64,000 nt of DNA from Chitinophagales bacterium. GTDB taxonomy: Bacteria > Bacteroidota > Bacteroidia > Chitinophagales > Chitinophagaceae. The stretch spans positions 12,551-76,550 of the forward strand of contig JANPKD010000028.1 of NCBI GenBank assembly GCA_031425835.1. The letters are read 5' to 3'. A program made the position numbers and the translations under genes. Shown piece after piece: positions 1 to 64,000 of the stretch. Every line of letters begins with the position of its first letter. Positions within the stretch are counted from its first letter, which is position 1. The notes beneath the pieces are model-generated. The model was not told the origin of the DNA and made no database searches. It saw only the letters and a program-made list of their open reading frames with translations.

Positions 1-55
1 CAATAACCCCATCGTAATTTTTTTCTTCCAGACAACAAATCTCATGTTCGTAAAT

Positions 56-87
56 AAAAAGCTCCTCCGTGATGGAAGAGCTTTTTT
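56..87. terminator. Bidirectional intrinsic-terminator-like hairpin
   Basis: Stem GCTCCTCC / GGAAGAGC (61-68 / 74-81, one mismatch) with loop gtgat. It is flanked by A5 (56-60) and T6 (82-87) and lies 16 nt past the stop of the minus-strand gene ending at 103. Confidence 0.5.
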
Positions 88-102
88 ATGAGCAACCAAA
101 AA

Positions 103-1476
103 CTATTTCTGCGACCGGACAAATGTTTCCAAATCGGTTTTGTTCGATTGAGTAGGAAACAAGTCAACAAGGTTTATAAAATTATTGGTGTCGACTACCC
201 TTGCATAGGCGAGTTTGGCCAGTGCAAGTCTATCCACCTCGGTAGGCACTAACATCAACAACTGGCGTACCTGGTCGGTACTAAACAAATTACTTGCTGT
301 ATTGAATGCAACCCGAACCTCGTTCACTGTATTCTTCGTAAAAAAATGGCTGCGGGCCTGGTTGTAAATTTGGGCAAAAGCCGTGGCGGTCATTGCTGGT
401 TTCACCGCTGTAGTATTGGCAGCACCTCCATTACTTACAATAAAATTATTCAGTTCATCGCGGTTATACTGTACGGTGAACAACTCGGTCAACTGGTTAA
501 AATTCGCCACATCAACAGTATGTGTGTACCCCATTTTCACCAATGGCAGCCTGTCGTTTTCGGAACTTACCAGCCCAATCAATTGTTTTAACTGGGCCGT
601 GGTGAAATAATTATTGCTCTTGTTCAATGCATTTCTTACTTCTGTAATTTTTTCATCCTGGTAATACTTGTTTTGCACCGCCTGTATTAGTTGGTTGAAT
701 ACAGTTGTCGTCATTGCAGTGCCGGGGGCATAAGCCGTATTAGTTTCTATTGCACTTACAATGCCACCCTGCTCCACTACGTAATCATCCAAAAGATCCC
801 TACCAGCTTCACTTTTAATTACATCGTATAACGAGGTAAAATTTCCAGGGTCTGTAATCTTTTTGTAAGAAAGCTTCGCCAACTCAATTCTGCGGCTTTC
901 GGCGGTAACCAAAGTGATTAATTGTTTTGCCTGGCCGGTAGTAAAATAATTAGCGTTCGTGCGAAAGGCAGTGGTGATTAACGATATTTTTTCTGACTGG
1001 TATCTTTTAGCCTTTACTGTTTGCAACAGTTTATTAAATGTAACTGTGCTCATAGGCGTGCCATTTACACCTGATGTGGAAGGAACGGCAGCGGCAACCA
1101 CTGCTTTCTTTTCTGTGAAACTCACTAAGCCGTTCGGCCGGATACTTATATTCATATCAAACCCTTGCCGTAGCTGAAAAGTTTTGCTATAAATTTCTTC
1201 GCCTTCAACCGGGCGGTTTGTGCTGCCATTTACGTTTGCGGTGCTATTGTTCCCCATGTTGTAAACGGCTATAGAATGCGACCCCACATTAAGGTTTGAA
1301 ATAGTAACAACGTTACGACCATTGGTAGTCTGGGCATTGGCTGAATAATAACTGGCGCCATCAATAACCACCTGGAAGTTCCTGGTTTTATTCGCTCCTG
1401 CAAAGCTGAGCGTCACTTCCTGCGCCAAGAGCGATAGTGATAAAAAGCTGCATAAAAGCGTTACGATTGTTTTCAT
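103..1476 (-). CDS. Secreted protein with three tandem DUF4476-like repeats
   Basis: Signal peptide MKTIVTLLCSFLSLSLLAQ, so the start is moved to the ATG at 1476. There are three ~90-aa repeats of the pattern FnqLiq.v....y...ki..v..af..sn.FTt.Q.kQLi.LV..e..Rl.LaKl.Y..v.D..NF. Confidence 0.8.
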   Translation of the reverse strand: MKTIVTLLCSFLSLSLLAQEVTLSFAGANKTRNFQVVIDGASYYSANAQTTNGRNVVTISNLNVGSHSIAVYNMGNNSTANVNGSTNRPVEGEEIYSKTFQLRQGFDMNISIRPNGLVSFTEKKAVVAAAVPSTSGVNGTPMSTVTFNKLLQTVKAKRYQSEKISLITTAFRTNANYFTTGQAKQLITLVTAESRRIELAKLSYKKITDPGNFTSLYDVIKSEAGRDLLDDYVVEQGGIVSAIETNTAYAPGTAMTTTVFNQLIQAVQNKYYQDEKITEVRNALNKSNNYFTTAQLKQLIGLVSSENDRLPLVKMGYTHTVDVANFNQLTELFTVQYNRDELNNFIVSNGGAANTTAVKPAMTATAFAQIYNQARSHFFTKNTVNEVRVAFNTASNLFSTDQVRQLLMLVPTEVDRLALAKLAYARVVDTNNFINLVDLFPTQSNKTDLETFVRSQK

Positions 1477-1796
1477 AATAGTTTCCCTTTTTTGTAGTAG
1501 TAAGTACAAAAGCTATACCTGATACACGGGAAGGTTGTTTGACTCCGGTGGATATTAGTGCCAGTTAGGGGTTATTGCTTAGAAACAATGCGCCTGCTTG
1601 AGAGAAGGTAGAGAAGGAAACGAAATTGCGGTGGAGTTTTAAAGGCTTTGTTTGTCTTTTTCTCCCCCGGCTACGCACGTCAATCTCAACGCAAAAAATA
1701 GTACGCTATAACTGAATTGTTTTTGAGATGTTTTAAGATGAAATTATTAGTTTTAACCCCCACTGCTTTTTTAGTAATTATTCCGAAACTAACCAA

Positions 1797-4700
1797 ATGA
1801 AACCCTTTTTATTACTGCTGGCCATTGTTGCATCTGCCTGCTCTGTAGCCCAAATAAATCCTGCCTTAAAATCTTCCGTTACCAAATTCAGCACAAAAGA
1901 TGGAGACATATACGGCACGCACAAAACCTTTATACAAAACGTAGGGCAGTACGATGCTCTGTCAACAAACTATTCCACAGGCAAAGTTTTTTTTGGTTAC
2001 GAAGGGTTGGGTATGCCTGTATTATTTACGCCATCGGGCCTTGTGCATGTGCAGCGCAAACATATCCGTGCAACGCATAGCGAAGAAGAAAAGAAAGAGG
2101 GTGAAGAAGAAAAAGAAAGATCGACGGCCATTGAAAAAACAGTTACCATGCAATGGGTTGGTGCCAACCCATCGCCCGAAATAAAACACGAAACACAAAG
2201 CCCCCACCATTTCAGTTACGGCCTGCTACCAACAAAAGCAAACGGTTTTAAAAAAATTCTCTACAACAGTATTTATCCCGGCATCCACCTTCAATATTCA
2301 TTCAACGATCTGCACAAACCTGGTTTTGAATTTAGCATAACAGTACAACCGGGCACTGACATCAATCTTTTAAAATTCAATTATTCGGGCCAGGATAAAG
2401 TGCAACTCCAAAAGGATGAGCATGGAAATTTGCTCGTTCAGTCGTCTATTGAAACAATAATACTTTCAGCACCAAAGGCATTTTATGCCGGTGACGATTC
2501 AAAAACAGTTGCCGTTTCTTTTAAAATTAGTGGCAACGATGTGCAGTTTTATTTTCCGGAGGGTTACGACAAATCAAAAACATTAGTGATTGACCCTTTT
2601 GTTTCCAATACCGCTACACTTACGGGGACACATACCACCATAGCAAAAGATATTGACTTTGATTACGAAGGAAATATTTATGTGTGTGGAGGTGGTAATG
2701 TAAGTGTTTACATGCTGGCGAAATACAATGCCAGTGGTGTGTTACAGTGGACTTTTAACGGGGGGCCAATAACAATAACCGGTGCGCCAAGCTGGAGTTT
2801 TGGATTAAACTACGGAGGTTTTGTGGTTGATAAAACTTCGGGGAAAATCTATTTAAGCCAGGGCTGGAGTACCAATGGTGGCGTAAGAGTGGCACGCCTT
2901 TCAACCCTGGGTGTGTATGATAATTTTATAACTACGGCTAACCCTGTTTTTACTGAAGGTTGGCGGTTAATTTGGGATTGCAATAATGGAACCGCACGCA
3001 TGTTGGTTGCAGGTGGCGGATCTACATCTAATCTGGATTTTGGAATATTATCTCCGCCATCCGTTTCACTCACCACTCAAAATATTACAGGCTTAGGCAG
3101 CTTTAGCCAGGACATTGCCGATGCAGTTATTGACCCGCGCAGTCATGAACTATACACCATATTCGCAGCGGGCTATGTGCCACCAATAAATATGTACAAA
3201 CATGCTACTCCCTATACTGTGGTAAATAAATTATGGGAAAAAACTTCGGGCCTTCATACTGTTTTAAGAGAACGGAGTAACCGCCCTTACCTGAACGCTG
3301 GTGGCAACGACAATTCGATTAACGCACTGGCCTTAAGTTCAGCGTACCTGTTTTATTATGATGGCAAAAATTTAAAAGCTTTTGACAAAGCCACGGGCAA
3401 CACTGTTGGAGCTCCATTGACTATTGCTAACGATACACTGCTATACCAGGGAGGCATTATTGCCGATGAATGTGGAAACGTTTTTGTTGGAAGCAAAAAC
3501 GGCGTTATTAAAGTTTACAGTTTTGATGGCAACGATTTTAACGATGCTGCCGTGCCGGATATTAGCGTGGCGGGGTTTAATAATACTTACAACTCGGTGT
3601 ACGATTTGGCTTACGATGATGCCCGCAGAATTTTATATGCGTCAGGGCGGGGTTTTGTTGCGTCGTTTGATGTGGTGGGCTATTGTGCCCAGGCAACGTA
3701 CAACATCAACGTTGTAAAAAATTGCAACGCTCTTTCAGTAGCGGCTACACTTACGCCTGCTCCGCCCGCAGGCTCAACACTCATCTACTCCCTGTACAAT
3801 AACGGAGTTGAAATCAATAACAACACCACTGGTGCTTTTAGCAATTTGGTGTTGGGTACCATATACACCATTAAAGCCTTCGTTAATCAAAACTGTTCGG
3901 GTGTGCAAACCACCGCCGATTTTACAATGAGCGGCCCACAATTGAGCAAAGCCAGAACTGCATCATGTGGCAGCAATGGATCATTTACTATAACGCCATC
4001 TAATGGTACAGCACCATATAGTTATAGTATTGATGGCATTAGTTTCCAAACGGCTAATGTATTTTCAAATCTTACCCCGGCAACTTATACGGTAACCGTA
4101 AGGGATGCCTTAGGGTGTGTAAAAAATGATACGATAATTGTTACTACAGGTATCAACTGTGTATCGGCTACTGCGGTTGCGGTTGATGAAAAATGTGGTT
4201 TAGTAAATGGGAGTATAACGGTGACGGCGCTTAATGGAATGCCACCATACACCTACTCGATCAACGGCGGAAATTTTCAGAGCAATAATTTATTCAGCAA
4301 CCTAACAGGTGGCAACTATACCATTACTGTGAAGGATTCTACCAGGGGCACATACAATTTGGTGGCAACGGTAAATGTGGTGAACAGTAATAATCTAGCA
4401 CTTAACTACAGCGCAACAAACGCCAGTTGTTCAAATAACAACGGTTCCATTACCGCCAGCGGAACGGGAGGGGTCCCTCCGTTTCAATTTAGTTTGAATG
4501 GTGGTGTTTATCAAAACAGCGGGCAGTTTTTAAATTTAAATGCGGGTAATTTTATCCTTGCAATTAGGGATGCCAATGGCTGCATTTTTACCCAGCCCGC
4601 GGTGGTTGCATTAACCAACAACCTAACGGTAGATGCGGGTGCCGCAACCACTATTTGCGAAGGCACCACAACTGTTTTAAATGCAACGAGCAACGGCAAT

Positions 4701-5603
4701 AATTTTTTGTGGAGTAATGCAGCAACACTTACCAATGCAACTGCGCTACAAACTAATGGCCGGCCAACTGTTACTACAAACTATACTATCACCGCCCGGT
4801 GGGGACCATGTACGGCTATTGATTCGGTAACGATAACTGTGAATGCAGCACCCAAACCATTTGCGGCCGATACTTCAATTTGTTTTGGCCAGAGTACTTC
4901 GCTAAATGCCGGTGGTGGCAGTAGCTACACCTGGTCGCCGTCCACCTACTTAAATGACCCTACAATAAGCAACCCGCAGGTAATAAACCCGAGTGCTACC
5001 ATTGCCTATACACTCAACGCAATTGGTGCAAACAATTGCTCCTCCATACAACCTGCAATAGTGAGGGTGACCGTTACCTACCCCATCCGCATTTTTGCAG
5101 GAAATGATACAGTGGCCTTAGAGAACGAACCAATTCAATTAAAGGCTGTTGATTTTAACAACAACCCTGTTGTTAACTGGTCCTGGTCGCCATCGGTTGA
5201 TTTAAGCAATCCCTCTATTCCCAATCCCGTTTTTGCATCAGATAAAGACAAGAGTTATTTACTTACCGCTACCACACCTGCGGGCTGCAAAAGCCTCGAT
5301 AGCATAAACATCAAAGTGTACAAGTTTGCCGACATTTTTGTACCCACCGCATTCACTCCAAATGCAGATGGAAAAAACGATGTGTTGAAAGCATTGCCCG
5401 TGGGTATAAAAAAATTCAACCGCTTTTCGGTTTACAACCGTTGGGGGCAAAATATTTTTACTACCACCGATGAAAGAAAAGGCTGGAACGGCAAAATAAA
5501 TGGCGAGCTTCAGCCCACCGGGGTATATGTGTGGATTGCCAGTGCCGTTGATTTTAAAGGAGTGCCTTTAGAGAGAAAAGGAACGACGGTGCTGATGAGG
5601 TGA
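1797..5603 (+). CDS. Large secreted surface protein with SprB-type repeats and a T9SS type-B (gliding-motility-associated) C-terminal sorting domain
   Basis: N-terminal signal peptide. Repeated C..NGS.T....GG..PY.YS..G..FQ..N.F.NL..G.Y...V.D..GC modules. C-terminus reads FVPTAFTPNADGKNDVLK...YNRWGQNIF...GWNGK..G...PTGVYVW. Confidence 0.85.
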   Translation: MKPFLLLLAIVASACSVAQINPALKSSVTKFSTKDGDIYGTHKTFIQNVGQYDALSTNYSTGKVFFGYEGLGMPVLFTPSGLVHVQRKHIRATHSEEEKKEGEEEKERSTAIEKTVTMQWVGANPSPEIKHETQSPHHFSYGLLPTKANGFKKILYNSIYPGIHLQYSFNDLHKPGFEFSITVQPGTDINLLKFNYSGQDKVQLQKDEHGNLLVQSSIETIILSAPKAFYAGDDSKTVAVSFKISGNDVQFYFPEGYDKSKTLVIDPFVSNTATLTGTHTTIAKDIDFDYEGNIYVCGGGNVSVYMLAKYNASGVLQWTFNGGPITITGAPSWSFGLNYGGFVVDKTSGKIYLSQGWSTNGGVRVARLSTLGVYDNFITTANPVFTEGWRLIWDCNNGTARMLVAGGGSTSNLDFGILSPPSVSLTTQNITGLGSFSQDIADAVIDPRSHELYTIFAAGYVPPINMYKHATPYTVVNKLWEKTSGLHTVLRERSNRPYLNAGGNDNSINALALSSAYLFYYDGKNLKAFDKATGNTVGAPLTIANDTLLYQGGIIADECGNVFVGSKNGVIKVYSFDGNDFNDAAVPDISVAGFNNTYNSVYDLAYDDARRILYASGRGFVASFDVVGYCAQATYNINVVKNCNALSVAATLTPAPPAGSTLIYSLYNNGVEINNNTTGAFSNLVLGTIYTIKAFVNQNCSGVQTTADFTMSGPQLSKARTASCGSNGSFTITPSNGTAPYSYSIDGISFQTANVFSNLTPATYTVTVRDALGCVKNDTIIVTTGINCVSATAVAVDEKCGLVNGSITVTALNGMPPYTYSINGGNFQSNNLFSNLTGGNYTITVKDSTRGTYNLVATVNVVNSNNLALNYSATNASCSNNNGSITASGTGGVPPFQFSLNGGVYQNSGQFLNLNAGNFILAIRDANGCIFTQPAVVALTNNLTVDAGAATTICEGTTTVLNATSNGNNFLWSNAATLTNATALQTNGRPTVTTNYTITARWGPCTAIDSVTITVNAAPKPFAADTSICFGQSTSLNAGGGSSYTWSPSTYLNDPTISNPQVINPSATIAYTLNAIGANNCSSIQPAIVRVTVTYPIRIFAGNDTVALENEPIQLKAVDFNNNPVVNWSWSPSVDLSNPSIPNPVFASDKDKSYLLTATTPAGCKSLDSINIKVYKFADIFVPTAFTPNADGKNDVLKALPVGIKKFNRFSVYNRWGQNIFTTTDERKGWNGKINGELQPTGVYVWIASAVDFKGVPLERKGTTVLMR

Positions 5604-5738
5604 TTTTTTTCTGGCGGGAGTTGATAAAAGGTTTGTAGAAACGCAGGAACAGCCGGGTTGATTTTAGAAGCCTACCCAATATATCCCAGGTTCCAATGTT
5701 GGCTCAGTTTATACCAGAAGCGGAGAAGCAAAATTTCT

Positions 5739-6953
5739 CTACAGAACCTCCACCACATTCCGCAGCAAATCATCAAACACATCCCGCTTGCGAATGAGCA
5801 ACGCCCCGCCATCTTTAACCAAAACTTCGGCGGGCTTAAACCGCGAATTATAGTGTGAGGACATTTCAAAACCATAAGCCCCTGCGTTATGGATAGCCAG
5901 CAAATCGCCTTCTCTTATTTCGTGCAGCAGGCGGTCGGTGGCAAACGTATCTGTTTCGCAGATGTAGCCGGTAACGGTATAAACTTTTTCTCTTGCCCCA
6001 GTGTTGGTAATGTTGGCAATGTGGTGATAGGCATCGTACATCATTGGGCGTATTAAATGATTCAAACCCGAATCAATGCCTGCAATTGTTTGTGCACCAT
6101 TATCCTTTAGCACATTCACCTTTGTAATTAAATATCCTGCTTCGCTTACCAGGTATTTGCCTGGTTCAAACCATAACTCGTATTGTTTTTCACCAGCGGG
6201 CATATGTTTTTCTAAATAAGTTTTTAGCTTTTTGGCAATGTGGGCAATATCAGTTTCTTCATCCTCGGGTTCGTAGGGAACTTTAAATCCACCGCCCAAA
6301 TCAATGACGGTAACTTCCGGAAACTGCGTTACAATTTCGGCCAGCACTTTTATGCCATGCACAAAAACATCGGCGTCTTTTATGTCGCTGCCGGTATGTA
6401 TGTGGAGGGTTTGAATTTTAATGTTGTGTTGCGCCACCGTGTCCGCTAATTGCTGCAGTTGCTCTATAGGAATACCAAACTTGCTGCGCTCATGCCCTGT
6501 TGAAATTTTAAGGTTACCACCCGCCAAAATGTTTGGCCTCAACCGCACACCAACGGGATAACTGCTGCCAAATCTTTCGCCAAATTTTTTCAGGTTGCTC
6601 AGGCTGTCAATATTTACATGTACGCCACTTTCCACCGCTTCGGCAATTTCGTCAAATGCAATTCCGTTTGAAGTGTATAAAATATTTTGCGGCGCCACGC
6701 CGGCATGTAGGGCGAGCTTTACTTCGTTGATGCTGCTACAGTCAATGCCGCAGCCAAGGCTGTGTATGTACTTTAAAATGTTTGTGTTGGTCAATGCTTT
6801 ACAGGCATAAAAAAAACGGGCATGGCACCCCGAAAAACCATTGGTAAGTTTTTGATATTGTTCTTTTATTTTCTCCGCGTGGTATACATACAGTGGCGTA
6901 CCAAACTGGCTGGCAATATCAACTAATTGTGCAGGCTGTAAACTTGATGGCAT
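5739..6953 (-). CDS. lysA: Diaminopimelate decarboxylase (PLP-dependent Orn/DAP/Arg decarboxylase fold)
   Basis: 404 aa. Contains GTPLYVY, FYACKA (PLP lysine region), HIHTGS, GGGF and a C-terminal beta-barrel region typical of LysA. Confidence 0.8.
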   Translation of the reverse strand: MPSSLQPAQLVDIASQFGTPLYVYHAEKIKEQYQKLTNGFSGCHARFFYACKALTNTNILKYIHSLGCGIDCSSINEVKLALHAGVAPQNILYTSNGIAFDEIAEAVESGVHVNIDSLSNLKKFGERFGSSYPVGVRLRPNILAGGNLKISTGHERSKFGIPIEQLQQLADTVAQHNIKIQTLHIHTGSDIKDADVFVHGIKVLAEIVTQFPEVTVIDLGGGFKVPYEPEDEETDIAHIAKKLKTYLEKHMPAGEKQYELWFEPGKYLVSEAGYLITKVNVLKDNGAQTIAGIDSGLNHLIRPMMYDAYHHIANITNTGAREKVYTVTGYICETDTFATDRLLHEIREGDLLAIHNAGAYGFEMSSHYNSRFKPAEVLVKDGGALLIRKRDVFDDLLRNVVEVL

Positions 6954-7006
6954 TGTGGAAGGCGTAATGTAAAAAAATGAATGGAAGCGGAAGTTATGGT
7001 AAAGAA

Positions 7007-7945
7007 TTATTTTTTGACATCACTATCGGGTGAGGCCCCATCCTCTTCGTTGCGCTCTTCATCTATTTTAATGTTATCACCGGCATCGTTATCTTCTGAG
7101 AAATTATTTTCCTCTCCGTCTTCCTCAAGTAATTCTTTTGTCTCTTCAACCTGATCGCCTTCTATAAAAATTTCATCAGAGATAAATTCTTCAGTGGCTT
7201 CCTCCGCCGTTTCATCCTGTCTTATTTCCTCTTCATCCAAACCCAGGTCGTGACCATTAAGATGGGGTTCTTTTTCCAGCGGTGCAGGCTCGTCTTTATC
7301 AAGCGACAAAATTAACTCGCCGGTTTCGGCAACAGCCAATAGGTCGCTTTCGTCAAACTCCGTGTGTTGCACCACCGTTGGCTCAATCATTGTATTTGCC
7401 AGCACTTCTTTTATTTTGGGTAAATCATCGGCACTGTTAATACCAAAATAATCCATGAAGTTTTTTGAGGTGGCGTATATCAAAGGATGACCCGGTAATT
7501 TTTCGTTTCGCCCGGTTATTACAATTAGTTCTTTCTCCAGCAACTTTTGCATAGCGTAATCGGTGCTTACACCTCTGATCGATTCAATTTCGCCTTTTGT
7601 AACCGGTTGTTTGTAAGCCACGATGGCGAGTGTTTCCAATGCCGCGGCGGAAAGGCGTTTCAAAAATTTTTCGCCATTAAGCTGGGCCACTGTTTTGTGA
7701 AATTCTTTTTTGGTAAGAAACTGCCAGCCACCGCCAATGTGCCGTACTTCAAATGGATAAAATTCAGAGTCGTATTTTTCAACAATGCCTTCAAGCGCAG
7801 CTTCAATTTGCGCCACTTCAATTTTATCTTCCATAAAACCAAAAGCACTGTTCACCAGCTCCGTAATTTCCGTAGGTGCAAGTGGTTTATCACTGGCAAA
7901 AATCAGCGATTCTATATGCGGTATTAAATCAGTCAATGGAGTCAT
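7007..7945 (-). CDS. scpB: Segregation and condensation protein B with a long acidic C-terminal tail
   Basis: IESLIFASDKPL...AALETLAIVAYKQPVTKGEIESIRGV... is the ScpB winged-helix pair. The last ~110 aa are strongly D/E-rich. Confidence 0.85.
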   Translation of the reverse strand: MTPLTDLIPHIESLIFASDKPLAPTEITELVNSAFGFMEDKIEVAQIEAALEGIVEKYDSEFYPFEVRHIGGGWQFLTKKEFHKTVAQLNGEKFLKRLSAAALETLAIVAYKQPVTKGEIESIRGVSTDYAMQKLLEKELIVITGRNEKLPGHPLIYATSKNFMDYFGINSADDLPKIKEVLANTMIEPTVVQHTEFDESDLLAVAETGELILSLDKDEPAPLEKEPHLNGHDLGLDEEEIRQDETAEEATEEFISDEIFIEGDQVEETKELLEEDGEENNFSEDNDAGDNIKIDEERNEEDGASPDSDVKK

Positions 7946-7995
7946 AAATGCTCAAATGAGTCAGTTGTGTCAGAGATTATAAAAGTTTTATTGAA

Positions 7996-8373
7996 TTAAG
8001 AATCATCTTTGGTGGTGCCAATGGATTTAATATAGGCATAGCTAAGCTTGAAATACAAATTCAATTTATCGGAGATGAAAGCATATTGTTCAGCAGTAAT
8101 CAAATTACGATTAACGGCTTTTTGTAGGGCGGTAAATGTTTCCTTGGCAGAGCCCCTACTATAATAACAAAAGTTCCTGTTTTCTTTGTAGAAGAATCTT
8201 CCATAACCTTCGCTCACATTCAAAGCAATAGAATCAGCCGATCGCACAATTTGTTTGCCCAATGTATCCTTATCAAAATAATTCCAACCTGAAACCATCT
8301 CATAAACAAGCTCACCAATTTCCATTGAAACTTTATAAATCTCCAATTCTTCCAACTTAATGTTCATCTTCAA
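7996..8373 (-). CDS. Four-helix-bundle protein (23S rRNA intervening-sequence protein / TIGR02436-like family)
   Basis: 125 aa with LEIYKVSMEIGELVY...IVRSADSIALNVSEGYGR...Y.SRGSAKETFTALQKA, characteristic of this family. Confidence 0.8.
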   Translation of the reverse strand: MKMNIKLEELEIYKVSMEIGELVYEMVSGWNYFDKDTLGKQIVRSADSIALNVSEGYGRFFYKENRNFCYYSRGSAKETFTALQKAVNRNLITAEQYAFISDKLNLYFKLSYAYIKSIGTTKDDS

Positions 8374-8439
8374 ATATTAGACAGGTGATATCATTAAACC
8401 CTCTTAACCCATTTGACTTCCTTGACCCATTTGACTCCC

Positions 8440-9321
8440 TTACCCCTGCAAAGCCGCCGCACCACTTACTATTTCGGTAAGCTCTGTGGTAATGGCCGCC
8501 TGCCTTGCACGGTTGTAACTAATTTTCAAACTGCGCAGTAATTCATTGGCGTTTTCGCTGGCTTTGTCCATGGCCGTCATGCGTGCCCCATGTTCCGATG
8601 CGTTGGCATCCAACACAGCCTTAAACAACTGCGTGTTTAAAATTTTGGGCATTAATTCGGCAATCAATTCTTCTTTATTCGGATCAAAAATAAAATCGGC
8701 TTTTACTTTCGAGCCTTCCGTTTTTGTTTTTGCTATGGGCAAAAAACGCTCCGACACAAAACGCTGGGTTGCGGCATTTTTAAACTCGCTGTACACCACT
8801 TCAACCGCATCGAACTCCTTATTGGTGTATGCCTGCACGGCAGCCTGGGCTGCAGCCTGCACTCCTTCAAAAGAAAGTTTCAGAAAAATATCCTTAAAGG
8901 CATCCGACACTTTAAAATTTGTTTTTGCAAAATGTTCGTATCCTTTTTTACCAATGTTCCAAACGGTAACATTGCCCTTTTCACGCTGAGCTGAATATTT
9001 TTCGGCAACAATTTGTTTGGCCAATTTAATAACGTTGGCGTTGTAAGCACCGGCCAGGCCACGATCGGATGTAATAACAATGAGTAATACTTTTTCTATC
9101 GGCCGCTCCACGGCAAGTGTGTTGCCCCCTTCGGCCTGCGTATTGCTCACAATATTGCTCAGCATTTCCTGCAGCTTGTTGGCATAGGGCCGCATTTGAA
9201 TAATGGCATCCTGCGCACGACGCAATTTGGCGGCACTCACCATCTTCATGGCTTTTGTGATTTGCTGTGTGCTTTGCACCGACTTAATGCGGTTACGTAC
9301 TTCTTTTAATTGGCCTGCCAT
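8440..9321 (-). CDS. atpG: F0F1 ATP synthase subunit gamma
   Basis: MAGQLKEVRNRIKSVQSTQQITKAMKMVSAAKLRRAQ at the N-terminus and ARQAAITTELTEIVSGAAAL at the C-terminus. Confidence 0.95.
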   Translation of the reverse strand: MAGQLKEVRNRIKSVQSTQQITKAMKMVSAAKLRRAQDAIIQMRPYANKLQEMLSNIVSNTQAEGGNTLAVERPIEKVLLIVITSDRGLAGAYNANVIKLAKQIVAEKYSAQREKGNVTVWNIGKKGYEHFAKTNFKVSDAFKDIFLKLSFEGVQAAAQAAVQAYTNKEFDAVEVVYSEFKNAATQRFVSERFLPIAKTKTEGSKVKADFIFDPNKEELIAELMPKILNTQLFKAVLDANASEHGARMTAMDKASENANELLRSLKISYNRARQAAITTELTEIVSGAAALQG

Positions 9322-9753
9322 TTATAAAGTTTAAAGTTTTAAGTTCAAAGTTCGGGTAATGATACTCCCCCGTTTGTTATAGCCACAAGATTGAAATGGG
9401 TAATCTCTATCACTACGCTTTCTCACATCATTAATAGCCCCTGCAAGGTTCACTCATGAGTATTGCTAAAACTCATTACCCCCTACTTACGCAAGCATGT
9501 CGCTTCAGCTACTTTCATTCCCCTATCCTATTTCGCGGGGTGGCATCTACACCATACCCTGCCGTTTCGGCCCGCAAAAGTAAGGTAGCGGGGCTGAAAT
9601 TCCATCGCCAAAAAAGCGCTTGAAAATTTGTAAACACCTACCTCTGAGCGGGATTAATTTATCAAGGTTAAGAAGAAGTAAGCCTCTACCTGGCAGAAGC
9701 CGGTTAGGTACATACTCAGTCATTGTGCTTTGTCGCCATTACAATGCCTGGCC

Positions 9754-10443
9754 TCAGTCAACCAATAAAAATTCTCTTTTCAAGCTATAGCTTGTAAAAA
9801 GCCGGCCCTTTAAGCCCTTTTTTAAAGGCAGGGTTTTTTCGTGCAGCAACTCTAAATGAACCGGCCCATTTTTTAAGTTGAGCAATACCTCGCTGCTTAT
9901 AGCAACTACTCCATTTTGTACTGGCGCCAATTCGTTTACGTCAGCATTTAAGAAGGCTGTATCAGTCAACAAAACTCTTATAGAATCGTTGCCTGGAAAA
10001 ACAGGCTGCAACCGAATAGAAAAACTTTTTCTGCTGATACTTTCAGGCAATTTGTTGCCAATGGTAAATGGCTGAAGGGAAAATGATTCCTCGTAGGTCA
10101 TCTTACCATCGTGGTAAGTAATTTTATTTTCTGTTGCTGTGGAATCGGCAACCAACGCAGCCTCGTAGAACACCCCGGCGTATTTGCTGCTGTCAGCAGT
10201 TAATTTCTGGCCGTTTAAACTAACAAATGCCGGCGCCACCAAACCCACCGGGGCAGCCTCTACCCCACCGGGCTTAAATTGAAACAAGCAGTTTACATAC
10301 TTGTTTCCTTCCTCACCTTTTATTTTAAAATCGGCATAAACCGCAGCCGATTTTTTTACAGGTGGCTTTTTATTATTACCCGTACACCCTGCTAAAGAAA
10401 CAAGAAGCGGTATGGCAAAAAGATAAATCGACGTCTTCAGCAT
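9754..10443 (-). CDS. Lipoprotein of unknown function
   Basis: Signal peptide with lipobox LVSLAGC. I recognise no other family features. Confidence 0.6.
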   Translation of the reverse strand: MLKTSIYLFAIPLLVSLAGCTGNNKKPPVKKSAAVYADFKIKGEEGNKYVNCLFQFKPGGVEAAPVGLVAPAFVSLNGQKLTADSSKYAGVFYEAALVADSTATENKITYHDGKMTYEESFSLQPFTIGNKLPESISRKSFSIRLQPVFPGNDSIRVLLTDTAFLNADVNELAPVQNGVVAISSEVLLNLKNGPVHLELLHEKTLPLKKGLKGRLFTSYSLKREFLLVD

Positions 10444-10711
10444 TAAAAAAAATGTTTTACAAGGTGATTCGTTTTATTCATAAAAACCGTTCCCCGTGCG
10501 ATAACCCAATTATACCGGCGGCAAATTAATTTATCTTTGGCGCCTCTGTCAAATTGGCTTCTGAACTATATTAGCACCCTTTTTGACTTTGAAAAAAGCA
10601 GGAAATTAAAAATGACAATACGAACGACAAGACAATTGTCTCCGCTTGGCGCTTTAACCTCTCCTTCTTTCGAAACTCTTTTTTTTTAATTAAGAATCTA
10701 CAATAAAAAAT

Positions 10712-13700
10712 ATGATCGGTTTTTTATCAAAAATGTTCGGTGGCAGTAAGTCGGAAAAAGATGTGAAACTCATTTTGCCGCTGGTTACAAAAATCAACAA
10801 TGCCTTCAGTGCTTACCAATCCCTCAGCAACGATGAGTTACGGAATAAGACAGTTGAGTTCCGCCGCCGTATTAGTGAGCACCTTAAAGAAATAAACGAC
10901 CAGATAGATGAAACAAATAAAAGGGCTGAAGAACTTTCGTTTGAAGATTTGGTTGGCAAAGACACTATTTACCAGGAGGTTGACAAACTGAAAAAAGACC
11001 GCGATGCCAAGGTTGAGGAAGTGCTGAAAGAAATTTTGCCTGAAGCATTTGCCGTGGTAAAAGAAACGGCAAGACGTTTCAAAGAAAATTCGGAAATGAT
11101 TTCATCCGCTACCGAGTTAGACAGGGAATTGAGTGCAACTAAAAACCACATTACCATCAATGGCGATCAATCGATTTACAAAAATAGATGGACGGCCGGT
11201 GGCGGCGAAGTGGTTTGGAACATGGTGCATTACGATGTGCAATTAATAGGTGGCGCTGTTTTACACTCGGGCAAAATTGCAGAGATGGCAACCGGTGAGG
11301 GTAAAACGCTAGTGTCGACTTTACCCGCTTATTTAAATGCATTGGCCGGCCTGGGGGTACACATAGTAACCGTGAACGATTATTTAGCCCGCCGCGATAG
11401 TGAATGGAACGGACCCATTTTTGAATGGCTGGGCCTGCGGGTTGATTGTATAGATAAACACCAACCCAATAGCGAAGCACGGCGCAATGCTTACTTAGCC
11501 GATATCACCTATGGCACCAACAACGAATTTGGTTTTGATTACCTGCGGGATAATATGGTGCATTCACCCGAAGAAATGGTGCAGCGCAAACACCATTATG
11601 CAATGGTGGATGAAGTGGACAGTGTGTTGATTGATGATGCAAGAACGCCGCTGATTATTTCGGGGCCTGTACCAAAAGGCGACGACCAGCAATACCACAT
11701 TTTAAAACCCCGCGTGCAGGCATTGGTAGAGGCGCAGGAAAAAATTGTGCGCCAGTCATTGAACGAGGCCAGGAAAAAAATTGGTGAAGGTGATGACGAT
11801 CCAAAGAGCGGCGGTTTGTTTTTGTACCGCGCATTTCGTGGTTTGCCAAAGTACGGCCCTATCATTAAATTTTTGAGTGAGCCGGGCATGAGGGTGAAAT
11901 TGCAAAAAGCCGAAAACTATTACATAGCCGACCAGCAACGCAACCTGCATATCATTGATGAGGAGTTGTTGTTTCACATTGATGAAAAAAACAAATCGGT
12001 TGACCTTACCGAAAAGGGTCTATCAATGATTACCCGTGGTGGCGAAGACCCTGAGTTTTTTGTTTTGCCCGACATTGGTGTGCGCCTTGCGGAAATTGAA
12101 AAAAGCGATGCAACGGCCGATGAAAAACTGCACCAGAAAGAAGCCACGTTAAACGATTATTCAGCAAAGGCCGACCGTATACATTCGGTACAACAGCTGT
12201 TGAAAGCCTACACACTTTTTGATAAAGATGTTGAATACGTGGTTATGGAAGACCAGGTAAAAATTGTTGACGAGCAAACAGGACGCATATTGGATGGCCG
12301 CCGGTACAGCGATGGTTTACACCAGGCTATTGAAGCAAAAGAAGCAGTAAAAATTGAAGCAGCTACACAAACCTATGCAACGGTTACATTGCAGAACTTT
12401 TTTAGAATGTACCACAAGCTGGCGGGTATGACGGGTACTGCCGAAACCGAAGCAGCTGAGTTGTGGAGTATTTATAAATTAGACGTGGTTACCATTCCTA
12501 CCAACGTAACCATGACGCGGAAAGATGAGCAGGACCTGGTGTACAAAACCCGTAAAGAAAAATTCAGAGCCCTCATTGATGAAATAGAGAAGCTGCGCAA
12601 TGCAGGCCGCCCGGTGCTGGTAGGTACCACATCGGTTGAAGTGAGTGAACTGTTAAGCCGCATGTTGCAGGCAAAAAAAATTCCGCATAATGTACTCAAC
12701 GCAAAACAACATGCCCGCGAAGCACAGGTGGTTGCCGAGGCAGGATTAGCTGGCGCCATTACCATTGCCACCAACATGGCCGGCCGTGGTACCGACATTA
12801 AATTAGGTGCCGGTGTAAAAGAAGCAGGTGGCCTTGCCATCATTGGTACAGAAAGACATGAAAGCCGAAGGGTTGACCGCCAGTTGCGTGGCCGTGCAGG
12901 CCGGCAGGGTGATCCTGGGACCTCACAGTTTTATGTATCACTCGAAGATGATTTGATGCGCATGTTTGGCAGTGAACGTATAGCCGGGCTAATGGACACG
13001 TTTGGTTATAAAGAAGGCGAGGTAATTCAGCATAGTATGATTACCAAATCAATTGAAAGAGCACAGAAAAAAGTGGAAGAAAACAACTTTGGTATTCGTA
13101 AACGTTTGCTTGAGTACGATGATGTGATGAACAAGCAACGTAACGCCATTTACGACCGGCGTAACCATGCCTTGTTTGGCGAACGACTGGCACTTGATAT
13201 TGACAATGCGTTTTCGGTTACCGCCGAAGATGTGATTAACAACCACCGCGAGCAGAATGATTACGAAGGTTTCAAACTTTCGTGCATTGTAAACTTTGGG
13301 TTAGATACGCAGATAACACAGGAGCAGTTTAAAAGTAACGATGTAAATAGTTTAGTCGACACTTTGTATACCGAAGCCATCACAGGTTACCAGCAGCACA
13401 AAGAAAGTGTGAGCAAAGCGGCCGTGCCGGTATTTAAAAACATCAGGCAGCAACAAGGGCAGCATATAGAAAATGTTGTAGTGCCTTTTTCTGATGGCAG
13501 AAAAGGAATTAATGTACTTACCAACCTGGATAAAACCATTAACTCAGCAGGCGCCGAATTGTGTAACGCCATGGAGCGCAACATCACACTGGCTATTATC
13601 GACGACTCGTGGAAAGAACACCTGCGGGCAATGGACGATTTAAAACAAAGTGTACAAACGGCTTATTTAGAGCAAAAAGATCCGCTGGTAATTTATAAAG

Positions 13701-14047
13701 TAGAGGCCTACAATTTGTTTAGGCAAATGAGCAGCGATGTTAACCGGCAAATTGTTTCATTTCTCTGCCATGCGCAACTACCCCAGCAGGAAGAAGCGGC
13801 GCCGCAACAATTGCGAGAAGGCCGCAGCCAACGCACCGACATGAGTAAGATGCACGCCAACAAGGCCGAGATAGATGCAGCGGGTGATGATTACGCCGCC
13901 AATGAAAAAGATTACTTCGATCCATCGGGTGGCGACGTAGCAGTGAAGCAGGAACCAATTAAGGTAGGGCCAAAAATTGGTCGCAACGATCCTTGCCCCT
14001 GCGGTAGTGGAAAAAAATATAAGAACTGCCACGGGAAGGATTTGTAG
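10712..14047 (+). CDS. secA: Preprotein translocase ATPase SecA
   Basis: 1111 aa. Contains [11 protein letters not shown]alker A, the [23 protein letters not shown]-like motif and a C-terminal zinc-binding [14 protein letters not shown]. Confidence 0.97.
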
Positions 14048-14074
14048 TGAGGCTTTTCAGAAATGATTGAATTG

Positions 14075-14103
14075 ATGCCGCAGCAATGCGGCATTTTTTT
14101 GTG
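14075..14103 (+). terminator. Intrinsic terminator of secA
   Basis: Stem ATGCCGC / GCGGCAT (14075-81 / 14088-94) with loop agcaat, followed by a T7 run. Confidence 0.75.
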
Positions 14104-14671
14104 GTAAGTAGCAAGCCGCATTAAGTCGAACTTTTTTTGCAAAAAGCATCGAAGCAGATTGAAAGGCTTTTAGCCGTTAAAGTTTTGAACTATTACTGTT
14201 TAGTGTTTTGGGCAAGAAATTCAACTGTACCAAATTTTTTCAGAAGCTATGCTCAGGTATAGCAGTCCAAATTTCTAATAGAAGCTCTTCATGTTTTGCA
14301 TCTGATGCTAGATAATTTTACCAGATCAGATCTTCATTTCAAATTAACAATACTCCTCACGTTCACTTCCTGAAAGTTCTAAATTCCTGATAGTCATGAA
14401 CACCTTTAACGTTGAACACAGCAACTTTATTTCCTTATTTATTCTCATCCAAAGAAGCAGGACAATCATTTGTCAAGCAAGTAACACGTTGTTACTTTTT
14501 GCCAGTTTTAAATCAGAGCGGTCCAATTTCCTAATTCAAAATATAACTAGGACCTAGGAAAACGGTAATTTGGTGCTTTTATCAGGCAACCCTAAGAAAT
14601 CATTAGCGAGCAAATCCCTGATGTAGCTTTCTGAAGAGCCTATTTACTTTGCATTAAATGCCACCCGATCA

Positions 14672-17600
14672 ATGTACCCATCCCTTAGAACTCAACCATT
14701 TATATTTTGGATTTTGCTTTTTTTGTGTCAAAACAGAAGCTTTTGCCAAACCCAGACTTCTTCGAGTAGTTATAAAATCCGGCATACATCGGCAGCGAGG
14801 TTTTTTGAAAGCCGGAAATACCTGCATACACGAGATAATGCAACGGTGATTGTGGGGAAGTGGGGCACAACCCAGGACGGTGCCGACCTGCTTTTAATGA
14901 AAGTAAATGAACGAGGGGAAACGCTTTGGTCAAAAAGAGTTCCTTTGGCGCTCCGTCTGGACGAGTACGAACTGGTGGAGATGAGCGATGGGAGCCTTGT
15001 TTTCGTGGGAAACTCGCAGCACAACCCCGCTCCTATCCGTTCCGATATGTTGTTGATAAAGTTTAGTTGCCAGGGTGAAGGGCTTTGGAGCCGAAACCTA
15101 TCCATGATCGCCTCAGTTTACCATCTCTTTCTTACTCCCTATTCTATTAAGGAAGGAAAAAATAATGATGTCATTATAAGCTTTTACGGTACCGGGGCCA
15201 GTCTGCAATACAGCGTTATCTGTCGGGTAAACAGCTTGGGTAATCTGGTTTGGAGCAAAACTTTTTATGGCGTGGATGGGCAAACCCAACTCCCTTCCGT
15301 GGCGTTGTTTTCAAACGATAAAATCGTGGTCTTTGGCTTTAACAGCTTGTACCAAAACTCCTTTCTCTACAACAAGTCGTTTTTTGCCATGCAGTTGGAT
15401 TACAATACCGGCTCAACGCTTGATTTAAAAGGGTACTCCTATTCGGAGGTTATCACTAATTATGGTGTGCTGGTTACCCATCCAAAAATTCATTTTTATG
15501 CCGAACAACTGACGAATGGTGGGTTTGCATTGTTTGGCGTCTTTTCCAATTTTAACCAGCTCAATGCATACTACTTTAAACTTGTTTTGCGTGCAGACCT
15601 TACCATTCACAGAACCGCTACCTTTTCAGTACCGCTTGAAATCGGGAAGAACTGGTCAAAAATCAAGGTCTTCCCCAACGGCCAAACCCATATTGTTTCC
15701 GCGGTTTATGACGCTCAACGGTTTTATTGGTATCTAGCCGACAGCCTACAAAACAAAATACGGGAGCAGAAAACAATTTATCCCAACACATATATTGATC
15801 TCCGATATGCAGTCTCTCAGAGCGGGCCGAGCCGGTCCTTACATGTTTTAAGTACGAGGGATGTCAGCGGAGCCGGAAACGGCAGCATTGAAATGGTTCA
15901 GGTGGAGGATAACGATCCCCGAATTCTTTCGTGTTTAGGGGTTGACACTGCTTTTACTCAAGTCTTGCCTTGGTCTGTTTTCTCTGGCACAATGCAATGG
16001 CGATCGGTAGGCGACAACGAAGCACTCCTTACACCATTGCAATTCACCAGCGCACCCATTGCCGTCACCAGTCAATTCGTATGCGAACCGCTTCCGTCCG
16101 GGTCATCAGCAGGTACTGCAAGCATAAAAATTATGGGGAACGATACTGTTTGTTCTTCAAGCTTAACACAACAATACGTTGCCCGCAGAGTAAACCAATC
16201 CGCGCCGGTTCAATGGGTTCTTGATTCCGTTCAAAACGGTTCCCTCACCGTCTTGAACGACTCTACTGTTTCGGTTACGTTTGCGAGTCCAGGCGTTCAG
16301 CCAAAGCGTGTTATGTTATACGCTTATGCAGGTGCGTGTACGGTTACAAAAGATTCGCTGGAAATTTTGCTCCTTCCGCCCAACCAAAAATTATCGGCAA
16401 ATATTAGTGCTTGCGAGCTGCCCTTGACCCTGCACCCCGGCTGGTGGTTTACAAGTTATCAATGGCAGGACGGCAGCACAGATTCAACATACAGAGTCAC
16501 CCGCCCAGGCGTTTATACCGTCATCCTAACCGATGCTTGCGGAACCGTGTTGAAAGATTCGCTGACCGTGCATGCCGCAGGTTCTTTAGACATTGGCCCC
16601 GACCGTATCAAGTGCAACAACGACACACTTCACTTAACGGCACCAAGAGATTTTTTCAATTATCAATGGAGCAACAATTACAACATCAGTTCTCTAACCA
16701 CTTCATCCGTTGTTGTAAATCCTCGGCTTGATACAGCTTATTATCTGAAAGCCGAAATAAGACCTGGCTGTTACGCCTATGATACTATACGCATTACCGT
16801 CCAGACATCGCCTCCCATTCTCCTTGGGGCTGATAAAGGCTTTTGTTCTAGTGACAGTGCCGTGCTTGATGCAGGTAGCGGCTTTTCTTCGTACCGTTGG
16901 AATAATGCAGCAACCTCTCAGATGATAACCGTGAAAGCAAATGGTGTTTATTCCGTGATAGGATTTACCCAAAAAGGTTGCAGAAGCTACGATACCCTAC
17001 AAATACTGCAGGTTTCTCCATTACCAGTGGTGCGTTTGGATAAGGATAATGGGATATGTTCAGGGAGTGTAAAAACGTTTGATGCCGGCAACTTTGCTTC
17101 TTACTTGTGGCAAGATGGAAGCACCGGAAGAACCTTCACCACAGGTAGCCCCGGCAATTATCATGTGAGTGTAGTTGATAACAACGGCTGCAAAGGCAGC
17201 GATTCAGCCGTAATTACTGACCTTCATACTTTGCCACAAGGGTTTCTAAAGGATACATCGGTTTGCGAGGGCGGTAAAGTAGAACTGAGGCCGATCGGAG
17301 AATTCAAAAGTTATTTATGGAGCACGGGAAATCATTCAGCCTTCATCACGATTACGCAACCCGGCAAGTATGTATTAGAAGTTGAAGACAATAAAAATTG
17401 CCGCGGAGTTGATTCTGCTGTTATTCATTCGAAAAGCTGTGTTACGGGATTTTATGTACCATCCGCTTTTACGCCGAACGGCGACAGAAAGAACGATTTT
17501 TTTAAGCCCCTCCTTTCCGGCAATGTAAAGACGTACCGGTTTGCGATCTACAATCGTTGGGGTGAGTTAGTCTTTCGCACCAGCGAATTACAAAAAGGAT

Positions 17601-17719
17601 GGGATGGCAAGATTGCCGGCAAACTACAACCAACTGGCGTCTTTGTATGGACCTGTGTTTACCAACTAGAAGGCGGCGAGTTGAAACAAGAAAAAGGTGC
17701 TGTGCTGCTCATTAAATGA
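14672..17719 (+). CDS. Large secreted protein with a T9SS type-B C-terminal sorting domain
   Basis: Hydrophobic N-terminus FIFWILLFLCQ. C-terminus reads FYVPSAFTPNGDRKNDFFKP...YNRWGELVF...GWDGK..G...PTGVFVW. The C-terminal half has repeated Cys-containing Ig-like modules. Confidence 0.8.
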   Translation: MYPSLRTQPFIFWILLFLCQNRSFCQTQTSSSSYKIRHTSAARFFESRKYLHTRDNATVIVGKWGTTQDGADLLLMKVNERGETLWSKRVPLALRLDEYELVEMSDGSLVFVGNSQHNPAPIRSDMLLIKFSCQGEGLWSRNLSMIASVYHLFLTPYSIKEGKNNDVIISFYGTGASLQYSVICRVNSLGNLVWSKTFYGVDGQTQLPSVALFSNDKIVVFGFNSLYQNSFLYNKSFFAMQLDYNTGSTLDLKGYSYSEVITNYGVLVTHPKIHFYAEQLTNGGFALFGVFSNFNQLNAYYFKLVLRADLTIHRTATFSVPLEIGKNWSKIKVFPNGQTHIVSAVYDAQRFYWYLADSLQNKIREQKTIYPNTYIDLRYAVSQSGPSRSLHVLSTRDVSGAGNGSIEMVQVEDNDPRILSCLGVDTAFTQVLPWSVFSGTMQWRSVGDNEALLTPLQFTSAPIAVTSQFVCEPLPSGSSAGTASIKIMGNDTVCSSSLTQQYVARRVNQSAPVQWVLDSVQNGSLTVLNDSTVSVTFASPGVQPKRVMLYAYAGACTVTKDSLEILLLPPNQKLSANISACELPLTLHPGWWFTSYQWQDGSTDSTYRVTRPGVYTVILTDACGTVLKDSLTVHAAGSLDIGPDRIKCNNDTLHLTAPRDFFNYQWSNNYNISSLTTSSVVVNPRLDTAYYLKAEIRPGCYAYDTIRITVQTSPPILLGADKGFCSSDSAVLDAGSGFSSYRWNNAATSQMITVKANGVYSVIGFTQKGCRSYDTLQILQVSPLPVVRLDKDNGICSGSVKTFDAGNFASYLWQDGSTGRTFTTGSPGNYHVSVVDNNGCKGSDSAVITDLHTLPQGFLKDTSVCEGGKVELRPIGEFKSYLWSTGNHSAFITITQPGKYVLEVEDNKNCRGVDSAVIHSKSCVTGFYVPSAFTPNGDRKNDFFKPLLSGNVKTYRFAIYNRWGELVFRTSELQKGWDGKIAGKLQPTGVFVWTCVYQLEGGELKQEKGAVLLIK

Positions 17720-18063
17720 TCAGCTTCGCTCGGGGGTGCCCGTACGCAGGATGTTTTTGGGTTTCAGTATGAAGTCAATCTTACCGTAGCTGCCAACCGC
17801 TTTATGTATTTTTTGTTTTTTTCGTTGTTTAGATTTCATCTCTAATGTTGGAAACTTCAGCTTTTGTTTCAAAACATTCTTTATATGTCAACTGCTAATC
17901 GTTAATTTTCTCTTTGATTTGCTACCCAATTTTTATAACCGAAAAATCTCTTGCCTGAATCAGTTTTACGACCAGTAGGATAATATTGGTCTGTTGTTTT
18001 TGAACCGTGCGGATCACGTTCCCCATCCCTATCGGGGCACTCTATCCAAAAAGCCAACGTCGT

Positions 18064-18090
18064 AAAAAAAGGCCCGCATTGCTGCGAACC
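18064..18090 (-). terminator. Intrinsic terminator downstream of tRNA-Ala
   Basis: On the minus strand, GGTTCGC-agcaat-GCGGGCC (G-U pairs allowed) is followed by T7. This is the complement of 18064-18070. Confidence 0.65.
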
Positions 18091-18101
18091 TTTAAAGCTT
18101 G

Positions 18102-18175
<74 letters not shown>

Positions 18176-18247
18176 AACTCACGTCGAGAAAGTTTTCCTC
18201 AAACGGGTTGCAAAAATAGGGTTTCACTCAATTGCTTCTACAAATGC

Positions 18248-18262
18248 TGGTATAATAATTTA
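18248..18262 (+). promoter_or_regulatory. Variant -24/-12-type element TGGTATA-ATAA-TTTA upstream of the SDR gene
   Basis: Has sigma-54 geometry (TGG at -24, T-rich -12 box) but lacks the GC dinucleotide. It lies 23 nt upstream of the ATG at 18286 and belongs to the recurrent family described in the findings. Confidence 0.4.
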
Positions 18263-18285
18263 GAGGTTGGCTGAAACCAATCACA

Positions 18286-19152
18286 ATGCAAAAAGGAGCA
18301 CCAAAAAAAGCAATCCGGCCACCGCAATCGCAACAGCTACCTGGCCTTCAAATTAAAATGAAGCCGCAACCAAAATCGCTACAACCACAGCCGTTAAAAA
18401 AACTTGCAGGTAAAGTGGCATTAATCACTGGTGGTGATAGTGGCATTGGCAGAGCGGTTGCATTGCTGTTTGCACAAGAAGGAGCCAATCTGGCCATATC
18501 TTATTTGCCCGCCGAAGAAAAAGATGCCCTCCTGGTAAAACGTTTGGTTGAAGAAGATTTTAATAGAACCTGTTTACTGCTCCCCGGGGATATCCGCAGG
18601 GAAAGTTACTGCCGCAAATTAGTGGCAAGCACGATAAAAAAGTTTGGCAAACTAGATATACTTGTGAACAACGCCGCCACGCAAACAGAGCAAAAGTCAC
18701 TAACTGATATTACGGATGCGCAATTGTTAAAAACCTTTGAGACGAATATTTTTTCAATGTTCCGCCTCACAAAATTTGCGCTTCCATTTTTAAAAAAAGG
18801 TGCTTGCATTATCAACACCACATCTGTAACAGCCTATCGTGGCAGTGCGGAGCTGCTCGACTATTCCGCAACGAAAGGGGCCATTCTTACCTTCACCAGG
18901 AGCCTTGCCCAGAACCTTGTAAAGAAAGGAATAAGAGTAAATGCCGTGGCACCCGGGCCCATTTGGACACCGCTGATTGCTGGTAGTTTTAAAGGGAAAA
19001 AAGTGGCGGAATTTGGTAGCGATGTTCCTATGGCAAGGGCAGGCGAACCCGAAGATGTGGCACCATGTTTTTTATTTCTTGCCTGCAACGATTCGGCGTA
19101 CATGACTGGTCAAACCTTACATCCTAACGGTGGTGAAATTGTAAATGGATAA
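18286..19152 (+). CDS. SDR-family oxidoreductase of the YdaD/YghA (general stress protein 39-like) type
   Basis: N-terminal Q/P-rich leader, then KLAGKVALITGGDSGIGRAVA. Catalytic Y...K context and NAVAPGPIWTPL are present. Confidence 0.8.
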   Translation: MQKGAPKKAIRPPQSQQLPGLQIKMKPQPKSLQPQPLKKLAGKVALITGGDSGIGRAVALLFAQEGANLAISYLPAEEKDALLVKRLVEEDFNRTCLLLPGDIRRESYCRKLVASTIKKFGKLDILVNNAATQTEQKSLTDITDAQLLKTFETNIFSMFRLTKFALPFLKKGACIINTTSVTAYRGSAELLDYSATKGAILTFTRSLAQNLVKKGIRVNAVAPGPIWTPLIAGSFKGKKVAEFGSDVPMARAGEPEDVAPCFLFLACNDSAYMTGQTLHPNGGEIVNG

Positions 19153-19237
19153 TGCCCAACCGTTTCGGCTTTGCTCGGATAAAGTAAATGCAGCAAGGAG
19201 TATGTTCTCAAAAAATTTACTAACCGAATTTTTCGGT

Positions 19238-19252
19238 TGGCACAGTTTTCGT
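19238..19252 (+). promoter_or_regulatory. Sigma-54-like element TGGCACA-GTTT-TCGT with no downstream ORF
   Basis: Perfect -24 half (TTGGCAC) and G at the -13 position. It points into the gap between convergent genes and is followed ~120 nt later by a strong hairpin plus T-tract. Confidence 0.3.
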
Positions 19253-19365
19253 TACTTCATATTTCTGAAAGTTCTTTTCTCTCAAGGGGTGGTTATTTCA
19301 AATTAACCTGAGATTATACCCATTGTACCTGCTACGGGTAATGCCGTCGAAGGGAACGAGAGAAT

Positions 19366-19403
19366 AAAAAGGTTCTGGCCTCCGGGTCAGAGCCTTTTGT
19401 TTT
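19366..19403. terminator. Bidirectional intrinsic terminator between the SDR gene and rsmG
   Basis: 10-bp stem GGTTCTGGCC / GGTCAGAGCC (19371-80 / 19385-94, two G-U pairs) with loop tccg. It is flanked by A5 and TTTTGTTTT. Confidence 0.75.
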
Positions 19404-20052
19404 ATACAGATGTGTAAAGCAAAAACTTTTCTTTAAAAAACGGTTCGTCAAATAAGGTACTCAGCTCGATTTTTTTTGGCCTCGCCCCACTCTCTGCGAT
19501 TTCATTTTTTAAATCGCCACCCTTTAAACAAATCAATCCCGATTGCAAAATTGTTTGCTCTCCACTTGCTTCTTGTACCTTATAACTTGATCTCTTTAAA
19601 ACTGGTGTGCCCCAGTTAAGTAAATCCTTTAGTGGCGCCACGGCACGGCTTACGGCAAAATCAAATTTCCTGTTTTTTATTTCTTCGGCCCGGCAATGCT
19701 GGGTGGTGATATTTTTTAGTTGAAGCACTTCTTTTACTGCTTCAATAACTTTTAATTTTTTACCAATGCTGTCCACCAAATGAAATTGCACTTCGGGAAA
19801 AAAAATAGCCAGCGGCACACCGGGGAAACCGCCCCCTGTTCCAATGTCAATAATCTTCAAGCCCCTTGGGAAATTAAAAACAGCGGCAATACTCAGCGAA
19901 TGCAGTACATGATTTTGATAAAGGCTTTCAATATCTTTTCTTGAAATGACATTGATTTTTGCATTCCATTCTTTGTACAACTCTTCCAGCGCAAAAAATT
20001 GCTGTGTTTGCGTGGCACTGAAATCGGAAAAATATTTTTGAATGATCAACAT
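19402..20052 (-). CDS. rsmG: 16S rRNA (guanine527-N7)-methyltransferase
   Basis: GidB-like sequence: start MLIIQKYFSDFS..., WNAKINVISRKD and the SAM motif IDIGTGGGFPGVPLAI. The start is moved to the ATG at 20052, which removes the overlap with the upstream gene. Confidence 0.85.
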   Translation of the reverse strand: MLIIQKYFSDFSATQTQQFFALEELYKEWNAKINVISRKDIESLYQNHVLHSLSIAAVFNFPRGLKIIDIGTGGGFPGVPLAIFFPEVQFHLVDSIGKKLKVIEAVKEVLQLKNITTQHCRAEEIKNRKFDFAVSRAVAPLKDLLNWGTPVLKRSSYKVQEASGEQTILQSGLICLKGGDLKNEIAESGARPKKIELSTLFDEPFFKEKFLLYTSV

Positions 20053-20080
20053 GTTGTGAATATAGCAGTGCCGCAATTTT

Positions 20081-21199
20081 TTAATCCCAACTTTTTGTAG
20101 GCCGTTTCCATAACGACGAAGCAAAGATGATGTAATAAAAAAACTGCCAAACATCCCACAAAATAAATGCACCAAACAAATCGGTTTCATTCAAACGTTT
20201 CATCGACTTTTTCCAAATAAGCCCTTGGGTAATTAACCTGAGGCCAAAAGGAATTAATGCCCATCGCCAATCGAAAAAAATAATTGAAGCGATAAAAAGC
20301 GGGTAAAACAAAAAGAAAGAAAACGTGTACATCGCCAACAGAAATTTATGCGAAGCCTTATAAAATTTTCCCGTAGTGTAATGCCGGTTCTTTTGCCGCC
20401 GCCACTCCTTCCAGCTTTGTTTTGGTTTCGATAAAGTGAAGGCCTCTTCATCCAACACCACGGCTGTATTTTTTTTGTTGGCTACTTTGTTAATGAACAA
20501 ATCATCATCGCCACTGGGTATGTGGTTGATAGAAGAAAATCCTTTGTTGCGAAAAAAAAGTTCTTTGCGGTAAGCAAGGTTGCGACCCACGCCCATATAC
20601 GGAACCCCGGCCAGGGCATATCCAAAATATTGCAGTGCGGTGTGAAAGGTTTCAAACCTGATAATTTTGTTGAGCAACCCAGGCATTTTGGTATAAGCCC
20701 CGTAGCCAAGCACCACTTCCACCCCATTTACAAAAGCGTCCTGCATTTTAAACATCCACTTTTCTGTAGCAGGTACACAGTCCGCATCGGTAAGCAAAAG
20801 CACCTCATGTTTCGCTTCTTTAATACCAACGGAAAGCGGAAATTTTTTGCCAACAATCATCTTTGCCTCCTGGGTAAGATCAATAATTTGTAGTTGCTTA
20901 AATGTTTTTTGCAGTTGTGCCAACACATACTTCGAATCATCAAAAGAATTGTCATTAACTACAATCACCTCGTTGGTAGAAGAATAGTTTTGTACTAATA
21001 TCCCGGGCAAATGCCGCGCAAGGTTTTCATCTTCATCTCTTGCGCAAATAACTACCGACACAGGGTGTTGCTGCGAATGATCTTTAGGCTTTGCCTTATA
21101 AAAAGCAACGCGGCTAAAAAAATAGAGGTAATAAAATAACTGGATAGCGGTAACTAAAATAAAGGTATAAAAAATAATGGCCTGCCAACTCATAAGCAT
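20081..21199 (-). CDS. Family-2 glycosyltransferase, membrane-associated
   Basis: VSVVICARDE...VIVVNDNSFDDS...LLLTDADCV are GT-A DxD-type motifs, and TM helices lie at both ends. The start is moved to the ATG at 21199 because the upstream 28 codons translate a REP-like hairpin. Confidence 0.8.
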   Translation of the reverse strand: MLMSWQAIIFYTFILVTAIQLFYYLYFFSRVAFYKAKPKDHSQQHPVSVVICARDEDENLARHLPGILVQNYSSTNEVIVVNDNSFDDSKYVLAQLQKTFKQLQIIDLTQEAKMIVGKKFPLSVGIKEAKHEVLLLTDADCVPATEKWMFKMQDAFVNGVEVVLGYGAYTKMPGLLNKIIRFETFHTALQYFGYALAGVPYMGVGRNLAYRKELFFRNKGFSSINHIPSGDDDLFINKVANKKNTAVVLDEEAFTLSKPKQSWKEWRRQKNRHYTTGKFYKASHKFLLAMYTFSFFLFYPLFIASIIFFDWRWALIPFGLRLITQGLIWKKSMKRLNETDLFGAFILWDVWQFFYYIIFASSLWKRPTKSWD

Positions 21200-21215
21200 A
21201 GCGGCGAAGATAAGA

Positions 21216-21252
21216 ACCTCACCCCAACCCTCTCCAACGGAGTTGGAGAGGG
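21216..21252. repeat. REP-like palindromic element, copy 1
   Basis: ACCTCACCCC-AA-CCCTCTCCAA-cggag-TTGGAGAGGG, with a 10-bp stem. Confidence 0.7.
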
Positions 21253-21395
21253 AGCACTCACAGCACAGCAAAGGCTTATTCAATGAGTCTTTATTTTTTA
21301 GCAGTCGCCTATTTTTTATTGGCGTAGAAAAAAAATGGTGTCATACTTCGCCGCTCCCGAACTATTTAGATGCGACTGAACTGTGAGGCACTTCT

Positions 21396-21435
21396 CCCCT
21401 CTCCATCTTCGATGGAGAGGGGCAGGGGGTGAGGT
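21396..21435. repeat. REP-like palindromic element, copy 2, inverted relative to copy 1
   Basis: CCCCTCTCCATC-ttc-GATGGAGAGGGG-CA-GGGGGTGAGGT, with a 12-bp stem. The reverse complement of copy 1 aligns along its whole length. Confidence 0.7.
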
Positions 21436-21451
21436 GTATATTTGCCGTTTT

Positions 21452-22591
21452 ATGCCTGCACTCTCATTTAATCTATTAAAAACCGATACCGCTACCGCCG
21501 CCCGTGCCGGAACCATTATAACCGATCATGGCAAAATTGAAACACCCATTTTTATGCCTGTGGGTACAATTGGCAGCGTAAAAGCCATATCGCAACAACA
21601 ACTGAAAACCGAGATTGACCCCCATATTATTTTAGGCAATACCTACCATTTGTACTTACGCCCTGGAATGGAAATAATGGAAGCAGCAGGCGGCTTGCAC
21701 CAATTTATGAACTGGGAAAAACCCATACTCACCGATAGTGGCGGCTACCAGGTTTTTTCATTGGCGGCCAACAGAAAAATTACCGAGGAAGGTGTGGTGT
21801 TTCAAAGCCACATCGATGGCGGCAAACATTTGTTTACCCCTGAAAGGGTGATGGATATCGAACGCAGTATTGGTGCCGACATTATGATGGCATTTGATGA
21901 ATGCCCGCCCGCCCAATCGGAATATAAATATGCACTCAACTCAATGAACTTAACGCACCGCTGGTTAGACAGGTGCATGACTCAGTTCCAAAACACACCA
22001 GATAAATATGCCCACACGCAAAATCTTTTTCCGATTGTGCAGGGAGCCATTTACCACGATTTGCGGAAAGCAAGTTGCGAATATGTTGCATCGAAAGATG
22101 CAACCGGTAATGCCATTGGTGGCCTGAGTGTTGGTGAGCCGGAACAGGTAATGTATGAGATATGCCAACTGTGTTGTCAGCATTTGCCGCAGCAAAAACC
22201 ACGATACCTTATGGGTGTTGGTACGCCGTGGAATATTTTGGAGTGCATTGCTTTGGGTGTAGATATGTTTGACTGCGTGATGCCCACCCGTAATGGCCGC
22301 AACGCCATGCTTTTTACAACGAGGGGTGTAATCAACATCGACAACAAGAAGTGGGAGAATGATTTTTCACCGATAGATGATGGCCTTGATAACGAAACCA
22401 GCAACTACTACAACAAAGCATATCTGCGTCATTTATTTAAGGCAAAAGAATTTTTAGGATTTACAATTGCATCTATTCACAATCTTGCGTTCTATTTGTG
22501 GCTGGTGAGGCAGGCGAGGAAACATATTTTGGAAGGCGATTTTTTAAGTTGGAAAAATGAAATGGTTCCCGTGTTGAAAACGAAGTTGTGA
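21452..22591 (+). CDS. tgt: tRNA-guanine transglycosylase (queuine tRNA-ribosyltransferase)
   Basis: ARAGTIITDHGKIETPIFMPVGT..., LTDSGGYQVFSL and the zinc-site region CxC..C...H context. The start is moved to the ATG at 21452, past the REP-like element. Confidence 0.93.
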   Translation: MPALSFNLLKTDTATAARAGTIITDHGKIETPIFMPVGTIGSVKAISQQQLKTEIDPHIILGNTYHLYLRPGMEIMEAAGGLHQFMNWEKPILTDSGGYQVFSLAANRKITEEGVVFQSHIDGGKHLFTPERVMDIERSIGADIMMAFDECPPAQSEYKYALNSMNLTHRWLDRCMTQFQNTPDKYAHTQNLFPIVQGAIYHDLRKASCEYVASKDATGNAIGGLSVGEPEQVMYEICQLCCQHLPQQKPRYLMGVGTPWNILECIALGVDMFDCVMPTRNGRNAMLFTTRGVINIDNKKWENDFSPIDDGLDNETSNYYNKAYLRHLFKAKEFLGFTIASIHNLAFYLWLVRQARKHILEGDFLSWKNEMVPVLKTKL

Positions 22592-22610
22592 TGGGATTGG
22601 GAGGGGAGTA

Positions 22611-22768
22611 ACTAAGCAGTAGACAGTAAAAATGAAGTAGGCACTAGGCAGTAAGCAAGTAGGCAGTATCAATAGAGTAAGCAGTAATTATAAATTAAGC
22701 AGTGTTAGTACTCAAGCCATGAATAACAACACGATAACTTGTAAACTTGTAAACTTGTGAACGTGTAA
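22611..22768. repeat. Low-complexity word-repeat spacer
   Basis: Degenerate iterations of AAGCAGT/AGGCAGT, followed by CTTGTAAACTTGTAAACTTGTGAACGTGTAA. Confidence 0.5.
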
Positions 22769-22798
22769 TCCCTCCAACCTTAAACGTTTAAAATTTTC

Positions 22799-23893
22799 AT
22801 GACCCGAATAGACCGTTACATTCTTAAAAAATTTGTCACCACGTTTTTATTTTGCATGCTCATCATGACAACGCTGGCCGTTGCTATTGACATCAGCGAA
22901 AAGACGGACAACTTTGTACAGTCGGGGCTAACCACTTCACAAATCTTCTCCGAGTATTATATCGGCTTCATTCCATTTATCTGGGGTATGCTTTTTCCGC
23001 TGTTTGTATTTATAGCCGTTATTTTTTTTACTTCTAAGATGGCTATACGGTCCGAGGTAATTGCCATACTTGCCAGCGGCACTACTTACAATCGCTGGTT
23101 GCGTCCTTATCTTATCGGCGGTATATTTTTCGCTACAATTCTTTTTTTCGCATCACGGTACGTACTACCCAAAGCCAATGCCATACGCAGCAGTTTTCAA
23201 TACAACTACATTGATAAAACACGAGCCACTTCAAGCACCGGTGCAAGTTGTTATAACTGTTATTACCGCCGGCTTGATTCGGTGACTTACATGGGCATAA
23301 GAAACTATGATACGGCCACCCGCTCCGCCAACGGTTTTTTTATGGAGAAGGTGCGGGGAAATAAAGTGTATTACAATTTAAGAGCTCAACGCATTGAGTG
23401 GGACACCATTAAAAAAAACTGGAAACTGCGAACGGTTGTGGAAAGAGACATTGACAGCATGGGTGAGCGGGTACGCCAGCGGGATACACAAAATCTAGAT
23501 CTGAAATTGCATCCTTCAGAATTGACCAAGGATGAATATTTGAAAGACAATTTAACCACACCCCAACTAGCGGCATTTATTGCTACCGAAGAACGACGGG
23601 CGGCCGAAGGGTTGAACCCATTAAAAGTAGAATTGTACCGCCGAAGTGCCACATCATTTACCGTATTGCTGCTTACCATGATTGGGGCAATAATAGCCGG
23701 AAGAAAAGTGCGTGGAGGCAGCGGTTTGCATTTGGCAATTGGTATTATCATCGCTGCGGTATTTATTGTTTCAGACAGGTTCTCAACTACGTTTTCGGTA
23801 AAAGGTGATCTGCCACCAATACTGGCAGCATGGCTCCCCAATATATTTTTTTCTTTCCTTGCCATTTGGCTTTACAAAAAGGCACCGAAGTAA
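22799..23893 (+). CDS. LptF/LptG-family (YjgP/YjgQ) permease
   Basis: MTRIDRYILKKF start, 6-TM topology with a large periplasmic loop, 364 aa. Confidence 0.8.
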   Translation: MTRIDRYILKKFVTTFLFCMLIMTTLAVAIDISEKTDNFVQSGLTTSQIFSEYYIGFIPFIWGMLFPLFVFIAVIFFTSKMAIRSEVIAILASGTTYNRWLRPYLIGGIFFATILFFASRYVLPKANAIRSSFQYNYIDKTRATSSTGASCYNCYYRRLDSVTYMGIRNYDTATRSANGFFMEKVRGNKVYYNLRAQRIEWDTIKKNWKLRTVVERDIDSMGERVRQRDTQNLDLKLHPSELTKDEYLKDNLTTPQLAAFIATEERRAAEGLNPLKVELYRRSATSFTVLLLTMIGAIIAGRKVRGGSGLHLAIGIIIAAVFIVSDRFSTTFSVKGDLPPILAAWLPNIFFSFLAIWLYKKAPK

Positions 23894-24087
23894 AACATTT
23901 CCTCATTTCAAACTCGGATCGTTTTAAAATTTGTAACTGATTCATATTTCTATCACTTGCTTACCTAATTAATTAACCAGTTACCGTATTTACATGGAAG
24001 CACTAATATTTTGCCTGTCCACCCTCATACCATAACTTTAGGCCTTTCAAAAAAGACCTTACATCTAAATAAATTAATCACAAGAAA

Positions 24088-25413
24088 ATGGGAGTTATTA
24101 AAGAAAGGTTCAAGGAAAAATCAGAAGAGGTAGCAACGGAAATAAAAAATTTATTAAAAGAGCACGGAACAAAAACAATTGGCGAAGTACAGCTGTCGCA
24201 AGTGTTCCAGGGTATGCGGGGTATTACTGGTTTGGTTACCGAAACCTCTTTGTTAGATGCACAGGAAGGCATTCGTTTCCGGGGCCACACCATACCCGAT
24301 TTACAGAAAGCATTACCAAAAGCTGAGGGAGGCTCGGAGCCATTACCCGAAGGATTATTTTATTTGATGTTGGTGGGCGATTTACCCACTGAAGACGACG
24401 TGCAACACCTTACTTCGGTATGGCAACGCCGCAGCCACGTACCCAACCACGTTTTTGCTACAATAGAAGCACTGCCAATAAGCACCCATCCCATGACGCA
24501 GTTTGTGGTAGCCGTTATGGCTCTGCAAACCGAAAGTCAGTTTGCCAAACGTTATGCTGCTGGCATGAACAAAAAAGATTATTGGGATGCCGTGTTCGAC
24601 GACTCCATGGATCTTATTGCCCGCCTGCCCCGCATCGCCTCATACATCTACCGGCGCAAGTATAAAAATGGCGAACACATACAACCCAACGGACTGCTTG
24701 ATTGGGCGGGCAATTTTGCGCACATGATGGGTTATGACGACGAAAGTTTTAAAGAACTGATGCGCCTGTACATGACTATTCACGCCGATCATGAAGGCGG
24801 AAATGTATCGGCTCATACTACGCACCTTGTGGGTTCGGCATTGAGTGACCCATACCTTAGTTACGCAGCCGGCATGAACGGCCTTGCCGGCCCACTGCAT
24901 GGCTTAGCCAACCAGGAGGTAATTAAGTGGATTTATGAAATGCGTGAAGATTTAAAAACCGATTTACCGTCGTCGGAACAAATTGCTGATTATGTAAAGA
25001 AAACCCTGGCCGAAGGAAAAGTTGTACCCGGCTACGGCCATGCAGTATTGCGTAAAACCGATCCGCGGTTTTCGGCGCAAATGGAGTTTGGCAAAAAGCA
25101 CATGCCGGCCGATCCATTGGTGCAAACCGTTTGGAACATTTACGAAACAGTACCACCCATTTTACAATCACTTGGAAAAATAAAAAACCCATGGCCAAAT
25201 GTTGATGCGCACAGTGGGGCTTTATTGGTGCATTATGGAATGGTTGAGTACGAATTTTATACCGTGCTCTTTGCTGTCAGCCGTTCACTTGGTGTATTAT
25301 CAAGTTTATGTTGGGACAGGGCATTAGGCTTCCCCTTGGAGAGACCTAAATCTGTTTCGACAGAATTAGTGAAAAAATGGCTAAAGGGCGAAGATGAAAT
25401 TTGGGGTGAGTAA
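24088..25413 (+). CDS. gltA: Citrate synthase (eukaryote-like long form)
   Basis: QGMRGITGLVTETSLLD..GIRFRG, HADHEGGNVSAHT, GPLHGLANQEV and PGYGHAVLRKTDPR catalytic motifs. Confidence 0.93.
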   Translation: MGVIKERFKEKSEEVATEIKNLLKEHGTKTIGEVQLSQVFQGMRGITGLVTETSLLDAQEGIRFRGHTIPDLQKALPKAEGGSEPLPEGLFYLMLVGDLPTEDDVQHLTSVWQRRSHVPNHVFATIEALPISTHPMTQFVVAVMALQTESQFAKRYAAGMNKKDYWDAVFDDSMDLIARLPRIASYIYRRKYKNGEHIQPNGLLDWAGNFAHMMGYDDESFKELMRLYMTIHADHEGGNVSAHTTHLVGSALSDPYLSYAAGMNGLAGPLHGLANQEVIKWIYEMREDLKTDLPSSEQIADYVKKTLAEGKVVPGYGHAVLRKTDPRFSAQMEFGKKHMPADPLVQTVWNIYETVPPILQSLGKIKNPWPNVDAHSGALLVHYGMVEYEFYTVLFAVSRSLGVLSSLCWDRALGFPLERPKSVSTELVKKWLKGEDEIWGE

Positions 25414-25415
25414 AC

Positions 25416-25445
25416 CCCTCTTAATTTCCCGGAGAGGGATTTTGC
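25416..25445 (+). terminator. Possible terminator of citrate synthase
   Basis: CCCTCT-taatttcccgg-AGAGGG followed by ATTTTG. The T-tract is weak. Confidence 0.35.
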
Positions 25446-25708
25446 AAACGCAGGGCAAAGACTTCTTTTGGGTTGCCTTCCATCATCTTAAAGATGGTGG
25501 AAAATTTCTTCTTGTAGCAGTACTACGGCAGCACAAAAGAGGGATCCGCATGCGAAACAAATACTCATAATTTGCTGGCCCTTTCAGCACAAACATCTTC
25601 TTGCAAAACTCAGAGCTACCTATTAACGCGAAGACCAGGAAGCCTTGCGAGAGTTGTCTTACAGCTGACGACTGACGCTGAGGTAATCAATGGTATCAGG
25701 GCCGGTAT

Positions 25709-26053
25709 TCAGAAAAAATTATCCAGTGATTTAAGGCTGATTGGTTTCTCCCAAATGGTAAGTCTTGCGCCGTCAAGTTCAGAGGGCATGGTAGGGCGGA
25801 AGGCACTTATAAGATGGAACTCCACATCGGGATACCGCTGGTACAATTCGGGCAGTTTATCCCAGCCCAGTCCATCGGGTAAATTATAGTCTATAAAAAG
25901 ATAGTCTGGCTTAAGTTCACCCATGCGCACCACGCCGTTGGCTAGGGTGTGAGCTATATGAACGTCGTAGTTTTTGCGAAGGAAATACGTCTTCATAAGA
26001 AGACATAGATCTACTTCGTCATCGATTATCAATACTTTTTTTCTATTTGTCAT
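25709..26053 (-). CDS. Stand-alone response-regulator receiver protein (CheY-like)
   Basis: 114 aa with KKVLIIDDE, phospho-acceptor context LFIDYNLPDG and no output domain. Confidence 0.85.
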   Translation of the reverse strand: MTNRKKVLIIDDEVDLCLLMKTYFLRKNYDVHIAHTLANGVVRMGELKPDYLFIDYNLPDGLGWDKLPELYQRYPDVEFHLISAFRPTMPSELDGARLTIWEKPISLKSLDNFF

Positions 26054-26077
26054 AATGTTTGCTGCCGCTATTCATCC

Positions 26078-26092
26078 TAAATTATCGTACCA
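26078..26092 (-). promoter_or_regulatory. Variant -24/-12-type element TGGTACG-ATAA-TTTA upstream of the receiver gene
   Basis: 24 nt upstream of the ATG at 26053. It shares the 8-mer GGTACGAT with the sites at 26198 and 36414. Confidence 0.45.
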
Positions 26093-26197
26093 ATGCCGAA
26101 ACCAATAACTGTACCGGCTAACTCCAAAATTATGATTCATCTGTAGAATTATGTACCTAACTTTCTTTTCGAAATTGATAAACAACACTGCTAAACT

Positions 26198-26212
26198 TGG
26201 TACGATTATTTA
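26198..26212 (+). promoter_or_regulatory. Variant -24/-12-type element TGGTACG-ATTA-TTTA upstream of ytxH-like gene
   Basis: 45 nt upstream of the ATG at 26258, divergent from the copy at 26078-26092. Confidence 0.45.
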
Positions 26213-26257
26213 AACAATTTAGCTACATCATTCATTTACCTTAAAAATATTAAAGCT

Positions 26258-26515
26258 ATGACAACACAATCGAAAATTATCCTTGGTTTAGTAGGCGCCG
26301 CTGCAGCGGGTGTAGTAGTAGGTCTTCTTTTAGCACCTGATAAAGGTTCTGAAACTGTGAAGAAAGTAAAAGACACAGCTGGTACCTGGGCCGAGCATCT
26401 TACCGACCTGTTTGCAAACGCAAAAGATGAGGTGAGCAACCTTACAAAGAAGGGGTCCCGCGTTGCATCCGAAGCCGGAAACAAGTACAACAATATCACA
26501 GAAAGCTATAGCTAA
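26258..26515 (+). CDS. YtxH-domain general-stress-type protein
   Basis: 85 aa. N-terminal TM LGLVGAAAAGVVVGLLLAPDKGSETVKK, followed by an amphipathic helix. Confidence 0.8.
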   Translation: MTTQSKIILGLVGAAAAGVVVGLLLAPDKGSETVKKVKDTAGTWAEHLTDLFANAKDEVSNLTKKGSRVASEAGNKYNNITESYS

Positions 26516-26520
26516 GCAAA

Positions 26521-26666
26521 AAAGAGGCTGTATCAAAAAGGGCTAGCAGGTGTGCCAAAACAATAAAGTACGGTGTTTTAAATCTCTGCTTTAAAACCTT
26601 GGGCCTGCCGCCAGCTATCACCTAGCCTGCGGTGAACCCTACCGGTTGATACAGCCTTTTTATTTT
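26521..26666 (+). other. Long closed stem enclosing a ~108-nt structured insert, followed by a T-tract (complex terminator, attenuator or palindromic element)
   Basis: AGGCTGTATCAA (26525-36) pairs perfectly with TTGATACAGCCT (26646-57), and the flanking A/T runs extend the stem. Nested stems GGCTAG..GTG/CACCTAGCC occur inside. Two inner hairpins, AAAACA/TGTTTT and GTTTTAAA/TTTAAAAC, are mutually exclusive. Confidence 0.45.
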
Positions 26667-26690
26667 CTCTCAACAAAGAAATTACACGTA

Positions 26691-27065
26691 ATGACTGAGT
26701 TTACCAAGCAGCCTCCTGAGGAAAAAATTGGCTTGTCTCAATCGGCCGCGCAACTAAAAGCAACTGCAACCGATTATGCGAAAACATACGGCAAGCTTGT
26801 AAAGGCAAAGGTTACAAGGGGTGCTTCCGATGCCGCGGCGGGTGTTGCTATTGCAGTTGCCGCATTGTTATTCACTGTATTCTTTTTCATTTTTTCATTT
26901 ACAGGTTTGGCCCTGTGGCTGGGTGGTTTGCTAGGCAGTATTGCGGCAGGCTTCTTTTGTATTGCGGGCTTCTTTTTGTTTTTGCTGATTTTAGTTTTTG
27001 CACTGCGCAGAAAAGTTATTATTCCATTTATAAGGAACACGATTATTTCAAAAGTGTATGAGTAA
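26691..27065 (+). CDS. Phage-holin-family / Holin-X-like small membrane protein
   Basis: Two TM helices (AAAGVAIAVAALLFTVFFFIFSF, LLGSIAAGFFCIAGFFLFLLILVF). It is a common partner of YtxH genes. The start is moved to the ATG at 26691 because upstream codons translate the stem at 26646-57. Confidence 0.65.
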   Translation: MTEFTKQPPEEKIGLSQSAAQLKATATDYAKTYGKLVKAKVTRGASDAAAGVAIAVAALLFTVFFFIFSFTGLALWLGGLLGSIAAGFFCIAGFFLFLLILVFALRRKVIIPFIRNTIISKVYE

Positions 27066-27456
27066 AATAAAAACTTACGACGACTTATTACAGGAGGAAG
27101 AAAAACTTTTGGCCCAACTAAAATTGGGTGAGGCAAAACTAAAAACCGATATAGCAGGCGTGCGACAACGGCTAGAGCCGTTGGGCAGGGTGATGAAAAT
27201 GGTAAATAAATTCACTACGCGAGATAAGACGGGTGGCCTTTCAACCTTCGGCCTCGATTTTAGCATAGATCTTTTAGTACGCCGCGTACTGCTTGCAAAA
27301 GCGGGATGGTTTACTAAAATACTTGTCCCCTATCTCATAAAAAATTATGGATCGCATATCATCTCCGAAAAACAAAGGGCGAGCCTTTTTACAAAGATCA
27401 ATGCTGTTTTAAGCAAAATACGCCCTAAACGAAACGTACAGGATAATTATAATTAA
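27058..27456 (+). CDS. Hypothetical protein, translationally coupled to the preceding gene
   Basis: Its ATG at 27058 overlaps the preceding stop at 27063-65 (ATGAGTAA). 132 aa with a coiled-coil-like N-terminus. I recognise no family. Confidence 0.55.
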   Translation: MSKIKTYDDLLQEEEKLLAQLKLGEAKLKTDIAGVRQRLEPLGRVMKMVNKFTTRDKTGGLSTFGLDFSIDLLVRRVLLAKAGWFTKILVPYLIKNYGSHIISEKQRASLFTKINAVLSKIRPKRNVQDNYN

Positions 27457-27568
27457 ATGGGCAACTTAGGTCATGGACAAAAGCTGATTCCCAGCACTCT
27501 TGATTTTCATTTTTTCGCACTTGCCTAATTCTTAAAAAGAAAATGAGCGTGTCCGTTCGGTATGTTTT

Positions 27569-27583
27569 TGGCTACGCTGTATC
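27569..27583 (+). promoter_or_regulatory. Variant -24/-12-type element TGGCTAC-GCTG-TATC
   Basis: 32 nt upstream of the ATG at 27616. This is the weakest member of the family. Confidence 0.25.
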
Positions 27584-27615
27584 TGATACTACATTTCTAA
27601 TCTAAATGTGCAATC

Positions 27616-27876
27616 ATGCAAAACGTAAATGATCCCCGCAAAACAAATAATAATGCAGCGCCACTACCCAGGCATGATTTACCCATGCATGCAACTGCAA
27701 AACACAATGGTGATGACGAATCACTTGAAAGTTCCTCACCCAATGATACACGCTCAGATGAAAAAGTAATAGTAAATGAACAACGTGGTAATAAAACTGT
27801 AAATGAGCCATCGCAAACCGCTCCCAATACCAGCGAGGATATCAGCAGTGATGAAGAAATTGTAAACCAGCCATAG
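27616..27876 (+). CDS. Small hydrophilic acidic protein, likely disordered
   Basis: 86 aa rich in N/D/E/S/P, followed by a clear intrinsic terminator, which supports transcription. I recognise no family. Confidence 0.45.
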   Translation: MQNVNDPRKTNNNAAPLPRHDLPMHATAKHNGDDESLESSSPNDTRSDEKVIVNEQRGNKTVNEPSQTAPNTSEDISSDEEIVNQP

Positions 27877-27950
27877 ATGGTAATAAAAACTGTTCCCGGT
27901 AGTGGTGTTTTCCAGGTGGATGTGATAAAAGAAATACCGGGACCATTAAT

Positions 27951-27980
27951 AGCGCTGCATCTGCAGCGCTATTTTTTTTT
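27951..27980 (+). terminator. Intrinsic terminator
   Basis: AGCGCTGCA-tc-TGCAGCGCT palindrome (27951-70) followed by A-T9. Confidence 0.75.
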
Positions 27981-28247
27981 AACAACCCATGCTGCCGCCT
28001 ACTAAGAAAACCACAGCAACGATGAAGTAAAATGTATGTGCCCGAGGGTTGTGCTCCGGGGGTGTAGATGCTTAGAAAATTACCTCAACGCTCGGTGTGC
28101 CAGCTGATCGAGCCTATTACAAACGCAGGTATTATGCGTATTCATTCAATAACTTTTATGGCGGAAGGCTCAAAGGCTTGTGGTACCACAGGAATAATCC
28201 TGGAATAACTCATGGACCACCTCTCGTCAGGAAATAGCTTGCCGGGT

Positions 28248-28415
28248 CTACTCAACTCTTCTAAATCCACCAACAATTAAAGTGAGTACGAAAAGTATTA
28301 AAAAAATGTAGAAGAATATTTTTGCAACTGAAGTGGTATCTGCCGCTACGCTACCAAACCCAAATATGGCTGCTATTATCGCTACAACCAGGAAAATCAA
28401 TGTCCACCGTAACAT
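28248..28415 (-). CDS. DUF1328/UPF0391-type small membrane protein (55 aa, absent from the ORF track)
   Basis: Hand translation gives MLRWTLIFLVVAIIAAIFGFGSVAADTTSVAKIFFYIFLILFVLTLIVGGFRRVE, with the stop TAG at 28250-28248. It has the two-TM architecture and the FGF motif typical of YtjA-like proteins. Confidence 0.75.
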   Translation of the reverse strand: MLRWTLIFLVVAIIAAIFGFGSVAADTTSVAKIFFYIFLILFVLTLIVGGFRRVE

Positions 28416-28457
28416 GCTGATAAAATTTATTGGTTAAAAGATGTTCTACTACTCTTT

Positions 28458-28472
28458 GAAACAATTGTACCA
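28458..28472 (-). promoter_or_regulatory. Variant -24/-12-type element TGGTACA-ATTG-TTTC upstream of the DUF1328 gene
   Basis: 42 nt upstream of the ATG at 28415. Confidence 0.4.
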
Positions 28473-29061
28473 GTTTGCTGAATGGGATGAGCAATTTTTT
28501 CATTCAACAAATTGGACCTCCATTGAGGAAAAATTTCTACCAAGAGGCAAAAAAAAACAACCTCAACAACCTACACTTGAGCGCAAAAACATGGTATGTT
28601 TTTTACACTATTATTCAAATCATTCGATACTTACGACTATTTGCTTCAGCAATTATTATTTTAAAATGAGCACATCCAGCAACAGAAATCATTCAATTTT
28701 AAAAACTGCAAGCCCCGGCAAACCCACTGTTCCATTTGGCCGCCAGCCATCTCCAGGGCAAAAAATCAATGATCCGTCGTCCTCATATCCCAAAGAGGAG
28801 CACTACCCCATCCCCTCTTTTTTAAAGTACACGATGAAAGCGTCTGAATTGGAATTGAGATCATAACTTAACCCTGGCCTGCTTGCCCACTTCAGGACGG
28901 CATCTTTGTGGAAAAAATCCTTTTCCTGTAGAGCCTTCTCCCCACTTTTCGGTGTATTTTCATAAACCTACATCCAGCTAGTCCCCGACTACCGGCCTCA
29001 TTGATAAATTTTTCCTTACTGGTAGCAAGTTCTGGCGAACTGTAGCATTAAAACCAATTTT

Positions 29062-29076
29062 TGGTTGCAGAGTTGT
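29062..29076 (+). promoter_or_regulatory. Weak sigma-54-like element TGGTTGC-AGAG-TTGT upstream of rpoN
   Basis: GG-N10-GT spacing, 29 nt upstream of the ATG at 29106. The -24 half is poor. Confidence 0.2.
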
Positions 29077-29105
29077 GTTCCATTTAAGGCCAAAATACAA
29101 GCGTC

Positions 29106-30521
29106 ATGATGAATCAACACCTTGCACAAAAACAAAGAATTAAAATTCTGCCTCAGCAAATTCAGTTACTCAATTTTTTTCATCTCAACACTCTGGAACT
29201 GGAACAACGAATTGAGCAGGAAATGGAGGACAACCCATTGTTGGAGGATCAGAACACCGAGTTTGAAGCCGACTCGGATAAGTTTAACAAGGACTCTGTT
29301 CAGGATTACCAGGATTGGGAAGAGCATGGCTACGACGATATACCCGACTACAAATTTGAGTACCAAAACTACCTGCACAACGACAAAGTACCCGAGCGGC
29401 CAATCTCGAACAGTTATGATTTTCGCCTGGCTTTAAAAGAACAGTACTGCGTAACTACAACCGAAGAGAAAGAAATTGTCTTCGCCCATTTTATAATTGA
29501 TTCGTTATCCGACGCAGGTTTGATGGAACAAAAGCTTGAAAGCCTTGCCGAAGACCTTTCGTTTAAATTGCACCGCTGGGTTGAAGAAGCCGATTTAGAG
29601 GCAATACTTTTAAAAATCCAGCAATTAGAACCTATTGGTATTGGCGCACGCAGCATTAAAGAATGCCTGTTGATACAGTTGCAACGCATGAATACAAAGC
29701 GGCCGGATGTAAAAACTGCCATTAACCTGCTCGATCAGCATTTTAATGATTTGCACAACCGCAACATGGACAAGATAAAAGCCCATTTAAACATTGATGA
29801 GGAAGAGTTGAAAATTGTTTTGCGATTGATTGCTTCACTAAAAATGCGCCCTGTTTGCGAAACGCAGGAAGGTGTGAACCAGAACATTATTCCCGATTTT
29901 ATAGTAACAAGAGTGGGCGACAATATTGAGGTGCAACTTTTTCGGCAGCGCAGCGAGGGCTTGAACATCAATACATCGTGGAAAGAAATGGCCGAGAATA
30001 ACGCCAAGGTTACTACCGATAAATCAGCCGTGCAGTACATCAAAAACAAATTGCAGTCGGCCCAGTGGTTTATACACGCAGTACAGCAAAGAGAAAGTAC
30101 TATGCTAAAAATAATGCGGTCGATTGTGGAAATGCAATTTGAATATTTTGTGACCGGGAACATTAACCTGCTTCAACCAATGATATTGAAAAACATTGCT
30201 GAAATAGTTGGGGTTGATATTTCAACCGTATCGAGAATTACCTGTAACAAGTACGCCGAAACACCTTTTGGATTAATATTGCTTAAAGATCTTTTTACCG
30301 AAGGTATCGCCAATCAAAAAGGCCAGGTCATCAGTAATAAGGTCATTCAATCGGCAATAGAAGAAGTAATAGAAACCGAAGACAAACATAATCCCTACAC
30401 CGATCAGCAACTGGTTAAAATCTTGAACCAAAAAGGATTTTCGGTTGCCCGGCGCACAGTGGCCAAATACCGCGAGCAGTTGCAAATACCGGTTTCGCAT
30501 GTCCGTGGTTTATGGGCATGA
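29106..30521 (+). CDS. rpoN: RNA polymerase sigma-54 factor
   Basis: Region I Q/L-rich start (LAQKQRIKILPQQIQLLNFF), acidic region II, core-binding region, HTH, and the RpoN box ARRTVAKYREQLQIP. Confidence 0.95.
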   Translation: MMNQHLAQKQRIKILPQQIQLLNFFHLNTLELEQRIEQEMEDNPLLEDQNTEFEADSDKFNKDSVQDYQDWEEHGYDDIPDYKFEYQNYLHNDKVPERPISNSYDFRLALKEQYCVTTTEEKEIVFAHFIIDSLSDAGLMEQKLESLAEDLSFKLHRWVEEADLEAILLKIQQLEPIGIGARSIKECLLIQLQRMNTKRPDVKTAINLLDQHFNDLHNRNMDKIKAHLNIDEEELKIVLRLIASLKMRPVCETQEGVNQNIIPDFIVTRVGDNIEVQLFRQRSEGLNINTSWKEMAENNAKVTTDKSAVQYIKNKLQSAQWFIHAVQQRESTMLKIMRSIVEMQFEYFVTGNINLLQPMILKNIAEIVGVDISTVSRITCNKYAETPFGLILLKDLFTEGIANQKGQVISNKVIQSAIEEVIETEDKHNPYTDQQLVKILNQKGFSVARRTVAKYREQLQIPVSHVRGLWA

Positions 30522-30588
30522 TCTTTAAACTAATTTTACCTTTTACAGAACTTAAAAATTCAATCGAACCTCAAAACAAATCAACTAA

Positions 30589-32079
30589 ATGCAAACCATT
30601 TTAATTATTGATGACGACAGGGACATGTGTATGTTACTTAAACGCTTCTTAACCCGTCATGGCTACGAAGTACTGGAAGCCTACACAGGCAAAAAATCGT
30701 TAGAACTCCTGGAAACTGTTGAGCCTTCGTTGGTGATGTGCGACTTTAGATTAGAGGACATGGAAGGCAATGTACTGCTTGCAAAAATAAAAGAACGTTA
30801 CCCGCATCTGCCCGTGATTATTATCACCGGCTATAGCGATATTAAAATGGCTGTGGAAGTAATGAAAATGGGCGCCTACGATTACATAACTAAGCCACTG
30901 TTTCCCGATGAAATTTTAGTGACTATTAAAAAAGCATTGGAGGCCGCCACCAAAGAAGCCAATGCACCTATCGGCAGTGTAGCCACCACCGCGGCAGCGC
31001 CACAAAAAACCGACCGACCTGCCTCCACCTCCACCGAAAAGCAACCGGTAATAACTGTTTCCGGCGATTATATTTTTGGCGACACGCCTGTATTCCGCCA
31101 AATTTTGCAGCAAATAGATTTGGTTGGCCCGACTAATTATACCGTTATCATTAATGGTGAAAGTGGCAGCGGTAAAGAAGCCGTGGCACAGGAAATTCAT
31201 AAACGCAGTAAAAGAAAGTCGAAACCATTCGTAGCAATTGATTGTGGTGCTTTATCTAAAGAGCTGGCGGGAAGCGAATTATTTGGTCACGAAAAAGGAT
31301 CATTCACCGGGGCACTCAATCAAAAAATGGGTTCGTTGGAAATGGCCAACGGCGGCACCATTTTTTTGGATGAAGTGGCCAACCTTTCTTACGATATTCA
31401 GGTGTCGCTGCTACGCGTGGTGCAGGAAAGAAAAATGCGCCGCGTAGGTGGTTTGAAGGACATTGAACTGGATGTGCGCATTATTATTGCCAGCAACGAA
31501 AAATTGTGGGATGCCGTACGCAAAGGCAAGTTTCGTGAAGATTTGTACCACCGCTTCAATGAATTTGGCATCGACATACCACCGCTGCGCCAACGGCCCG
31601 ATGACATCATGCTCTTCTCCAACCATTTTCTACAACAAACAAACGCCGAACTGGGCAAAAATGTAAAACGCTTTAGTCCGGAAGTGGAAAACATCTTTCG
31701 CACTTATGTTTGGTATGGTAACCTTCGGGAGTTGCGTAATGTAATTAAACGGGCCACTTTGCTGAACGACGGCGAAGAAATAGAAGCCAATTCCCTTCCA
31801 TTTGAAATAGCGCATTTCAGCAAACTACAATTTGATGCGACGCCAGAGCCGGCTGCGACCAATTCTATTCCTACCATTGCTACCGAAATTGCCGACTCGC
31901 CACGTAACATTTCGGAAACCACGTTAAAAGGCGCGAGTATAGATGCGGAATATGAAATGATTTTGAAAGCACTTAAAAAAGTAAACTTCAATAAAAGCAA
32001 AGCCGCCAAACTGCTGAACATTGACCGCAAGACTTTGTATAATAAAATGAAGCAGTACCAGGAATTCAACAACCAGTAA
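30589..32079 (+). CDS. Sigma-54-dependent response regulator (NtrC-type: REC + AAA+ + Fis-type HTH)
   Basis: REC (ILIIDDDRDM, CDFRLEDMEG). Walker A GESGSGKE, GSFTGA (a GAFTGA variant), Walker B FLDEV, and the arginine finger region. C-terminal HTH KSKAAKLLNIDRKTLYNKMK. Confidence 0.92.
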   Translation: MQTILIIDDDRDMCMLLKRFLTRHGYEVLEAYTGKKSLELLETVEPSLVMCDFRLEDMEGNVLLAKIKERYPHLPVIIITGYSDIKMAVEVMKMGAYDYITKPLFPDEILVTIKKALEAATKEANAPIGSVATTAAAPQKTDRPASTSTEKQPVITVSGDYIFGDTPVFRQILQQIDLVGPTNYTVIINGESGSGKEAVAQEIHKRSKRKSKPFVAIDCGALSKELAGSELFGHEKGSFTGALNQKMGSLEMANGGTIFLDEVANLSYDIQVSLLRVVQERKMRRVGGLKDIELDVRIIIASNEKLWDAVRKGKFREDLYHRFNEFGIDIPPLRQRPDDIMLFSNHFLQQTNAELGKNVKRFSPEVENIFRTYVWYGNLRELRNVIKRATLLNDGEEIEANSLPFEIAHFSKLQFDATPEPAATNSIPTIATEIADSPRNISETTLKGASIDAEYEMILKALKKVNFNKSKAAKLLNIDRKTLYNKMKQYQEFNNQ

Positions 32080-32093
32080 AACACCAAGGTTTT

Positions 32094-32567
32094 ATGCCCG
32101 ACCGAGCCGTGATTGATGCTGCAGCAACGCAGCCAGCCGAACAACATGGGGAGAAAAAGGTGTTTGTTGATTTAAATAAAATCATACAACAATGCCTTCT
32201 GAATTCTAGTTCGCTACAACGTGACCCCCGACCGGTTGTACGCTGTAGTAACCTCCCCGAAGTGGAGGGGGATGAGAGTGTCTTTGTTCGTCTGTTCGAT
32301 TTGCTGATCAAATCAATATTTAATCACCCGCCACCAGGTAAACAGCTTTTCCTGCATGTTGATTGCGAGCGGGTAAAGCAAATGCCTGCGGATGTTTCAG
32401 GTTTTCAAATAGACTTTTATACCAACCTGATTATTACAGACGACTGGATTGTAAAATACCAGCAATCCCTTTCACAGTGTCAAACAGAACTTGCGGAAAA
32501 CAATGCTGCACTCAAAATACACAATCCTCCTTCGCATGCCCGTTTGTTTACCATAACCTACCATTAA
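32094..32567 (+). CDS. Hypothetical protein, possibly a degenerate histidine-kinase ATPase-like domain
   Basis: 157 aa. LFDLLIKSIFNHPPPGKQLFLHV resembles an N-box region, but no G1/G2 nucleotide-binding boxes or HisKA are visible. Confidence 0.45.
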   Translation: MPDRAVIDAAATQPAEQHGEKKVFVDLNKIIQQCLLNSSSLQRDPRPVVRCSNLPEVEGDESVFVRLFDLLIKSIFNHPPPGKQLFLHVDCERVKQMPADVSGFQIDFYTNLIITDDWIVKYQQSLSQCQTELAENNAALKIHNPPSHARLFTITYH

Positions 32568-32583
32568 CTTTCTAAAATTAGCC

Positions 32584-34026
32584 ATGCCTTCACAATTGCC
32601 GAGTATAAAAATTTTAATAATTGATGATGATGAGGACGACTTTTTTATTACCTCGCAATACCTCAAAGAAATAAAGGAATACCAGTTGCAGGTTGACTGG
32701 TGTTTTAAATTTTCGGATGCCGTTGAGCAATTACGGACAAGAAAATACCAGATCTATTTTGTTGATTACCGGCTGGGTGCAAGAACTGGTCTCGACTTTT
32801 TAAAAGAGGCTGTACAACTAAAAGTAGAAGAACCCATTGTATTGCTTACCGGAAAGGGAAGCAAAAATGTTGACATTGAGGCCATGCAAATGGGCGCAAC
32901 CGATTACCTGGTAAAAACGGAACTGAACCCCGATAAGCTGGAACGCTGCATCAGGTACTCTTTAGAAAGATCGACCTATTTAAAGGCGCTTAGAGCGAAT
33001 GAAAAAAAATACAGGGGCATTTTCGAACTATCAAAAGATGCCGTGTTCATAGCGGATAAAAACCTGCGGTTTATGGATATGAACAGGGCCACCTCGCAGT
33101 TATTTGGCTATGAAAAAAAAGAGCTGCAACAAACAACGGTTTACCAACTAATGGCCAATGCAGCCGACAAAAGTTTGTTGCAAAATTTAATGGATAGTGA
33201 GGGTGAAGTAAACGATTTGGAGATCAACCTGCAAACAAAAAGCGGCGAAAGAAAAACCTGTATTTTTTCTGCAACCGCCACAGTGGATGAAGGGCAAGAA
33301 CTTTTCCAGGGTTTGTTGCACGACGTTACAACTATGCGCCGGGCCGAAAAAGCAAATTTACAAATGGAGAAACTCGGTGCCACAGGCAGGCTTGTGCGTA
33401 CACTTGCACATGAGGTACGCAATCCCCTCAACAACATTAACATGTCGGTGGAGCAGCTCCTGCAATCATCGCAGGAAGAAGATGAGGCCCATCTGTTTCT
33501 CGATATCGTGCAGCGCAACAGTATTCGCATTGGTAACATTATTACCGAGCTGCTTGATACCTCCCGCCCAACAGATTTGGTGTTTGATGAAAACAACCTG
33601 CAGGAAATAATGGAAGAAGCACTTGCCGATGCAATTGACCGCGTTACACTACAGCAGGTTGTATTGCATAAGAATTATGCTGCTCAACCCTCTATCATTA
33701 TGGCCAACAGCGAAAAATTAAAGATTGCTTTTTTAAACATTGTTATTAATGCGGTTGAAGCATCGCCTGCAGGCACCGGACAGTTGAACATTAGTATAGA
33801 GCCTGTGAAAGACGGGCATGCGGTTGTGATTAAAGACAACGGTTGCGGCATACCGGAAGAAAATATTTCCCGCCTTTTTGAACCATATTTTACGTCTAAG
33901 CGAAATGGAATGGGCCTTGGCCTTGCAGCTACGCTCAACATTTTGCAATCGCACAAAGCAAATATCGATGTTATGTCGGCTGTGGGCAAAGGCACTACCT
34001 TCACCATTACTTTTCCTGCATTATAA
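32584..34026 (+). CDS. Soluble hybrid sensor: N-terminal receiver + PAS + HisKA + HATPase_c histidine kinase
   Basis: REC (ILIIDDDEDDFF, FVDYRLGARTG). PAS (YRGIFELSKDAVFIADKNLRFMDMN). H-box LAHEVRNPLNNI, N-box NIVINAVEA, G1 IKDNGCGI and G2 GMGLGLA. No TM segments. Confidence 0.9.
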   Translation: MPSQLPSIKILIIDDDEDDFFITSQYLKEIKEYQLQVDWCFKFSDAVEQLRTRKYQIYFVDYRLGARTGLDFLKEAVQLKVEEPIVLLTGKGSKNVDIEAMQMGATDYLVKTELNPDKLERCIRYSLERSTYLKALRANEKKYRGIFELSKDAVFIADKNLRFMDMNRATSQLFGYEKKELQQTTVYQLMANAADKSLLQNLMDSEGEVNDLEINLQTKSGERKTCIFSATATVDEGQELFQGLLHDVTTMRRAEKANLQMEKLGATGRLVRTLAHEVRNPLNNINMSVEQLLQSSQEEDEAHLFLDIVQRNSIRIGNIITELLDTSRPTDLVFDENNLQEIMEEALADAIDRVTLQQVVLHKNYAAQPSIIMANSEKLKIAFLNIVINAVEASPAGTGQLNISIEPVKDGHAVVIKDNGCGIPEENISRLFEPYFTSKRNGMGLGLAATLNILQSHKANIDVMSAVGKGTTFTITFPAL

Positions 34027-34254
34027 AATTGGTAAGCTTTTACGGCGAAAAAGGTAAGCTCACCGATGACATTGATAGAATGGATAAGAACGAATTTTTT
34101 TTCACGGCCCAAAAGTGGATTTAAAACTGTTGTCAGAAATGTGTGATCAAAATGAGTACTGACCCAAATTTTACTAAGTAAAATAAATCCGTGATGATCC
34201 GTCCGAAATTTCGGACTAAGCTGTGCCATCCGTGTTCAAGAAACAACATGCCTG

Positions 34255-35178
34255 TTAAGTATCCAATCTTGACTGAGGTATTTCCTTCGCCTCTTGTTTT
34301 ATTATGAAAACGGCGGTTTGTTTGGGTCTTATTCCTTCGCCGGCGTGCAGTGCATACACTTTTGTGAACTCGGCCCCGTAATACAAAATGGCCGCCGAAT
34401 AATATACCCAAGTGAGAATGATAACGATTGATGCAGCCGTACCATAGGTAATGTCCAACCCCGATTTGCCTAAGTACAGGCCAATAAGAAAACGACCCAA
34501 TAAAAACAGCGAAGCCGTAAGCGATGAGCCAATCAATGCATCTTTCCAGGAAATAACCGCATCGGGCAGTACCTTAAAAATTACTGTGAATAATCCTGTA
34601 ATTACAACCAGCAAAATGATTGTGTTGATAAATTGAAATAAGGACAGTGTATAGTTGGGAATAACCTTTATCAATTTATCGCTAAGCAGCTGCAGTAGCG
34701 TATTTAATATAAGCGATACGAGGAGTAAAAATCCCAAACCCACTATCAATGAAAAAGAGATAAGCCGGTTAAATAAATATTTCAACCAACCCTTTTTTGG
34801 TTTTGCCTTAACCGACCAGATAAAGTTAATTGAGCTTTGCATTTCGGTAAAGACACCGGTGGCGCCAATGATCAATATAACCGCACCGATGATCGCTCCG
34901 GCCGTTGTTGATTGTGTTTGTTGCAGGTTACTAATAATGCTTTGAATTTGAAGCGCTGCATCGCTGCCCACCACCCCACTTAACTGGCTATAAATTCTAC
35001 CCTGCGCGGCTTCGCGTCCAAAAAAAATACCGGCAAGCGAAATAACTATTATCAGCAACGGGCATAATGCAAACACGGTATAGTAACTCAGCGAAGCGCT
35101 GAATTTAAAAGCATCATCGTCAATAAAATTATTACCAGCCTCTCCAAGCAGGCCAAACAATTTTTTTAGTGGCTTCAT
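34255..35178 (-). CDS. YihY/BrkB-family membrane protein
   Basis: FKFSASLSYYTVFALCPLLIIVISL plus about six TM helices and ILYYGAEFTKVY near the C-terminus. Confidence 0.85.
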   Translation of the reverse strand: MKPLKKLFGLLGEAGNNFIDDDAFKFSASLSYYTVFALCPLLIIVISLAGIFFGREAAQGRIYSQLSGVVGSDAALQIQSIISNLQQTQSTTAGAIIGAVILIIGATGVFTEMQSSINFIWSVKAKPKKGWLKYLFNRLISFSLIVGLGFLLLVSLILNTLLQLLSDKLIKVIPNYTLSLFQFINTIILLVVITGLFTVIFKVLPDAVISWKDALIGSSLTASLFLLGRFLIGLYLGKSGLDITYGTAASIVIILTWVYYSAAILYYGAEFTKVYALHAGEGIRPKQTAVFIIKQEAKEIPQSRLDT

Positions 35179-35341
35179 CTTTAGGTTTAGTTGCTCTTTA
35201 TTTCAGGCACTTGCATTTACATACACCAAAAGGTTTTGCAATCACCGGCAGCATACACGATGTAATTTATTGCATGGGGGCTTACCCGAACCGTATTGAA
35301 GTAAAAATTTGAAAAGATTGGTCAGCAACCGGGGGGCTAAA

Positions 35342-35719
35342 TTAAGTGAAGGATGCAAGGCCGCTTAAGTTATTTGAGCACTGACGACAAATGCGTGCAC
35401 ACTCTTTAAAACTTTCGGCATGCTGGGTTTCGCAAAGCTCGGCGCATTCCTCGCATATGCCAATGCAAAGCAGCGCCATGTTACCAACGTTTTGCGAGTT
35501 ACTTTTTATTGCATGAAAAGTACCCATACAGATGGCCGCACATTCATCAACTATGCGTACAACCCTGCGGGAGAAATAATGTTGCACATCGGCGATAGAA
35601 ACCAGCAGGTTTTCGCAATTCATCCAGGCTTCAAAACAGGTTTGTGTTTGCAGGCGGGTAGCTATCATAAATAAATCTTGAAGTGGTTTTAAAAATCCCG
35701 CCTCTGTTAAGAAAGGCAT
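35342..35719 (-). CDS. Cys-rich four-helix-bundle protein (DUF326 / copper-storage-like)
   Basis: Repeated C...C..C motifs: CFEAWMNC, ECAAIC, LLCIGICEECAELC, ECARICRQC. The start could instead be the internal Met 17 codons downstream. Confidence 0.75.
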   Translation of the reverse strand: MPFLTEAGFLKPLQDLFMIATRLQTQTCFEAWMNCENLLVSIADVQHYFSRRVVRIVDECAAICMGTFHAIKSNSQNVGNMALLCIGICEECAELCETQHAESFKECARICRQCSNNLSGLASFT

Positions 35720-35785
35720 AAGCGCTTTTCAACAATACCTATCGCCGCAAAGCAGGCATTCTAAATGGCAATTCTTGTTTTAAAA

Positions 35786-35800
35786 GAAAATAGCTTGCCA
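35786..35800 (-). promoter_or_regulatory. Variant -24/-12-type element TGGCAAG-CTAT-TTTC upstream of the DUF326 gene
   Basis: 66 nt upstream of the ATG at 35719. Confidence 0.35.
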
Positions 35801-35860
35801 AATATGTTGACCACTGTACTGTGTTTGCCGACCTGCGCTTGGGTAGATAATTCTACAAAA

Positions 35861-35890
35861 GAAAAAACCGGTTGAGTAACCGGTTTTTCG
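35861..35890 (-). terminator. Intrinsic terminator of the DUF2383 gene
   Basis: AACCGGTT-gagt-AACCGGTT (35867-86) flanked by A6 and T4. On the minus strand the stem is followed by TTTTTTCTTTT. Confidence 0.75.
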
Positions 35891-35910
35891 CAACTTATAT
35901 TTTGCAATTT

Positions 35911-36375
35911 TTAGCTTGCAGCTCTCTGCAAATCACGCAGGCGTTTTACTTCATCGTGCCCTTGTCTTAAAGCGGCTTTCTGACGAACAACCAACTCCCT
36001 AACCGAAGGATCTAACTCCTCATCTGCATTGAGTGCCGTGTCGTAAGCTTTTTGTGCAGCGTCTTCGCCAAACTCACAGTTTTCTAAAACGGCCTTACGG
36101 TCATGACCACTTACTGCTGCTTTCAAATCCATCCACACACGGTAGACTTTACCAGAGTTGGTTGTGCCTTCGGCAGGTTCGCCACCCATGGCCGACACTT
36201 CCTGTGTTAGCTCCTGGCCATATTGGCGACTCTCTGTTACATACCTTTGAAATAAAGTTTTTAGATCGTTGTCTTCGTCCTTCAGTTCATCAATTGCTTT
36301 TTCGTACCCAACCACACGGTCGTGGTTAATGCGTATCAGGTCATTAAGAATGCCTATTGTTTTTTCGTTTGCCAT
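35911..36375 (-). CDS. PA2169/DUF2383-family ferritin-like four-helix-bundle protein
   Basis: LNDLIRINHDRVVGYEKAI...FQRYVTESRQYGQEL...CEFGEDAAQKAYDTAL pattern, 154 aa. Confidence 0.8.
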   Translation of the reverse strand: MANEKTIGILNDLIRINHDRVVGYEKAIDELKDEDNDLKTLFQRYVTESRQYGQELTQEVSAMGGEPAEGTTNSGKVYRVWMDLKAAVSGHDRKAVLENCEFGEDAAQKAYDTALNADEELDPSVRELVVRQKAALRQGHDEVKRLRDLQRAAS

Positions 36376-36399
36376 AAGTTTATATTTTAGTTAGGCTAT

Positions 36400-36414
36400 C
36401 AAAAAATCGTACCG
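36400..36414 (-). promoter_or_regulatory. Variant -24/-12-type element CGGTACG-ATTT-TTTG upstream of the DUF2383 gene
   Basis: 24 nt upstream of the ATG at 36375. The TTTTGAT-N22-ATG geometry is identical to the site in front of the DUF892 gene. Confidence 0.45.
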
Positions 36415-36507
36415 CAGTTATCAGCCGTCAGAAGTCAAAGGTCAGAGGTCAGAGTAGTAGACTTTGAACTTTTGACTTTGACCTTGTACTTTTACCTCAG
36501 AGCTACT

Positions 36508-37590
36508 TTACACCAACTCTTTTAAAATTTTCATCAACACTTTTTCTTCTGTTGTAAGCCCGGTAAGATTGTCGGGTTGTTCAATTTTGTCTAACTCTTT
36601 AAGGTATTTGCTCAAGTTCTTTTCCTCATACAATTTGATAATGCCCGGATGCACATAATATTTTTTACAAACCGTACGGCTGTTGCCTAATTTTTTGCTC
36701 ACTTCATCCAGCGCAGCAACTACATTTTTTTTTGAAGCGCTTTCCGATTCAGCTTCGCCAATTGATTGAAAAGCACGAATGATATTGAGTGTGCCCGCCC
36801 AGGTTCTAAAATCCTTTGCACTAAAATCGCCGCCCGTTGCGTCCTTTATGTATTTGTTTACCATGCCGGAGTCTACTGATTTTCTCTGCCCATCGTCATT
36901 GTAAAACTGAAACAACTCTTTGCCCGGAATTTCGCGACACTGCTGTACCATACGTGCCAGCCGCGGATGCCGCAACGATATTTCGTGCTCCACACCTTTT
37001 TTTCCTTTAAAAGAAAAATGCACCGAGCTGCCTTTAATTTTTACATGTCCATCTTTCAATGTTGTTAGGCCATACGAGCCGTATAATTTTTCGTAACCAT
37101 CGTTACCAATGCGGATATAGGTGCGTTCCATTAGGCCAATCACCGTGGCAATCACTTTTTCCTCACACAACTCTTTCCGCACCATATCCTCCTCCATTTT
37201 CATGCGCATGGAAGGCAGTAGTTTTCCAAATTCATACAGTCGGTGAAATTTTGTTTGGTTGCGCATTGAGTGCCAGAAAGCGTGGTAGCGATATTGTTTT
37301 CGACCACGGACATCAATGCCTGTGGCTTGTATGTGGCCATCGTCGGTGGCGCAGATCCAAACGTTTTCCCAGGCAGGTGGAATGGCTAATTTTTTTATTC
37401 TTTCCAACTCGGCTTTTGATTTTACCGACTTTCTATTAAGTACGTAAACAAAGCCGCTTCCTTTTTTTACACGATTAATGCCTTCGTCTTTGTCTGTTAC
37501 ATAATGCAGGTCGGCAGCCTTGGCCGCCTTTCCATAATCTTTATCAATCTTTAAAAACTCTTTGTGCGAAAGTTCAACAAGTGTTTCCAT
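36508..37590 (-). CDS. Type IB DNA topoisomerase (bacterial poxvirus-like TopIB)
   Basis: LHYVTD...GINR...GFVY......IKKLAIPPAWENVWIC....GHIQATG.D.RGRKQYRYH N-terminal domain. The C-terminal catalytic region includes FRTWAGT and the terminal tyrosine context KKYYVHP. The start is moved to the ATG at 37590 (METLVELSH), which removes the overlap with the upstream gene. Confidence 0.85.
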   Translation of the reverse strand: METLVELSHKEFLKIDKDYGKAAKAADLHYVTDKDEGINRVKKGSGFVYVLNRKSVKSKAELERIKKLAIPPAWENVWICATDDGHIQATGIDVRGRKQYRYHAFWHSMRNQTKFHRLYEFGKLLPSMRMKMEEDMVRKELCEEKVIATVIGLMERTYIRIGNDGYEKLYGSYGLTTLKDGHVKIKGSSVHFSFKGKKGVEHEISLRHPRLARMVQQCREIPGKELFQFYNDDGQRKSVDSGMVNKYIKDATGGDFSAKDFRTWAGTLNIIRAFQSIGEAESESASKKNVVAALDEVSKKLGNSRTVCKKYYVHPGIIKLYEEKNLSKYLKELDKIEQPDNLTGLTTEEKVLMKILKELV

Positions 37591-37600
37591 ATTACTGCAT

Positions 37601-38137
37601 TTATCTTGGGGCATCGTGCCTGCTTTCCATTTTTGTTTCGTGTAGTTCGGCGGCATCTTCAACCGAGTGAGAGGCGTGTAGATCGTCTTCTTTTTTTGCA
37701 AGCTGCGCAAGTTTTACATAAAAGTCCTTAAGTAGTTCAAGTTCGGTTTGCGTTAAATCTTCACCCACAATTAAACGGTTGCTTGCTCTGTCACTTGTGG
37801 CAATTAGTTCATTCAGTTTTAACTGTATTGCCATAGAATCTTTGTTTTGTGATTGCTGGATTAAAAACACCATTAAAAAAGTAACGATGGTAGTACCCGT
37901 ATTTATGACCAGCTGCCAGGTATCAGAAAAACGAAAGATGGGACCCGTTACTGCCCACACTAGTATAATGGCTGTGGCAAGTAAAAATGCAGTTGACGAT
38001 CCTGTAGCTTTTGTTATAGCACCGGCAACCCGCTCAAATTTTGAATGATTGGTGTTGCCGCGTTGACTAACAGCGTTAAGTTCATTTGCCGCAGCATGTA
38101 ATACTTCGTCTTCTTCTTTTTGAAAGCCTGCCCTCAT
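37601..38137 (-). CDS. Low-affinity iron permease family membrane protein
   Basis: FERVAGAITKATGSSTAFLLATAIILVWAVTGPIF.FSDTWQLVINTGTTIVTFLMVFLIQQSQNKD signature. The ATG at 38137 is preferred over the TTG at 38161 used by the ORF track, because the TTG lies inside the predicted promoter. Confidence 0.8.
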   Translation of the reverse strand: MRAGFQKEEDEVLHAAANELNAVSQRGNTNHSKFERVAGAITKATGSSTAFLLATAIILVWAVTGPIFRFSDTWQLVINTGTTIVTFLMVFLIQQSQNKDSMAIQLKLNELIATSDRASNRLIVGEDLTQTELELLKDFYVKLAQLAKKEDDLHASHSVEDAAELHETKMESRHDAPR

Positions 38138-38157
38138 AAAAAATTTATCGATCACGT

Positions 38158-38172
38158 GCAATGATAAAGCCA
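38158..38172 (-). promoter_or_regulatory. Canonical sigma-54 promoter TGGCTTT-ATCA-TTGC(A) for the iron-permease / TopIB operon
   Basis: Exact GG-N10-GC spacing and a TTGCA -12 box. The predicted start site is near 38146, 9 nt upstream of the ATG at 38137. Confidence 0.65.
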
Positions 38173-38572
38173 GACCCTAAAGTCGGACTGTATGTATGGC
38201 GGGGACGGATCATTCGATTAGTTTTTTTCAGTTTTTTTCACCGAACATTTGTCGCAGTAATTCCGGAGTTATGTTTCTCTTTCACTGCTTCAGTTTATAG
38301 CATCGGGGGGCCACATACAAGGCAACCGGTGTTTATGAACGCTTTAAAAAATCAGAAATCTTAATGACCATCACTTGCCAAGGGGCAGCTAATTCAACAA
38401 CAACGTAATTAATTGTCAGAATCAAAGTTCTATGTGTCCGCACTGTGTCTTGCAATTGCTGCGTGGGTCATTACGATCGTATGTACTGGGTTGCAGTGAG
38501 GTGCAAATGTGTGTAGATAAACTTCCACAGCGAGCGGGGGCTTGTGGCTTTCTATAAAGGCAAGGCTGATTG

Positions 38573-38587
38573 TGGTACTCAATTTGA
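38573..38587 (+). promoter_or_regulatory. Near-canonical sigma-54-type promoter TGGTACT-CAAT-TTGA for the Ku/LigD operon
   Basis: GG-N10-GA spacing, with the G of the -12 GC conserved. It lies 31 nt upstream of the ATG at 38619 and is divergent from the site at 38158-38172. Confidence 0.5.
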
Positions 38588-38618
38588 ACTGATGCCTACA
38601 GAAAACTAAATATTTTTT

Positions 38619-39110
38619 ATGGCTGCTCATTACCAACTCAATTTTATACAGGATAAAATTGCACAAATCCAAAGTGCAATTTGCTTCAATCTAAGTGATT
38701 CTGTTTTAAAGTTACCTACCAGTGTTATTACAACTTTAAAGGTTGATGACTATGGCTTCGTGTGGTTTATGATGCAAAAGCCAAAGCAGTGTTTGAAGGA
38801 ATTTGAGGATGAGTTTCCGGTACGCCTTGATTATTTCAAAAAAGGAATCAATTCGTTTTTACAGGTGTCGGGTAAGGGATGTGTCGTATGCGACCCGGAG
38901 GAACTAAACACCCTCGGTTTATCGGACGACGCATTCAAATCCTTCAATGCTCAAAAAGATGTGCTGGTAAAAGTAAAAATATTGAAGGCAGAATGCTACG
39001 ATACTACACCCACCTCCAGCCACTCCTGGTTTAAAAACCGGTTAACAGCAATTACAAAATGGCTGCATCACAATAATTATGGACGACAAATTTATTATCC
39101 AGCCTCCTAA
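38619..39110 (+). CDS. Pyridoxamine-5-phosphate-oxidase-like / general stress protein 26-like protein (tentative)
   Basis: 163 aa with a split-barrel-like pattern (VITTLKVDDYGFVWFMM...FLQVSGKGCVV...VKVKILKAECY). The assignment rests on resemblance only. Confidence 0.5.
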   Translation: MAAHYQLNFIQDKIAQIQSAICFNLSDSVLKLPTSVITTLKVDDYGFVWFMMQKPKQCLKEFEDEFPVRLDYFKKGINSFLQVSGKGCVVCDPEELNTLGLSDDAFKSFNAQKDVLVKVKILKAECYDTTPTSSHSWFKNRLTAITKWLHHNNYGRQIYYPAS

Positions 39111-39122
39111 AAATATTTAAGT

Positions 39123-39899
39123 ATGCATGTAATATGGTCTGGCGCAATAAGCTTTGGTTTAGTAAATATTCCCGTTAAATTGAGTAGTGCAGTTGAAAGC
39201 GGAAGTGAATTGAACTTCGACATGCTTTCTAAAAAAGACATGGCACCGATACGTTACGCAAGAATTGATACGAAGACTGAAAAAGAAGTTGAGTGGAAAA
39301 ATATTGTAAAGGGTTATGAGTATGCCAAAGGAAAATATGTTGTGATTACAGATGAGGATTTTGAAAAAGCCAGGGCCGAAAAATCGCACACGATAGAAAT
39401 TCTGCAGTTTGTAAAAGAGGAAGAGATTAACCCTATTTACTACGAAAAGCCCTACTATGTTTCTCCCGATAAAGGCGCCGGCAAATCGTACCAGCTAATT
39501 ATAAAGGCACTTGAAAAAACCAAAACGGTTGGCCTTGCCGAGTTTATGTTGCGTAACCGCATGCACCTCTGTGCTTTAAAAGTACACGAGGGTGTTTTGT
39601 TGCTCAACCAAATGCGCTACCACGATGAGTTGAGGGAGGTGCCCGCCATCGCCGGTACTAAAGCCGAAATATCCGTGAAGGAAGTGGACCTGGCAGTAAA
39701 ACTAATTCACCAGCTTACCGAAAAGTTTGAGCCAACCGCTTTCAAAGACAATTATATAGCCGCTCTAAAAAAAGTGATAAAATCAAAAGCCTCAGGCAAA
39801 ACTCTGCGCATAGCCGAACCTGTAAAAAAATCGGCCACAGTAAAAGATTTAATGGAGGTGCTCAAACAAAGCCTCGAAACAAAAAAGAAAACGGCCTAA
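39123..39899 (+). CDS. ku: Ku protein (non-homologous end joining)
   Basis: IWSGAISFGLVNIPVKL.SA......F.ML.......IRY.......KEVEW..IVKGYEY..GKYV core, with a basic C-terminal tail. Confidence 0.93.
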   Translation: MHVIWSGAISFGLVNIPVKLSSAVESGSELNFDMLSKKDMAPIRYARIDTKTEKEVEWKNIVKGYEYAKGKYVVITDEDFEKARAEKSHTIEILQFVKEEEINPIYYEKPYYVSPDKGAGKSYQLIIKALEKTKTVGLAEFMLRNRMHLCALKVHEGVLLLNQMRYHDELREVPAIAGTKAEISVKEVDLAVKLIHQLTEKFEPTAFKDNYIAALKKVIKSKASGKTLRIAEPVKKSATVKDLMEVLKQSLETKKKTA

Positions 39900-39960
39900 C
39901 GATTTTTTTCCTTCTGCATGCGCACTTGCAACTTTGTAAACGCCACAACATTTTCGCACC

Positions 39961-41664
39961 ATGTCACTTTCAGTTTACAATAAAAAAAGAAATTTTAAAG
40001 TCACCACTGAACCCGTTGGAAAAGAAAAAACGGCAAAAGGCAAACTCCGGTTTGTTGTTCAAAAACACGACGCCTCGCACCTCCACTACGACTTTCGGTT
40101 GGAGATAGAAGGTGTGCTAAAAAGTTGGGCGGTACCAAAGGGCCCGTCGCTAAACCCAGCCGACAAACGGCTTGCAATGGCCGTGGAAGATCATCCTTTC
40201 GATTACAGAAATTTTGAGGGAATTATACCGGAAGGCAACTATGGTGGCGGCACGGTAATCGTTTGGGATGAAGGCACATACCAACCAGTTGGGGGGGAGC
40301 ATTTAACAAAAGCCGAACAGGAAAAATTACTCCTTACCCAACTAAAAGACGGCAGCTTAAAAATTATTGTACATGGAGAAAAGTTAGGCGGCGAGTTTGC
40401 TTTGTTTTTAATGAAGGGCCGTGGCGAACGGTCGTGGATATTGATGAAAAAGAAAGATGAGTTTTCCACCACCGCAAATGTTCTATTGGAGGATGCCTCG
40501 GTAAAATCGGGAAAAACGCTGGCCGAAGTAGCCGCTGAAAATGGTACGGTAATCAAACACCCCGAAGAAGCAAAACCCAGTAAAAAAGAAAAACCAAAAG
40601 CACCGGAATTATTGCCTAAAAAAACAGCAGCAGGCAAAAAAACAAAAGCGCCGAAACAAAAAACAACATCTGAAACTGTTGCGGGTAAAAAAAAGAAGGC
40701 GTCTCCAAAAATAAAAACATCGGGGCTGCAGATAGACATAACTGCGGGTGCCGATCAGACAATTGTTATCGATAAACATGAGCTGACTATTACCAGCCTC
40801 AATAAATTGTACTGGAAAAAAGAAAAGTTTAGCAAGGGCGATACCATCAATTATTATTTGCAGGCAGCACCCTATATTTTGCCGTACATGATCGGCAGGC
40901 CACAATCGCTCAACAGGCACCCGAACGGAATTGATGGACCCAGTTTTTATCAAAAAGACATGAAGGGAAAACTGCCGGAGTGGATGGAAACGCACAAAGA
41001 CTTTTCTGAATCAACCAGCAAAACAGTGGAGTATTTGGTGTGCAGTAACGAGGCAACTTTAATTTACATGGCCAATTTGGGTTGTATAGAAATGCATCCC
41101 TGGCATTCGCAAACGGCAAACTGGCAAAACCCTTACTGGTGCCTGATTGACCTGGATCCCGATACAAAAAACAGTTTTGCCCAGGTGATGGAAACAGCCC
41201 TGGTTACAAAAAATATTTTAGACGATATAGGTGCGGACAGTTACATAAAAACCTCAGGCTCCACGGGGCTCCATATTTATATTCCACTTGCCGCGCAATA
41301 CAGTTTCGATCAGTCGAAACAATTAGCCGAACTGGTTGTAAATCTTGTAAACGACCAGCTGCCTGAAACAACAAGCGTTGAACGAACACCGGCAAAAAGA
41401 AAAGGGAAAATTTATCTTGATTATTTACAAAACCGGGAAACCCAAACCGCAGCGGCGCCATATTCTTTACGGCCAAAACCTGGGATGCCTGTATCAACCC
41501 CCCTGCATTGGAGCGAAATAAAAAAAGGTTTGACGGCAACTACATACAACGCAAAAAATATTTTTGAACGTTTAAAAACCGAAGGTGATTTGTTTGCCCC
41601 CGTTTTGGGGAAAGGCATCAACCTGAAAAAAGTATTGGCTAATTTAACGGCCTTAATAAAATGA
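39961..41664 (+). CDS. ligD: LigD-type protein with 3-prime-phosphoesterase and polymerase/primase domains but no ligase domain
   Basis: PE domain RFVVQKHDASHLHYDFRLE..GVLKSWAVPKGPS. A Lys/Pro-rich linker follows. Pol domain LTITSLNKLYW...GRPQSLNRHPNGI...FYQKD...IDLDPD...SGSTGLHIYIPL...KIYLDYLQN. I see no adenylation KxDG motif anywhere in the 567 aa. Confidence 0.88.
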   Translation: MSLSVYNKKRNFKVTTEPVGKEKTAKGKLRFVVQKHDASHLHYDFRLEIEGVLKSWAVPKGPSLNPADKRLAMAVEDHPFDYRNFEGIIPEGNYGGGTVIVWDEGTYQPVGGEHLTKAEQEKLLLTQLKDGSLKIIVHGEKLGGEFALFLMKGRGERSWILMKKKDEFSTTANVLLEDASVKSGKTLAEVAAENGTVIKHPEEAKPSKKEKPKAPELLPKKTAAGKKTKAPKQKTTSETVAGKKKKASPKIKTSGLQIDITAGADQTIVIDKHELTITSLNKLYWKKEKFSKGDTINYYLQAAPYILPYMIGRPQSLNRHPNGIDGPSFYQKDMKGKLPEWMETHKDFSESTSKTVEYLVCSNEATLIYMANLGCIEMHPWHSQTANWQNPYWCLIDLDPDTKNSFAQVMETALVTKNILDDIGADSYIKTSGSTGLHIYIPLAAQYSFDQSKQLAELVVNLVNDQLPETTSVERTPAKRKGKIYLDYLQNRETQTAAAPYSLRPKPGMPVSTPLHWSEIKKGLTATTYNAKNIFERLKTEGDLFAPVLGKGINLKKVLANLTALIK

Positions 41665-42551
41665 CCATGCACCCCTCACTAACGGTGTTTGATAACGAAG
41701 TAGCACAATACATACATACAGATTTTGAAATTGAAACGCTTACCAACGATTGTGGCTTCACCGAAGGACCGGTATGGAATGCTGATGGTTTTTATTTATT
41801 CAGCGATATAGAACACAACGTTGTGTACAAAATTTTCCCTGGCAAAAAGAAAAGCGTTTTTATAGACAATAGCGGCACCGAAAATATTAATGACCCGGAT
41901 CTAAAACCCGGGCAAATCGGATCGAATGGTTTGGCGTATGATGTGAACGGGCAACTCCTCGTTTGCAGGCATGGTAGTCATTGCGTGTCGTATGTAAGCA
42001 ACAACGTTTTACAACCATTGTTTGAAACTTTTGAAAACAGGCCTTTCAACAGTCCTAATGATATTGTAGTACATAAAAACGGCAGCATTTATTTTAGCGA
42101 TCCGCCATATGGATTAAAAGATGGCCAACTGAATCCAAAAAAGTTTCAACCCCAGGCCGCCGTGTATTGTTTTAGAAATGGTGCATTGAAAATTATTTGT
42201 AACACCTACCAGTATCCTAATGGTGTCTGTCTTTCTGCAAATGAAAAATTGCTGTACATCTGCTCAAACAAACCATTTGAAAAATTTATTTCGTTGTACG
42301 ACACCGAAACGAATGCTTTCATCAAAACTTTTGCGGAAGAAAACAGTGATGGAATAAAATGCGACCGAAACGGAAATGTGTATCTCTGTAGTAAAGACGG
42401 TATCATTATTTTGAACAACACGGGAAAACGATTGGCGTTGATTGCATTGCCAACACAACCGGCCAACATTTGCTGGGGCGGAAGCAACACAAACGACTTG
42501 TTTATTACTGCAAGAGAAAATATTTTTTTGATACGCAACTTGCAGAAGTAA
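41661..42551 (+). CDS. SMP-30/gluconolactonase/LRE-family beta-propeller protein
   Basis: GFTEGPVWNADGFYLFSDIEHNVVYKI, NSPNDIVVHKNGSIYFSDP and PNGVCLS motifs. Its start overlaps the ligD stop (ATGA). Confidence 0.85.
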   Translation: MTMHPSLTVFDNEVAQYIHTDFEIETLTNDCGFTEGPVWNADGFYLFSDIEHNVVYKIFPGKKKSVFIDNSGTENINDPDLKPGQIGSNGLAYDVNGQLLVCRHGSHCVSYVSNNVLQPLFETFENRPFNSPNDIVVHKNGSIYFSDPPYGLKDGQLNPKKFQPQAAVYCFRNGALKIICNTYQYPNGVCLSANEKLLYICSNKPFEKFISLYDTETNAFIKTFAEENSDGIKCDRNGNVYLCSKDGIIILNNTGKRLALIALPTQPANICWGGSNTNDLFITARENIFLIRNLQK

Positions 42552-42715
42552 ACACCTTTCCTCCCCTTGCGGAGTTCTAGTTTTTCAACGTTAATTTAGA
42601 CGTGTTTGTTAAATCAAAATTCCAGGTTTTTATAACTTCAACAGTTTTGTTCTAAATCCCTTTCAATACTTCAATATTTCCGGTTTTGAAACTGATAAAA
42701 ATCACTGATTCCGTT

Positions 42716-44899
42716 TTACGAATTTTGAACATACCGTTTTTCTTTTTCAAGATATTCGTGCATGGCCTGCTCAAAGGAAGGAAGTTGTTGCCCATGCTGA
42801 CTGCCTAGTACAGAATATAGCGGACGTTTGGCCGCATAATTTATCTGGGTTGCGTTTACCGCCTGAATTAAAAATTTATCAAGGCCAAGATGGTCGGCAA
42901 TCATGTTTGCAAATCCACTCCAGCTTATTGATCCTTTGTTAGCCAAATGCCAAATTCCTTTCTCGCTATCAATCAATAAATCCAGCGTTGTATTTACCAG
43001 GTGGGGCACATAAGTGGGCGAAATAAAAATATCATTTGCTACAGTCACTGTTTGAAATTGGGATAGGGTTTTGCGAACGTGGTGCACAAAGTTGAATTCA
43101 TCCCACGGACTAAAAAATGCGCTTGTGCGAATGATTAACGAAGAAGGAAATTCTTTAAGTATGATGGCCTCTGCATCTGCCTTGCTTTTACCATACACAT
43201 TTAAAGGGTTGGGGATATCACATTCTATATAGGGCGTTGACTTTTCCCCGTCGAAAACTAAATCACTCGAAAAACTTACTAGCTGGAGGCCTTTTTTGTT
43301 ACAGGTAATTGCAAGGTTTTGAGAGCCTGTTGTATTGGCGTGGATACAATCTGCTATGTTGTTTTCAGCCTCATCAACTTTTACATAACCGGCAGCATTG
43401 ATGATTGCCCACGGCCTGTATGTAGCAACGACTTGTTCAATGGAATGCAGATTAGTGATGTCACATTCGTTCCGGCTAAGTAGATGATAAGGTATGCTAC
43501 GGCTTTTGCAAACTTTGGCCAACGCTCTGCCCAGGGTTCCATTTTTTCCTATAATTAAAAGGGGTGCAATGCTTTTTTCCACGTTTGTTATTACACGATC
43601 AGGGGGCCCATAAATCAATCTTGAGTTTCTGCGCCACCAACCATCTTGTTCAGATAAGATTGGATGACCATTTTTATTCTGAGAAAGGTCTTTAATAAAT
43701 TTTGCCAATGCGGTTGGTCTTAGGTCCCCACATCTTACATCAAAAGCACCGGGTTCGTAGTCACCCTCGTCTTGTATCAATAGTTTGTTCCAGCCGTAGG
43801 CACCCAGCAAAGCCCAGGTTGTAACTGCTCTTATTTGTACACCTGCCTTCTTTAATTTACCAGTTACCTCGTACACTTCTTTAAACCAACGCAGCTGCTC
43901 TTCGCGGTGGCAATGCAAATGCACTTCTGTAATAGCAATAGGTTGCCCATATCTTTCCCATGCCTCTTTTAATAATACTTCAATGCCCGTTTTTTCACCA
44001 ACGCTCACCCGCACGGCTTCCACATCGGCATACCTATGTTGTGCGTTTCCTCCATGCGTATGTTTTGGGTAGAGCTCTAAGTTTTCATCCAAATATCTTT
44101 CCGATGTGAGGTAATGATTAAAACCAAAAACATCAGGCACACAAGGATTTTCTAAAAAAAAATGCAAGTCGCTTTCTGCGATGCCAACATCTTTAAAATG
44201 CTGCCACAAATAATGTTGTTCATTTAATTTCCCGCAAAGAATATCAAACGTTATCCACCTTCGTTCATTTTCAAAATAAGCCTGGTATTTTAATTGTTCG
44301 GTGCTATACGTTTTGCCGAGATCTTCTGTTTGTATGAGCTGTGCCGCAGGATTTATTTTTCTTATCTCCCGCATTGACAGTACCACACCTTTCAACTGAT
44401 GCAACAGCATTTGCAAATATGCCTTTGCCGATTTTTTATGTGGATACCATAGACCATAAAGGCCACTAAATCTTGCTGTAGTTAATGGCTCATTTACCGG
44501 GGTATAAAATTGAATCCAGGGAAATTTCTGTGCAACTTTTTTGGCATAATCTGCCAGCAGCAGCGGAAAGTTATCATCTAACAAGTTAGTAAAAGCCGGC
44601 CCGCTTCCATGGTGTACAAGACCGGCAATTACATCAATGTTTTTTTGTTTGAGGAGCTGCAATTGCTTTTGCGTCCAACCCCAGTCAATGGCTGCATCTT
44701 TTTCGGGCTGATGTTTTTCCCAAAGAATTGGGTAGCGGAGTTTTTTAATTCCAAGAGTTGCAATTTGTTCAATATCGCCTTCGCGTTGATAATGCCCGGC
44801 GAACCGCAACTGATCAAAAAATTTATTTCCAACCCTGTTGATAGTGCACTCAATTCCGCCCCATATTTCCGGATTGCAATATGGTGTGTGATTGTCCAT
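42716..44899 (-). CDS. Fusion protein: N-terminal clan GH-A TIM-barrel glycosidase-like domain plus C-terminal RmlD-like (dTDP-4-dehydrorhamnose reductase fold) domain
   Basis: N-terminus has IWGGIECT, YTPVNEPLT (acid/base Glu context) and IAITEVHL (nucleophile Glu context). C-terminus has LLIIGKNGTLGRAL (Rossmann), INAAGYVKVDEAE and YGKSKADAE (YxxxK). No signal peptide. Confidence 0.8.
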   Translation of the reverse strand: MDNHTPYCNPEIWGGIECTINRVGNKFFDQLRFAGHYQREGDIEQIATLGIKKLRYPILWEKHQPEKDAAIDWGWTQKQLQLLKQKNIDVIAGLVHHGSGPAFTNLLDDNFPLLLADYAKKVAQKFPWIQFYTPVNEPLTTARFSGLYGLWYPHKKSAKAYLQMLLHQLKGVVLSMREIRKINPAAQLIQTEDLGKTYSTEQLKYQAYFENERRWITFDILCGKLNEQHYLWQHFKDVGIAESDLHFFLENPCVPDVFGFNHYLTSERYLDENLELYPKHTHGGNAQHRYADVEAVRVSVGEKTGIEVLLKEAWERYGQPIAITEVHLHCHREEQLRWFKEVYEVTGKLKKAGVQIRAVTTWALLGAYGWNKLLIQDEGDYEPGAFDVRCGDLRPTALAKFIKDLSQNKNGHPILSEQDGWWRRNSRLIYGPPDRVITNVEKSIAPLLIIGKNGTLGRALAKVCKSRSIPYHLLSRNECDITNLHSIEQVVATYRPWAIINAAGYVKVDEAENNIADCIHANTTGSQNLAITCNKKGLQLVSFSSDLVFDGEKSTPYIECDIPNPLNVYGKSKADAEAIILKEFPSSLIIRTSAFFSPWDEFNFVHHVRKTLSQFQTVTVANDIFISPTYVPHLVNTTLDLLIDSEKGIWHLANKGSISWSGFANMIADHLGLDKFLIQAVNATQINYAAKRPLYSVLGSQHGQQLPSFEQAMHEYLEKEKRYVQNS

Positions 44900-46025
44900 T
44901 GATTATTTTTCCATTAACAAAGGTTTCTTCCTTTTCCCCCTGCATTATTTTTTTAAATGTTGACAACGCCTGTGCCACTACCTGGTCCATATTATAGTAT
45001 TTGTAAGTAGCCAACCTACCTACAAAATATGTATTTGACGTAGCCTCGGCTAGCTGCTGATATTTTTTATACATGGCTGCATTTTCCGACCTTGGTACCG
45101 GGTAATATGGATCACCTTCTGCTTTCGGAAATTCATAAACAATTGCCGTTTTTGGGTGCACCTGGCCAGTTAAATATTTGAAATCGGTGATGCGGGTGTA
45201 CAGTTGTTCGTTTGGATAATTAATTGTGCCGGTAGATTGAAAAACTTCTTTGTCTATTGTTTCAAATTTAAATTCCAACGATCTGTATGGAAGTTTGCCA
45301 AAACAATAATCAAAGTACTCATCAACCGGGCCGGTATACACTACACTTTCGTGAGGTATTAAATCAAGAATGTCCCTGAAATCTGTGTTCAACATCACTT
45401 TAATGTTTTTGTGGGAGAGCATCCTTTGAAACATTTGAGTATATCCATGCAACGGCATGGCCTGGTAAGTATCGGTAAAGTAACGGTCATCTCTATTTGT
45501 TCTTGTGGGCACACGTGCAGTTACACTTGCATCCAGCTGAGACGGATCGAGATCCCACATTTTTCGGGTGTACCCCTTAAAAAATTTCTCGTAAAGTTCC
45601 CTTCCTACTTTGCTCACCACCACGTCTTCCGACGTTTTCAACCCTGATACCTTTTCGGCTTTTGATGCAAAGAAAGCTTCTACCTCATCGCTGCTCAAAT
45701 TCAAACCATACAATTGGTTAATGGTATTTAAGTTGATGGGAATTGGAACTAACTGCCCATCCACACTTCCTAAAACCTTGTGTTCATAAGGCCTCCACTC
45801 GGTAAATTTTCCCAGGTACTCAAAAACTTCTTTTGAATTAGTGTGAAAGATATGCGGACCGTATTTATGAATTAAGATGCCATCATTATTATAATAATCA
45901 AAAGCGTTACCGGCAATGTGTTCTCTTTTATCGATGATCAATACCTTTTTATTTGCCTGGGTTGCCAGGCGTTCGGCAACTACACTTCCCGCGAACCCTG
46001 CGCCTACAATTAAATAATCAAACAT
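44850..46025 (-). CDS. glf: UDP-galactopyranose mutase
   Basis: FDYLIVGAGFAGSVVAERL FAD-binding fold, GPHIFHT, and YEFP...GDPYYPV. Its 3-prime end overlaps the next gene by 50 nt. Confidence 0.92.
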   Translation of the reverse strand: MFDYLIVGAGFAGSVVAERLATQANKKVLIIDKREHIAGNAFDYYNNDGILIHKYGPHIFHTNSKEVFEYLGKFTEWRPYEHKVLGSVDGQLVPIPINLNTINQLYGLNLSSDEVEAFFASKAEKVSGLKTSEDVVVSKVGRELYEKFFKGYTRKMWDLDPSQLDASVTARVPTRTNRDDRYFTDTYQAMPLHGYTQMFQRMLSHKNIKVMLNTDFRDILDLIPHESVVYTGPVDEYFDYCFGKLPYRSLEFKFETIDKEVFQSTGTINYPNEQLYTRITDFKYLTGQVHPKTAIVYEFPKAEGDPYYPVPRSENAAMYKKYQQLAEATSNTYFVGRLATYKYYNMDQVVAQALSTFKKIMQGEKEETFVNGKIINGQSHTILQSGNMGRN

Positions 46026-47199
46026 ACTTTTTCTCCTTCGTTAAGAATTTTAAATCGATGTTCTGTAAATAAGTTTTTTCAATGTTCTTTACCATATTAC
46101 CCCATGTTCTGTCCCAGGAATTGAAGGCTAAAAATTCATCAACATTTTTAAGCCATGCTGTTTTGCGTTTCTTAGCCAACTCTTTTTCCGCTGCCGTAAT
46201 AAATTCCGACGCATTACTTACTATATGCACCAGTTTATTATCGCCATAAGGAGAAACAACATCTTTTATTGGTGTAGAAATAACAGGCTTGCCAGCGGCC
46301 AAATACTCCGGTGTTTTGGTTGGAGAGATATACTTTGTCGATTCGTTCATTGCAAAGGGAATTGTGGCAATATCCCATCCTGCCAGGTAAGCGGGCAACT
46401 CTTCGTATTTTTTTCCACCGAGGTAATGAACGTTTGAATAGTGCGGTAGTGTGGCCTCATCAATTTTTACAATGGGCCCGAGTATAACAAAGTGCCAGTC
46501 TGGTTTTTGTTTTGCTACGCCATCGAGCAATTCAATATCGAAACGTTCATCTACCACACCGAAAAAACCAAAGCGGGGGTGGGGAATGTTTTTTTGGTCT
46601 TCAGGGTCTTTGTTGATTGTCCTAGCAGCACCAAAATGAGCTTTATCTATACTGCTGGGTACTGAAAAGATATTATGATGCGCATTTTTTTTAGACTCGT
46701 AAATACTATTACCGCCTGTAAAAACAATATCGGCTTTTTTAAAAAGTTCTTTTTCTAAGATGCCTAACTGGGGAGGTGCAAACTTAAATGCCGATAACTC
46801 ATCCATACAATCGTACACAACAAACTCAGGCTCCAGCTCATCAGTAAAAGGCAAAGCCATTGGTGTATAGTACCAGCTGAAAAAGCGATCAATATTCATT
46901 TTCTCAAATAGCATTGCCAGCAATTTTCTTTGCCTTGACACCACCTCATTTTCATCAAGGTTATGTTGTATGAGGGGGGTGATTACAAATAAATTCTCGT
47001 TGTAATTCTCAATCTGTATTCTATCCGGTTGGTCGTGAAAAACAGGCTCTTCAATAAAAAAAACACGTTGGTGTTTAGAGAACCGGATAAGCAAATGATT
47101 AGGACGCTGAAAGACAAATCCCCATCGAAGATGAGAGAAACACACGAGATCAATGTCTTTTAAAAAAGCACATGAAATTTCTTCAATGTTTTTGATCAT
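46018..47199 (-). CDS. Glycosyltransferase (GT-B fold, family 1/4-like), first gene of the glf operon
   Basis: LVCFSHLRWGFVFQRPNHLLIRFSK N-terminus, typical of glf-linked GT-B enzymes. EX7E-like region ISPTKTPEYLAAGKPVIST. It overlaps the glf start by 8 nt. Confidence 0.75.
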   Translation of the reverse strand: MIKNIEEISCAFLKDIDLVCFSHLRWGFVFQRPNHLLIRFSKHQRVFFIEEPVFHDQPDRIQIENYNENLFVITPLIQHNLDENEVVSRQRKLLAMLFEKMNIDRFFSWYYTPMALPFTDELEPEFVVYDCMDELSAFKFAPPQLGILEKELFKKADIVFTGGNSIYESKKNAHHNIFSVPSSIDKAHFGAARTINKDPEDQKNIPHPRFGFFGVVDERFDIELLDGVAKQKPDWHFVILGPIVKIDEATLPHYSNVHYLGGKKYEELPAYLAGWDIATIPFAMNESTKYISPTKTPEYLAAGKPVISTPIKDVVSPYGDNKLVHIVSNASEFITAAEKELAKKRKTAWLKNVDEFLAFNSWDRTWGNMVKNIEKTYLQNIDLKFLTKEKKYV

Positions 47200-47211
47200 T
47201 CTTATGTCGAT

Positions 47212-47226
47212 GCTATTTATGTGCCA
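47212..47226 (-). promoter_or_regulatory. Canonical sigma-54 promoter TGGCACA-TAAA-TAGC(A) for the GT / glf / GH-RmlD operon
   Basis: TGGCAC-N5-TAGCA matches 10 of 11 consensus positions with exact GG-N10-GC spacing. The -12 C is at 47212, so the predicted start is near 47200, 1 nt before the ATG at 47199, giving a leaderless transcript. Confidence 0.7.
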
Positions 47227-47479
47227 GCTACAACTAATGCTAAAAATTACCTCTGCATTAATAACATGCGTATTTGCTGTAGAAATTGATGCTCATTTAA
47301 CGGACATGCACACACTATTAGTTTTATAATTGAGAAATTGCAAATGTTGAAGCAAAAAGGATTGCACACAATGTGTATGTTGGTACCCGATCATAGCAAA
47401 ATGCGAACAGTGTTTGACAAATACCGAGTGCTATATGGTAATGTTTCAACAAGAAATGACTCCTGAAAACTTTTACAAA

Positions 47480-47494
47480 TGGCATCATAGTTTT
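47480..47494 (+). promoter_or_regulatory. Variant -24/-12-type element TGGCATC-ATAG-TTTT
   Basis: 36 nt upstream of the ATG at 47531. Confidence 0.3.
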
Positions 47495-47530
47495 CGGATA
47501 AAAAATGTTTTAAATTCTTACCATTAAAAA

Positions 47531-47977
47531 ATGCTAGTAGAAAATTCAAAAGGCCGTTCTTCAAACGGTGGTGGCCGTAGCGACGATCAACGCGAAAGTA
47601 AAACTCAAAAAGCTACCTCAGGCCAAGAAACAAAAAAGAGAGGCCAGACCGATGACAGCTCCAGTAACAGCAACTCAAGAAGCAGCACCGATTCAGGTCG
47701 CGGAAATGGCGGGGTCATAGTCGTTAAGAAGAGGAGTCTTTTTTTAATGCCGGTAATCAGGCTACTTTTTTTTGCACCTGATTTTTCATGCGCAAAAATT
47801 CTTTTAGAAAATCAACCTCCTTCTGCAAATAAGCCTCGCCGTTTTCGCGAAAAATATCATGAAACCAGAGTTCCGGTTCGTTTAAATATTCTTTGCTCCA
47901 CGAATCCCATGGACAATGGGTTTGCGATTTACCAGCAACCAGCCCCCAGTTGTAAGCGCCTATATTATATTCCTTAA
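47531..47977 (+). CDS. Questionable ORF: Gly/Ser/Arg-rich hydrophilic N-terminal ~70 aa, with the remainder antisense to the GH5-like gene
   Basis: The N-terminal part MLVENSKGRSSNGGGRSDDQRESKTQ...DSGRGNGG resembles small stress-protein composition and has an upstream motif. However, the frame stays open for 220 nt across the convergent gene, which argues against the full ORF. Confidence 0.25.
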   Translation: MLVENSKGRSSNGGGRSDDQRESKTQKATSGQETKKRGQTDDSSSNSNSRSSTDSGRGNGGVIVVKKRSLFLMPVIRLLFFAPDFSCAKILLENQPPSANKPRRFREKYHETRVPVRLNILCSTNPMDNGFAIYQQPAPSCKRLYYIP

Positions 47978-48926
47978 ACAGCGGAAGAATTTCCTCGAAA
48001 GTATTTCCAAATGGACGAGCCATATATTCTGTGCAAAGCATTGGACGATTGTACCGCTCCTTGATAGAAACAATTCTTTCCTCTAAATTTTCCTTGCTTT
48101 CATAATTATGAAACGAGATAACATCGGAATGAGAAAACATGTAATCATCCAATGCCGAGATGCGGTGGCTACAATGCCAGTTGTGCTGCCAGGGAGCCAT
48201 GGTAATAGGCTGAGTAGGATCTATTTTTCTTATCCAGTTAATCGTTTTTTTAAGCAGGGCCATTGAAAGACTGCTTTTATGGGCATGGTAATCATCATCC
48301 TTGTAGCTTGAAAGATTCATGTTATCGGGCTCATTGAATACATCCCAGATTAAAACTCTGTCGTCGTTTTTAAAGTGCGACACAATACCATTTATATAAC
48401 TATGCAGTTCGTCGTGTCTCATAGGGTTGTTCAACACATCGTACCCCGGGCATTGCACCCAACCAGAATTGTGTACATTATGGCGGGGCTGAGGTTGAAC
48501 GCCTAATTTTGGAAAAGGGTCCCATACCGCATCAAACAACACAAACATGATTTTGATGCCATGCCTCGCTGCAATTTGTAAAAAATGGTCGATGCGATTT
48601 AAGTAAACTGCTCCATCCTGTTGCCATAACAACTGGTGCAAAAACACCCGTGCAGTATTAAAACCCAGGCTGGCCGCCCAACTTAATTCTTTGTCAATAA
48701 GTGCAGGTGAAAAACTTTCCGACTGCCACATTTCGAGCTGGTTGATGGCATTGGCTGGAATATAATTGCATCCTACAAGCCAGCCATTTTTATCAATCCA
48801 GTTTTGTGCTTTTGCTTCAGACCAGCGATACGCCAGTTCTGCGTCGGGTTCCAAAAAAGGAACGGTGCGTGTAGTGGTTTTCATGTTCAGAGGGTTGAAA
48901 CTTTCGTTTGTAAAAGTTACGAACAT
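47757..48926 (-). CDS. Clan GH-A (GH5-like) glycoside hydrolase, no signal peptide
   Basis: GFNTARVFLH, WDVFNEPDN (acid/base Glu) and LCTEYMARP (nucleophile Glu context). The first ATG is at 48926. An alternative start MKTTTR lies at 48884. Confidence 0.7.
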   Translation of the reverse strand: MFVTFTNESFNPLNMKTTTRTVPFLEPDAELAYRWSEAKAQNWIDKNGWLVGCNYIPANAINQLEMWQSESFSPALIDKELSWAASLGFNTARVFLHQLLWQQDGAVYLNRIDHFLQIAARHGIKIMFVLFDAVWDPFPKLGVQPQPRHNVHNSGWVQCPGYDVLNNPMRHDELHSYINGIVSHFKNDDRVLIWDVFNEPDNMNLSSYKDDDYHAHKSSLSMALLKKTINWIRKIDPTQPITMAPWQHNWHCSHRISALDDYMFSHSDVISFHNYESKENLEERIVSIKERYNRPMLCTEYMARPFGNTFEEILPLFKEYNIGAYNWGLVAGKSQTHCPWDSWSKEYLNEPELWFHDIFRENGEAYLQKEVDFLKEFLRMKNQVQKKVA

Positions 48927-49060
48927 CAAATTAAAAGGAAAACCAAAAAAAATGCAAGTATAAACTGGTTAAAACATCGATTTTATCGCTGTAGCAAGCG
49001 TAATTAAGGACGGAACCGAAAGCCAGAATTAGCAGCGGTCGTATAGGTTGGGGAGTTAAT

Positions 49061-49098
49061 AAAAATAAAAAGCCGTCTTTAAGTAAAGACAGCCTTTT
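49061..49098 (-). terminator. Intrinsic terminator of the DUF892 gene
   Basis: GCCGTCTTTA / TAAAGACAGC stem (49072-81 / 49084-93, one mismatch). On the minus strand it is followed by TTTTTATTTT. Confidence 0.65.
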
Positions 49099-49183
49099 AT
49101 CACCGGGGAAATGAGTGCTTTCAGCTCCCGGTTCTTTGTTTGTAAGTGGAAAGGCAAAAATGAAATTGCCCAAAGAATTCACC

Positions 49184-49732
49184 TTACTCCGCCGCGGCCT
49201 CGTAGTTGATGTTATTCTCAGCAATGTCTGTAAGGAGCATATCAGTTTCCTTTTCTTCATTAAGTGTTTGCTCCAATAACTCCGCAGCCTCAGCATGACC
49301 AAGCGTTTCGGCCAATTGCCGTAGTCCGCCGTAAGTGGCAATTTCGTAATGCTCCACTTTTTGCGCCGCCAGTATCAAGCCTACATCCCGCGTAGAGGTA
49401 CCCGCATCTGTGTCTTCAATAATACCTTCGCCTTCTTTGATAAGGCCTTCGATGGCTTCGCATTTTTTTGCGCTGGCCTTTGCTCCAATTGATTGAAACA
49501 CCTGTTCAAGCCGGGTAACCTGCTCTTTTGATACTGCTAAATGATCTTCAAATGCGGCCTTCAGCTTATCCGAAGTGGCTGCCTTTTGCATTTTGGGAAG
49601 CGCCTTAATAATTGCCTTTTCCGCATAATACACGTCTTTCAAAGAATCGAGAAAAAGTTCCTGCAGCAAAGCATCACCCTGTGCTGCTCCTGCGTTTTTT
49701 GGTTGTTTTGTTTTTGAAGTTGTCTTTGCCAT
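49184..49732 (-). CDS. DUF892 (YciE/YciF-like) ferritin-like stress protein
   Basis: LKDVYYAEKAIIKALPKM...AFEDHL..SKEQV.RLEQVF...CEAIEGLI.EGE......AAQKVEHYEIATYG.L pattern. Confidence 0.85.
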   Translation of the reverse strand: MAKTTSKTKQPKNAGAAQGDALLQELFLDSLKDVYYAEKAIIKALPKMQKAATSDKLKAAFEDHLAVSKEQVTRLEQVFQSIGAKASAKKCEAIEGLIKEGEGIIEDTDAGTSTRDVGLILAAQKVEHYEIATYGGLRQLAETLGHAEAAELLEQTLNEEKETDMLLTDIAENNINYEAAAE

Positions 49733-49757
49733 AATTTTCTAGTTTTACTAACGCATC

Positions 49758-49772
49758 AAAAAAATAATGCCA
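49758..49772 (-). promoter_or_regulatory. Variant -24/-12-type element TGGCATT-ATTT-TTTT upstream of the DUF892 gene
   Basis: TTGGCATTATTTTTTTGAT is followed by exactly 22 nt before the ATG at 49732. The DUF2383 site has the same TTTTGAT-N22-ATG arrangement. Confidence 0.45.
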
Positions 49773-50047
49773 ACTACTAACTATACCGGGCAGTGAGCCT
49801 GGAACTGCGAGCTTGTGTATCATTGGCTACTCTAAACCTGATGTCAAAATACACACATCAGCATTTTGCAGCGAAATAGGGAAATTTAATAACCACTAAA
49901 AAATCAAATACGTTCAACTCACTACTTGATAGCGAAGGCTAAGGCAACCTCTACTAAAAAGCCCGGGGCTTGCTATCTCCGTAGCCATGGACGTGCCGGT
50001 AATGTTTGAGACTAATTATAGGCGGCAGGCAAAATCTACAACCCTTT

Positions 50048-52000
50048 TTACCACTTCAACTCAATCCTGTTATTCTTTCGGTCAATATCGGCCATGCGAT
50101 ACGATGGATCTATTTCTACGGAAACGACATCAGTAATTTTTTTTGTTGTGTTAACCGTGTATGTGGGGTGCGTCCATTTCCAGGCCTCATAAACTTTTCT
50201 GTTCGTTTGGTTTTTTTCTGCGGGTTTTGTGCCAAACATTAGATACTGCGGCACGTAATGCCACTCGCTGCTTCCATCTTTATAGGTAATTCTTAGATCA
50301 ATGGGCATTGGTATCATTCCAATATTTTTTAGCCGAATGTTTGTTGCTCCACTTCCTTCCCACAAACTATCAATTGCATAATCAATCGTCTTGGTGGTGT
50401 TCACCCAATAACCCTTATACCAATCCAATTGAATACCGCTCTGCTTTTCAGCCAGTCTAATCAGGTCATCAGCATCGGGATGTTTAAACCGCCACTGCCT
50501 GTAATACTCCCGCAAAATCTTATCGCGGTTGTCGGCGCCAACTATGTACCCTAGCTGCTCCATAAACACGGCACCTTTTGAATAAGCCGCATTACTGTAT
50601 GCATAGTTTGTATTAAACTGATCGGCGTGGGTGCTCAGTGGTTCTTCTCTCCCACTGCGGGCTAAAGAAAGATAGCCACGGTAGTTGCCTTCGTGATACA
50701 GCGGTTTTGCGTTGGCTGCTAACGAATCGAACTTTCTTAGTTCTACAGGGTTGTTCAACAATGTTTTTCTCGACACTTGCACGCGGTAAAACTCTTCTAC
50801 CAAATTGGTTGAATATTCTGTAAAACCTTCGTCCATCCAGGCGAATAAACTTTCGTTGGTGCCCAGCATCATTTGGTACCAGCTGTGCATCCACTCGTGA
50901 AAGGCGGTGCCTAAACTTGAGCTGGCCAGCATCGTTGTCATAGGGTATTCCATGCCCCCATCACCACCATGCACAAATGAATATTGCTTATAAGCGTATT
51001 CGCCAAAATTATTTTTTATAAATGGATACACCGTAACCGCACCATCGGCTATTGCCTTCCATGCCGCTTCTTCAGTTGGATCGTTCTCCGGATTTTTATA
51101 CAGCACATGAATGGCCGGGCCGTTAGTGATCTGGCGTGTGAGGTGTTTAAATTCAGGATCGGCGGCCCAGGCAAAATCGTGTACGTTTGGCGCAATAAAT
51201 TTCCAGGTTAATTTGTTGCCGGCCTGCCTTGTAACCTTCGCACCTTTGTCTTCGTAACCATAACCAATGCTGTTGGCATTTTGCAGGTAGCCGCTGCCAC
51301 CGATTATGTATTTTTTATCAATGTTAATCGTTACATCGTAATCGCCCCACACACCATAAAACTCGCGGGCAATGTATGGAGTAGGGTGCCAGCCATCCTT
51401 ATCGTACTCCACCATTTTTGGGTACCATTGCGTCATGGTATATCGCACACGGGTGTCGGGATTGTCGCGGCCACTGCGGCGTATCTGCAATGGAACCTGT
51501 GCCTCCCAATCCATATCAAACACAACTTTTGAGTTGGGCACAATTGGTTTATCCAGCATCACCTCCAAAATTGTTTCATGCAATTTGGTTTGCTGCACAC
51601 GGCCATTCAATTTAATTACCGAAACATTTTGGTAGCCAATTTCGTTGGGTTTCAAATTTACAATGCGGTCTTCCACACGGGGGTCCCAATCGGCAATATC
51701 ATTACCGTTCCTGTCTTTACGAAATACCACTGTACCCTGCCTGCGGCTGCGTTCATCCATCATGCTATGGGGCTGAAATGCGTTCCAGTACAAATGCAGA
51801 AACACTTGCTTCAAGGTATCGGGAGAATTGTTCCAATAGTCAATTTTTTGTGTACCGGTATACCGGTTTGTTTCCACGTTCATGTCGATGTTCATGGTGT
51901 ATTTAATTTTCTGTTGCCAATAGGCCGGCGGGGTGGATTGCGAAAATGCATTTGCGGCACAGAAAATAAAAGAGAAGAGAATAAAAATGTTTTTGTTCAT
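50048..52000 (-). CDS. M1-family zinc metallopeptidase (aminopeptidase N-like), secreted
   Basis: HEWMHSW (HExxH) plus WMDEGFTEY (distal Glu). The signal peptide is MNKNIFILFSFIFCAANAFSQ, so the start is moved to the ATG at 52000. Confidence 0.88.
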   Translation of the reverse strand: MNKNIFILFSFIFCAANAFSQSTPPAYWQQKIKYTMNIDMNVETNRYTGTQKIDYWNNSPDTLKQVFLHLYWNAFQPHSMMDERSRRQGTVVFRKDRNGNDIADWDPRVEDRIVNLKPNEIGYQNVSVIKLNGRVQQTKLHETILEVMLDKPIVPNSKVVFDMDWEAQVPLQIRRSGRDNPDTRVRYTMTQWYPKMVEYDKDGWHPTPYIAREFYGVWGDYDVTINIDKKYIIGGSGYLQNANSIGYGYEDKGAKVTRQAGNKLTWKFIAPNVHDFAWAADPEFKHLTRQITNGPAIHVLYKNPENDPTEEAAWKAIADGAVTVYPFIKNNFGEYAYKQYSFVHGGDGGMEYPMTTMLASSSLGTAFHEWMHSWYQMMLGTNESLFAWMDEGFTEYSTNLVEEFYRVQVSRKTLLNNPVELRKFDSLAANAKPLYHEGNYRGYLSLARSGREEPLSTHADQFNTNYAYSNAAYSKGAVFMEQLGYIVGADNRDKILREYYRQWRFKHPDADDLIRLAEKQSGIQLDWYKGYWVNTTKTIDYAIDSLWEGSGATNIRLKNIGMIPMPIDLRITYKDGSSEWHYVPQYLMFGTKPAEKNQTNRKVYEAWKWTHPTYTVNTTKKITDVVSVEIDPSYRMADIDRKNNRIELKW

Positions 52001-52105
52001 AATTTGAATTTCACTTTCATCGGGATGATAAAAAAAATGATGAAGAAGCATTTCATTCAATTCACTTCTTCATCAGCAGTTTGTAAATTTCGCCAAATAG
52101 CTGTT

Positions 52106-52789
52106 ATGATAAAAAGAAAATTTATTGACGGGCACCCTTTTATAGCTTATTCAAAAGCCACAGTGCCACCGGGGGTAGTGCTGCAAAAAAGCAAGGATTT
52201 TTATCATTGGATGGATGAACGACGCACGGTAAGAGATTTTTCAAACAAACCCATAGAAAGAGAAGTGATTGAAAATATTTTACTCACAGCATCAACAGCC
52301 CCAAGTGGTGCACACAAACAACCGTGGACGTTTTGTGTGGTCAGTAATGCTTCATTAAAAAAACAAATTAGGGATGCGGCGGAAAAAGAAGAATACGAAA
52401 GTTATAACGGCCGCCTGCCAGCCGATTGGCTTGAGGATTTAAAACCGCTGCAAACAGATTGGAGAAAAGAATTTTTAGAAACAGCGCCTTACCTGATTAT
52501 CGTGTTCAAAAAAAATTACGAATTGGTTGACGGCCAAAAACGTAACACCTATTATGCCGTGGAAAGCTGTGGTATTGCTTTGGGGTTTTTATTAGCTGCC
52601 ATTCATAATGCCGGTTTGGTTGCGTTAACGCACACGCCATCGCCCATGAATTTTTTGGGTAAGATTTTGAACAGGCCTGAGAATGAAAAACCATTTTTAT
52701 TAGTGCCGGTGGGTTACGCGGCGGAGGAATGTTGGGTTCCGGATTTGAGGAGGAAGGGGTTGGAGGAGGTGAGTGTGTGGTTTGAGTGA
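52106..52789 (+). CDS. Nitroreductase-superfamily flavoprotein of the iodotyrosine-deiodinase-like subgroup
   Basis: RRTVRDFSNKPI, APSGAHKQPW, EKEEYESYNGRL...DWRKEFLETAPYLIIVFKK. The Glu/Tyr/Lys substrate-lid pattern resembles IYD. The long upstream part of ORF 51578..52789 is antisense to the peptidase gene. The start is set at the ATG at 52106. Confidence 0.7.
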   Translation: MIKRKFIDGHPFIAYSKATVPPGVVLQKSKDFYHWMDERRTVRDFSNKPIEREVIENILLTASTAPSGAHKQPWTFCVVSNASLKKQIRDAAEKEEYESYNGRLPADWLEDLKPLQTDWRKEFLETAPYLIIVFKKNYELVDGQKRNTYYAVESCGIALGFLLAAIHNAGLVALTHTPSPMNFLGKILNRPENEKPFLLVPVGYAAEECWVPDLRRKGLEEVSVWFE

Positions 52790-52829
52790 AAAGCATGTCG
52801 GCCAGTAATTATAATGCCTGGTAAAATAA

Positions 52830-53519
52830 CTATTCCTCTGGCTTGGATATTTTCTTTGGCAAGCCCTCCACCACAATCACTATCTCTCCCTTAACCGTTT
52901 TTGCTGAGAAATATTCATGTACTTCCTGTAGCGTTCCTCTTTTATTTTCTTCGAACATTTTTGTGAGTTCGCGGCTTACACTGCATTGACGGTTGCTGCC
53001 AAAGTATTGCATCAAATCTTTTAGAGTTCTTACCAGTCGCATAGGTGATTCGTAAAAAATTAATGTTCGTTCTTCTTCGGCTAATTGTGTAAGTAAGGTG
53101 TGCCTGCCTTTTTTCAGCGGAAGAAATCCCTCAAATGCAAAACGGTTCGTTGGTAGCCCGCTGTTTACCAATGCAGGAACAAAGGCGGTGGCTCCGGGCA
53201 GGGTTTCTATTTTAATGTTGTTTTGTACGCAGGCCCGAACGAGTAAAAATGCCGGGTCGGAAATACCGGGGGTGCCTGCATCGGTTATGAGTGCAATGTT
53301 TTTTCCCGCCAGCAGTTGGTCAACTAAGTGCTGCACAATTTTATGTTCGTTGTGCTGGTGGTAAGGCGATACTGGTTTTTGAATATTGTAGTGTGATAAA
53401 AATTTGGAGGAAGTGCGGGTGTCTTCGCACAAAATAAAATCTACCGACTGCAACACCTCGATTGAACGGTAGGTAGTGTCTTTCAAATTGCCAAGTGGTG
53501 TGGGTATGAGGTAGAGCAT
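52830..53519 (-). CDS. rsmI: 16S rRNA (cytidine1402-2-prime-O)-methyltransferase
   Basis: MLYLIPTPLGNLKDTTYRSIEVL..VDFILCEDTR... and ITDAGTPGISDP tetrapyrrole-methylase-fold motifs. Confidence 0.9.
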   Translation of the reverse strand: MLYLIPTPLGNLKDTTYRSIEVLQSVDFILCEDTRTSSKFLSHYNIQKPVSPYHQHNEHKIVQHLVDQLLAGKNIALITDAGTPGISDPAFLLVRACVQNNIKIETLPGATAFVPALVNSGLPTNRFAFEGFLPLKKGRHTLLTQLAEEERTLIFYESPMRLVRTLKDLMQYFGSNRQCSVSRELTKMFEENKRGTLQEVHEYFSAKTVKGEIVIVVEGLPKKISKPEE

Positions 53520-53578
53520 TAGAAACGTTGAAAATAATTTGCCGAAAATTGACGTTTAGTCAACCTCGTACTAACAAT

Positions 53579-53827
53579 TTACGGCTGCACCGTCACTTCA
53601 AAATACTCCATCACCGCGTTTGCCAAAAGTTTTTTACTTGCTTCTTCGGCTATTGATTTTGCGTCGGCTTCCGACGCTGCTTCAATTTGCAGCGTAATGT
53701 TTTTACCAATACGAACATCTTCAATACTTTTTAAACCCAAATTAGAAAGGCCTGCCATTACCGCTTTACCTTGTGGGTCTAAGAGTTCTTTCAGTGGCAT
53801 TACTTTAACTTCAATCGTGTATTTCAT
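53579..53827 (-). CDS. purS: Phosphoribosylformylglycinamidine synthase subunit PurS
   Basis: 82 aa with V.V.PK..LLDPQGKAV...L..LG...I.DVR.GK...L pattern. Confidence 0.85.
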   Translation of the reverse strand: MKYTIEVKVMPLKELLDPQGKAVMAGLSNLGLKSIEDVRIGKNITLQIEAASEADAKSIAEEASKKLLANAVMEYFEVTVQP

Positions 53828-53907
53828 TTACAAAAATTTATTACCAGTTATGATGATGTGATGCTATTTGCCTCAGCCAAACTTATTATTCCAAATGCAA
53901 AGGGTTT

Positions 53908-54032
53908 TAAACCTTAGTAGAAATCCAGTACACACAATATCTGACCCTTATTACCTTATTGTTCTGCAGCCAGGTGGATAATTAAGGTAATAAGGTTTGG
54001 TTCTAAGGTCAATGATCTGCTACTAAGGTTTA
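53908..54032. repeat. Nested palindromic element (125 nt)
   Basis: The outer 13-bp perfect inverted repeat is TAAACCTTAGTAG (53908-20) / CTACTAAGGTTTA (54020-32). The inner 13-bp perfect inverted repeat is CCTTATTACCTTA / TAAGGTAATAAGG (about 53946-58 / 53983-95). Internal loops are symmetric. Confidence 0.65.
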
Positions 54033-54114
54033 CAACTAAGCCTAACCTCACCGATTATATTTCAACATCAAACAGCCGTGCCGACACCCACGCCATGGCG
54101 GGCAAGCATTTGAT

Positions 54115-54921
54115 TCAAACCGTTACATCAACCATCTCCTTTTCAACAGCAGGCAACACAGCATTTTGTTTGCCTGCAACAAGAGATACAATGATGTACA
54201 AAATAAAAATAACCGGCACGGCCAGCCATTGCAAAAAAATAATTGCCAATATTGATGCGGCCAGTAGCAGGTAGGTAAGCCCGTTGCTTTTAAATGAATA
54301 GTTGGTGAATTTCATGGCCAAAAAGGTGTGGTTGCTGATCATTAAATAACTCACCACCAAAATCACTGCATACAGCAACCAAACGTTTATAAAAAAATAC
54401 TGCAGGTTAAAATACTGATACCAGATAATGAGTGGAAACGAAGCAACCAGCAACCCCGCAGCAGGAGAAGGCACGCCACTAAAACTATGCGACTGGTTCG
54501 TGCTAATGTTGAACTTTGCCAGACGCCATGCAACAGCAGCCGAAAAAATGAATGCTGGCAGCAAGGCAAGCATCGATACATCTAAGCCCCCCGCTTCGTT
54601 GGCATAACCAATGCGCAGCAATTGGTAGAGTATCATTCCCGGCGCCACACCAAAACTCACTACATCGCATAACGAATCCAACTGCTTCCCTTTTTCAGAA
54701 TTTGCTTTGAGTAACCTGGCAAGAAAGCCATCGAGGAAATCAACTATGGCCGCGCCGAAAATAAACAATGAACCCTGCCATATTTTTTCGGGCATCGTTA
54801 CCTGTGTTACCCCATTGTTATCAAGCAAAACAATTGTTTCACCGGTTTGCAAAATCAGCACAATGGCAATGCAGCCAAAAATTAAATTGATAAGCGTAAA
54901 AATGTTTGGAATTTGTTTCAT
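54115..54921 (-). CDS. pssA: CDP-diacylglycerol--serine O-phosphatidyltransferase (CDP-alcohol phosphatidyltransferase family)
   Basis: DFLDGFLARLLKANSEKGKQLDSLCDVVSFGVAP matches D(x)2DG(x)2AR...G(x)3D(x)3D. Multi-TM protein. Confidence 0.85.
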   Translation of the reverse strand: MKQIPNIFTLINLIFGCIAIVLILQTGETIVLLDNNGVTQVTMPEKIWQGSLFIFGAAIVDFLDGFLARLLKANSEKGKQLDSLCDVVSFGVAPGMILYQLLRIGYANEAGGLDVSMLALLPAFIFSAAVAWRLAKFNISTNQSHSFSGVPSPAAGLLVASFPLIIWYQYFNLQYFFINVWLLYAVILVVSYLMISNHTFLAMKFTNYSFKSNGLTYLLLAASILAIIFLQWLAVPVIFILYIIVSLVAGKQNAVLPAVEKEMVDVTV

Positions 54922-54969
54922 GCCTTGTGCTTTTTTTGAACACGGATAAAACGGAATTGATAGATCATA

Positions 54970-55118
54970 ATGCCTGCCCGTTCGTTCAGGCGGGGATTGA
55001 TTTTACTTCGTAAAATTTGGATGATTGATCCACTCAAAAAAATTACGAACAATCAATCCTCAAATCCACTTTTCTGCGCAGCAAAAAAAAATCTCCGCCT
55101 GACTGGACGGGCAGGCGT
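54970..55118. mobile_element. MITE-like element with ~27-nt imperfect terminal inverted repeats
   Basis: The left arm ATGCCTGCCCGTTCGTTCAGGCGGGGA (54970-96) matches the reverse complement of the right arm TCTCCGCCTGACTGGACGGGCAGGCGT (55092-118) at about 22/27 positions. An inner inverted repeat GGATTGATT / AATCAATCC is present. There is no coding capacity. Confidence 0.45.
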
Positions 55119-55206
55119 TGATATCCTTTTTATCCACCCAATCCGTGTGCCTCTGTTGTGAGGCGCAAATATAAAAGAAAGCCCTCCGTAAAAGAGGGCA
55201 AAAATA

Positions 55207-56496
55207 TTACCGCTTCATAGCGGCTTCAATTTCGTCAACAGTAATTGGTATCCCCTCAAATAAATCAATGTGGCCGTTATCGGTAATCCAAATGTTGTTT
55301 TCAATTCGAATGCCCATACCTTCCTCTTCTATATAAATGCCCGGCTCCACGGTAAATAACATACCGGCCTGTATTGGTTCCGTTCTTGTTCCTAAATCAT
55401 GCACATCGAGGCCTAAATGATGCGAAATTCCATGATACAAATATTTTCGGTAAGCCCGGTTGTCGGGGTCTTCGTTTTTTACATCTTCTTCTTTTATTAA
55501 ACCAATTTTTAAAAATTGCCTGGTGGCTTCGTCGCCCACTTTTTCGGTGTAATCAATAATTGAAATGCCTGGCTTCAATAAACTTTTTGCATGATTATGT
55601 AAATGCAAACAGGCGTTGTACACTTCTTTTTGCCGTGCTGTAAATTTTCCGTTTACTGGAATGGTTCGGGAGAGATCGGCATTGTAACCACCATAAGCCG
55701 CACCAAAATCCATCAGTATCAATTCACCATCCCTGCACTCCTGATCGTTACTTACATAATGAAGGGTACGTGCCCTGTCGCCGCTGGCAATAATACTTCC
55801 ATATGCTTCGCCTCTAGACCCCTGCGTGAGAAATGAATGAACAATCTCGGCATGAATTTCATTTTCAAACACCCCGGGTTGCACAAATTTTAGTACCCGT
55901 AAAAATGCATTGTGTGTAATTTCAACCGCCTTTTTTGTTACTTCAATTTCGTGTTGATTTTTTACACCACGCAGTTCCTTTAAAATTTTCGCTGCTCTTT
56001 CGTATTGGTGCAATGGGTAACGGCTTTTCATTTCATCTACAAAGCGGTAATCCCTGGTGCGCACCAAACTCGCTTTGCGGTCGTTTTCATTTGTATCTAA
56101 ATAAATGGCGTCGGCTAAATGCACCCAGGTTTGCAGCATCGCATCAATTGCATCAAGCCACACAATTGTTTGTATGCCGCTCATCTTTATAGCTTCCTCT
56201 TTACGCAAACGTTTGCCATCCCATTTTTCTTTTACCTCGTTCGGCCTTACAAGCACCAGCACTTCCCGGTATTTCGCATCGGGATTATCGGGGAAAAGAA
56301 TCACCATTGAGTCTTCCTGCATAATACCCGACAGCCAATACAAATCGCTGTTTTGTTTGAATGTGTGAATCGCATCTCCATTGCTCGGCACCTCATCGTT
56401 GCTTACAAAAATGGCGATTGATGAAGATTTCATTTTCGATACAAACCTTTGGCGGTTGTTTATAAATAAGTCGGGGTTTAAGGCGTATTGTTTCAT
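55207..56496 (-). CDS. Xaa-Pro aminopeptidase (M24B family)
   Basis: N-terminal creatinase/AMP_N-like domain. The pita-bread domain has DFGAAYGGYNADLSRT, HGISHHLGLDVHD and EPGIY.E metal ligand contexts. Confidence 0.88.
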   Translation of the reverse strand: MKQYALNPDLFINNRQRFVSKMKSSSIAIFVSNDEVPSNGDAIHTFKQNSDLYWLSGIMQEDSMVILFPDNPDAKYREVLVLVRPNEVKEKWDGKRLRKEEAIKMSGIQTIVWLDAIDAMLQTWVHLADAIYLDTNENDRKASLVRTRDYRFVDEMKSRYPLHQYERAAKILKELRGVKNQHEIEVTKKAVEITHNAFLRVLKFVQPGVFENEIHAEIVHSFLTQGSRGEAYGSIIASGDRARTLHYVSNDQECRDGELILMDFGAAYGGYNADLSRTIPVNGKFTARQKEVYNACLHLHNHAKSLLKPGISIIDYTEKVGDEATRQFLKIGLIKEEDVKNEDPDNRAYRKYLYHGISHHLGLDVHDLGTRTEPIQAGMLFTVEPGIYIEEEGMGIRIENNIWITDNGHIDLFEGIPITVDEIEAAMKR

Positions 56497-56717
56497 AAAA
56501 AAAATTAACTGAGTGGCAAATTAAGCCGAATTGATACAAAGCTGACCAAATTATTAGTTGCAAAACCTTGCATTGCACCATCTGTTCACCTGGTTTAAAA
56601 AGTGCGGGAAACGCGGGATGAGCGGTACTGTCTACGGCAGCTGAGTTTACCGCAATCTGCAATATTCAACCATGCGTACTTACTACACTTGCATTTAGGC
56701 CCGAAATTTTTATGGCT

Positions 56718-56725
56718 TACTTTTG
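56718..56725 (+). promoter_or_regulatory. Bacteroidota-type -7 box TACTTTTG upstream of pckA
   Basis: Matches TAnnTTTG, 27 nt upstream of the ATG at 56753. It overlaps the ORF-track start at 56723, which supports the downstream start. Confidence 0.4.
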
Positions 56726-56752
56726 TCGCCTAACAAAAAACGATTGCCGTCT

Positions 56753-58357
56753 ATGTCAGTACCTACAATTGCCATCTCAAAGGAAACTTTGGTGAAGCTC
56801 GGTTTACGCAATACCGAAAGCATTCACTACCAATCATCGCCCGAAGAACTTGTTCAGGACACTTTACGTATGGGTGAAGGCGTTTTGACCGATACCGGGG
56901 CGTTAGCCATTAACACCGGTGAGTTTACCGGGCGTTCGCCAAAAGACAAGTTTACGGTAAAGGATGAAACCACAAAAGACACCGTGGACTGGAACACCTT
57001 CAACATTCCGATTGACGAAAAGTATTTTCACATTGTTCACAAACAAATAATGGAATACTTAGGCGAGCGGCCCGAAATATGGGTGCGTGACTGTTACGCC
57101 TGCGCCGACAAACGTTACAGAACCAACATTAGAGTAATAACCGAAAAACCGTGGACCAATTTGTTTGCATACAACATGTTTTTGCGTCCGGAGGAAAACG
57201 AACTGGAAGATTTTATTCCGGAGTGGCATGTAATATCTGCTCCCGGATTAATGCTTGATGCACAGGAAACAGGTACACGCCAGCACAACGGTGCCATTGT
57301 ATCGTTCAAACACAAAACTATTTTGATTGCGGGCACCGGCTACACCGGAGAAACAAAAAAAGGAATCTTTACTATTCTCAATTACATATTGCCGCACGAA
57401 AAAAATGTTTTGAGTATGCATTGCTCGGCAAACATGGGTGCCGATGGCGACACGGCTATTTTCTTTGGCCTCAGCGGTACCGGAAAAACAACCCTTAGTG
57501 CCGACCCCGCAAGAAAATTAATTGGCGATGACGAACATGGGTGGACAGATGATGGCGTATTTAATTTTGAAGGTGGCTGTTATGCAAAACTCATTAATCT
57601 GTCGGCCGATAAAGAACCCGAGATTTTTAATGCTATCAGGCCCGGCGCCATTGTAGAAAACGTGCAATTCTTTGAAGGCACTAACCGCATCAATTTTGAT
57701 GATGGTTCTATAACTGAGAATACAAGAGTGTCGTATCCGCTGCACTTTATTTCCAACGCAGTTACTCCATCCATTGGTGGCACTCCCAAAAATATTTTCT
57801 TTTTAACCTGCGATGCTTATGGTGTACTGCCACCCATTTCCAGGCTCAATAAATCGCAGACCATGTACCAGTTTATTTGTGGCTACACCGCAAAAGTTGC
57901 GGGAACAGAGGCTGGCGTTACTGAACCAAAGCCAACATTCAGCGCTTGTTTTGGCGCACCATTTATGCCCCTGCATCCTGCCCAATATGCAAATATGCTT
58001 GGCCACAAAATGGAGAAGGATAAAGTAAACGTGTGGTTGATAAATACCGGCTGGACAGGTGGACCCTATGGCGTGGGTAGCCGCATCAAACTTGCGTATA
58101 CAAGGGCTATGATAACAGCTGCGCTTGAAGGCAAGCTGTCGGATGTAGAAACAATCGCCGACCCTGTATTTGGTTTTGCGGTACCGAAAGAAGTGCCGGG
58201 TGTACCTACAGAGTTACTAACCCCAAAAAATACCTGGGCCGACAAAAATGCCTTTGATGAAAAAGCAAAATACTTAGCCGGGTTATTTGTGAAAAACTTT
58301 GAGCAATATGCGGTGGATGCTTGTGACGAAACAAAAAACGCGGCGCCGAAAGTTTAA
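56753..58357 (+). CDS. pckA: Phosphoenolpyruvate carboxykinase (ATP)
   Basis: TGRSPKDKF, kinase-1a GLSGTGKTTLS, IGDDEHGW and NTGWTGG.YG.G.RI. Confidence 0.95.
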   Translation: MSVPTIAISKETLVKLGLRNTESIHYQSSPEELVQDTLRMGEGVLTDTGALAINTGEFTGRSPKDKFTVKDETTKDTVDWNTFNIPIDEKYFHIVHKQIMEYLGERPEIWVRDCYACADKRYRTNIRVITEKPWTNLFAYNMFLRPEENELEDFIPEWHVISAPGLMLDAQETGTRQHNGAIVSFKHKTILIAGTGYTGETKKGIFTILNYILPHEKNVLSMHCSANMGADGDTAIFFGLSGTGKTTLSADPARKLIGDDEHGWTDDGVFNFEGGCYAKLINLSADKEPEIFNAIRPGAIVENVQFFEGTNRINFDDGSITENTRVSYPLHFISNAVTPSIGGTPKNIFFLTCDAYGVLPPISRLNKSQTMYQFICGYTAKVAGTEAGVTEPKPTFSACFGAPFMPLHPAQYANMLGHKMEKDKVNVWLINTGWTGGPYGVGSRIKLAYTRAMITAALEGKLSDVETIADPVFGFAVPKEVPGVPTELLTPKNTWADKNAFDEKAKYLAGLFVKNFEQYAVDACDETKNAAPKV

Positions 58358-58383
58358 TTTTTGTTTTGGATAATGAATTTGAA

Positions 58384-58410
58384 AACCCTTTGTAGTGAAG
58401 GGTTTTTTTG
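58384..58410 (+). terminator. Intrinsic terminator of pckA
   Basis: AACCCTT-tgtagtg-AAGGGTT followed by T5. Confidence 0.75.
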
Positions 58411-58641
58411 TTGGGTGAAATGGAGTATAACATTAGGTGCGGTAAAGCTTCATGGGTCTTTGGCAAAGTAGAAGTTTTTCAGAACACGGACGCCGTCGGG
58501 CAAAGCCTATGGCGGCGGACGATTAGACTGATGCAACGGATGAAGACACATTTATTTTGCTTCGCAACATTTGGAATGGCGATGCCCCGTTAACTTTAGG
58601 CACCTGTCTGCGTAAAATTTTAAAGACTTAATCATCAATGC

Positions 58642-59229
58642 ATGAATGAACAGAATACGCTCCAACTAAACTTCAAACCCTTTCCACTATTGCAAACGGT
58701 ACGCCTGAACCTCCGTCAAATAAGAATGGCCGATTTGGGAGAAATTTTCTTGTTACGCTCTCATAAAGCAGTACTTAAATACCTGCATCGTGCACCTGCC
58801 AAAAATGAAGAGGAAGCGGGCACCTTTATTATAAATCTAAGAGATTGGGAAAAAAAAACTTCGGGAATAACCTGGGGCCTGTGTACTAAAGAAAGTAATA
58901 AAATAATTGGTACCATTTGTTTTTGGAACATTGATAAAGCAAACCTGCGGGCCGAAATTGGTTATGCAATGCACCCGAAACAGCAGGGTAAAGGTTTTAT
59001 ACAGGAGGCAATGGATAAAATTTTGCGCTACGGTTTTGAAGTGATGCAACTTCATTCGGTGGAAGCACATGTGTCTGCGCAAAACCAGCCTTCTATTAAA
59101 CTGCTGCAAAAAAATGGCTTTGTGCAAGAGGCATATTTTAAAGAGAATATTTTTTTCGATGGAGGCTTTAGCGATTCGGCTGTGTATAGTTTGCTGCGGC
59201 AAAATTTTTTGCATAAGGAACGGGCTTAG
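58642..59229 (+). CDS. GNAT-family N-acetyltransferase (RimJ/RimL-like)
   Basis: TERL.LR-like N-terminus (TVRLNLRQI), the acetyl-CoA motif QGKGFIQEAMDKILRYGF and a LQKNGF end. Confidence 0.8.
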   Translation: MNEQNTLQLNFKPFPLLQTVRLNLRQIRMADLGEIFLLRSHKAVLKYLHRAPAKNEEEAGTFIINLRDWEKKTSGITWGLCTKESNKIIGTICFWNIDKANLRAEIGYAMHPKQQGKGFIQEAMDKILRYGFEVMQLHSVEAHVSAQNQPSIKLLQKNGFVQEAYFKENIFFDGGFSDSAVYSLLRQNFLHKERA

Positions 59230-59296
59230 CCAATCTTCTTGCATAGCTAAATGCAGCATCATGGTGTAAAAAATATTTTAAAAGAGGTGTTTCTTG

Positions 59297-61477
59297 TTAG
59301 TAAGCCAACAATTTTTTTAGCCGTTCTTCAACCATAGTTGCGTTCGGCAACATAGCTGCTTCAAGGCCCATATTCAATGGCACCGCGGGTAAATTAAGTG
59401 CACCCAGTACATCAACCGGCGCATCTAAAAATTGAAAACAGTGTTTTGAAATGCGGCCCGCTAATGCTTCGGCAAAAGAATTGTTTTGTTGTTCTTCGGT
59501 TAACACCAAACATTTGCCATGCTTTTTTACGGTTGCAAATACAAGTTCTTCATCAAGCGGAAATAAAGTTCTTAGATCAACAATTTCTACGCGGCCCGTT
59601 AATTCATTTTTTGCCGCGGCTTTGGCCCAATACACTCCCATACCATAAGTAATTACACAAACGCTTTCACCACTTGCAACCAAATCGTTTTCAGCTTGCA
59701 AAACAATGTTTGCTTTACCAAACGGCAGTATATAATCGGCGGATGGTTCAATGGTTCTTGCCTCTTCGGTACCAGGCACTTTGCTCCAGTACAAACCTTT
59801 GTGCTCCAGCATCACCACCGGGTTGGGGTCGTAATAAGCGGCTTTCATTAGCCCTTTCATATCGGCGGCATTGGATGGATACGCTATCTTAATTCCTTTG
59901 ATGGAAAGCAAGGTGGTTTCAATGCTGCCGCTGTGATATGGTCCGCCGCCACCATAGGCACCAATGGGTACACGAATGATTGTTGATACAGGAAATTTTC
60001 CGCAGGTGAGGTAGCAGGATTTTGAAATTTCTGTTACCAACTGGTTGAAGCCGGGATAGATGTAATCGGCAAATTGCACTTCTACTATTGGTCGTAAACC
60101 TACAGCACTCATGCCCACCGTTGATCCGATGATATACGCTTCCTGTACAGCAGTATTAAAAACCCTGTCGTCGCCAAATTGTTCGCCTAAAGTTGCTGCT
60201 TCACGAAACACACCGCCAAGGCGTTTACCCACATCCTGCCCATACAAAACACATTCCTTATGTTCCTGCATTAATTCACGAATGGCAAAAAGTGCGGCAT
60301 CAACCATCATCACCTTTTCTTTCCCGGTACCATTTGTTGCCGGAACTCTTTCTCCCCTCTCTTCTGTAACCGGTGTAGGGGCAAAAACAAAATCGCTTAC
60401 GGTATCAATGGCAGGTTCTTTTGCGGCAACTGCTTTCTCAAATTGTTGTTTAATTTCTTCTTTCACTTCTTCATCCACCTGTTGCAAATAGGCCTCACCA
60501 AAATCGGCAGCAATCGCCTGCCTGAACTTTGGGAACGGGTCTAACCGTGCATGTTTGGCAAGATCCTCATCACTTCTGTAAAATTCCTTTCGCACACCAC
60601 TTGTATGGTGATTGAGCAGACAACATTTTGCATGAACCAACCAGGGTTTTCCATTTGCCCGCACATGGTTAATCACCTTGCGCATGGTGTGATAGCTCTC
60701 AAAAAAATCAGTGCCATCCACACGTATTTTGTTCAACCCTTTAAATCCTTCTGCATATTCAAATGCATCCATGGCTCTGCCTTCCTCAGCCGACACACTA
60801 ATACCCCATTCATTATCCTGCACCAAATAAATTATGGGCAGTTGTTTTAAAACAGCAAACTGTAAAGCCTCTGCTACTTCTCCTTCTGTAATTGATGCAT
60901 CGCCTAATGAACAAACAACAACAGGGGCCCCAGCATCCGGCCCCCCCACCCCCCAAAGGGGGGATTTGCCACCGCTCAGACCCTCGCTTTTCGGAGACCC
61001 AAATTCGTATGATGCCGCATCATGTATAAGTGTGGGCTGTGTGTTGGAAATTTCCCCCTTGGGGGACAGGGAAGCCTTGTATTTTAGTGCCTGCGCCACA
61101 CCTGTTGTAGGTATCACCTGCATACCTGTTGCACTGCTTTGATGAATGATTTTTGGTTTGTCTTCCTCCAAAGAATTGGGGTGCGAATAATAACTTCTGC
61201 CACCGGTAAAAGCATCATCGGCTTTTGTAAGCAACTGCAACATTAACTGGTACGGTGTATAACCAAGGCCGAGCAACATACTTTCGTCGCGGTAGTATGG
61301 GCTAACCCAATCTTGTGCTTGCAAGTTGAACGCGGTAGCCAACTGAATAGCCTCGTGACCGCGGGAGGTGGAGTGGACATATTTGGTGATGGTTCTGTTG
61401 GCCTCGAAAGTTTCCGACATTCGTTGTGCAGCCACCATCAACCGATACGTTTTCAACAATAGGTTTCTCTCAATCAT
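59297..61477 (-). CDS. Fused alpha/beta E1 component of a 2-oxoacid dehydrogenase (TPP-dependent)
   Basis: The N-terminal alpha-like half carries the TPP motif SLGDASITEGE...VQDNEWGIS. The C-terminal half has transketolase-pyrimidine and C-terminal domains (GQDVG..GGVF, FADYIYPGFNQ). It contains an in-frame palindromic insert, described in the findings. Confidence 0.85.
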   Translation of the reverse strand: MIERNLLLKTYRLMVAAQRMSETFEANRTITKYVHSTSRGHEAIQLATAFNLQAQDWVSPYYRDESMLLGLGYTPYQLMLQLLTKADDAFTGGRSYYSHPNSLEEDKPKIIHQSSATGMQVIPTTGVAQALKYKASLSPKGEISNTQPTLIHDAASYEFGSPKSEGLSGGKSPLWGVGGPDAGAPVVVCSLGDASITEGEVAEALQFAVLKQLPIIYLVQDNEWGISVSAEEGRAMDAFEYAEGFKGLNKIRVDGTDFFESYHTMRKVINHVRANGKPWLVHAKCCLLNHHTSGVRKEFYRSDEDLAKHARLDPFPKFRQAIAADFGEAYLQQVDEEVKEEIKQQFEKAVAAKEPAIDTVSDFVFAPTPVTEERGERVPATNGTGKEKVMMVDAALFAIRELMQEHKECVLYGQDVGKRLGGVFREAATLGEQFGDDRVFNTAVQEAYIIGSTVGMSAVGLRPIVEVQFADYIYPGFNQLVTEISKSCYLTCGKFPVSTIIRVPIGAYGGGGPYHSGSIETTLLSIKGIKIAYPSNAADMKGLMKAAYYDPNPVVMLEHKGLYWSKVPGTEEARTIEPSADYILPFGKANIVLQAENDLVASGESVCVITYGMGVYWAKAAAKNELTGRVEIVDLRTLFPLDEELVFATVKKHGKCLVLTEEQQNNSFAEALAGRISKHCFQFLDAPVDVLGALNLPAVPLNMGLEAAMLPNATMVEERLKKLLAY
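60938..61075. repeat. Inverted pair of REP-like modules lying in frame inside the E1 gene
   Basis: CCCCCCAAAGGGGGG (60949-63) and CCCCCTTGGGGG (61054-65) hairpins. The left module CCCCCCAAAGGGGGGATTTGCCACCGCTCAGACCC aligns with the reverse complement of the right module CCCCCAAGGGGGAAATTTCCAACACACAGCCC. The central palindrome ATGATGC-C-GCATCAT is at 61009-23. Confidence 0.6.
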
Positions 61478-61570
61478 ATAGCTTAAATGTTGGCAAATGT
61501 AAAGAATAAGGTTCCCTGCATTTAGATGCTCTGCCTTTAAGCAAAAACAATCACCTTGTTAAAAACAGAA

Positions 61571-61598
61571 AAGCCCAACAATTTTTTTGCTTGGGCTT
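61571..61598 (-). terminator. Intrinsic terminator of the FAH-family gene
   Basis: AAGCCCAA / TTGGGCTT stem. On the minus strand it is followed by TTTTCTGTTTTT. Confidence 0.6.
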
Positions 61599-61675
61599 TT
61601 AAGAAGCTTTTATTTGGAGCGTGTAGAAATGGAGTGCATGCACGAGTGATCGGCTGGCTAAGCATTCAGAAGCTA

Positions 61676-62287
61676 TTATTTCACCTCCATCGTCAGTAAA
61701 CTTTCTCCATCAAGGAAGGCCTCCAAATCATCGCCTACAACCAACTCACCAACTCCTTTTGGCGTGCCGGTGAATACCAGGTCGCCAATATTTACAGAGA
61801 AGTAATTCGAGATGTAGGAGATGATGTAGTCGAAATCAAAAATCATGTCTTTCGAATTACCCACCTGTACTTCTTCTTTACTTTTATTAAGTGTAAAAGC
61901 AATTTCTTTTTTGTTTTTAAGATTGGCAATGGGTATCCACTTACCGATAACAGCCGAGTTATCCCAGGCCTTTGCTTTTTCCCAGGGAAGGCCCTTGGCT
62001 TTTAAGTCGTTTTGAATATCCCGGGCGGTAAAATCAATGCCAGTGGTTACAGCATCATAGTACTTGCCGGCAAATTTGTCCTGTATATACTTGCCGTTTT
62101 TTGAAATGCGTAATACCAGCTCGCACTCGTAATGCAATTCATTGGTAAACTCTGGGTAATAAAAGGGAGTGTGTGGCTGTAACAAAGCACTTTTGGGCTT
62201 CATAAAAATTACAGGTTCATCGGGTATACCATTCCCTAATTCTTTAGCATGATCGGCATAATTGCGGCCTACACAAAAAATTTTCAT
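61676..62287 (-). CDS. Fumarylacetoacetate hydrolase family protein
   Basis: MKIFCVGRNYADHAKELG start, with E.ELV, DFTARD and GDLVFTGTP.GVG motifs. The start is moved to the ATG at 62287. Confidence 0.85.
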   Translation of the reverse strand: MKIFCVGRNYADHAKELGNGIPDEPVIFMKPKSALLQPHTPFYYPEFTNELHYECELVLRISKNGKYIQDKFAGKYYDAVTTGIDFTARDIQNDLKAKGLPWEKAKAWDNSAVIGKWIPIANLKNKKEIAFTLNKSKEEVQVGNSKDMIFDFDYIISYISNYFSVNIGDLVFTGTPKGVGELVVGDDLEAFLDGESLLTMEVK

Positions 62288-62429
62288 AAAGAAGTTCTTT
62301 AGTTTAAATACGAAAGGATATCCAAAGCACGGGCTTGTCATCCATACTATTTATGGCTTTGCAAGAATGAGGGATTTTACAGGGAAATTTTTAGGCTGGT
62401 GCGCTAAAGTAAATAAATAGAATTACTTC

Positions 62430-63005
62430 TCATAGCCTTATTTCAACATTGTTGATTTTGCTCATTGCATTTTGCATCCCACTAGTGGCAAATGTTTCAA
62501 TAGCGTCAACCGAAATATCAATTTTCTTCTTCACTAACGGTTCTTCAGCAGCCAGCCATTTGCTTAACACAAAATCTGCCTGGCGTCCTTTTGGAAAATC
62601 GTTTCCTACACCAAATCTCAACTTAGCATACTCCGTTGTTTCCAAGGTTTCCTGAATGCTGCGCAACCCATTATGCCCCGCATGGCTGCCAGCGGCTCGT
62701 AGCCTGATTTTTTCCAGTGGCAGCGCAATGTCATCAACAATCACCAACAGATTTTGTATTTCAATCTTCTCTTTATCCAGCCAATACTTTACAGCTTTAC
62801 CACTTAGGTTCATGTAAGTAGTTGGGCAAACGCAAATAAATATTTTCCCTTTCCATCTTATTTCCGCGGTGTATGCAAGTCTGTCCTGCTTTAAAATGCC
62901 GCCATGTTTTGTAACAACAGCCATAACTACATCAAAGCCTATGTTATGCCGGGTATGGGCATACTCGGCACCAACATTTCCTAAGCCAGCTATTAAAAAT
63001 TTCAT
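62430..63005 (-). CDS. pth: Peptidyl-tRNA hydrolase
   Basis: MKFLIAGLGNVGAEYAHTRHNIGF, YMNLSGKAV and GSHAGHNGLRSI. The start is moved to the ATG at 63005. The ORF-track extension runs through the rplY tail repeats in another frame. Confidence 0.93.
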   Translation of the reverse strand: MKFLIAGLGNVGAEYAHTRHNIGFDVVMAVVTKHGGILKQDRLAYTAEIRWKGKIFICVCPTTYMNLSGKAVKYWLDKEKIEIQNLLVIVDDIALPLEKIRLRAAGSHAGHNGLRSIQETLETTEYAKLRFGVGNDFPKGRQADFVLSKWLAAEEPLVKKKIDISVDAIETFATSGMQNAMSKINNVEIRL

Positions 63006-63096
63006 GGCTGCAAATATACAGAGGCAGGTGGGCAGCCTGCAGTGCATAAAAAAATCCTCTCTGCAAAAACAGAGAGGATTACACTTAAAAAAGTAT

Positions 63097-63753
63097 TTAC
63101 TTTTTGCCCGCAGCTTTTGCTGGTGCGGCTTTAGCCGGAGCAGCAGCAGCCGTTTTAGCCGGAGCAGCAGCAGCGGTTTTTGCTGGTGCCGTAGACTCTT
63201 CCTGGCGCAATGCACGGGTTGTAACTATTGATACAATTGGAATGCGGGGTGAGTTGAGCACCTCGTAATTATCAACCTTAACGTCCTGTACACGCAGGTT
63301 CTCGCCAATTTCAAGCTTATCAATTTCTACTTCAATTTGTTCTTTCAGGTACTTTGGAAAGGTTTTTACTTTCAGCGATTTCATCTTAGTTACCATACGG
63401 CCACCAGCTTTTACGCCAGCCGCAGCGCCGATAAACTTTAAGGGAATTTGGGCGATGATTTTTTTGTCATCCACCAATTCCAGCAAGTCCACATGCAGCA
63501 AGTCATCACTTACTTTATGAAACTGCAGGTCTTTTAAAATGCAACGATAGGTTGTTCCATCAACCGTAACATTGGCTAATTGGAAATTTGGTGTGTAAAC
63601 CAACGACTTAAAAGCCTTGGCCGGAGCGGAAAAATTAATTTCCTGCGCACCCCCGTAAATTACACCAGGCACCATTTCCTGAGAGCGAAGCTGGCGGGTG
63701 GCTGACTTGCCATGTTCGGTCCTCAGTTGTCCTTCGATCGTAATTGTCTTCAT
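63097..63753 (-). CDS. rplY: 50S ribosomal protein L25 / general stress protein Ctc, with an Ala/Lys-rich repeat tail
   Basis: RTEHGKSATRQLR...VPGVIYGG L25 core plus the Ctc beta-barrel domain. The tail APAKTAAAAPAKTAAAAPAKAAPAKAAGKK is encoded by a 2 x 24-nt tandem repeat at 63131-63178. Confidence 0.92.
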   Translation of the reverse strand: MKTITIEGQLRTEHGKSATRQLRSQEMVPGVIYGGAQEINFSAPAKAFKSLVYTPNFQLANVTVDGTTYRCILKDLQFHKVSDDLLHVDLLELVDDKKIIAQIPLKFIGAAAGVKAGGRMVTKMKSLKVKTFPKYLKEQIEVEIDKLEIGENLRVQDVKVDNYEVLNSPRIPIVSIVTTRALRQEESTAPAKTAAAAPAKTAAAAPAKAAPAKAAGKK

Positions 63754-63864
63754 TTTTATGATTGTTTAAGATTTGAAAAACCAGTGAAAGTCAAATGGGT
63801 CATACCTGTCATAAGCGTCATCGTTTCTATCAGGACTCCATTTGACCGCTTTGACTACTTTGAC

Positions 63865-64000
63865 TTACTTATCCCTCCGCTGCGAGTGAAAAAAGAGGTT
63901 ATTAATACTCTTGTTTTCGTAGGCATTGCGTATGGCCACAGCAAAAAGATCGGCGGTGCTTATCACCTTAATTTTTTCCGACTTCTGTTTTAGTGGAATG
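63865..64000 (-). CDS. prs: Ribose-phosphate pyrophosphokinase, C-terminal fragment (continues beyond the window)
   Basis: Hand translation of the minus strand from 63999 gives IPLKQKSEKIKVISTADLFAVAIRNAYENKSINNLFFHSQRRDK-stop. This matches the conserved Prs C-terminus, and the prs-rplY-pth order is the conserved one. Confidence 0.75.
   Translation of the reverse strand, partial: IPLKQKSEKIKVISTADLFAVAIRNAYENKSINNLFFHSQRRDK

What the first reader, a model, noticed from the sequence alone, without database searches (positions are those of the whole stretch)
18248..49772. Recurrent -24/-12-geometry motif TGGYA-N6-TTTN upstream of at least nine stress-type genes
I read each site on the strand of its downstream gene and aligned it to the sigma-54 consensus TGGCACG-N4-TTGCW. 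The sites are: SDR/YdaD-like (18248) TGGTATA-ATAA-TTTA; receiver (26092) TGGTACG-ATAA-TTTA; ytxH-like (26198) TGGTACG-ATTA-TTTA; small acidic ORF (27569) TGGCTAC-GCTG-TATC; DUF1328 (28472) TGGTACA-ATTG-TTTC; DUF326 (35800) TGGCAAG-CTAT-TTTC; DUF2383 (36414) CGGTACG-ATTT-TTTG; DUF892 (49772) TGGCATT-ATTT-TTTT; Gly/Ser-rich ORF (47480) TGGCATC-ATAG-TTTT. All lie 23-66 nt upstream of the start codon and in the correct orientation. The 8-mer GGTACGAT occurs in three of them. The DUF2383 and DUF892 sites share an identical TTTTGAT-N22-ATG arrangement. My rough estimate is that TGG-Y-A plus TTT at fixed spacing should occur far less than once in the ~1.5 kb of upstream sequence I inspected. The spacing is that of sigma-54 promoters, but the normally near-invariant -12 GC is replaced by T-rich sequence. 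This could be a lineage-specific sigma-54 promoter class or the target of a different factor. The downstream genes are the kind usually controlled by sigma-B or RpoS in other phyla.
Basis: partly seen in the sequence, partly recalled or inferred. Interest (0 to 1): 0.85.

Follow-up and report, generated by a model that had tools for sequence, protein, structure and literature searches.

The report
Sigma-54 stress promoters lacking -12 GC
A compact 16-base promoter signal that matches a sigma-54 promoter except for the usual GC at -12 sits in front of about a dozen stress-protection operons clustered around the sigma-54 gene and its activator in this soil Bacteroidota genome, which points to an undescribed sigma-54-driven general stress regulon.

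Summary
The motif is real. A matrix built only from orthologous sites in other genomes scores 8 window sites at 15 bits or more, against 0.6 expected from shuffles. In 78 related Chitinophagaceae loci the 16-nt block tGGYAYGrTwtTTTwa is kept (1.1-1.5 bits per unconstrained position) while the flanks drift (0.1-0.3 bits). There is no -35 box.

- The "acidic ORF" site is misplaced. The true site is 27558-27573.
- The Gly/Ser site is unverified.
- Two sites were missed: 28592 (small ORF-rpoN-EBP-HK operon) and 38573 (ORF163-Ku-LigD operon).

The best reading is a sigma-54 promoter with a T-rich -12 element:
- The GG is invariant and the GG-N8-TT spacing is fixed.
- The receiver/YtxH/rpoN/NtrC-type EBP/kinase module recurs in Spirosomaceae. 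There, promoters of the corresponding genes carry TTGC, TTGA or TTGT, for example Dyadobacter fermentans TGGCAGGATTATTGCC.
- The validated E. coli sigma-54 promoter glnHp2 (TGGCACGATTTTTTCA) scores 20.4 of a possible 21 on the motif matrix.

Sigma-54 dependence is inferred and has not been shown experimentally. Published tables list two rpoN genes in Flavisolibacter, so a reading specific to one paralogue remains open.

The parts
18248..18263 (+). Promoter site TGGTATAATAATTTAG, 38 nt upstream of the SDR gene (18286-19152)
   Evidence: Matrix score 16.4. SDR orthologues in L040 and L042 carry TGGAAyAnnTTTTTCT just upstream of the start. Pfam adh_short.
25709..26053 (-). Single-domain response-regulator receiver gene
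   Evidence: Pfam Response_reg. A receiver gene holds the same position in Chitinophagaceae and Spirosomaceae loci.
26077..26092 (-). Promoter site TGGTACGATAATTTAG for the receiver gene. A second TTGG-type site, CGGTACAGTTATTGGT, lies at 26101-26116 (-).
   Evidence: Score 18.0. TGGTATGATAATTwA is kept in about 40 loci. The corresponding gene in D. fermentans has TGGCAGGATTATTGCC. The tandem site appears.
26143..26156 (.). Dyad GTAGAATTATGTAC between the divergent receiver and ytxH promoters; candidate activator (UAS) site
   Evidence: GTAGA-N4-TCTAC with up to 2 mismatches occurs in 30% of upstream regions against 8% of background. Coordinates. A similar palindrome sits in the same position in Spirosomaceae loci.
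26198..26213 (+). Promoter site TGGTACGATTATTTAA for the ytxH operon (YtxH 26258-26515, holin-X-like 26691-27065, ORF 27058-27456)
   Evidence: Score 19.7. TTGGTAyGATTATTTAA is kept in 40 of 45 loci at about -57 from the start codon. Pfam.
27558..27573 (+). Corrected site CGGTATGTTTTTGGCT for the acidic 86-aa ORF (27616-27876). It has GG-N10-GC spacing.
   Evidence: Orthologues have aGGTAyrkTTTTT at the same distance. The regex hit is and the coordinates.
28457..28472 (-). Promoter site TGGTACAATTGTTTCA for the DUF1328 gene (28248-28415)
   Evidence: Score 15.4. ATGGTAyrrTTCTTTrA is kept in 31 of 39 loci.
28592..28607 (+). New site TGGTATGTTTTTTACA ahead of the small ORF (28666-28866) and the rpoN operon
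   Evidence: Score 16.9. A site upstream of the 66-aa ORF is present in 25 loci. The true start of the ORF is shown. In L053, TGGCACGGTTTTTTCT lies 55 nt upstream of rpoN itself.
29106..30521 (+). rpoN (sigma-54, 471 aa)
   Evidence: Pfam AID, CBD and DBD domains. TIGR02395 at 361 bits against a cutoff of 277. The RpoN box ARRTVAKYRE and the R383 equivalent are kept.
30589..32079 (+). NtrC-family enhancer-binding protein (REC - AAA+ - HTH_8)
   Evidence: Pfam. GSFTGA loop at residue 237 and Walker A GESGSGK.
32094..34026 (+). 157-aa ORF of unknown function (32094-32567) followed by a REC-PAS-HisKA-HATPase hybrid kinase (32584-34026)
   Evidence: Pfam. The kinase holds the same position in Spirosomaceae.
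35785..35800 (-). Promoter site TGGCAAGCTATTTTCT for DUF326 (35342-35719), probably also BrkB (34255-35178). A perfect dyad GTAGAATTATCTAC lies at 35843-35856.
   Evidence: Score 12.7. TTGGCAGGyTATTTTCT is found in orthologues. Dyad coordinates.
36399..36414 (-). Promoter site CGGTACGATTTTTTGA for DUF2383 (35911-36375)
   Evidence: Score 16.5. sGGTAyGrTTTTTT is seen upstream of the gene in about 40 of 43 loci by eye (the stricter regex caught 17). It differs from E. coli glnHp2 at only 3 of 16 positions.
38573..38588 (+). New site TGGTACTCAATTTGAA for the ORF163-Ku-LigD operon (38619-41664)
   Evidence: TTTTGTGGTATyyAATTTGG is kept in 19 loci. Ku and LigD are identified by Pfam. ORF163 matches Pyrid_ox_like only weakly, below the cutoff.
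47480..47495 (+).
   Evidence: Score 8.0. No orthologue was found in any fetched locus. The ORF overlaps a convergent GH5-like gene by 220 nt.
49757..49772 (-). Promoter site TGGCATTATTTTTTTG for DUF892 (49184-49732)
   Evidence: Score 15.5. CTGGCAyTATwTTTT is found in 10 of 11 orthologous upstream regions.

Best explanation
The motif is the core promoter of a general-stress-type regulon transcribed by sigma-54 RNA polymerase.

**Recognition (inferred).** The RpoN box reads the invariant GG and the TGGYAYG half at -24. The -12 half is a T-tract (TTTw, sometimes TTGG or TTGA) in place of TTGC. That makes these promoters glnHp2-like and probably weak binders of the holoenzyme.

**Activation (inferred from gene adjacency).** The NtrC-family response regulator encoded directly after rpoN is the likely activator. 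It would be fed by the adjacent REC-PAS hybrid kinase and the single-domain receiver. It may bind the GTAGA-N4-TCTAC dyad found 35-65 bp upstream of the GG at a subset of sites.

**Feedback (inferred).** A site precedes the small ORF-rpoN-EBP-kinase operon, so the system probably amplifies itself.

**Shown here:** conservation of the sites, the gene content, synteny across two families, canonical -12 elements at the corresponding genes in Dyadobacter, and the match to a validated sigma-54 promoter.

**Not shown:** sigma-54 dependence, which protein is the activator, where transcription starts, and the inducing signal.
For: 1. The block is footprinted phylogenetically. Unconstrained positions carry 1.1-1.5 bits against 0.08-0.3 bits in the 5' flank, and nothing is conserved from -30 to -2, so there is no -35 box.
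2. GG is present at every orthologous site examined, including those the regex missed. The family-averaged consensus is T GG Y A Y G r T w t T T T w W. Against the Barrios sigma-54 consensus TGGCACGr-N3-TTGCW (recalled from knowledge), it agrees everywhere except the GC.
3. rpoN, an EBP with a GSFTGA loop and a Walker A motif, a hybrid kinase and a receiver gene sit in the middle of the sites. The same module occurs in Spirosomaceae.
4. The corresponding genes in Spirosomaceae carry related sites. Receiver gene: D. fermentans TGGCAGGATTATTGCC, Salmonirosea and Telluribacter TGGCAAGATTATTTTA, Flavisolibacter TGGTAyGATAATTwA. Upstream of rpoN: GGCAAGGGTTTTGCAT, GGCAAGTAATTTGATA and GGCAAGTATTTTGTTA in three Dyadobacter species. 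All six Spirosomaceae sigma-54 proteins share one HTH recognition helix.
5. D. fermentans is listed with a single rpoN (Dfer_2750), so in that genome the module's sigma-54 is the only one.
6. E. coli glnHp2, listed among validated sigma-54 promoters, scores 20.4 of a possible 20.96 on the matrix.
7. The ORF163-Ku-LigD family keeps G at -13 and has A, not T, at the position a sigma-70 -10 hexamer would require.
8. Conservation is low at +15..+24 and rises at +25..+39 in three families, which fits a start about 12 nt after the -12 element.
Against: - There is no transcription-start, mutant or binding data.
- T replaces the normally near-invariant G at -13 in most sites. In a RegPrecise sample only 1 of 28 sites lacked that G (hand count).
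- T at position 7 (97%) together with T2/A3 and the upstream TG imitates an extended -10 element, TGnTAnnnT.
- Canonical TGGCAAAT-nn-CTTGCT promoters coexist in Flavisolibacter.
- Published tables list two rpoN genes in Flavisolibacter. I could not retrieve the second one.
- The candidate UAS dyad is found at only about 30% of sites.
Confidence: 0.68

Rival explanations
1. The sites are read only by the module-encoded sigma-54 paralogue. This would be a dedicated 'stress sigma-54' with relaxed or altered -12 specificity. A second, housekeeping rpoN would read the canonical TTGC promoters.
For: - Published tables list two rpoN genes in Flavisolibacter ginsenosidimutans, Niastella koreensis and four other Chitinophagia.
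- Canonical and T-rich promoter classes coexist in Flavisolibacter loci.
- Module-type sigma-54 proteins share a TxNKY recognition-helix signature that is absent from the sigma-54 proteins found in housekeeping contexts.
- The module's rpoN operon carries the T-rich site itself.
Against: - D. fermentans has a single rpoN. It is the module type, and its module uses TTGC as well as TTTC sites.
- An identical HTH helix accompanies TTGC, TTGA, TTGT and TTTT promoters in Spirosomaceae.
- E. coli sigma-54 already uses a glnHp2-type site.
- The second Flavisolibacter paralogue was never seen.
Confidence: 0.2
2. The block is an extended -10 promoter (TGnTAYGAT) read by an unidentified sigma-70-family alternative factor. 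Its resemblance to sigma-54 sites and its position near rpoN would then be coincidental.
For: - T(-1) 74%, G0 100%, T2 69%, A3 100% and T7 97% reproduce TGnTAnnnT.
- The SDR site contains a perfect TGGTATAAT.
- Lack of a -35 box is compatible with extended -10 promoters.
Against: - The 'n' of TGn (G1) is present at every orthologous site examined.
- Conservation continues 5-7 nt past the hexamer into TTT.
- Family variants such as TGGCAC, TGGCAA and TGGAAY lack the -12 T.
- The ORF163-Ku family has A at the -7 position.
- The corresponding genes in Dyadobacter carry GG-N10-GC.
- No sigma-70-family gene was found among the roughly 50 larger window ORFs scanned.
- The primary sigma factor of Bacteroidota uses TAnnTTTG rather than TATAAT (PMC9723704).
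Confidence: 0.09
3. The block is a variant of the Bacteroidota housekeeping promoter (-33 TTTG / -7 TAnnTTTG), or a repressor or activator operator rather than a sigma recognition site.
For: The T-rich 3' half superficially resembles the TTTG of the -7 box. Some sites end in TTTTG.
Against: - No register gives TAnnTTTG at most sites.
- No TTG is conserved 19-21 nt upstream; information content is below 0.1 bit there.
- The block is asymmetric and strictly oriented towards the downstream gene at a family-specific distance.
Confidence: 0.03

Closest known systems
Canonical sigma-54 (-24/-12) promoters activated by NtrC-family enhancer-binding proteins
   Same: GG at -24 within TGGYAYG; fixed spacing to a TT at -15/-14; no -35 box; rpoN and a REC-AAA+-HTH_8 activator with a GAFTGA-type loop encoded alongside; TTGC at the corresponding genes in Dyadobacter.
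   Different: G-13 and C-12 are replaced by T and W at most sites. The candidate activator site lies only about 60-90 bp from the inferred start. rpoN itself appears to belong to the regulon.
E. coli glnHp2 (TGGCACGATTTTTTCA), an IHF-dependent sigma-54 promoter
   Same: It is almost identical to the motif consensus (20.4 of 20.96 bits), with T at -13 and a long T-tract.
   Different: glnHp2 is a single exceptional promoter in a nitrogen regulon. Here the type is the rule for a whole regulon and is conserved across two families.
General stress regulons of sigma-B (Bacillus), RpoS (E. coli) and EcfG (Alphaproteobacteria)
   Same: The gene set overlaps: YtxH, YdaD-like SDR, DUF892 (YciE/F), DUF1328, DUF2383, DUF6496, GSP26-like Pyrid_ox_like and PLDc_N. 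The sigma factor operon appears to be positively autoregulated. Kinases and single-domain receivers lie upstream in the pathway.
   Different: Those regulons use sigma-70-family factors controlled by partner switching or proteolysis. This one would use an ATP-dependent enhancer mechanism.
Flavobacterium psychrophilum sigma-54 regulon (motif SM4; PMC9723704)
   Same: Sigma-54 in a Bacteroidota species controlling protein-quality-control and envelope-stress genes.
   Different: SM4 is described as a typical -24/-12 motif. Neither the rpoN-EBP-kinase module nor a T-rich -12 class is reported there.
Rhodobacter sphaeroides RpoN paralogues with promoter- and activator-specific roles (recalled from knowledge)
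   Same: More than one rpoN per genome, as listed for Flavisolibacter; possible division of promoters between the copies.
   Different: No evidence here that the copies differ in specificity. In Dyadobacter the module-type sigma-54 is the only one.

Membership tests
sigma-54-dependent promoter | Invariant GG at -25/-24 within TGGCAC-like sequence | tested here: met
   GG is present at every orthologous site examined, including those the regex missed. The consensus is tGGYAYG.
sigma-54-dependent promoter | GC at -13/-12 (TTGCW) | tested here: not met
   Position -13 is T in 80% of sites and is never G in the seven families used for the matrix. Exceptions are ORF163-Ku (TTGG/TTGA), the window acidic-ORF site (TGGC) and the corresponding genes in Dyadobacter (TTGC).
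sigma-54-dependent promoter | Fixed one-turn spacing between the two elements, with no -35 or -10 boxes | tested here: met
   GG-N8-TT holds without register shifts. No information is found from -30 to -2.
sigma-54-dependent promoter | The genome encodes sigma-54 and an enhancer-binding protein with a GAFTGA loop | tested here: met
   rpoN matches TIGR02395 above its cutoff. The adjacent EBP has GSFTGA and a Walker A motif.
sigma-54-dependent promoter | Upstream activator sequence bound by the EBP | tested here: inconclusive
   The GTAGA-N4-TCTAC dyad is enriched (30% against 8%) but absent from several families. No binding data exist.
sigma-54-dependent promoter | Transcription start about 12 nt after -12, with dependence on rpoN and ATP hydrolysis by the EBP | not testable with these tools
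   There is only an indirect hint: conservation rises from +25 onwards.
extended -10 sigma-70-type promoter | TGn followed by TAnnnT, with the n free to vary | tested here: not met
   TG, A3 and T7 fit in Flavisolibacter. However, the 'n' is always G, T2 becomes C or A in many families, and the ORF163-Ku family has A at the -7 position.
Bacteroidota housekeeping promoter | -7 TAnnTTTG and -33 TTTG about 19 bp apart | tested here: not met
   No register fits, and no upstream TTG is conserved.
general stress regulon (functional class) | Shared promoter in front of dispersed stress-protection genes, including the regulator's own operon | tested here: met
   Twelve or more gene families carry the site across loci. 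Sites occur 11 kb and 19 kb from rpoN in the window. A site lies upstream of the rpoN operon.

The most novel reading that the evidence does not exclude
Chitinophagales and Cytophagales may possess a general stress response built on sigma-54 rather than on a sigma-70-family factor. It would be a self-amplifying rpoN-EBP-kinase-receiver module. Its promoters would have given up the -12 GC 'lock', leaving a weak-binding class that is tightly specific for one activator. In genomes with two rpoN genes, the module copy would be a dedicated stress sigma-54 with its own promoter class.
Probability: 0.25. Interest if true: 0.85.

Novelty: new variant of a known kind. Interest (0 to 1): 0.68.

Why it matters
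**A candidate general stress regulator for Bacteroidota.** Environmental Bacteroidota have no sigma-B, RpoS or EcfG. How they coordinate desiccation and stationary-phase protection is therefore an open question. This locus offers a concrete, testable answer: a sigma-54/EBP phosphorelay module with a recognisable promoter signature. Its regulon includes YtxH, DUF892, DUF2383, DUF1328, DUF326, an SDR, GSP26-like proteins and the Ku-LigD end-joining genes.

**A gap in promoter prediction.** The result also shows that a whole conserved regulon can run on sigma-54 promoters that lack the -12 GC. Standard sigma-54 matrices would miss such sites. The case also bears on how the -12 element tunes closed-complex stability and activator specificity.

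Tried and rejected
- **E378-to-I as a specificity switch.** This substitution in the sigma-54 HTH occurs in all 72 related sigma-54 proteins, and 105 of the 150 nearest cluster representatives have I (19 have V). It is Bacteroidota-wide, and F. psychrophilum uses typical -24/-12 sites. Rejected.
- **HTH/promoter covariation.** None was found. One HTH helix accompanies TTGC through to TTTT promoters.
- **NifA-like TGT-N10-ACA upstream sequence.** It is present only at the receiver/ytxH and DUF892 regions.
- **Unbiased 7-mer search for a shared upstream sequence.** It returned only A/T-rich words. The GTAGA dyad came from inspecting divergent promoter pairs.
- **Retrieving the second Flavisolibacter rpoN.** A representative-library search, three cluster look-ups and a homologue search with P0135 (which proved to be Cytophagales) all failed.
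- **Sigma-54 seed matrix from PMC12316311.** The supplementary file labelled as that matrix holds protein motifs instead.
- **Literature searches** for a T-rich -12 class or a sigma-54 stress module in Bacteroidota found nothing.

Full report
**Where the window comes from and what it holds.** The window is from a Flavisolibacter-like member of the Chitinophagaceae. Its sigma-54 protein is 83-87% identical to Flavisolibacter sequences. Between 18 and 50 kb, housekeeping genes are interspersed with small stress-type genes:
- an SDR, a single-domain receiver and YtxH followed by a holin-X-like protein;
- DUF1328, DUF326 followed by BrkB, DUF2383 and DUF892;
- a topoisomerase IB and Ku-LigD.

In the middle lies an apparent operon: a small ORF, rpoN, an NtrC-family enhancer-binding protein (REC-AAA+-HTH_8), a 157-aa ORF and a REC-PAS-HisKA-HATPase kinase. 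The enhancer-binding protein has a GSFTGA loop and a Walker A motif.

**Checking the observation.** All nine strings are at the stated coordinates, and so are the shared GGTACGAT and the TTTTGAT-N22-ATG arrangement. The loose pattern is only modestly enriched (23 against 13 +/- 3.8).

I fetched 78 loci centred on rpoN from related genomes, found orthologues of the window genes and read their upstream regions. Each gene family keeps a 16-nt block at a family-specific distance from the start codon while the flanks diverge:
- ytxH: TTGGTAyGATTATTTAA
- receiver: TGGTATGATAATTwA
- DUF1328: ATGGTAyrrTTCTTTrA
- DUF2383: sGGTAyGrTTTTTT
- DUF892: CTGGCAyTATwTTTT
- DUF326: TTGGCAGGyTATTTTCT

Positions not fixed by my search pattern carry 1.1-1.5 bits, against 0.08-0.3 bits in the 5' flank. 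A matrix built from these non-window sites finds 8 window hits at 15 bits or more, against 0.59 +/- 0.75 in shuffles. Across all loci, 65% of hits at 14 bits or more are intergenic and lie within 150 nt upstream of a same-strand ORF, in sequence that is 84% coding by a crude ORF call. That count includes the sites used for training.

**Corrections and additions.** The conserved element is CGGTATGTTTTTGGCT at 27558-27573, which happens to have GG-N10-GC spacing. The Gly/Ser site scores 8.0 bits and could not be tested, because no orthologue of its ORF was found and the ORF overlaps a convergent gene.

Two sites were missed:
- TGGTATGTTTTTTACA at 28592 lies ahead of a conserved 66-aa ORF that starts at 28666 and precedes rpoN. 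The arrangement is present in 25 loci. In L053 a site lies 55 nt upstream of rpoN itself.
- TGGTACTCAATTTGAA at 38573 lies ahead of ORF163-Ku-LigD. TTTTGTGGTATyyAATTTGG is conserved in 19 loci.

Other loci add PLDc_N, DUF6496, a GSP26-like Pyrid_ox_like protein and BrkB as members.

**Anatomy of the motif.** The family-averaged consensus, counting from the first G as position 0, is T(-1) G G Y A Y G r T w t T T T w W. Nothing is conserved from -30 to -2, so there is no -35 box. Against the sigma-54 consensus TGGCACGr-N3-TTGCW (recalled from knowledge), every specified position agrees except the GC, which becomes T and W. The T at position 7 (97%) is not part of that consensus.

**Evidence that sigma-54 reads the motif.**

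*Synteny.* The module of receiver (-), YtxH/holin-X-like (+), rpoN, EBP and REC-PAS kinase recurs in another order. It is found in Salmonirosea, Arundinibacter and Telluribacter, and in a reduced form in three Dyadobacter species.

*Corresponding promoters form a series that includes canonical sites.*
- Receiver gene: D. fermentans TGGCAGGATTATTGCC; Salmonirosea and Telluribacter TGGCAAGATTATTTTA; Arundinibacter TGGCAAGGTTCTTTTA; Flavisolibacter TGGTAyGATAATTwA.
- Upstream of rpoN: D. fermentans GGCAAGGGTTTTGCAT; D. tibetensis GGCAAGTAATTTGATA; D. jejuensis GGCAAGTATTTTGTTA; other Spirosomaceae TGGAATCAGTTTTTTT.

All six Spirosomaceae sigma-54 proteins share one HTH recognition helix. D. fermentans is listed with a single rpoN, Dfer_2750, and 15 activators. 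One sigma-54 therefore evidently serves TTGC, TTGA, TTGT and T-rich sites.

*Match to a validated promoter.* The E. coli sigma-54 promoter glnHp2, TGGCACGATTTTTTCA, is listed in the S2 table of PMC12316311. It scores 20.4 of a possible 20.96 on my matrix, higher than any window site. Canonical E. coli sigma-54 promoters score 2-7. glnHp2 depends on an IHF-induced bend (PMC2709558).

*The ORF163-Ku family.* It keeps G at -13, and it has A where a sigma-70 -10 hexamer needs its most conserved T.

*Inferred start site.* In the ytxH, DUF1328 and DUF2383 families, conservation is low at +15..+24 and rises at +25..+39. This fits a transcript that begins about 12 nt after the -12 element.

**Evidence against, and rivals.** T at -13 is rare among known sites. 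By hand count, 1 of 28 unique Desulfomicrobium RegPrecise sites lacks that G. In Flavisolibacter the block also imitates an extended -10 element (TGnTAYGAT), and the SDR site contains TGGTATAAT. I give that rival 0.09 for these reasons:
- the 'n' is always G;
- conservation runs on into TTT;
- the TGGCAC, TGGCAA and TGGAAY variants lack the -12 T;
- the corresponding genes in Dyadobacter have GG-N10-GC;
- no sigma-70-family gene appears among the roughly 50 larger window ORFs scanned.

The Bacteroidota housekeeping pattern (-33 TTTG / -7 TAnnTTTG; PMC9723704) does not fit in any register.

**The paralogue question.** The tables of PMC12316311 list two rpoN genes in Flavisolibacter ginsenosidimutans, Niastella koreensis and four other Chitinophagia. 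Canonical TATGGCAAATnnCTTGCTATA promoters are conserved upstream of a GATase-like gene in five Flavisolibacter loci. A division of labour between the two copies is therefore possible.

I could not retrieve the second copy. Module-type sigma-54 proteins share a TxNKY helix signature that the sigma-54 proteins in housekeeping contexts lack; the latter include Siphonobacter next to an aminoacyl-tRNA synthetase gene, and Mucilaginibacter. Set against this, the single-rpoN case of Dyadobacter and the glnHp2 precedent show that no change of specificity is needed. I rate the paralogue-specific reading at about 0.2-0.25.

**Mechanism proposed.**
- *Shown:* a conserved, oriented, compact promoter block in front of at least 12 gene families; linkage to rpoN, the EBP and the kinase; continuity with canonical sigma-54 sites.
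- *Inferred:* sigma-54 holoenzyme binds through the GG and the T-tract. Without the GC the closed complex is weak, as at glnHp2, so activation needs the cognate activator bound nearby in cis. That would insulate the regulon from the genome's other activators.
- *Inferred:* the adjacent response-regulator EBP, phosphorylated through the hybrid kinase and receiver, is that activator. The GTAGA-N4-TCTAC dyad is its candidate site. The dyad is perfect at DUF326 (35843-35856), near-perfect between the receiver and ytxH genes (26143-26156), and enriched at 30% against 8% overall. It is centred 35-63 bp upstream of the GG. It is missing from several families, so this step is weak.
- *Inferred:* the site ahead of the rpoN operon implies positive feedback.

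**Comparison with what is known.** The system works like a sigma-54/NtrC-type system, and its promoters resemble glnHp2. Its gene content matches the sigma-B, RpoS and EcfG general stress regulons. Sigma-54 control of stress and protein-quality genes in Bacteroidota has precedent in F. psychrophilum, with typical -24/-12 sites. I found no description of the rpoN-EBP-kinase stress module or of a regulon-wide T-rich -12 class. I file it as a new variant of a known kind. The formal sigma-54 promoter test fails on the GC feature, so membership rests on comparative evidence rather than on the textbook definition.

**Verdict.** The sigma-54 interpretation is supported computationally at about 0.68 confidence. 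Interest is 0.68.

Noticed in passing
window 19275-19373 (+): A TPP riboswitch (Rfam RF00059, 64 bits) is followed at once by a terminator-like hairpin and then by the 3' end of the convergent gidB gene. No plus-strand thiamine gene is evident downstream.
   Followed up: partly
window 18101-18175 (-): tRNA-Ala (GGC) lies 73 nt from the SDR promoter site. The listed ORF 17902-18138 (-) overlaps it and is probably spurious.
   Followed up: partly
window 47212-47226 (-): TGGCACATAAATAGC has canonical GG-N10-GC spacing. It lies 13 nt upstream of a glycosyltransferase, UDP-galactopyranose mutase and RmlD-like surface-polysaccharide gene string, divergent from the Gly/Ser site. Its conservation was not tested.
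   Followed up: no
L011 2727, L022 2576, L027 2680, L039 2487, L068 2539 (+): A canonical sigma-54 promoter, TATGGCAAATnnCTTGCTATA, is conserved 39-43 nt upstream of a 275-aa class-I glutamine amidotransferase-like gene in five Flavisolibacter loci. It coexists with the T-rich class.
   Followed up: partly
window 26143-26156, 28527-28540, 35843-35856; many loci: The dyad GTAGA-N4-TCTAC (half-site GTAGAA) is centred 35-63 bp upstream of the GG and often lies between divergent promoter pairs spaced 100-120 bp apart. A similar palindrome is seen in Spirosomaceae, for example TGTAACATTTTTACA in D. fermentans.
   Followed up: partly
window 26101-26116 (-): A second, TTGG-type site (CGGTACAGTTATTGGT) lies 24 nt upstream of the receiver promoter site. 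It was not seen in the other loci I inspected.
   Followed up: no
window 36427-36492; L016, L020, L029, L033 upstream of DUF2383 or the acidic ORF: Short 6-7-nt tandem repeats (GTCAGAG x4 and GACTTT x5 in the window; CATTGAC-type arrays elsewhere) sit just upstream of the DUF2383 promoter, between it and the topoisomerase IB stop codon. Their function is unknown.
   Followed up: partly
ytxH and DUF1328 leaders in L001-L075 (window about 26225-26257 and 28416-28445): Conserved 5'-leader blocks (ATTGCTCATyTTAAA for ytxH, GAAAATTTATTAACC for DUF1328) begin about 25 nt after the GG. They may be translation-initiation or RNA elements.
   Followed up: no
window 47531-47977 (+) against 47757-48926 (-): The Gly/Ser-rich ORF overlaps a convergent GH5-like gene by 220 nt. 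Only its first 60 or so residues look like a hydrophilic stress protein, so one of the two gene models is probably wrong.
   Followed up: no
L081 (Siphonobacter), L083 (Mucilaginibacter): In these genomes rpoN sits in a housekeeping context, next to an aminoacyl-tRNA synthetase gene or to mscL and rnpA, with no adjacent activator. Their HTH helices read SRVTSGKY and SRVANSKY, against TxNKY in the module type. This suggests two sigma-54 lineages in Bacteroidota.
   Followed up: partly

What the first reader, a model, noticed from the sequence alone, without database searches (positions are those of the whole stretch)
25709..42551. Island of general-stress-protein homologues in a phylum lacking sigma-B/RpoS
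Within about 17 kb, plus outliers at 18286 and 49184, the window encodes a dense set of stress-type proteins. They are YtxH, a Holin-X-like partner, DUF1328, YihY/BrkB, a Cys-rich DUF326 bundle, DUF2383, DUF892 (YciE/F-like), a GSP26-like split-barrel protein, a YdaD-like SDR, Ku, LigD, TopIB, a low-affinity iron permease and SMP-30. In Bacillus subtilis, ydaD, ydaG, ytxH and ctc belong to the sigma-B regulon. In Escherichia coli, yciE and yciF are RpoS-dependent. Here the homologues cluster around rpoN and carry the motifs described above. This suggests that sigma-54 or a sigma-54-like mechanism has taken the general-stress role.
Basis: inference. Interest (0 to 1): 0.7.

Follow-up and report, generated by a model that had tools for sequence, protein, structure and literature searches.

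The report
Sigma-54 stress gene island in Bacteroidota
A soil Bacteroidota bacterium keeps about twenty stress-survival genes next to its sigma-54 gene, most behind one conserved sigma-54-like promoter, which suggests how a phylum lacking the usual stress sigma factors turns on general stress protection.

Summary
Window 25.7-42.6 kb, plus 18286 and 49184, encodes YtxH, a YqjE/Holin-X-like protein, DUF1328, BrkB, a Csp3-like Cys-rich bundle, DUF2383, DUF892, a COG3871/GSP26-like protein, a YghA/YdaD-type SDR, Ku, LigD (no ligase domain), TopIB, an iron permease and SMP-30. These surround rpoN, an NtrC-type activator and a REC-PAS kinase.

Ten transcription units carry tGG(T/C)A(T/C)GAT-WW-TTT(A/G) 35-75 nt upstream of the start codon. 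The six best matches in the 64 kb all lie upstream of stress genes.

The motif is conserved upstream of orthologues in 78 Chitinophagaceae loci and is absent from housekeeping controls. It has sigma-54 -24/-12 geometry, but TTTA replaces the -12 GC.

A palindrome, GTAGAA-N4-TTCTAC, sits about 50 bp upstream at the divergent promoters. The module REC/YtxH/rpoN/activator/kinases recurs in Cytophagales and Saprospiraceae.

The RpoN helix-turn-helix carries Ile where E. coli has DNA-contacting E378. This holds in 135 of 141 related RpoNs.

Best reading (0.65): a two-component-gated, sigma-54-dependent general-stress regulon with a lineage-specific -12 element. No transcription data exist. BrkB and iron permease/TopIB lack the motif. 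Some relatives have a second rpoN.

The parts
18248..18263 (+). -24/-12-like promoter TGGTATAATAATTTAG, upstream of the SDR gene
   Evidence: Scores 16.6 bits against the motif matrix and was not in the training set. Coordinates.
18286..19152 (+). YghA/YdaD-type short-chain dehydrogenase (outlier member)
   Evidence: Pfam adh_short_C2, 1e-59. NCBIfam PRK06701, PRK06128 and PRK07985 match over the full length.
25709..26053 (-). Single-domain response regulator (REC only), a regulon member
   Evidence: Pfam Response_reg. Conserved at 76-86% identity in relatives. Also present beside YtxH in Flectobacillus and Saprospiraceae.
26077..26092 (-). Promoter TGGTACGATAATTTAG for the REC gene
   Evidence: 18.2 bits. 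Conserved in orthologues. Equivalent sites occur in L080 and L081.
26142..26156 (+). Palindromic upstream site TGTAGAATTATGTAC between the divergent REC and YtxH promoters (candidate activator-binding site)
   Evidence: Exact match. The family GTAGA-N4-TCTAC is centred 45-55 bp upstream of TGG. Footprint.
26198..26213 (+). Promoter TGGTACGATTATTTAA for YtxH, the Holin-X-like gene and u132
   Evidence: 19.8 bits. Present in 39 of 42 orthologous loci, nearly invariant while the flanks diverge.
26258..27456 (+). Operon of YtxH (26258-26515), a Phage_holin_3_6/YqjE-like membrane protein (26646 or 26691 to 27065) and the unknown u132 (27058-27456)
   Evidence: Pfam. The genes overlap or abut. Synteny.
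27558..27876 (+). Variant promoter CGGTATGTTTTTGGCT (27558-27573) and an 86-aa hydrophilic protein, u86 (27616-27876). A terminator lies at 27948-27973.
   Evidence: Orthologues carry a conserved aGGTAYAGTTTTT. Translation. Terminator.
28248..28472 (-). DUF1328 gene (28248-28415) with promoter TGGTACAATTGTTTCA (28457-28472)
   Evidence: Pfam 5e-13. 11.7 bits here. Thirty-three orthologous sites read TATGGTAYrrTTCTTTAA, 58-60 nt from the ATG, and were not in the training set.
28592..28866 (+). Promoter TGGTATGTTTTTTACA (28592-28607) and a 66-aa hydrophilic ORF (28666-28866), divergent from DUF1328
   Evidence: Fifteen orthologous sites.
29106..30521 (+). rpoN (sigma-54). The RpoN box is intact. 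The HTH reads DISTVSR, so I372 corresponds to E. coli E378.
   Evidence: Pfam AID, CBD and DBD. Alignment to PDB sigma-54. Ile in 74 of 74 relatives.
30589..32079 (+). NtrC-type enhancer-binding response regulator (REC, AAA+ with a GSFTGA loop, HTH_8)
   Evidence: Pfam. NCBIfam ntrC, 5e-115. Sequence. 59% identical to the Flectobacillus neighbour of rpoN.
32094..32567 (+). u157, probably a decayed fragment of a histidine-kinase catalytic domain
   Evidence: No family hit. Weak match (E 0.01) to the N-box region of the PAS kinase at the same position in Flectobacillus.
32584..34026 (+). Soluble hybrid sensor kinase (REC, PAS, HisKA, HATPase)
   Evidence: Pfam. The same architecture lies downstream of rpoN and the activator in L080 and L081.
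34255..35178 (-). YihY/BrkB membrane protein. It is an island member, but no convincing motif lies upstream.
   Evidence: Pfam 7e-48. Motif found upstream in 1 of 36 orthologues.
35342..35857 (-). Csp3/DUF326-like Cys-rich four-helix protein (35342-35719), weak promoter TGGCAAGCTATTTTCT (35785-35800) and exact palindrome TGTAGAATTATCTAC (35843-35857)
35911..36414 (-). DUF2383 gene (35911-36375) with promoter CGGTACGATTTTTTGA (36399-36414). A terminator lies at 35889-35862.
   Evidence: Pfam 2e-30. 17.5 bits. (C/G/A)GGTAYGRTTTTTT is conserved in about 40 loci. Terminator.
36508..38137 (-). Low-affinity iron permease (37601-38137) followed by TopIB (36508-37590), probably co-transcribed. No motif promoter.
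   Evidence: Pfam. Start codons. Upstream regions.
38512..38588 (+). Imperfect palindrome TGTAGATAAACTTCCACA (38512-38529) and promoter TGGTACTCAATTTGAA (38573-38588)
   Evidence: 15.6 bits. Nineteen of 23 orthologues carry TGTGGTATyyAATTTGGA, with cTGTAGAgTTTTTTACAC 50-58 bp upstream.
38619..42551 (+). Four-gene operon: COG3871/GSP26-like, Ku, LigD (phosphoesterase plus polymerase) and SMP-30/gluconolactonase
   Evidence: Pfam. Gaps of 13 and 62 nt and a 4-nt overlap. The GSP26 assignment rests.
49184..49855 (-). DUF892 (YciE/F-like) gene (49184-49732), promoter TGGCATTATTTTTTTG (49757-49772) and degenerate upstream site (49842-49855)
   Evidence: Pfam 4e-58. 15.8 bits. Thirteen of 15 orthologues carry TGGCAYtatATTTTA. 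In relatives the gene is divergent from GSP26 and shares its palindrome.

Best explanation
The region is the core of a sigma-54-dependent stress and dormancy regulon in a Flavisolibacter-like Chitinophagaceae bacterium.

Shown from sequence:
- rpoN appears to be co-transcribed with an NtrC-type response-regulator activator, a decayed kinase fragment and a soluble REC-PAS histidine kinase.
- At least ten neighbouring transcription units carry one promoter type, tGG(T/C)A(T/C)GAT-WW-TTT(A/G), 35-75 nt upstream of the start codon.
- These units are the SDR; REC; YtxH with the YqjE-like gene and u132; two small hydrophilic proteins; DUF1328; the Csp3-like protein; DUF2383; GSP26-Ku-LigD-SMP30; and DUF892.
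- The divergent promoter pairs share a palindrome, GTAGAA-N4-TTCTAC, about 50 bp upstream of the motif.

Inferred mechanism:
- The kinase, probably together with the regulon-encoded single-domain REC, senses an intracellular cue through PAS and phosphorylates the activator.
- The activator binds the palindrome and uses ATP to open closed complexes of sigma-54 holoenzyme sitting on the motif.
- This switches on membrane-stabilising, metal- and redox-buffering and NHEJ DNA-repair functions for non-growing or desiccated cells.
- The -12 element reads TTTA instead of TTGC because this lineage's sigma-54 carries a hydrophobic residue (I372) where E. coli has the DNA-proximal E378.
For: Gene map.

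Motif in the window:
- TGGTAC-N5-TTT gives 43 matches against 24 expected, with 0 of 100 shuffles reaching 43.
- The top six matrix hits are all upstream of stress genes. One is the SDR site, which was not used for training.

Conservation of the motif:
- It is present upstream of YtxH in 39 of 42 loci, GSP26 in 19 of 23 and DUF892 in 13 of 15, against citrate synthase 2 of 24, LptFG 0 of 23 and rpoN 4 of 73.
- Footprints show the motif invariant while the flanks diverge.
- Of 292 sites of at least 13 bits in 1.23 Mb, 202 precede orthologues of window stress genes. These include DUF1328 (33) and the small ORF (15), which were not in the training set.
- Further members elsewhere are lmo0937-like proteins, a 96-aa membrane protein and hydrophilin-like proteins.

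Sigma-54 character:
- GG is invariant at a fixed spacing.
- The -24 half equals the canonical TGGCACG in Niastella-like, Flectobacillus and L082 loci.
- TGGCAC-N5-TTTA occurs 11 times against 1 in shuffles.
- RpoN has an intact RpoN box and R383 equivalent.
- The activator has a GSFTGA loop.

The -12 change fits the protein:
- The E378 position is Ile in 74 of 74 relatives and is I, V, L or M in 135 of 141 nearest representatives.
- E378 is highly conserved elsewhere and crosslinks to DNA, and the HTH that carries it contacts the promoter around -14 (PMC5505868).

Enhancer and wider conservation:
- The palindrome is found at 17% of sites against 1.9% in shuffles, centred 45-55 bp upstream. Exact copies lie at 26142 and 35843. 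The same palindrome occurs in Flectobacillus.
- rpoN-activator adjacency holds in 65 loci and in five further contigs.
- The activator is 59% identical across orders, with a near-identical HTH_8.
Against: - The -12 GC that defines sigma-54 promoters is absent, and the canonical consensus is not enriched.
- No transcription start or expression data exist.
- The TTT(A/G) block resembles the Bacteroidetes primary-sigma -7 box TAnnTTTG (PMC7366714).
- BrkB and iron permease/TopIB lack the motif.
- The palindrome is missing at the DUF2383, DUF1328 and small-ORF promoters.
- The link between this particular activator and the promoters rests on adjacency and co-conservation only. A published table gives 9 activators and 2 rpoN genes in Flavisolibacter ginsenosidimutans.
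- The 'stress' roles of the genes are taken from homologues in other phyla.
Confidence: 0.65

Rival explanations
1. The motif is not a sigma-54 promoter. It would be a primary-sigma (sigma-ABfr type) -7 box preceded by the binding site of an unidentified stress regulator, or the promoter of an unidentified alternative sigma factor. Under this reading the position of rpoN is historical accident.
For: - The 3' block T(A/T)nnTTT(A/G) is close to TAnnTTTG in several promoters: REC TAATTTAG, GSP26 TCAATTTG and DUF892 TATATTTT (consensus from PMC7366714).
- There is no -12 GC.
- B. thetaiotaomicron has an unassigned stationary-phase and oxidative-stress promoter class, PM2.
Against: - The invariant GG and A, and the fixed one-helical-turn spacing to TTT, match sigma-54 geometry.
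- Variants read TTGGCACGA, identical to the canonical extended -24 element.
- No conserved -33 element lies at 17-23 nt. Positions -6 to -1 carry at most 0.14 bits.
- The YtxH and DUF1328 variants do not fit TAnnTTTG.
- The motif, the palindrome, rpoN and the activator travel together across three orders.
Confidence: 0.2
2. The promoters are sigma-54-dependent, but they are served by a different activator or by a second rpoN paralogue. The adjacent activator and kinase would control something else.
For: A published table lists two full-length rpoN genes and 9 activators in Flavisolibacter ginsenosidimutans, and two rpoN genes in 6 of 13 Chitinophagia. The palindrome is absent at several motif promoters.
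Against: - rpoN-activator adjacency is conserved in every contig examined, down to 40% RpoN identity.
- Regulon genes (REC and YtxH) stay beside the pair across orders.
- The activator's DNA-binding helix and the palindrome are conserved together.
Confidence: 0.1
3. The cluster is a chance or horizontally acquired collection of stress-type genes with no common regulation.
For: GC content is unremarkable, so composition gives no argument either way. Some members lack the motif.
Against: Synteny holds over dozens of genomes with housekeeping flanks. The shared motif is conserved at orthologous positions. Both outliers, at 18286 and 49184, carry it.
Confidence: 0.02

Closest known systems
Borrelia burgdorferi HK2-Rrp2-RpoN(-RpoS) pathway
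   Same: A two-component NtrC-type activator and sigma-54 act as the master switch of a global adaptation programme (PMC2940757 and PMC4014564, listed).
   Different: In Borrelia, sigma-54 drives essentially one canonical promoter (rpoS), and RpoS then runs the regulon. Here about ten or more effector operons carry the sigma-54-like promoter directly, no RpoS is present, and the -12 element is non-canonical.
Bacillus and Listeria sigma-B general stress regulon
   Same: The gene content overlaps: YtxH, YdaG/GSP26 (COG3871), YdaD-type SDR and lmo0937-family small membrane proteins (regulon membership from my own knowledge).
   Different: Sigma-B is a sigma-70-family factor controlled by partner switching (RsbV/W). 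No such genes occur in the window. The mechanism proposed here is enhancer-dependent.
Alphaproteobacterial PhyR-NepR-EcfG general stress response and the E. coli RpoS regulon
   Same: The effector families are shared: Ku/LigD, DUF892 (YciE/F), DUF1328, PRC-barrel and YqjD/E-type membrane proteins (regulon membership from my own knowledge). Entry is gated by two-component-type signalling.
   Different: Those systems use an ECF sigma or RpoS with -35/-10 promoters. No PhyR, NepR or ECF gene lies in the island.
Classical sigma-54 stress modules (PspF/psp, RtcR/rtcBA, NorR, ZraR)
   Same: An AAA+ activator with a GAFTGA-type loop works with sigma-54, binds upstream palindromes and gives tight off/on control.
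   Different: Those modules control one or two operons for a specific insult and use TGGCAC-N5-TTGC. This one is a multi-operon regulon of general-stress families with a TTTA at -12.
Multiple RpoN paralogues with distinct promoter and activator specificity (Rhodobacter/Cereibacter sphaeroides)
   Same: It is a precedent for sigma-54 variants that read altered -12-region nucleotides and pair with dedicated activators (from my own knowledge; PMC11999139 for RpoN3).
   Different: Here the altered HTH residue is lineage-wide, in 135 of 141 related RpoNs, rather than restricted to one paralogue. Whether the window copy is a specialised paralogue is unresolved.

Membership tests
Sigma-54 (RpoN) | Activator-interacting region I, core-binding domain and DNA-binding domain | tested here: met
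   Pfam AID 5e-11, CBD 6e-41 and DBD 2e-51. Full-length alignment to E. coli and Klebsiella sigma-54 structures, E 3e-60.
Sigma-54 (RpoN) | RpoN box ARRTVAKYR, which reads the -24 element | tested here: met
   VARRTVAKYREQLQIP aligns with the E. coli sequence.
Sigma-54 (RpoN) | HTH recognition helix with conserved E378 and R383, which contact the -12 region | tested here: not met
   The R383 equivalent is kept. E378 is replaced by Ile (DISTVSR) here, in 74 of 74 relatives and in most of 141 representatives. The role of these residues is from PMC5505868.
Sigma-54-dependent promoter | GG at -24, within TGGCAC | tested here: met
   TGG(T/C)A(T/C)G with invariant GG and A. TGGCACG occurs in some lineages.
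Sigma-54-dependent promoter | GC at -12, within TTGC, exactly 10 nt from GG | tested here: not met
   The spacing is kept, but the sequence is TTT(A/G). C at the -12 position has a frequency of 0.08. The exact canonical pattern occurs 0 times in 1.23 Mb.
Sigma-54-dependent promoter | Transcription starts about 12 nt downstream and depends on rpoN and an activator | not testable with these tools
   No transcriptome or genetics is available. The distances from motif to ATG (35-75 nt) are compatible.
Bacterial enhancer-binding protein (NtrC class) | REC domain, AAA+ sigma-54 interaction domain with a GAFTGA loop, and a C-terminal HTH_8 | tested here: met
   Pfam. The loop reads GSFTGA, the Walker A motif is GESGSGKE and the Walker B region reads FLDEV. 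NCBIfam ntrC, 5e-115, below the equivalog cut-off.
Bacterial enhancer-binding protein (NtrC class) | Binds an upstream palindromic enhancer | tested here: inconclusive
   A conserved palindrome lies at the right distance for 4-5 promoters and in Flectobacillus. It is absent at the others, and binding has not been tested.
Sigma-B, RpoS or EcfG general stress response | The cognate sigma factor and its partner-switch regulators | tested here: not met
   No sigma-70-family, RsbV/W, PhyR or NepR genes occur among the window ORFs scanned between 14.7 and 62.3 kb. The resemblance lies in effector content only.
Ku-LigD NHEJ | Ku beta-barrel, and LigD with ligase, polymerase and phosphoesterase domains | tested here: inconclusive
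   Ku 6e-52. LigD has phosphoesterase (7e-42) and primase-polymerase (6e-87) domains, but no ligase domain in its 567 aa.
COG3871 / general stress protein 26 (PNPOx-like split barrel) | Sequence membership in Pyrid_ox_like | tested here: met
   The single-sequence hit is 20.7 bits, below the cut-off. All 16 orthologues hit the family (best E 1e-10), and their profile hits PDB 2i02 at 7e-5.

The most novel reading that the evidence does not exclude
Sigma-54 of Bacteroidota, at least in Chitinophagales, Cytophagales and Saprospiraceae, has a lineage-wide change in its -12-reading helix (E378 to Ile or Val) and recognises TGGYAY-N5-TTTA instead of TGGCAC-N5-TTGC. On this reading, its ancestral core job, together with the response-regulator activator always encoded next to it, is to run the phylum's so far unidentified general stress and dormancy response. 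That response covers membrane proteins, hydrophilins, ferritin-like proteins and NHEJ.
Probability: 0.4. Interest if true: 0.85.

Novelty: new variant of a known kind. Interest (0 to 1): 0.7.

Why it matters
Bacteroidota are dominant in soil, water and gut. They have no RpoS, sigma-B or EcfG, and to my knowledge no general stress regulator has been assigned to them. My literature searches found none.

If this reading is right, three things follow:
- It names the switch: rpoN plus one activator and its kinases.
- It names the cis code: the motif and the palindrome.
- It gives a first regulon, all directly testable in cultured Flavisolibacter or Flectobacillus.

It would also show that sigma-54 promoter searches built on the canonical -12 GC miss a whole class of promoters in this phylum. 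It further links one residue of the sigma-54 HTH to -12 specificity.

Tried and rejected
- The canonical sigma-54 consensus search showed no enrichment, 76 against 79. This led to the variant motif.
- The sigma-70-type promoter scan was not enriched, 40 against 38. This is expected for Bacteroidetes.
- An exact look-up of the window RpoN found nothing on record.
- The search for homologous proteins listed only the 120 closest orthologues, at 78-96% identity, so it did not show a second rpoN paralogue.
- A neighbour-joining tree of 184 RpoNs and two cluster look-ups did not resolve whether the window copy is the primary or a second rpoN. They did show that the rpoN-linked activator clade is broad.
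I replaced it with profile searches.
- The PLoS One 2025 sigma-54 regulon paper and its tables do not mention the COGs of this island. The Dokdonia paper was not held.
- I considered reading the iron-permease upstream TGGCTTTATCATTGCA as a canonical promoter. I left it open, because in relatives the same spot is a terminator hairpin.
- The chance-cluster reading was rejected on synteny and motif conservation.

Full report
**What is there.** The window comes from a Flavisolibacter-like member of the Chitinophagaceae. Its RpoN is 87% identical to that of a soil MAG and 83% identical to that of F. ginsengisoli.

The confirmed genes are:
- YtxH (26258-26515), a Phage_holin_3_6-like membrane protein and an unknown 132-aa protein, arranged as an operon;
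- two small hydrophilic proteins (27616-27876 and 28666-28866);
- DUF1328, BrkB, a Csp3/DUF326-like Cys-rich bundle and DUF2383;
- a low-affinity iron permease followed by TopIB;
- a four-gene operon of a COG3871/GSP26-like protein, Ku, LigD and SMP-30;
- the outliers, a YghA/YdaD-type SDR at 18286 and DUF892 at 49184.

Two corrections apply. The island's left coordinate, 25709, belongs to a single-domain response regulator on the minus strand. LigD has phosphoesterase and polymerase domains but no ligase domain.

In the middle lie rpoN with all three sigma-54 domains, an NtrC-type activator (REC, AAA+ and HTH_8, with a GSFTGA loop), a 157-aa unknown and a soluble REC-PAS-HisKA-HATPase kinase. 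All four are on one strand with short gaps. The flanks are housekeeping genes: citrate synthase, LptF/G, Tgt, RsmG and a galactofuranose and glycosyltransferase cluster.

**The motif.** The canonical sigma-54 consensus is not enriched, at 76 matches against 79 expected. Reading the upstream regions showed a recurring tTGGTACGAT-N2-TTT(A/G). The pattern TGGTAC-N5-TTT with one mismatch occurs 43 times against 24 expected, and none of 100 shuffles reached 43.

I built a family-balanced matrix from orthologous sites. It gives 52 hits of at least 9 bits in the window, against 21 in shuffles. The six hits of 15 bits or more are all intergenic and correctly oriented, 23-60 nt upstream of the SDR, REC, YtxH, DUF2383, GSP26-Ku-LigD-SMP30 and DUF892 starts. 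The SDR site was not in the training set. Weaker sites precede DUF1328, the Csp3-like gene, the 66-aa ORF and u86.

**Conservation.** A genome scan with RpoN returned 78 loci of up to 21 kb. rpoN followed by the activator, and usually the kinase, is conserved down to 49% RpoN identity. REC, YtxH, u132, BrkB, DUF326, DUF2383, TopIB, iron permease, GSP26, Ku and DUF892 are syntenic through Flavisolibacter, Cnuella, Flaviaesturariibacter and relatives.

The motif is present upstream of YtxH in 39 of 42 loci, GSP26 in 19 of 23 and DUF892 in 13 of 15. By contrast it is found upstream of citrate synthase in 2 of 24, LptF/G in 0 of 23, rpoN in 4 of 73 and the activator in 3 of 65. Anchored alignments show a nearly invariant block in otherwise diverged intergenic DNA. 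Each gene family keeps its own variant.

Across 1.23 Mb, 292 sites score at least 13 bits. Of these, 202 precede orthologues of the window's stress genes, including 33 DUF1328 and 15 small-ORF sites that were not used for training. The remaining sites precede lmo0937-like 48-aa membrane proteins, a 96-aa membrane protein, lysine- and serine-rich basic proteins, hydrophilin-like proteins, another COG3871-like protein and an OmpA-like protein. This is a regulon, not a coincidence.

**Why sigma-54.** The motif has the sigma-54 architecture. An invariant GG and a T-rich block sit one helical turn apart at fixed spacing. The 5' half matches the extended -24 consensus TGGCACG(A/G), with pyrimidine variation (TGGTAT 100, TGGTAC 56, TGGCAT 35, TGGCAC 10). 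In Niastella-like loci, in Flectobacillus and in L082 the 5' half reads TGGCAC, extended to TGGCACGA in a Niastella-like Ku promoter and in Flectobacillus.

What is missing is the -12 GC. The positions read T-T-T-(A/G), and C at -12 has a frequency of only 0.08. The exact pattern TGGCAC-N5-TTTA occurs 11 times against 1 in shuffles. The exact canonical pattern occurs 0 times.

The protein offers a matching change. The RpoN box and the R383 equivalent are intact, but the HTH reads DISTVSR, with Ile where E. coli has E378. Glyde et al. 2017 (PMC5505868) describe E378 and R383 as highly conserved residues that crosslink to DNA, in an HTH that contacts the promoter around -14. Ile occupies this position in 74 of 74 Chitinophagaceae RpoNs, whereas a Cloacimonetes RpoN keeps Glu. 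Among the 150 nearest 50%-cluster representatives, at 33-51% identity, 135 of 141 have I, V, L or M. The named ones include Flectobacillus (Cytophagales) and Saprospiraceae. The change is therefore lineage-wide, not a peculiarity of this island.

**Enhancer and signalling.** A palindrome, TGTAGAATTAT(G/C)TAC, occurs exactly twice in the window. One copy lies between the divergent REC and YtxH promoters, and the other lies upstream of the Csp3-like promoter. Across the loci, GTAGA-N4-9-TCTAC is found at 17% of motif sites against 1.9% in shuffles. It is centred 45-55 bp upstream of TGG, or roughly 75 bp upstream of the inferred start. It concentrates at the REC/YtxH and GSP26/DUF892 divergent pairs, which share it. 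It is absent at the DUF2383, DUF1328 and small-ORF promoters. Related TGTAGAA half-sites occur upstream of u86 and BrkB.

**Beyond the family.** Contigs encoding more distant RpoNs show the same core. In Flectobacillus major and in a Saprospiraceae MAG the order is REC (leftward) and YtxH (rightward), then REC plus a CHASE3 kinase (leftward), then rpoN, activator, PAS kinase and REC-PAS kinase. Two further contigs have rpoN followed by the activator next to trehalose and glycogen genes, or next to a PRC-barrel protein and small proteins.

The motif precedes REC in both Flectobacillus and the Saprospiraceae MAG. In Flectobacillus, TTGGCACGAAAATTTAAC lies 60 bp downstream of TGTAGAAATACTTCTACA. 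The activator is 59% identical between the window and Flectobacillus, with a near-identical HTH_8. It is thus better conserved than RpoN itself, at 41%. The window's u157 aligns weakly with the N-box region of the PAS kinase that occupies its position elsewhere, so it is probably a decayed remnant.

**Interpretation.** The best-supported reading is a two-component-gated, enhancer-dependent sigma-54 regulon of general-stress and dormancy functions, using a lineage-specific -12 element.
- Shown: the gene content, the synteny, the conserved motif and palindrome, and the protein features.
- Inferred: that sigma-54 holoenzyme binds the motif, that the adjacent activator binds the palindrome, that the kinase and REC control it, and that the output is stress protection. 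The last rests on homologues in the sigma-B, RpoS and EcfG regulons, known to me from the literature rather than tested here.

**Rivals.**
- The T-rich block resembles the Bacteroidetes primary-sigma -7 box TAnnTTTG. An 'extended -7 plus regulator site' reading therefore cannot be excluded from sequence alone. It does not explain the identity to the -24 element, the fixed spacing, the absence of a -33 element, or the co-inheritance with rpoN and the activator.
- A published table lists two rpoN genes and nine activators in F. ginsenosidimutans (PMC12316311, supplementary tables). I could not determine whether the window copy is the primary one.
- BrkB and iron permease/TopIB lack the motif.

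**Novelty.** Full-text searches found no description of a Bacteroidota sigma-54 stress regulon or of this motif.
- A 2025 comparative study predicts sigma-54 control of heat-shock chaperones in Bacteroidota using consensus-derived matrices. It does not mention the families found here.
- B. thetaiotaomicron has an unassigned stationary-phase promoter class, PM2.

I rate the finding a new variant of a known kind. It is the sigma-54 and enhancer-binding-protein system, with a new physiological role and an altered core promoter.

Noticed in passing
window 19275-19373 (+): A full-length TPP riboswitch (64 bits) has no plus-strand gene behind it. The next genes, rsmG (19402-20190) and a GT2 glycosyltransferase, are on the minus strand, so the riboswitch points into the 3' end of a convergent gene.
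   Followed up: no
window 36427-36492: Short tandem repeats, (GTCAGAG)x4 and (GACTTT)x5, lie directly upstream of the DUF2383 promoter. Relatives such as L016 have different short repeats (TTGACC/ATTGAC) at the same position. This may be a structural or protein-binding element that replaces the palindrome.
   Followed up: partly
window 32094-32567 (+): The 157-aa ORF between the activator and the kinase has no family hit. It aligns weakly (E 0.01) with the ATP-binding-domain N-box region of the PAS kinase at the same position in Flectobacillus. It is probably a decayed kinase remnant.
   Followed up: partly
window 39961-41664 (+): 'LigD' carries phosphoesterase and primase-polymerase domains but no ATP-dependent ligase domain. 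The ligase needed for NHEJ must be encoded elsewhere.
   Followed up: no
window 38157-38172 (-): TGGCTTTATCATTGCA lies 35 nt upstream of the iron-permease ATG at 38137. It has a canonical -12 TTGCA but a poor -24 half. In relatives the same spot is an intrinsic-terminator hairpin, GCCAGGCC...GGCCTGGCTTTTT.
   Followed up: partly
L080 (Flectobacillus major) 14640-14800 (-): The palindrome TGTAGAAATACTTCTACA, the promoter-like TTGGCACGAAAATTTAAC and a hairpin with a T-run about 60 nt later suggest a small RNA driven by the same promoter type.
   Followed up: no
window 27616-27876 (+) and 28666-28866 (+): Two small, highly hydrophilic and probably disordered proteins lie behind motif-type promoters. 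The second shares a C-terminal YPIPSF(L/F)(K/E)Y motif with relatives. Both resemble hydrophilins.
   Followed up: partly
window 42716-44899 (-): A 727-aa fusion joins a GH1-like N-terminal half to an RmlD-type dTDP-4-dehydrorhamnose reductase. It sits next to UDP-galactopyranose mutase and a GT1 glycosyltransferase, and this cluster separates the island from DUF892.
   Followed up: no
Literature: PMC12316311, supplementary tables of rpoN copy number and RpoN domain architecture: Six of 13 Chitinophagia genomes, including Flavisolibacter ginsenosidimutans (FSB75_09255 and FSB75_14580), are listed with two full-length rpoN genes. The relation of the window copy to these is unresolved.
   Followed up: partly
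L001-L003 and others, about 6 kb downstream of rpoN: In relatives, an lmo0937-like 48-aa membrane-protein gene with a TGGCAA-N5-TTT promoter is divergent from BrkB, and a 96-aa membrane protein carries the motif in 23 loci. I did not search the window for orthologues of either.
   Followed up: no

What the first reader, a model, noticed from the sequence alone, without database searches (positions are those of the whole stretch)
38137..38619. Divergent sigma-54-type promoters controlling TopIB/iron-permease and Ku/LigD operons
The minus strand at 38172-38157 reads TGGCTTT-ATCA-TTGCA, with exact GG-N10-GC spacing and a consensus -12 box. It lies 20 nt upstream of the ATG at 38137 of the low-affinity iron permease gene, which is followed by topoisomerase IB. 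About 400 nt away on the plus strand, 38573-38587 reads TGGTACT-CAAT-TTGA, with GG-N10-GA spacing. It lies 31 nt upstream of a four-gene string: PNPOx-like, Ku, LigD(PE+Pol) and SMP-30. The spacer between the two sites is rich in ATGTGT/TGTGT words (38431-38510), similar to the AATGTGT in the glf-operon upstream region. Putting NHEJ and a type IB topoisomerase under an enhancer-dependent sigma factor would be an unusual regulatory design for DNA repair.
Basis: partly seen in the sequence, partly recalled or inferred. Interest (0 to 1): 0.8.

Follow-up and report, generated by a model that had tools for sequence, protein, structure and literature searches.

The report
Sigma-54-type promoter upstream of Ku–LigD
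One of the two proposed sites is a strongly conserved sigma-54-type promoter with its own activator-binding site in front of a DNA end-joining (Ku–LigD) operon in a soil Bacteroidota bacterium, and it belongs to a stress-gene island that also encodes sigma-54 and its activator; the other proposed site is only the leftover of a transcription terminator.

Summary
Both strings are in the sequence as described, and the gene calls are right. Neither string is rarer than chance within the window.

Site 2 (38573-38588 +, TGGTACTCAATTTGAA) is real. About 90 related Flavisolibacter/Chitinophagaceae loci keep TGGTAY-N5-TTGG upstream of the same PNPOx-like–Ku–LigD–SMP-30 operon. A conserved TGT-N10-ACA element (window 38512-38529) lies 56-61 nt upstream of it, across a spacer that is not conserved.

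The same element pair precedes other stress genes in the window: YtxH, DUF1328, DUF326 and a lone receiver-domain gene; the DUF892 paralog has the promoter element with a TGT-N10-ACA palindrome further upstream. The window also encodes rpoN, an NtrC-type activator and a histidine kinase (29106-34026). TSS-mapped sigma-54 promoters of Flavobacterium psychrophilum also use −12 TTGA or TTGT.

Site 1 (38172-38157 −) is not a promoter. Its TGGCTTT is the 3′ arm plus T-run of the terminator of a DUF892 gene that relatives have and the window has lost. Its TTGCA is not conserved. In relatives, the true divergent promoter lies upstream of that lost gene.

Verdict: partly supported. This is a new target set for a known mechanism, and it is not experimentally tested.

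The parts
38573..38588 (+). -24/-12-type promoter element TGGTAC-TCAAT-TTGA(A). GG is at 38574-75 and the TTG at 38584-86. The predicted transcription start is about 38598-38601.
   Evidence: Sequence. Conserved as TGGTAY-N5-TTGG in 47/47 and 43/44 related loci. Information content 1.48 bits per column against 0.10 in the spacer. The -12 TTGA is identical to that of the TSS-mapped F. psychrophilum clpB sigma-54 site.
38512..38529 (+). Upstream activator site TGTAGA-TAAACT-TCCACA, with a TGT-N10-(A/C)CA quasi-palindromic core. It starts 61 nt before the TGG.
   Evidence: The consensus TGTAGAGTTTTTTACACA lies 56-61 nt (mode 58-59) upstream of the promoter in 44 and 39 loci, although the spacer is not conserved. 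PWM score 14.9.
38619..42551 (+). Downstream operon: PNPOx-like (38619-39110), Ku (39123-39899), LigD with PE and Prim-Pol domains and no ligase domain (39961-41664), SMP-30/SGL (41661-42551).
   Evidence: Pfam, NCBIfam, synteny in about 45 genome loci.
38157..38192 (-). Decayed intrinsic terminator of a lost DUF892 gene.
   Evidence: Relatives have GCCAGACC-loop-GGTCTGGC-TTTTTC(A/T)TT directly after the DUF892 stop codon, with compensatory arm changes. Hairpin energies are -16.8 and -17.5 kcal/mol (z -3.5 and -4.1) in relatives, against -8.8 (z -0.4) in the window.
36508..38137 (-). Iron permease (37601-38137) and TopIB (about 36508-37590). In relatives they lie downstream of DUF892 and its promoter. 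In the window they have no recognisable promoter of this type.
   Evidence: Pfam, synteny. There is no TGG-type element on the minus strand within 100 nt of the UAS. Only 1-mismatch sigma-A -7-like boxes are present.
29106..34026 (+). rpoN (29106-30521), NtrC-type EBP with REC-AAA+-HTH_8 domains and a GSFTGA motif (30589-32079), a 157-aa protein of unknown function (32094-32567), and a hybrid histidine kinase with REC-PAS-HisKA-HATPase domains (32584-34026).
   Evidence: TIGR02395 score 361 against a cut-off of 277. Full-length alignment to solved sigma-54 structures, with the R383 equivalent conserved. The same gene order occurs in L080-L083.
35785..35857 (-). Second instance of the pair: UAS TGTAGAATTATCTACCCA (35857-35840), then 57 nt on, TGGCAAGCTATTTTCT (35800-35785), upstream of DUF326/Csp (ATG 35719).
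26077..26213 (.). Divergent instance: TGGTACGATAATTTA (26092-26078, minus) leading to the receiver-domain gene; UAS TGTAGAATTATGTACCTA (26142-26159); TGGTACGATTATTTA (26198-26212, plus) leading to the YtxH operon.
   Evidence: Conserved in L080 and L082.
28457..28607 (.). Divergent instance: TGGTACAATTGTTTCA (28472-28457, minus) leading to DUF1328; UAS GGTAGAAATTTTTCCTCA (28541-28524, minus); TGGTATGTTTTTTACA (28592-28607, plus) leading to a 66-aa ORF.
   Evidence: The three blocks are conserved in L080 and L082.
49757..49861 (-). TGGCATTATTTTTTTG (49772-49757) 40 nt before the DUF892 paralog (49184-49732), with a TGT-N10-ACA palindrome at 49861-49838.
   Evidence: (PWM score 19.3).

Best explanation
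Site 2 is most likely a sigma-54-dependent promoter that needs an enhancer-binding protein (EBP), and it drives the PNPOx-like–Ku–LigD–SMP-30 operon.

Proposed mechanism:
- RNA polymerase carrying sigma-54 (encoded at 29106-30521) binds TGGTAC-N5-TTGA as a closed complex.
- The NtrC-type response regulator encoded next to rpoN (30589-32079) binds the TGT-N10-ACA site centred about 50 bp upstream of the -24 GG. It is presumably phosphorylated by the PAS histidine kinase at 32584-34026.
- The activator contacts the polymerase from a fixed face of the helix and uses ATP to open the promoter. Transcription should start near 38598-38601.
- The same promoter/UAS pair precedes other stress-type genes in a conserved island: YtxH, DUF1328, DUF326/Csp, DUF892, and in relatives DUF892–(iron permease)–TopIB. 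End-joining would therefore be switched on as part of a stress or dormancy regulon.

Site 1 is not a promoter. It is the eroded terminator of a DUF892 gene that was deleted from this genome together with its own -24/-12-type promoter.

What is shown: the conservation, the spacing constraint, the recurrence of the pair, and the presence of rpoN, EBP and kinase genes. What is inferred: that sigma-54 and this particular EBP act here, what the signal is, and where transcription starts.
For: 1. The motif is invariant across about 90 orthologous loci whose Ku is 59-79% identical, while the flanking sequence is free to vary.

2. The distance from UAS to promoter is held at 56-61 nt on the PNPOx side. 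On the DUF892 side it is 54-55 nt, with variants at 43-45, 32 and 65 nt. These steps are about one helical turn each.

3. The pattern TGG[CT]A[CTA]-N5-TT[TG] occurs 9 times in the 110-nt upstream zones of 52 window genes, against 0.29 expected (maximum 3 in 2000 shuffles). In L080, 7 of 8 hits lie 49-66 nt upstream of a gene start on the correct strand; in L082, 5 of 8 lie 23-73 nt upstream.

4. Across 164 sequences there are 188 UAS+promoter pairs. 85 precede PNPOx-like orthologs and 70 precede DUF892; others precede Csp, DUF5670-like, YtxH and ligD genes.

5. rpoN (full length, passes TIGR02395), an NtrC-type EBP with HTH_8, and a histidine kinase sit in the same syntenic island.

6. The motif has GG-N10-G spacing and a TGGYAY -24 box. 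TSS-mapped sigma-54 promoters of the Bacteroidota species F. psychrophilum read TGGCAT-AATTT-CTGA (groES), TGGAAT-AACAA-TTGA (clpB) and TGGCAC-GATTT-TAGT (remF, validated by mutagenesis). A missing -12 C is therefore normal in this phylum (PMC9723704).

7. For site 1, see the terminator alignment, arm covariation and folding energies.
Against: - There are no transcription data for this organism, so neither the start site nor rpoN/EBP dependence is known.
- The DUF892-type promoters read TGGCAY-N5-TTT(T/A). They lack even the -13 G and also resemble a sigma-A -7 box (TAnnTTTt).
- A single 18-bp UAS centred only about 50 bp from the -24 box is closer than in classical NtrC/NifA systems.
- The two sides of the shared UAS are offset by about 4-6 bp rather than being in the same helical phase.
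- The window's site has TTGA where all about 90 relatives have TTGG, and its UAS distance (61 nt) is at the edge of the observed range.
- I could not check whether the genome has a second rpoN or other EBPs.
- No canonical TGGCAC-N5-TTGC promoter was available from this clade for comparison.
Confidence: 0.72

Rival explanations
1. The conserved TGGYAY…TTK block and the TGT-N10-ACA block are binding sites for ordinary transcription factors acting on a Bacteroidota sigma-A (-33/-7) or ECF-type promoter. Sigma-54 is not involved, and the neighbouring rpoN/EBP genes are coincidental.
For: The DUF892-type sites contain TATATTTT or TATTTTTT, which is 7 of 8 matches to the sigma-A -7 box TAnnTTTG. 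The -12 GC of the textbook sigma-54 consensus is absent. A UAS at about -75 with strict spacing also resembles class-I activation of sigma-70-type promoters (my own knowledge).
Against: In the PNPOx-type sites, the position that would be the invariant A of the -7 'TA' is T, C or G. No TTG lies 17-23 nt upstream, and no other conserved -7 box lies between the motif and the ATG. The invariant part is TGG, 10 nt before TTG. That is the sigma-54 geometry and matches TSS-mapped Flavobacterium sigma-54 sites. The 16-nt compact motif does not fit ECF -35/-10 spacing. The island co-conserves rpoN with an EBP carrying a Fis-type HTH.
Confidence: 0.17
2. One reading: both sites in the window are functional sigma-54 promoters, and site 1 drives iron permease and TopIB.
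For: Site 1 has the better textbook match, TGGC-N7-TTGCA with GG-N10-GC spacing, 19 nt before the ATG at 38137.
Against: The pattern occurs at the chance rate. The TGGCTTT half is homologous to the terminator 3' arm plus T-run in every relative, and the TTGCA half varies (TTAGC, TTTAG, TTAAT and others). No UAS lies at a phased distance on that strand. A start about 12 nt downstream would leave a leader of only about 8-10 nt.
Confidence: 0.04
3. Site 2 is ancestrally a promoter but is decaying or inactive in this genome.
For: The window alone has TTGA instead of the invariant TTGG. The UAS second half is TCCACA, and the spacing is at the extreme of the range (61 nt). The locus has also lost DUF892 with its promoter, and the ligase domain of LigD.
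Against: All four ORFs are intact. TTGA is a working -12 element in the F. psychrophilum clpB and groES sigma-54 promoters. TCCCCA and TCCACA variants of the UAS occur in relatives.
Confidence: 0.15
4. The conserved blocks are an RNA element in a long 5' leader, such as a riboswitch or sRNA, rather than DNA sites.
For: The intergenic region is long (482 nt).
Against: There is no Rfam hit at E up to 1 in this intergenic region; the only hit in 37000-40000 is a chance lncRNA match at 37400-37423. The blocks are invariant rather than covarying. The spacer length is constrained while its sequence is free. The same blocks serve both strands in relatives.
Confidence: 0.02

Closest known systems
Classical NtrC/NifA-type sigma-54 promoters (glnAp2, nifH) with upstream activator sequences
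   Same: A -24 TGGYAY box and a -12 TTG box 10 nt apart. A palindromic UAS of the TGT-N10-ACA form (the NifA UAS has this form; my own knowledge). Spacing variants in steps of one helical turn. An EBP with REC-AAA+-HTH_8 architecture and a partner histidine kinase.
   Different: There is a single UAS centred only about 50 bp from the -24 box. The -12 C is absent (TTGG, TTGA or TTTT). The targets are stress and DNA-repair genes rather than nitrogen metabolism. The EBP scores below the cut-off of every named NCBIfam equivalog.
Sigma-54 regulon of Flavobacterium psychrophilum (motif SM4; PMC9723704)
   Same: Same phylum. The -24/-12 sites are TSS-mapped, with -12 TTGA, CTGA or TTGT and a T-rich spacer, like the window's TGGTAC-TCAAT-TTGA. 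The regulon is stress-related: chaperones, Lon and ClpB.
   Different: The listed target genes are different (proteostasis, gliding, envelope). Ku/LigD, TopIB, DUF892 and YtxH are not listed. No UAS is described, and rpoN is not reported next to its EBP.
Stress-sigma control of bacterial NHEJ: RpoE2/EcfG in Sinorhizobium meliloti (PMC6379672); sigma-G in Bacillus spores (my own knowledge)
   Same: ku and ligD are placed in a general-stress or dormancy regulon together with small stress proteins.
   Different: Those systems use sigma-70-family factors without an ATPase activator. Here the signature is -24/-12 plus an EBP.
Rho-independent terminator (for site 1)
   Same: In relatives, a GC-rich 8-10-bp stem with compensatory changes, followed by TTTTT, directly after a stop codon.
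   Different: In the window the 5' arm and the T-run are mutated and the upstream gene is gone, so it is a relic.

Membership tests
Sigma-54 (-24/-12) promoter: site 2 | GG and a TTG(C) box separated so that GG-N10-G(C), with TGGYAY at -24 | tested here: met
   TGGTAC-TCAAT-TTGA. Relatives have TGGTAY-N5-TTGG, and distant ones TGGCAC-TGCTT-TTGG. The -12 C is absent, as in TSS-mapped Flavobacterium sites.
Sigma-54 (-24/-12) promoter: site 2 | Conserved in orthologous upstream regions beyond the neutral background | tested here: met
   47/47 and 43/44 loci. 1.48 against 0.10 bits per column.
Sigma-54 (-24/-12) promoter: site 2 | The genome encodes sigma-54 and at least one EBP with a GAFTGA-type loop | tested here: met
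   rpoN at 29106-30521 and an EBP at 30589-32079 with GSFTGA.
Sigma-54 (-24/-12) promoter: site 2 | Upstream activator site with face-of-helix dependence | tested here: met
   UAS at 56-61 nt. On the DUF892 side, distances of 32, 43-45, 54-55 and 65 nt. That this particular EBP binds it was not tested.
Sigma-54 (-24/-12) promoter: site 2 | Transcription starts about 12 nt downstream of the -12 box and requires rpoN and ATP hydrolysis by an EBP | not testable with these tools
   No transcriptome or genetics are available for this organism.
Sigma-54 (-24/-12) promoter: site 1 | Conservation of both boxes in orthologous upstream regions | tested here: not met
   The TGGC half is a terminator arm, and the TTGCA half varies in all relatives.
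Sigma-54 (-24/-12) promoter: site 1 | Occurrence above chance | tested here: not met
   3 found against 4.5 expected.
Intrinsic terminator: site 1 region | Stable GC-rich hairpin followed by a U-run after a stop codon, with compensatory changes | tested here: met
   Met in relatives (-16.8 and -17.5 kcal/mol; GCCGGGC…GGTCCGGC covariation). Decayed in the window (-8.8 kcal/mol, z -0.4).
Bacteroidota sigma-A promoter (-33 TTG / -7 TAnnTTTG): site 2 | TA at the start of the -7 box, and TTG 17-23 nt upstream | tested here: not met
   The position of the invariant A is C, T or G, and there is no suitably spaced TTG.

The most novel reading that the evidence does not exclude
In Chitinophagaceae, which like other Bacteroidota lack RpoS, SigB and EcfG (my own knowledge), sigma-54 together with one dedicated NtrC-type activator and kinase encoded beside rpoN could be the master switch of a general-stress or dormancy regulon. 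That regulon would include NHEJ (Ku/LigD), topoisomerase IB and ferritin-like and small stress proteins. It would be an enhancer-dependent functional analogue of the general stress sigma factors of other phyla.
Probability: 0.4. Interest if true: 0.75.

Novelty: new variant of a known kind. Interest (0 to 1): 0.62.

Why it matters
In the few species where it is known, bacterial NHEJ is controlled by sigma-70-family stress or sporulation sigma factors. My literature searches found no report of enhancer-dependent sigma-54 control of Ku/LigD.

The regulator of the general stress or dormancy response in Bacteroidota is not established. Here a compact, conserved set of cis-elements sits in a syntenic island that encodes rpoN, an EBP and a kinase. 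This gives a directly testable candidate: one EBP knockout and a handful of reporters.

The case also shows that textbook GG-N10-GC matching misleads in this phylum. The better-looking site was a terminator relic, and the real site has a -12 TTGA.

Tried and rejected
- Pattern statistics alone. Single-site scores are at chance level, so they cannot decide the question. Conservation and positional enrichment were needed.
- Rfam scan of 37000-40000: nothing relevant.
- Sigma-70 consensus and terminator scan: uninformative for Bacteroidota.
- Search for remnants of the DUF892 gene in the window's intergenic region by tblastn, blastx and blastn. None were found beyond the terminator arm and the promoter motif, so the deletion boundaries could not be defined.
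- Looking for closer relatives. The exact-protein lookup failed. The first metagenome scan with the PNPOx-like protein found nothing. The scan with Ku gave nothing above 79% identity.
- Looking for the motif upstream of ku outside Chitinophagaceae (Chryseobacterium, Dysgonomonadaceae and others): essentially absent, so the regulon is clade-specific.
- Canonical TGGYAY-N5-TTGC sites in 1.2 Mb of related loci: only 5, all inside long ORFs. The clade's 'housekeeping' sigma-54 consensus could therefore not be derived.
- rpoN autoregulation. UAS-like words upstream of the window's rpoN (28927, 29041) are not conserved in L080 or L082. Rejected.
- Link to the glf-operon upstream region. There is a TGTAGA half-site at 47278 and an ACACAATGTGT palindrome at about 47368, but no properly spaced -24/-12 partner. 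Not supported.
- Whether RpoN has an altered -12-reading helix. The R383 equivalent is conserved, and nothing decisive emerged.
Full report
**What is at the coordinates.**
The flanking genes are as described. On the minus strand are a low-affinity iron permease (37601-38137) followed by a type IB topoisomerase. On the plus strand are a weak PNPOx-like protein (38619-39110), Ku (39123-39899), a LigD with only the phosphoesterase and primase-polymerase domains (39961-41664), and an SMP-30/SGL protein (41661-42551).

As bare patterns neither site is unusual:
- TGGC-N7-TTGC occurs 3 times in the window against 4.5 expected.
- TGG-N8-TTGM occurs 22 times against 28.6 expected.
- Matches with up to 3 mismatches to TGGCACG-N4-TTGCW occur 87 times against 111 expected.
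- Rfam finds nothing relevant in the region.

**Taxon and synteny.**
Ku relatives place the window in Flavisolibacter/Chitinophagaceae (Bacteroidota), with the best hit at 79% identity. The order TopIB ← iron permease ← | → PNPOx-like → Ku → LigD → SMP-30 is kept in about 45 genome loci.

Nearly all relatives have one extra minus-strand gene between the iron permease (or TopIB) and the PNPOx-like gene. It encodes a 188-aa DUF892/YciF-type protein. The window lacks this gene here and keeps only a 54%-identical paralog at 49184-49732.

**Site 1 is a terminator relic.**
In relatives the DUF892 stop codon is followed by GCCAGACC-loop-GGTCTGGC-TTTTTC(A/T)TT, about 30 nt before the iron permease ATG. 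These hairpins are strong: -16.8 and -17.5 kcal/mol, with z-scores of -3.5 and -4.1. They also show compensatory arm changes, for example GCCGGGC…GGTCCGGC.

The window retains GGGTCTGGCTTTATCATTGCA. The 'TTGCA' half corresponds to unconserved sequence in relatives (TTAGC, TTTAG, TTAAT and others). The window's hairpin has decayed (-8.8 kcal/mol, z -0.4). No activator-type site lies at a suitable distance on that strand. Site 1 is therefore a chance resemblance created by a dead terminator.

**Site 2 is a conserved promoter-type element with a phased upstream site.**
Upstream of the PNPOx-like gene, 47 of 47 genome loci carry (T)6-(G/A)TGGTAY-N5-TTGG. More distant Chitinophagaceae carry TGGCAC-TGCTT-TTGG. 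In an independent set of soil-metagenome contigs, 43 of 44 loci carry it. Anchored on the TGG, the motif holds 1.48 bits per column, against 0.10 in the 34-nt spacer upstream.

A second block, consensus TGTAGAGTTTTTTACACA with a TGT-N10-ACA core, lies 56-61 nt upstream (mode 58-59) in 44 and 39 loci. The sequence between the two blocks is not conserved. In the window this block is TGTAGATAAACTTCCACA at 38512-38529, 61 nt before the TGG.

**A true divergent partner exists in relatives.**
In relatives, the minus strand on the other side of the same palindrome carries TGGCA(C/T)-N5-TTT(T/A), about 55 nt before the DUF892 ATG. Its distance from the palindrome is 54-55 nt in most loci, with variants at 43-45, 32 and 65 nt, which are steps of about one helical turn.

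The ancestral layout is therefore two divergent -24/-12-like elements around one shared activator site. The left-hand unit is DUF892, then a terminator, then (iron permease) and TopIB. The window has lost DUF892 and this promoter. On the iron permease side I found only 1-mismatch sigma-A -7-like boxes (TATCATTG at 38166, TAAATTTT at 38147) and no -33 TTG. What transcribes iron permease and TopIB in this genome is unknown.

**The element defines a regulon, and rpoN and its activator are in the same island.**
A six-frame motif scan found an RpoN box and a GSFTGA loop in the window. Pfam and NCBIfam confirm four adjacent genes:
- a full-length rpoN at 29106-30521 (TIGR02395 score 361 against a cut-off of 277);
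- an NtrC-type EBP with REC-AAA+-HTH_8 domains at 30589-32079;
- a conserved 157-aa protein of unknown function;
- a REC-PAS-HisKA-HATPase kinase at 32584-34026.

The RpoN aligns end to end with solved sigma-54 structures. It is 78-83% identical to more than 100 Flavisolibacter-type RpoN proteins. The whole island has the same gene order in two other genome-scale contigs from this clade: LptFG, citrate synthase, REC ←|→ YtxH operon, DUF1328, rpoN-EBP-p158-HK, BrkB, Csp, DUF2383, TopIB, DUF892.

Within the window the same pair of elements recurs:
- Upstream of DUF326/Csp: UAS at 35857-35840, then 57 nt on, TGGCAAGCTATTTTCT.
- Between the receiver-domain gene and the YtxH operon: two divergent TGGTACGAT(A/T)ATTTA elements around TGTAGAATTATGTACCTA.
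- Between DUF1328 and a 66-aa ORF.
- The promoter element also sits 40 nt before the DUF892 paralog.

The loose pattern TGG[CT]A[CTA]-N5-TT[TG] occurs 9 times in the 110-nt upstream zones of 52 window genes, against 0.29 expected (maximum 3 in 2000 shuffles). In L080, 7 of 8 hits lie 49-66 nt before a gene start on the right strand. Across all 164 sequences, 188 UAS+promoter pairs were found. Of these, 85 precede PNPOx-like orthologs and 70 precede DUF892. Most of the rest precede Csp, DUF5670-like or YtxH genes, or (in some relatives) ligD itself; 13 have no downstream ORF.

**Is it sigma-54?**
The geometry is the sigma-54 geometry: a TGGYAY box with GG 10 nt before a TTG box. The main objection is the missing -12 C.

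Published data for the same phylum remove most of that objection. In Flavobacterium psychrophilum, the TSS-mapped sigma-54 sites (motif SM4, Table S2 of PMC9723704) read as follows:
- groES: TGGCAT-AATTT-CTGA
- clpB: TGGAAT-AACAA-TTGA
- remF (validated by mutagenesis): TGGCAC-GATTT-TAGT
- muramidase: TGGCAT-AGCTT-TTGT
- asmA: AGGCAA-GATAT-TTGC

The window's TGGTAC-TCAAT-TTGA fits this series, although it is the only one of about 90 orthologous sites with A instead of G after the TTG.

A sigma-A reading fails for the PNPOx-type sites. The position of the invariant A of TAnnTTTG is C, T or G, and no TTG lies 17-23 nt upstream.

Weak points remain:
- The DUF892-type sites lack the -13 G and look partly like a -7 box.
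- The UAS is single and close, about 50 bp from the -24 box.
- The two sides of the shared UAS are offset by 4-6 bp.
- I could not test for a second rpoN or other EBPs.
- There are no transcription data.

I put the sigma-54/EBP mechanism at about 0.7.

**Comparison with what is known, and novelty.**
Mechanistically this looks like an NtrC/NifA-type enhancer-dependent promoter. The closest documented relative is the Flavobacterium sigma-54 regulon, which covers chaperones, proteases and gliding genes. NHEJ genes are known to sit in stress regulons run by sigma-70-family factors, for example RpoE2 in S. meliloti (PMC6379672). A 2025 cross-phylum sigma-54 survey (PMC12316311) does not mention LigD, and my searches found no report of sigma-54 control of Ku/LigD.

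The finding is therefore a new target set and a compact new architecture for a known mechanism, predicted from sequence only. If confirmed, it would nominate sigma-54 plus one EBP as the general-stress or dormancy switch in Chitinophagaceae.

Noticed in passing
window 39961-41664: The window's LigD (567 aa) has only the phosphoesterase and primase-polymerase domains. The ortholog in F. ginsengisoli (L005:6960-9755, 931 aa) also has the ATP-dependent ligase domains PF01068 and PF04679 between them. No ligase domain was found elsewhere in the window, so this NHEJ operon cannot seal DNA ends on its own. L026 and L039 appear to share the short form.
   Followed up: partly
window 38138-38618, compared with L001-L048: The window lacks the DUF892 gene and its promoter that nearly all relatives have between the iron permease and the PNPOx-like gene. 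Apart from the terminator arm and the promoter motif, the 482-nt spacer has no detectable similarity to relatives. L026, L030 and L011 also lack the gene.
   Followed up: partly
window 38433-38449: Direct repeat TGTGTC-N5-TGTGTC with an 11-nt period, about 65-80 nt upstream of the UAS. It resembles the TGTGTA half-site. It is not conserved in relatives, so it is either an auxiliary activator half-site or chance.
   Followed up: no
window 32094-32567; L080:13002-13478; L082:13010-13513: A conserved protein of 157-167 aa with no Pfam or NCBIfam match is always wedged between the EBP and the histidine kinase. It may be an unknown component of the signalling module.
   Followed up: no
L014:~4623, L097:~2053, L103:~4212, L106:~4203: In some relatives a second element, TGGCA(T/C)AA(A/G)TTTTT, lies 27-28 nt before the ligD ATG, in an enlarged Ku–LigD gap. 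This suggests an internal promoter for ligD.
   Followed up: no
L014, L016, L018, L021, L023, L025, L043 and others: 5' leader of the PNPOx-like gene: Many relatives have a conserved small inverted repeat, GTGAGTCTCTTTGATTACTCAC, between the promoter element and the ATG. It is absent from the window.
   Followed up: no
window 18248-18263 and 47480-47495: The promoter-type element occurs without a recognisable UAS 38 nt before an SDR gene (18286-19152) and 51 nt before a 148-aa ORF of unknown function (47531-47977). These may be served by another activator, or they may be chance.
   Followed up: partly
window 28927-28944 and 29041-29058: UAS-like words (TGTAGAGCCTTCTCCCCA and TGTAGCATTAAAACCAAT) and a weak TGGTTGCAGAGTTGTG lie upstream of rpoN. 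They are not conserved in L080 or L082, so there is no support for direct rpoN autoregulation.
   Followed up: yes
window 18101-18175: A single tRNA-Ala (GGC) on the minus strand, directly upstream of the SDR gene's promoter-like element.
   Followed up: no
L019 (JBLNAY010000212.1), L075 (CAYOJJ010000011.1), L001: L019 is labelled 'Candidatus Dadabacteria' but carries the complete Flavisolibacter-type locus with both cis-elements. L075 is labelled as an alphaproteobacterial MAG. Both are probably mis-binned contigs. L001 (a long-read MAG) has LigD split into several ORFs, probably by frameshift errors.
   Followed up: no
window 33684-34229 (minus): A 181-aa ORF overlaps the 3' end of the kinase gene by about 340 nt. 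It has homologs in relatives (43-60% identity) but no Pfam hit. In L082 a PNPOx-like gene occupies this position. The true start is probably internal.
   Followed up: no
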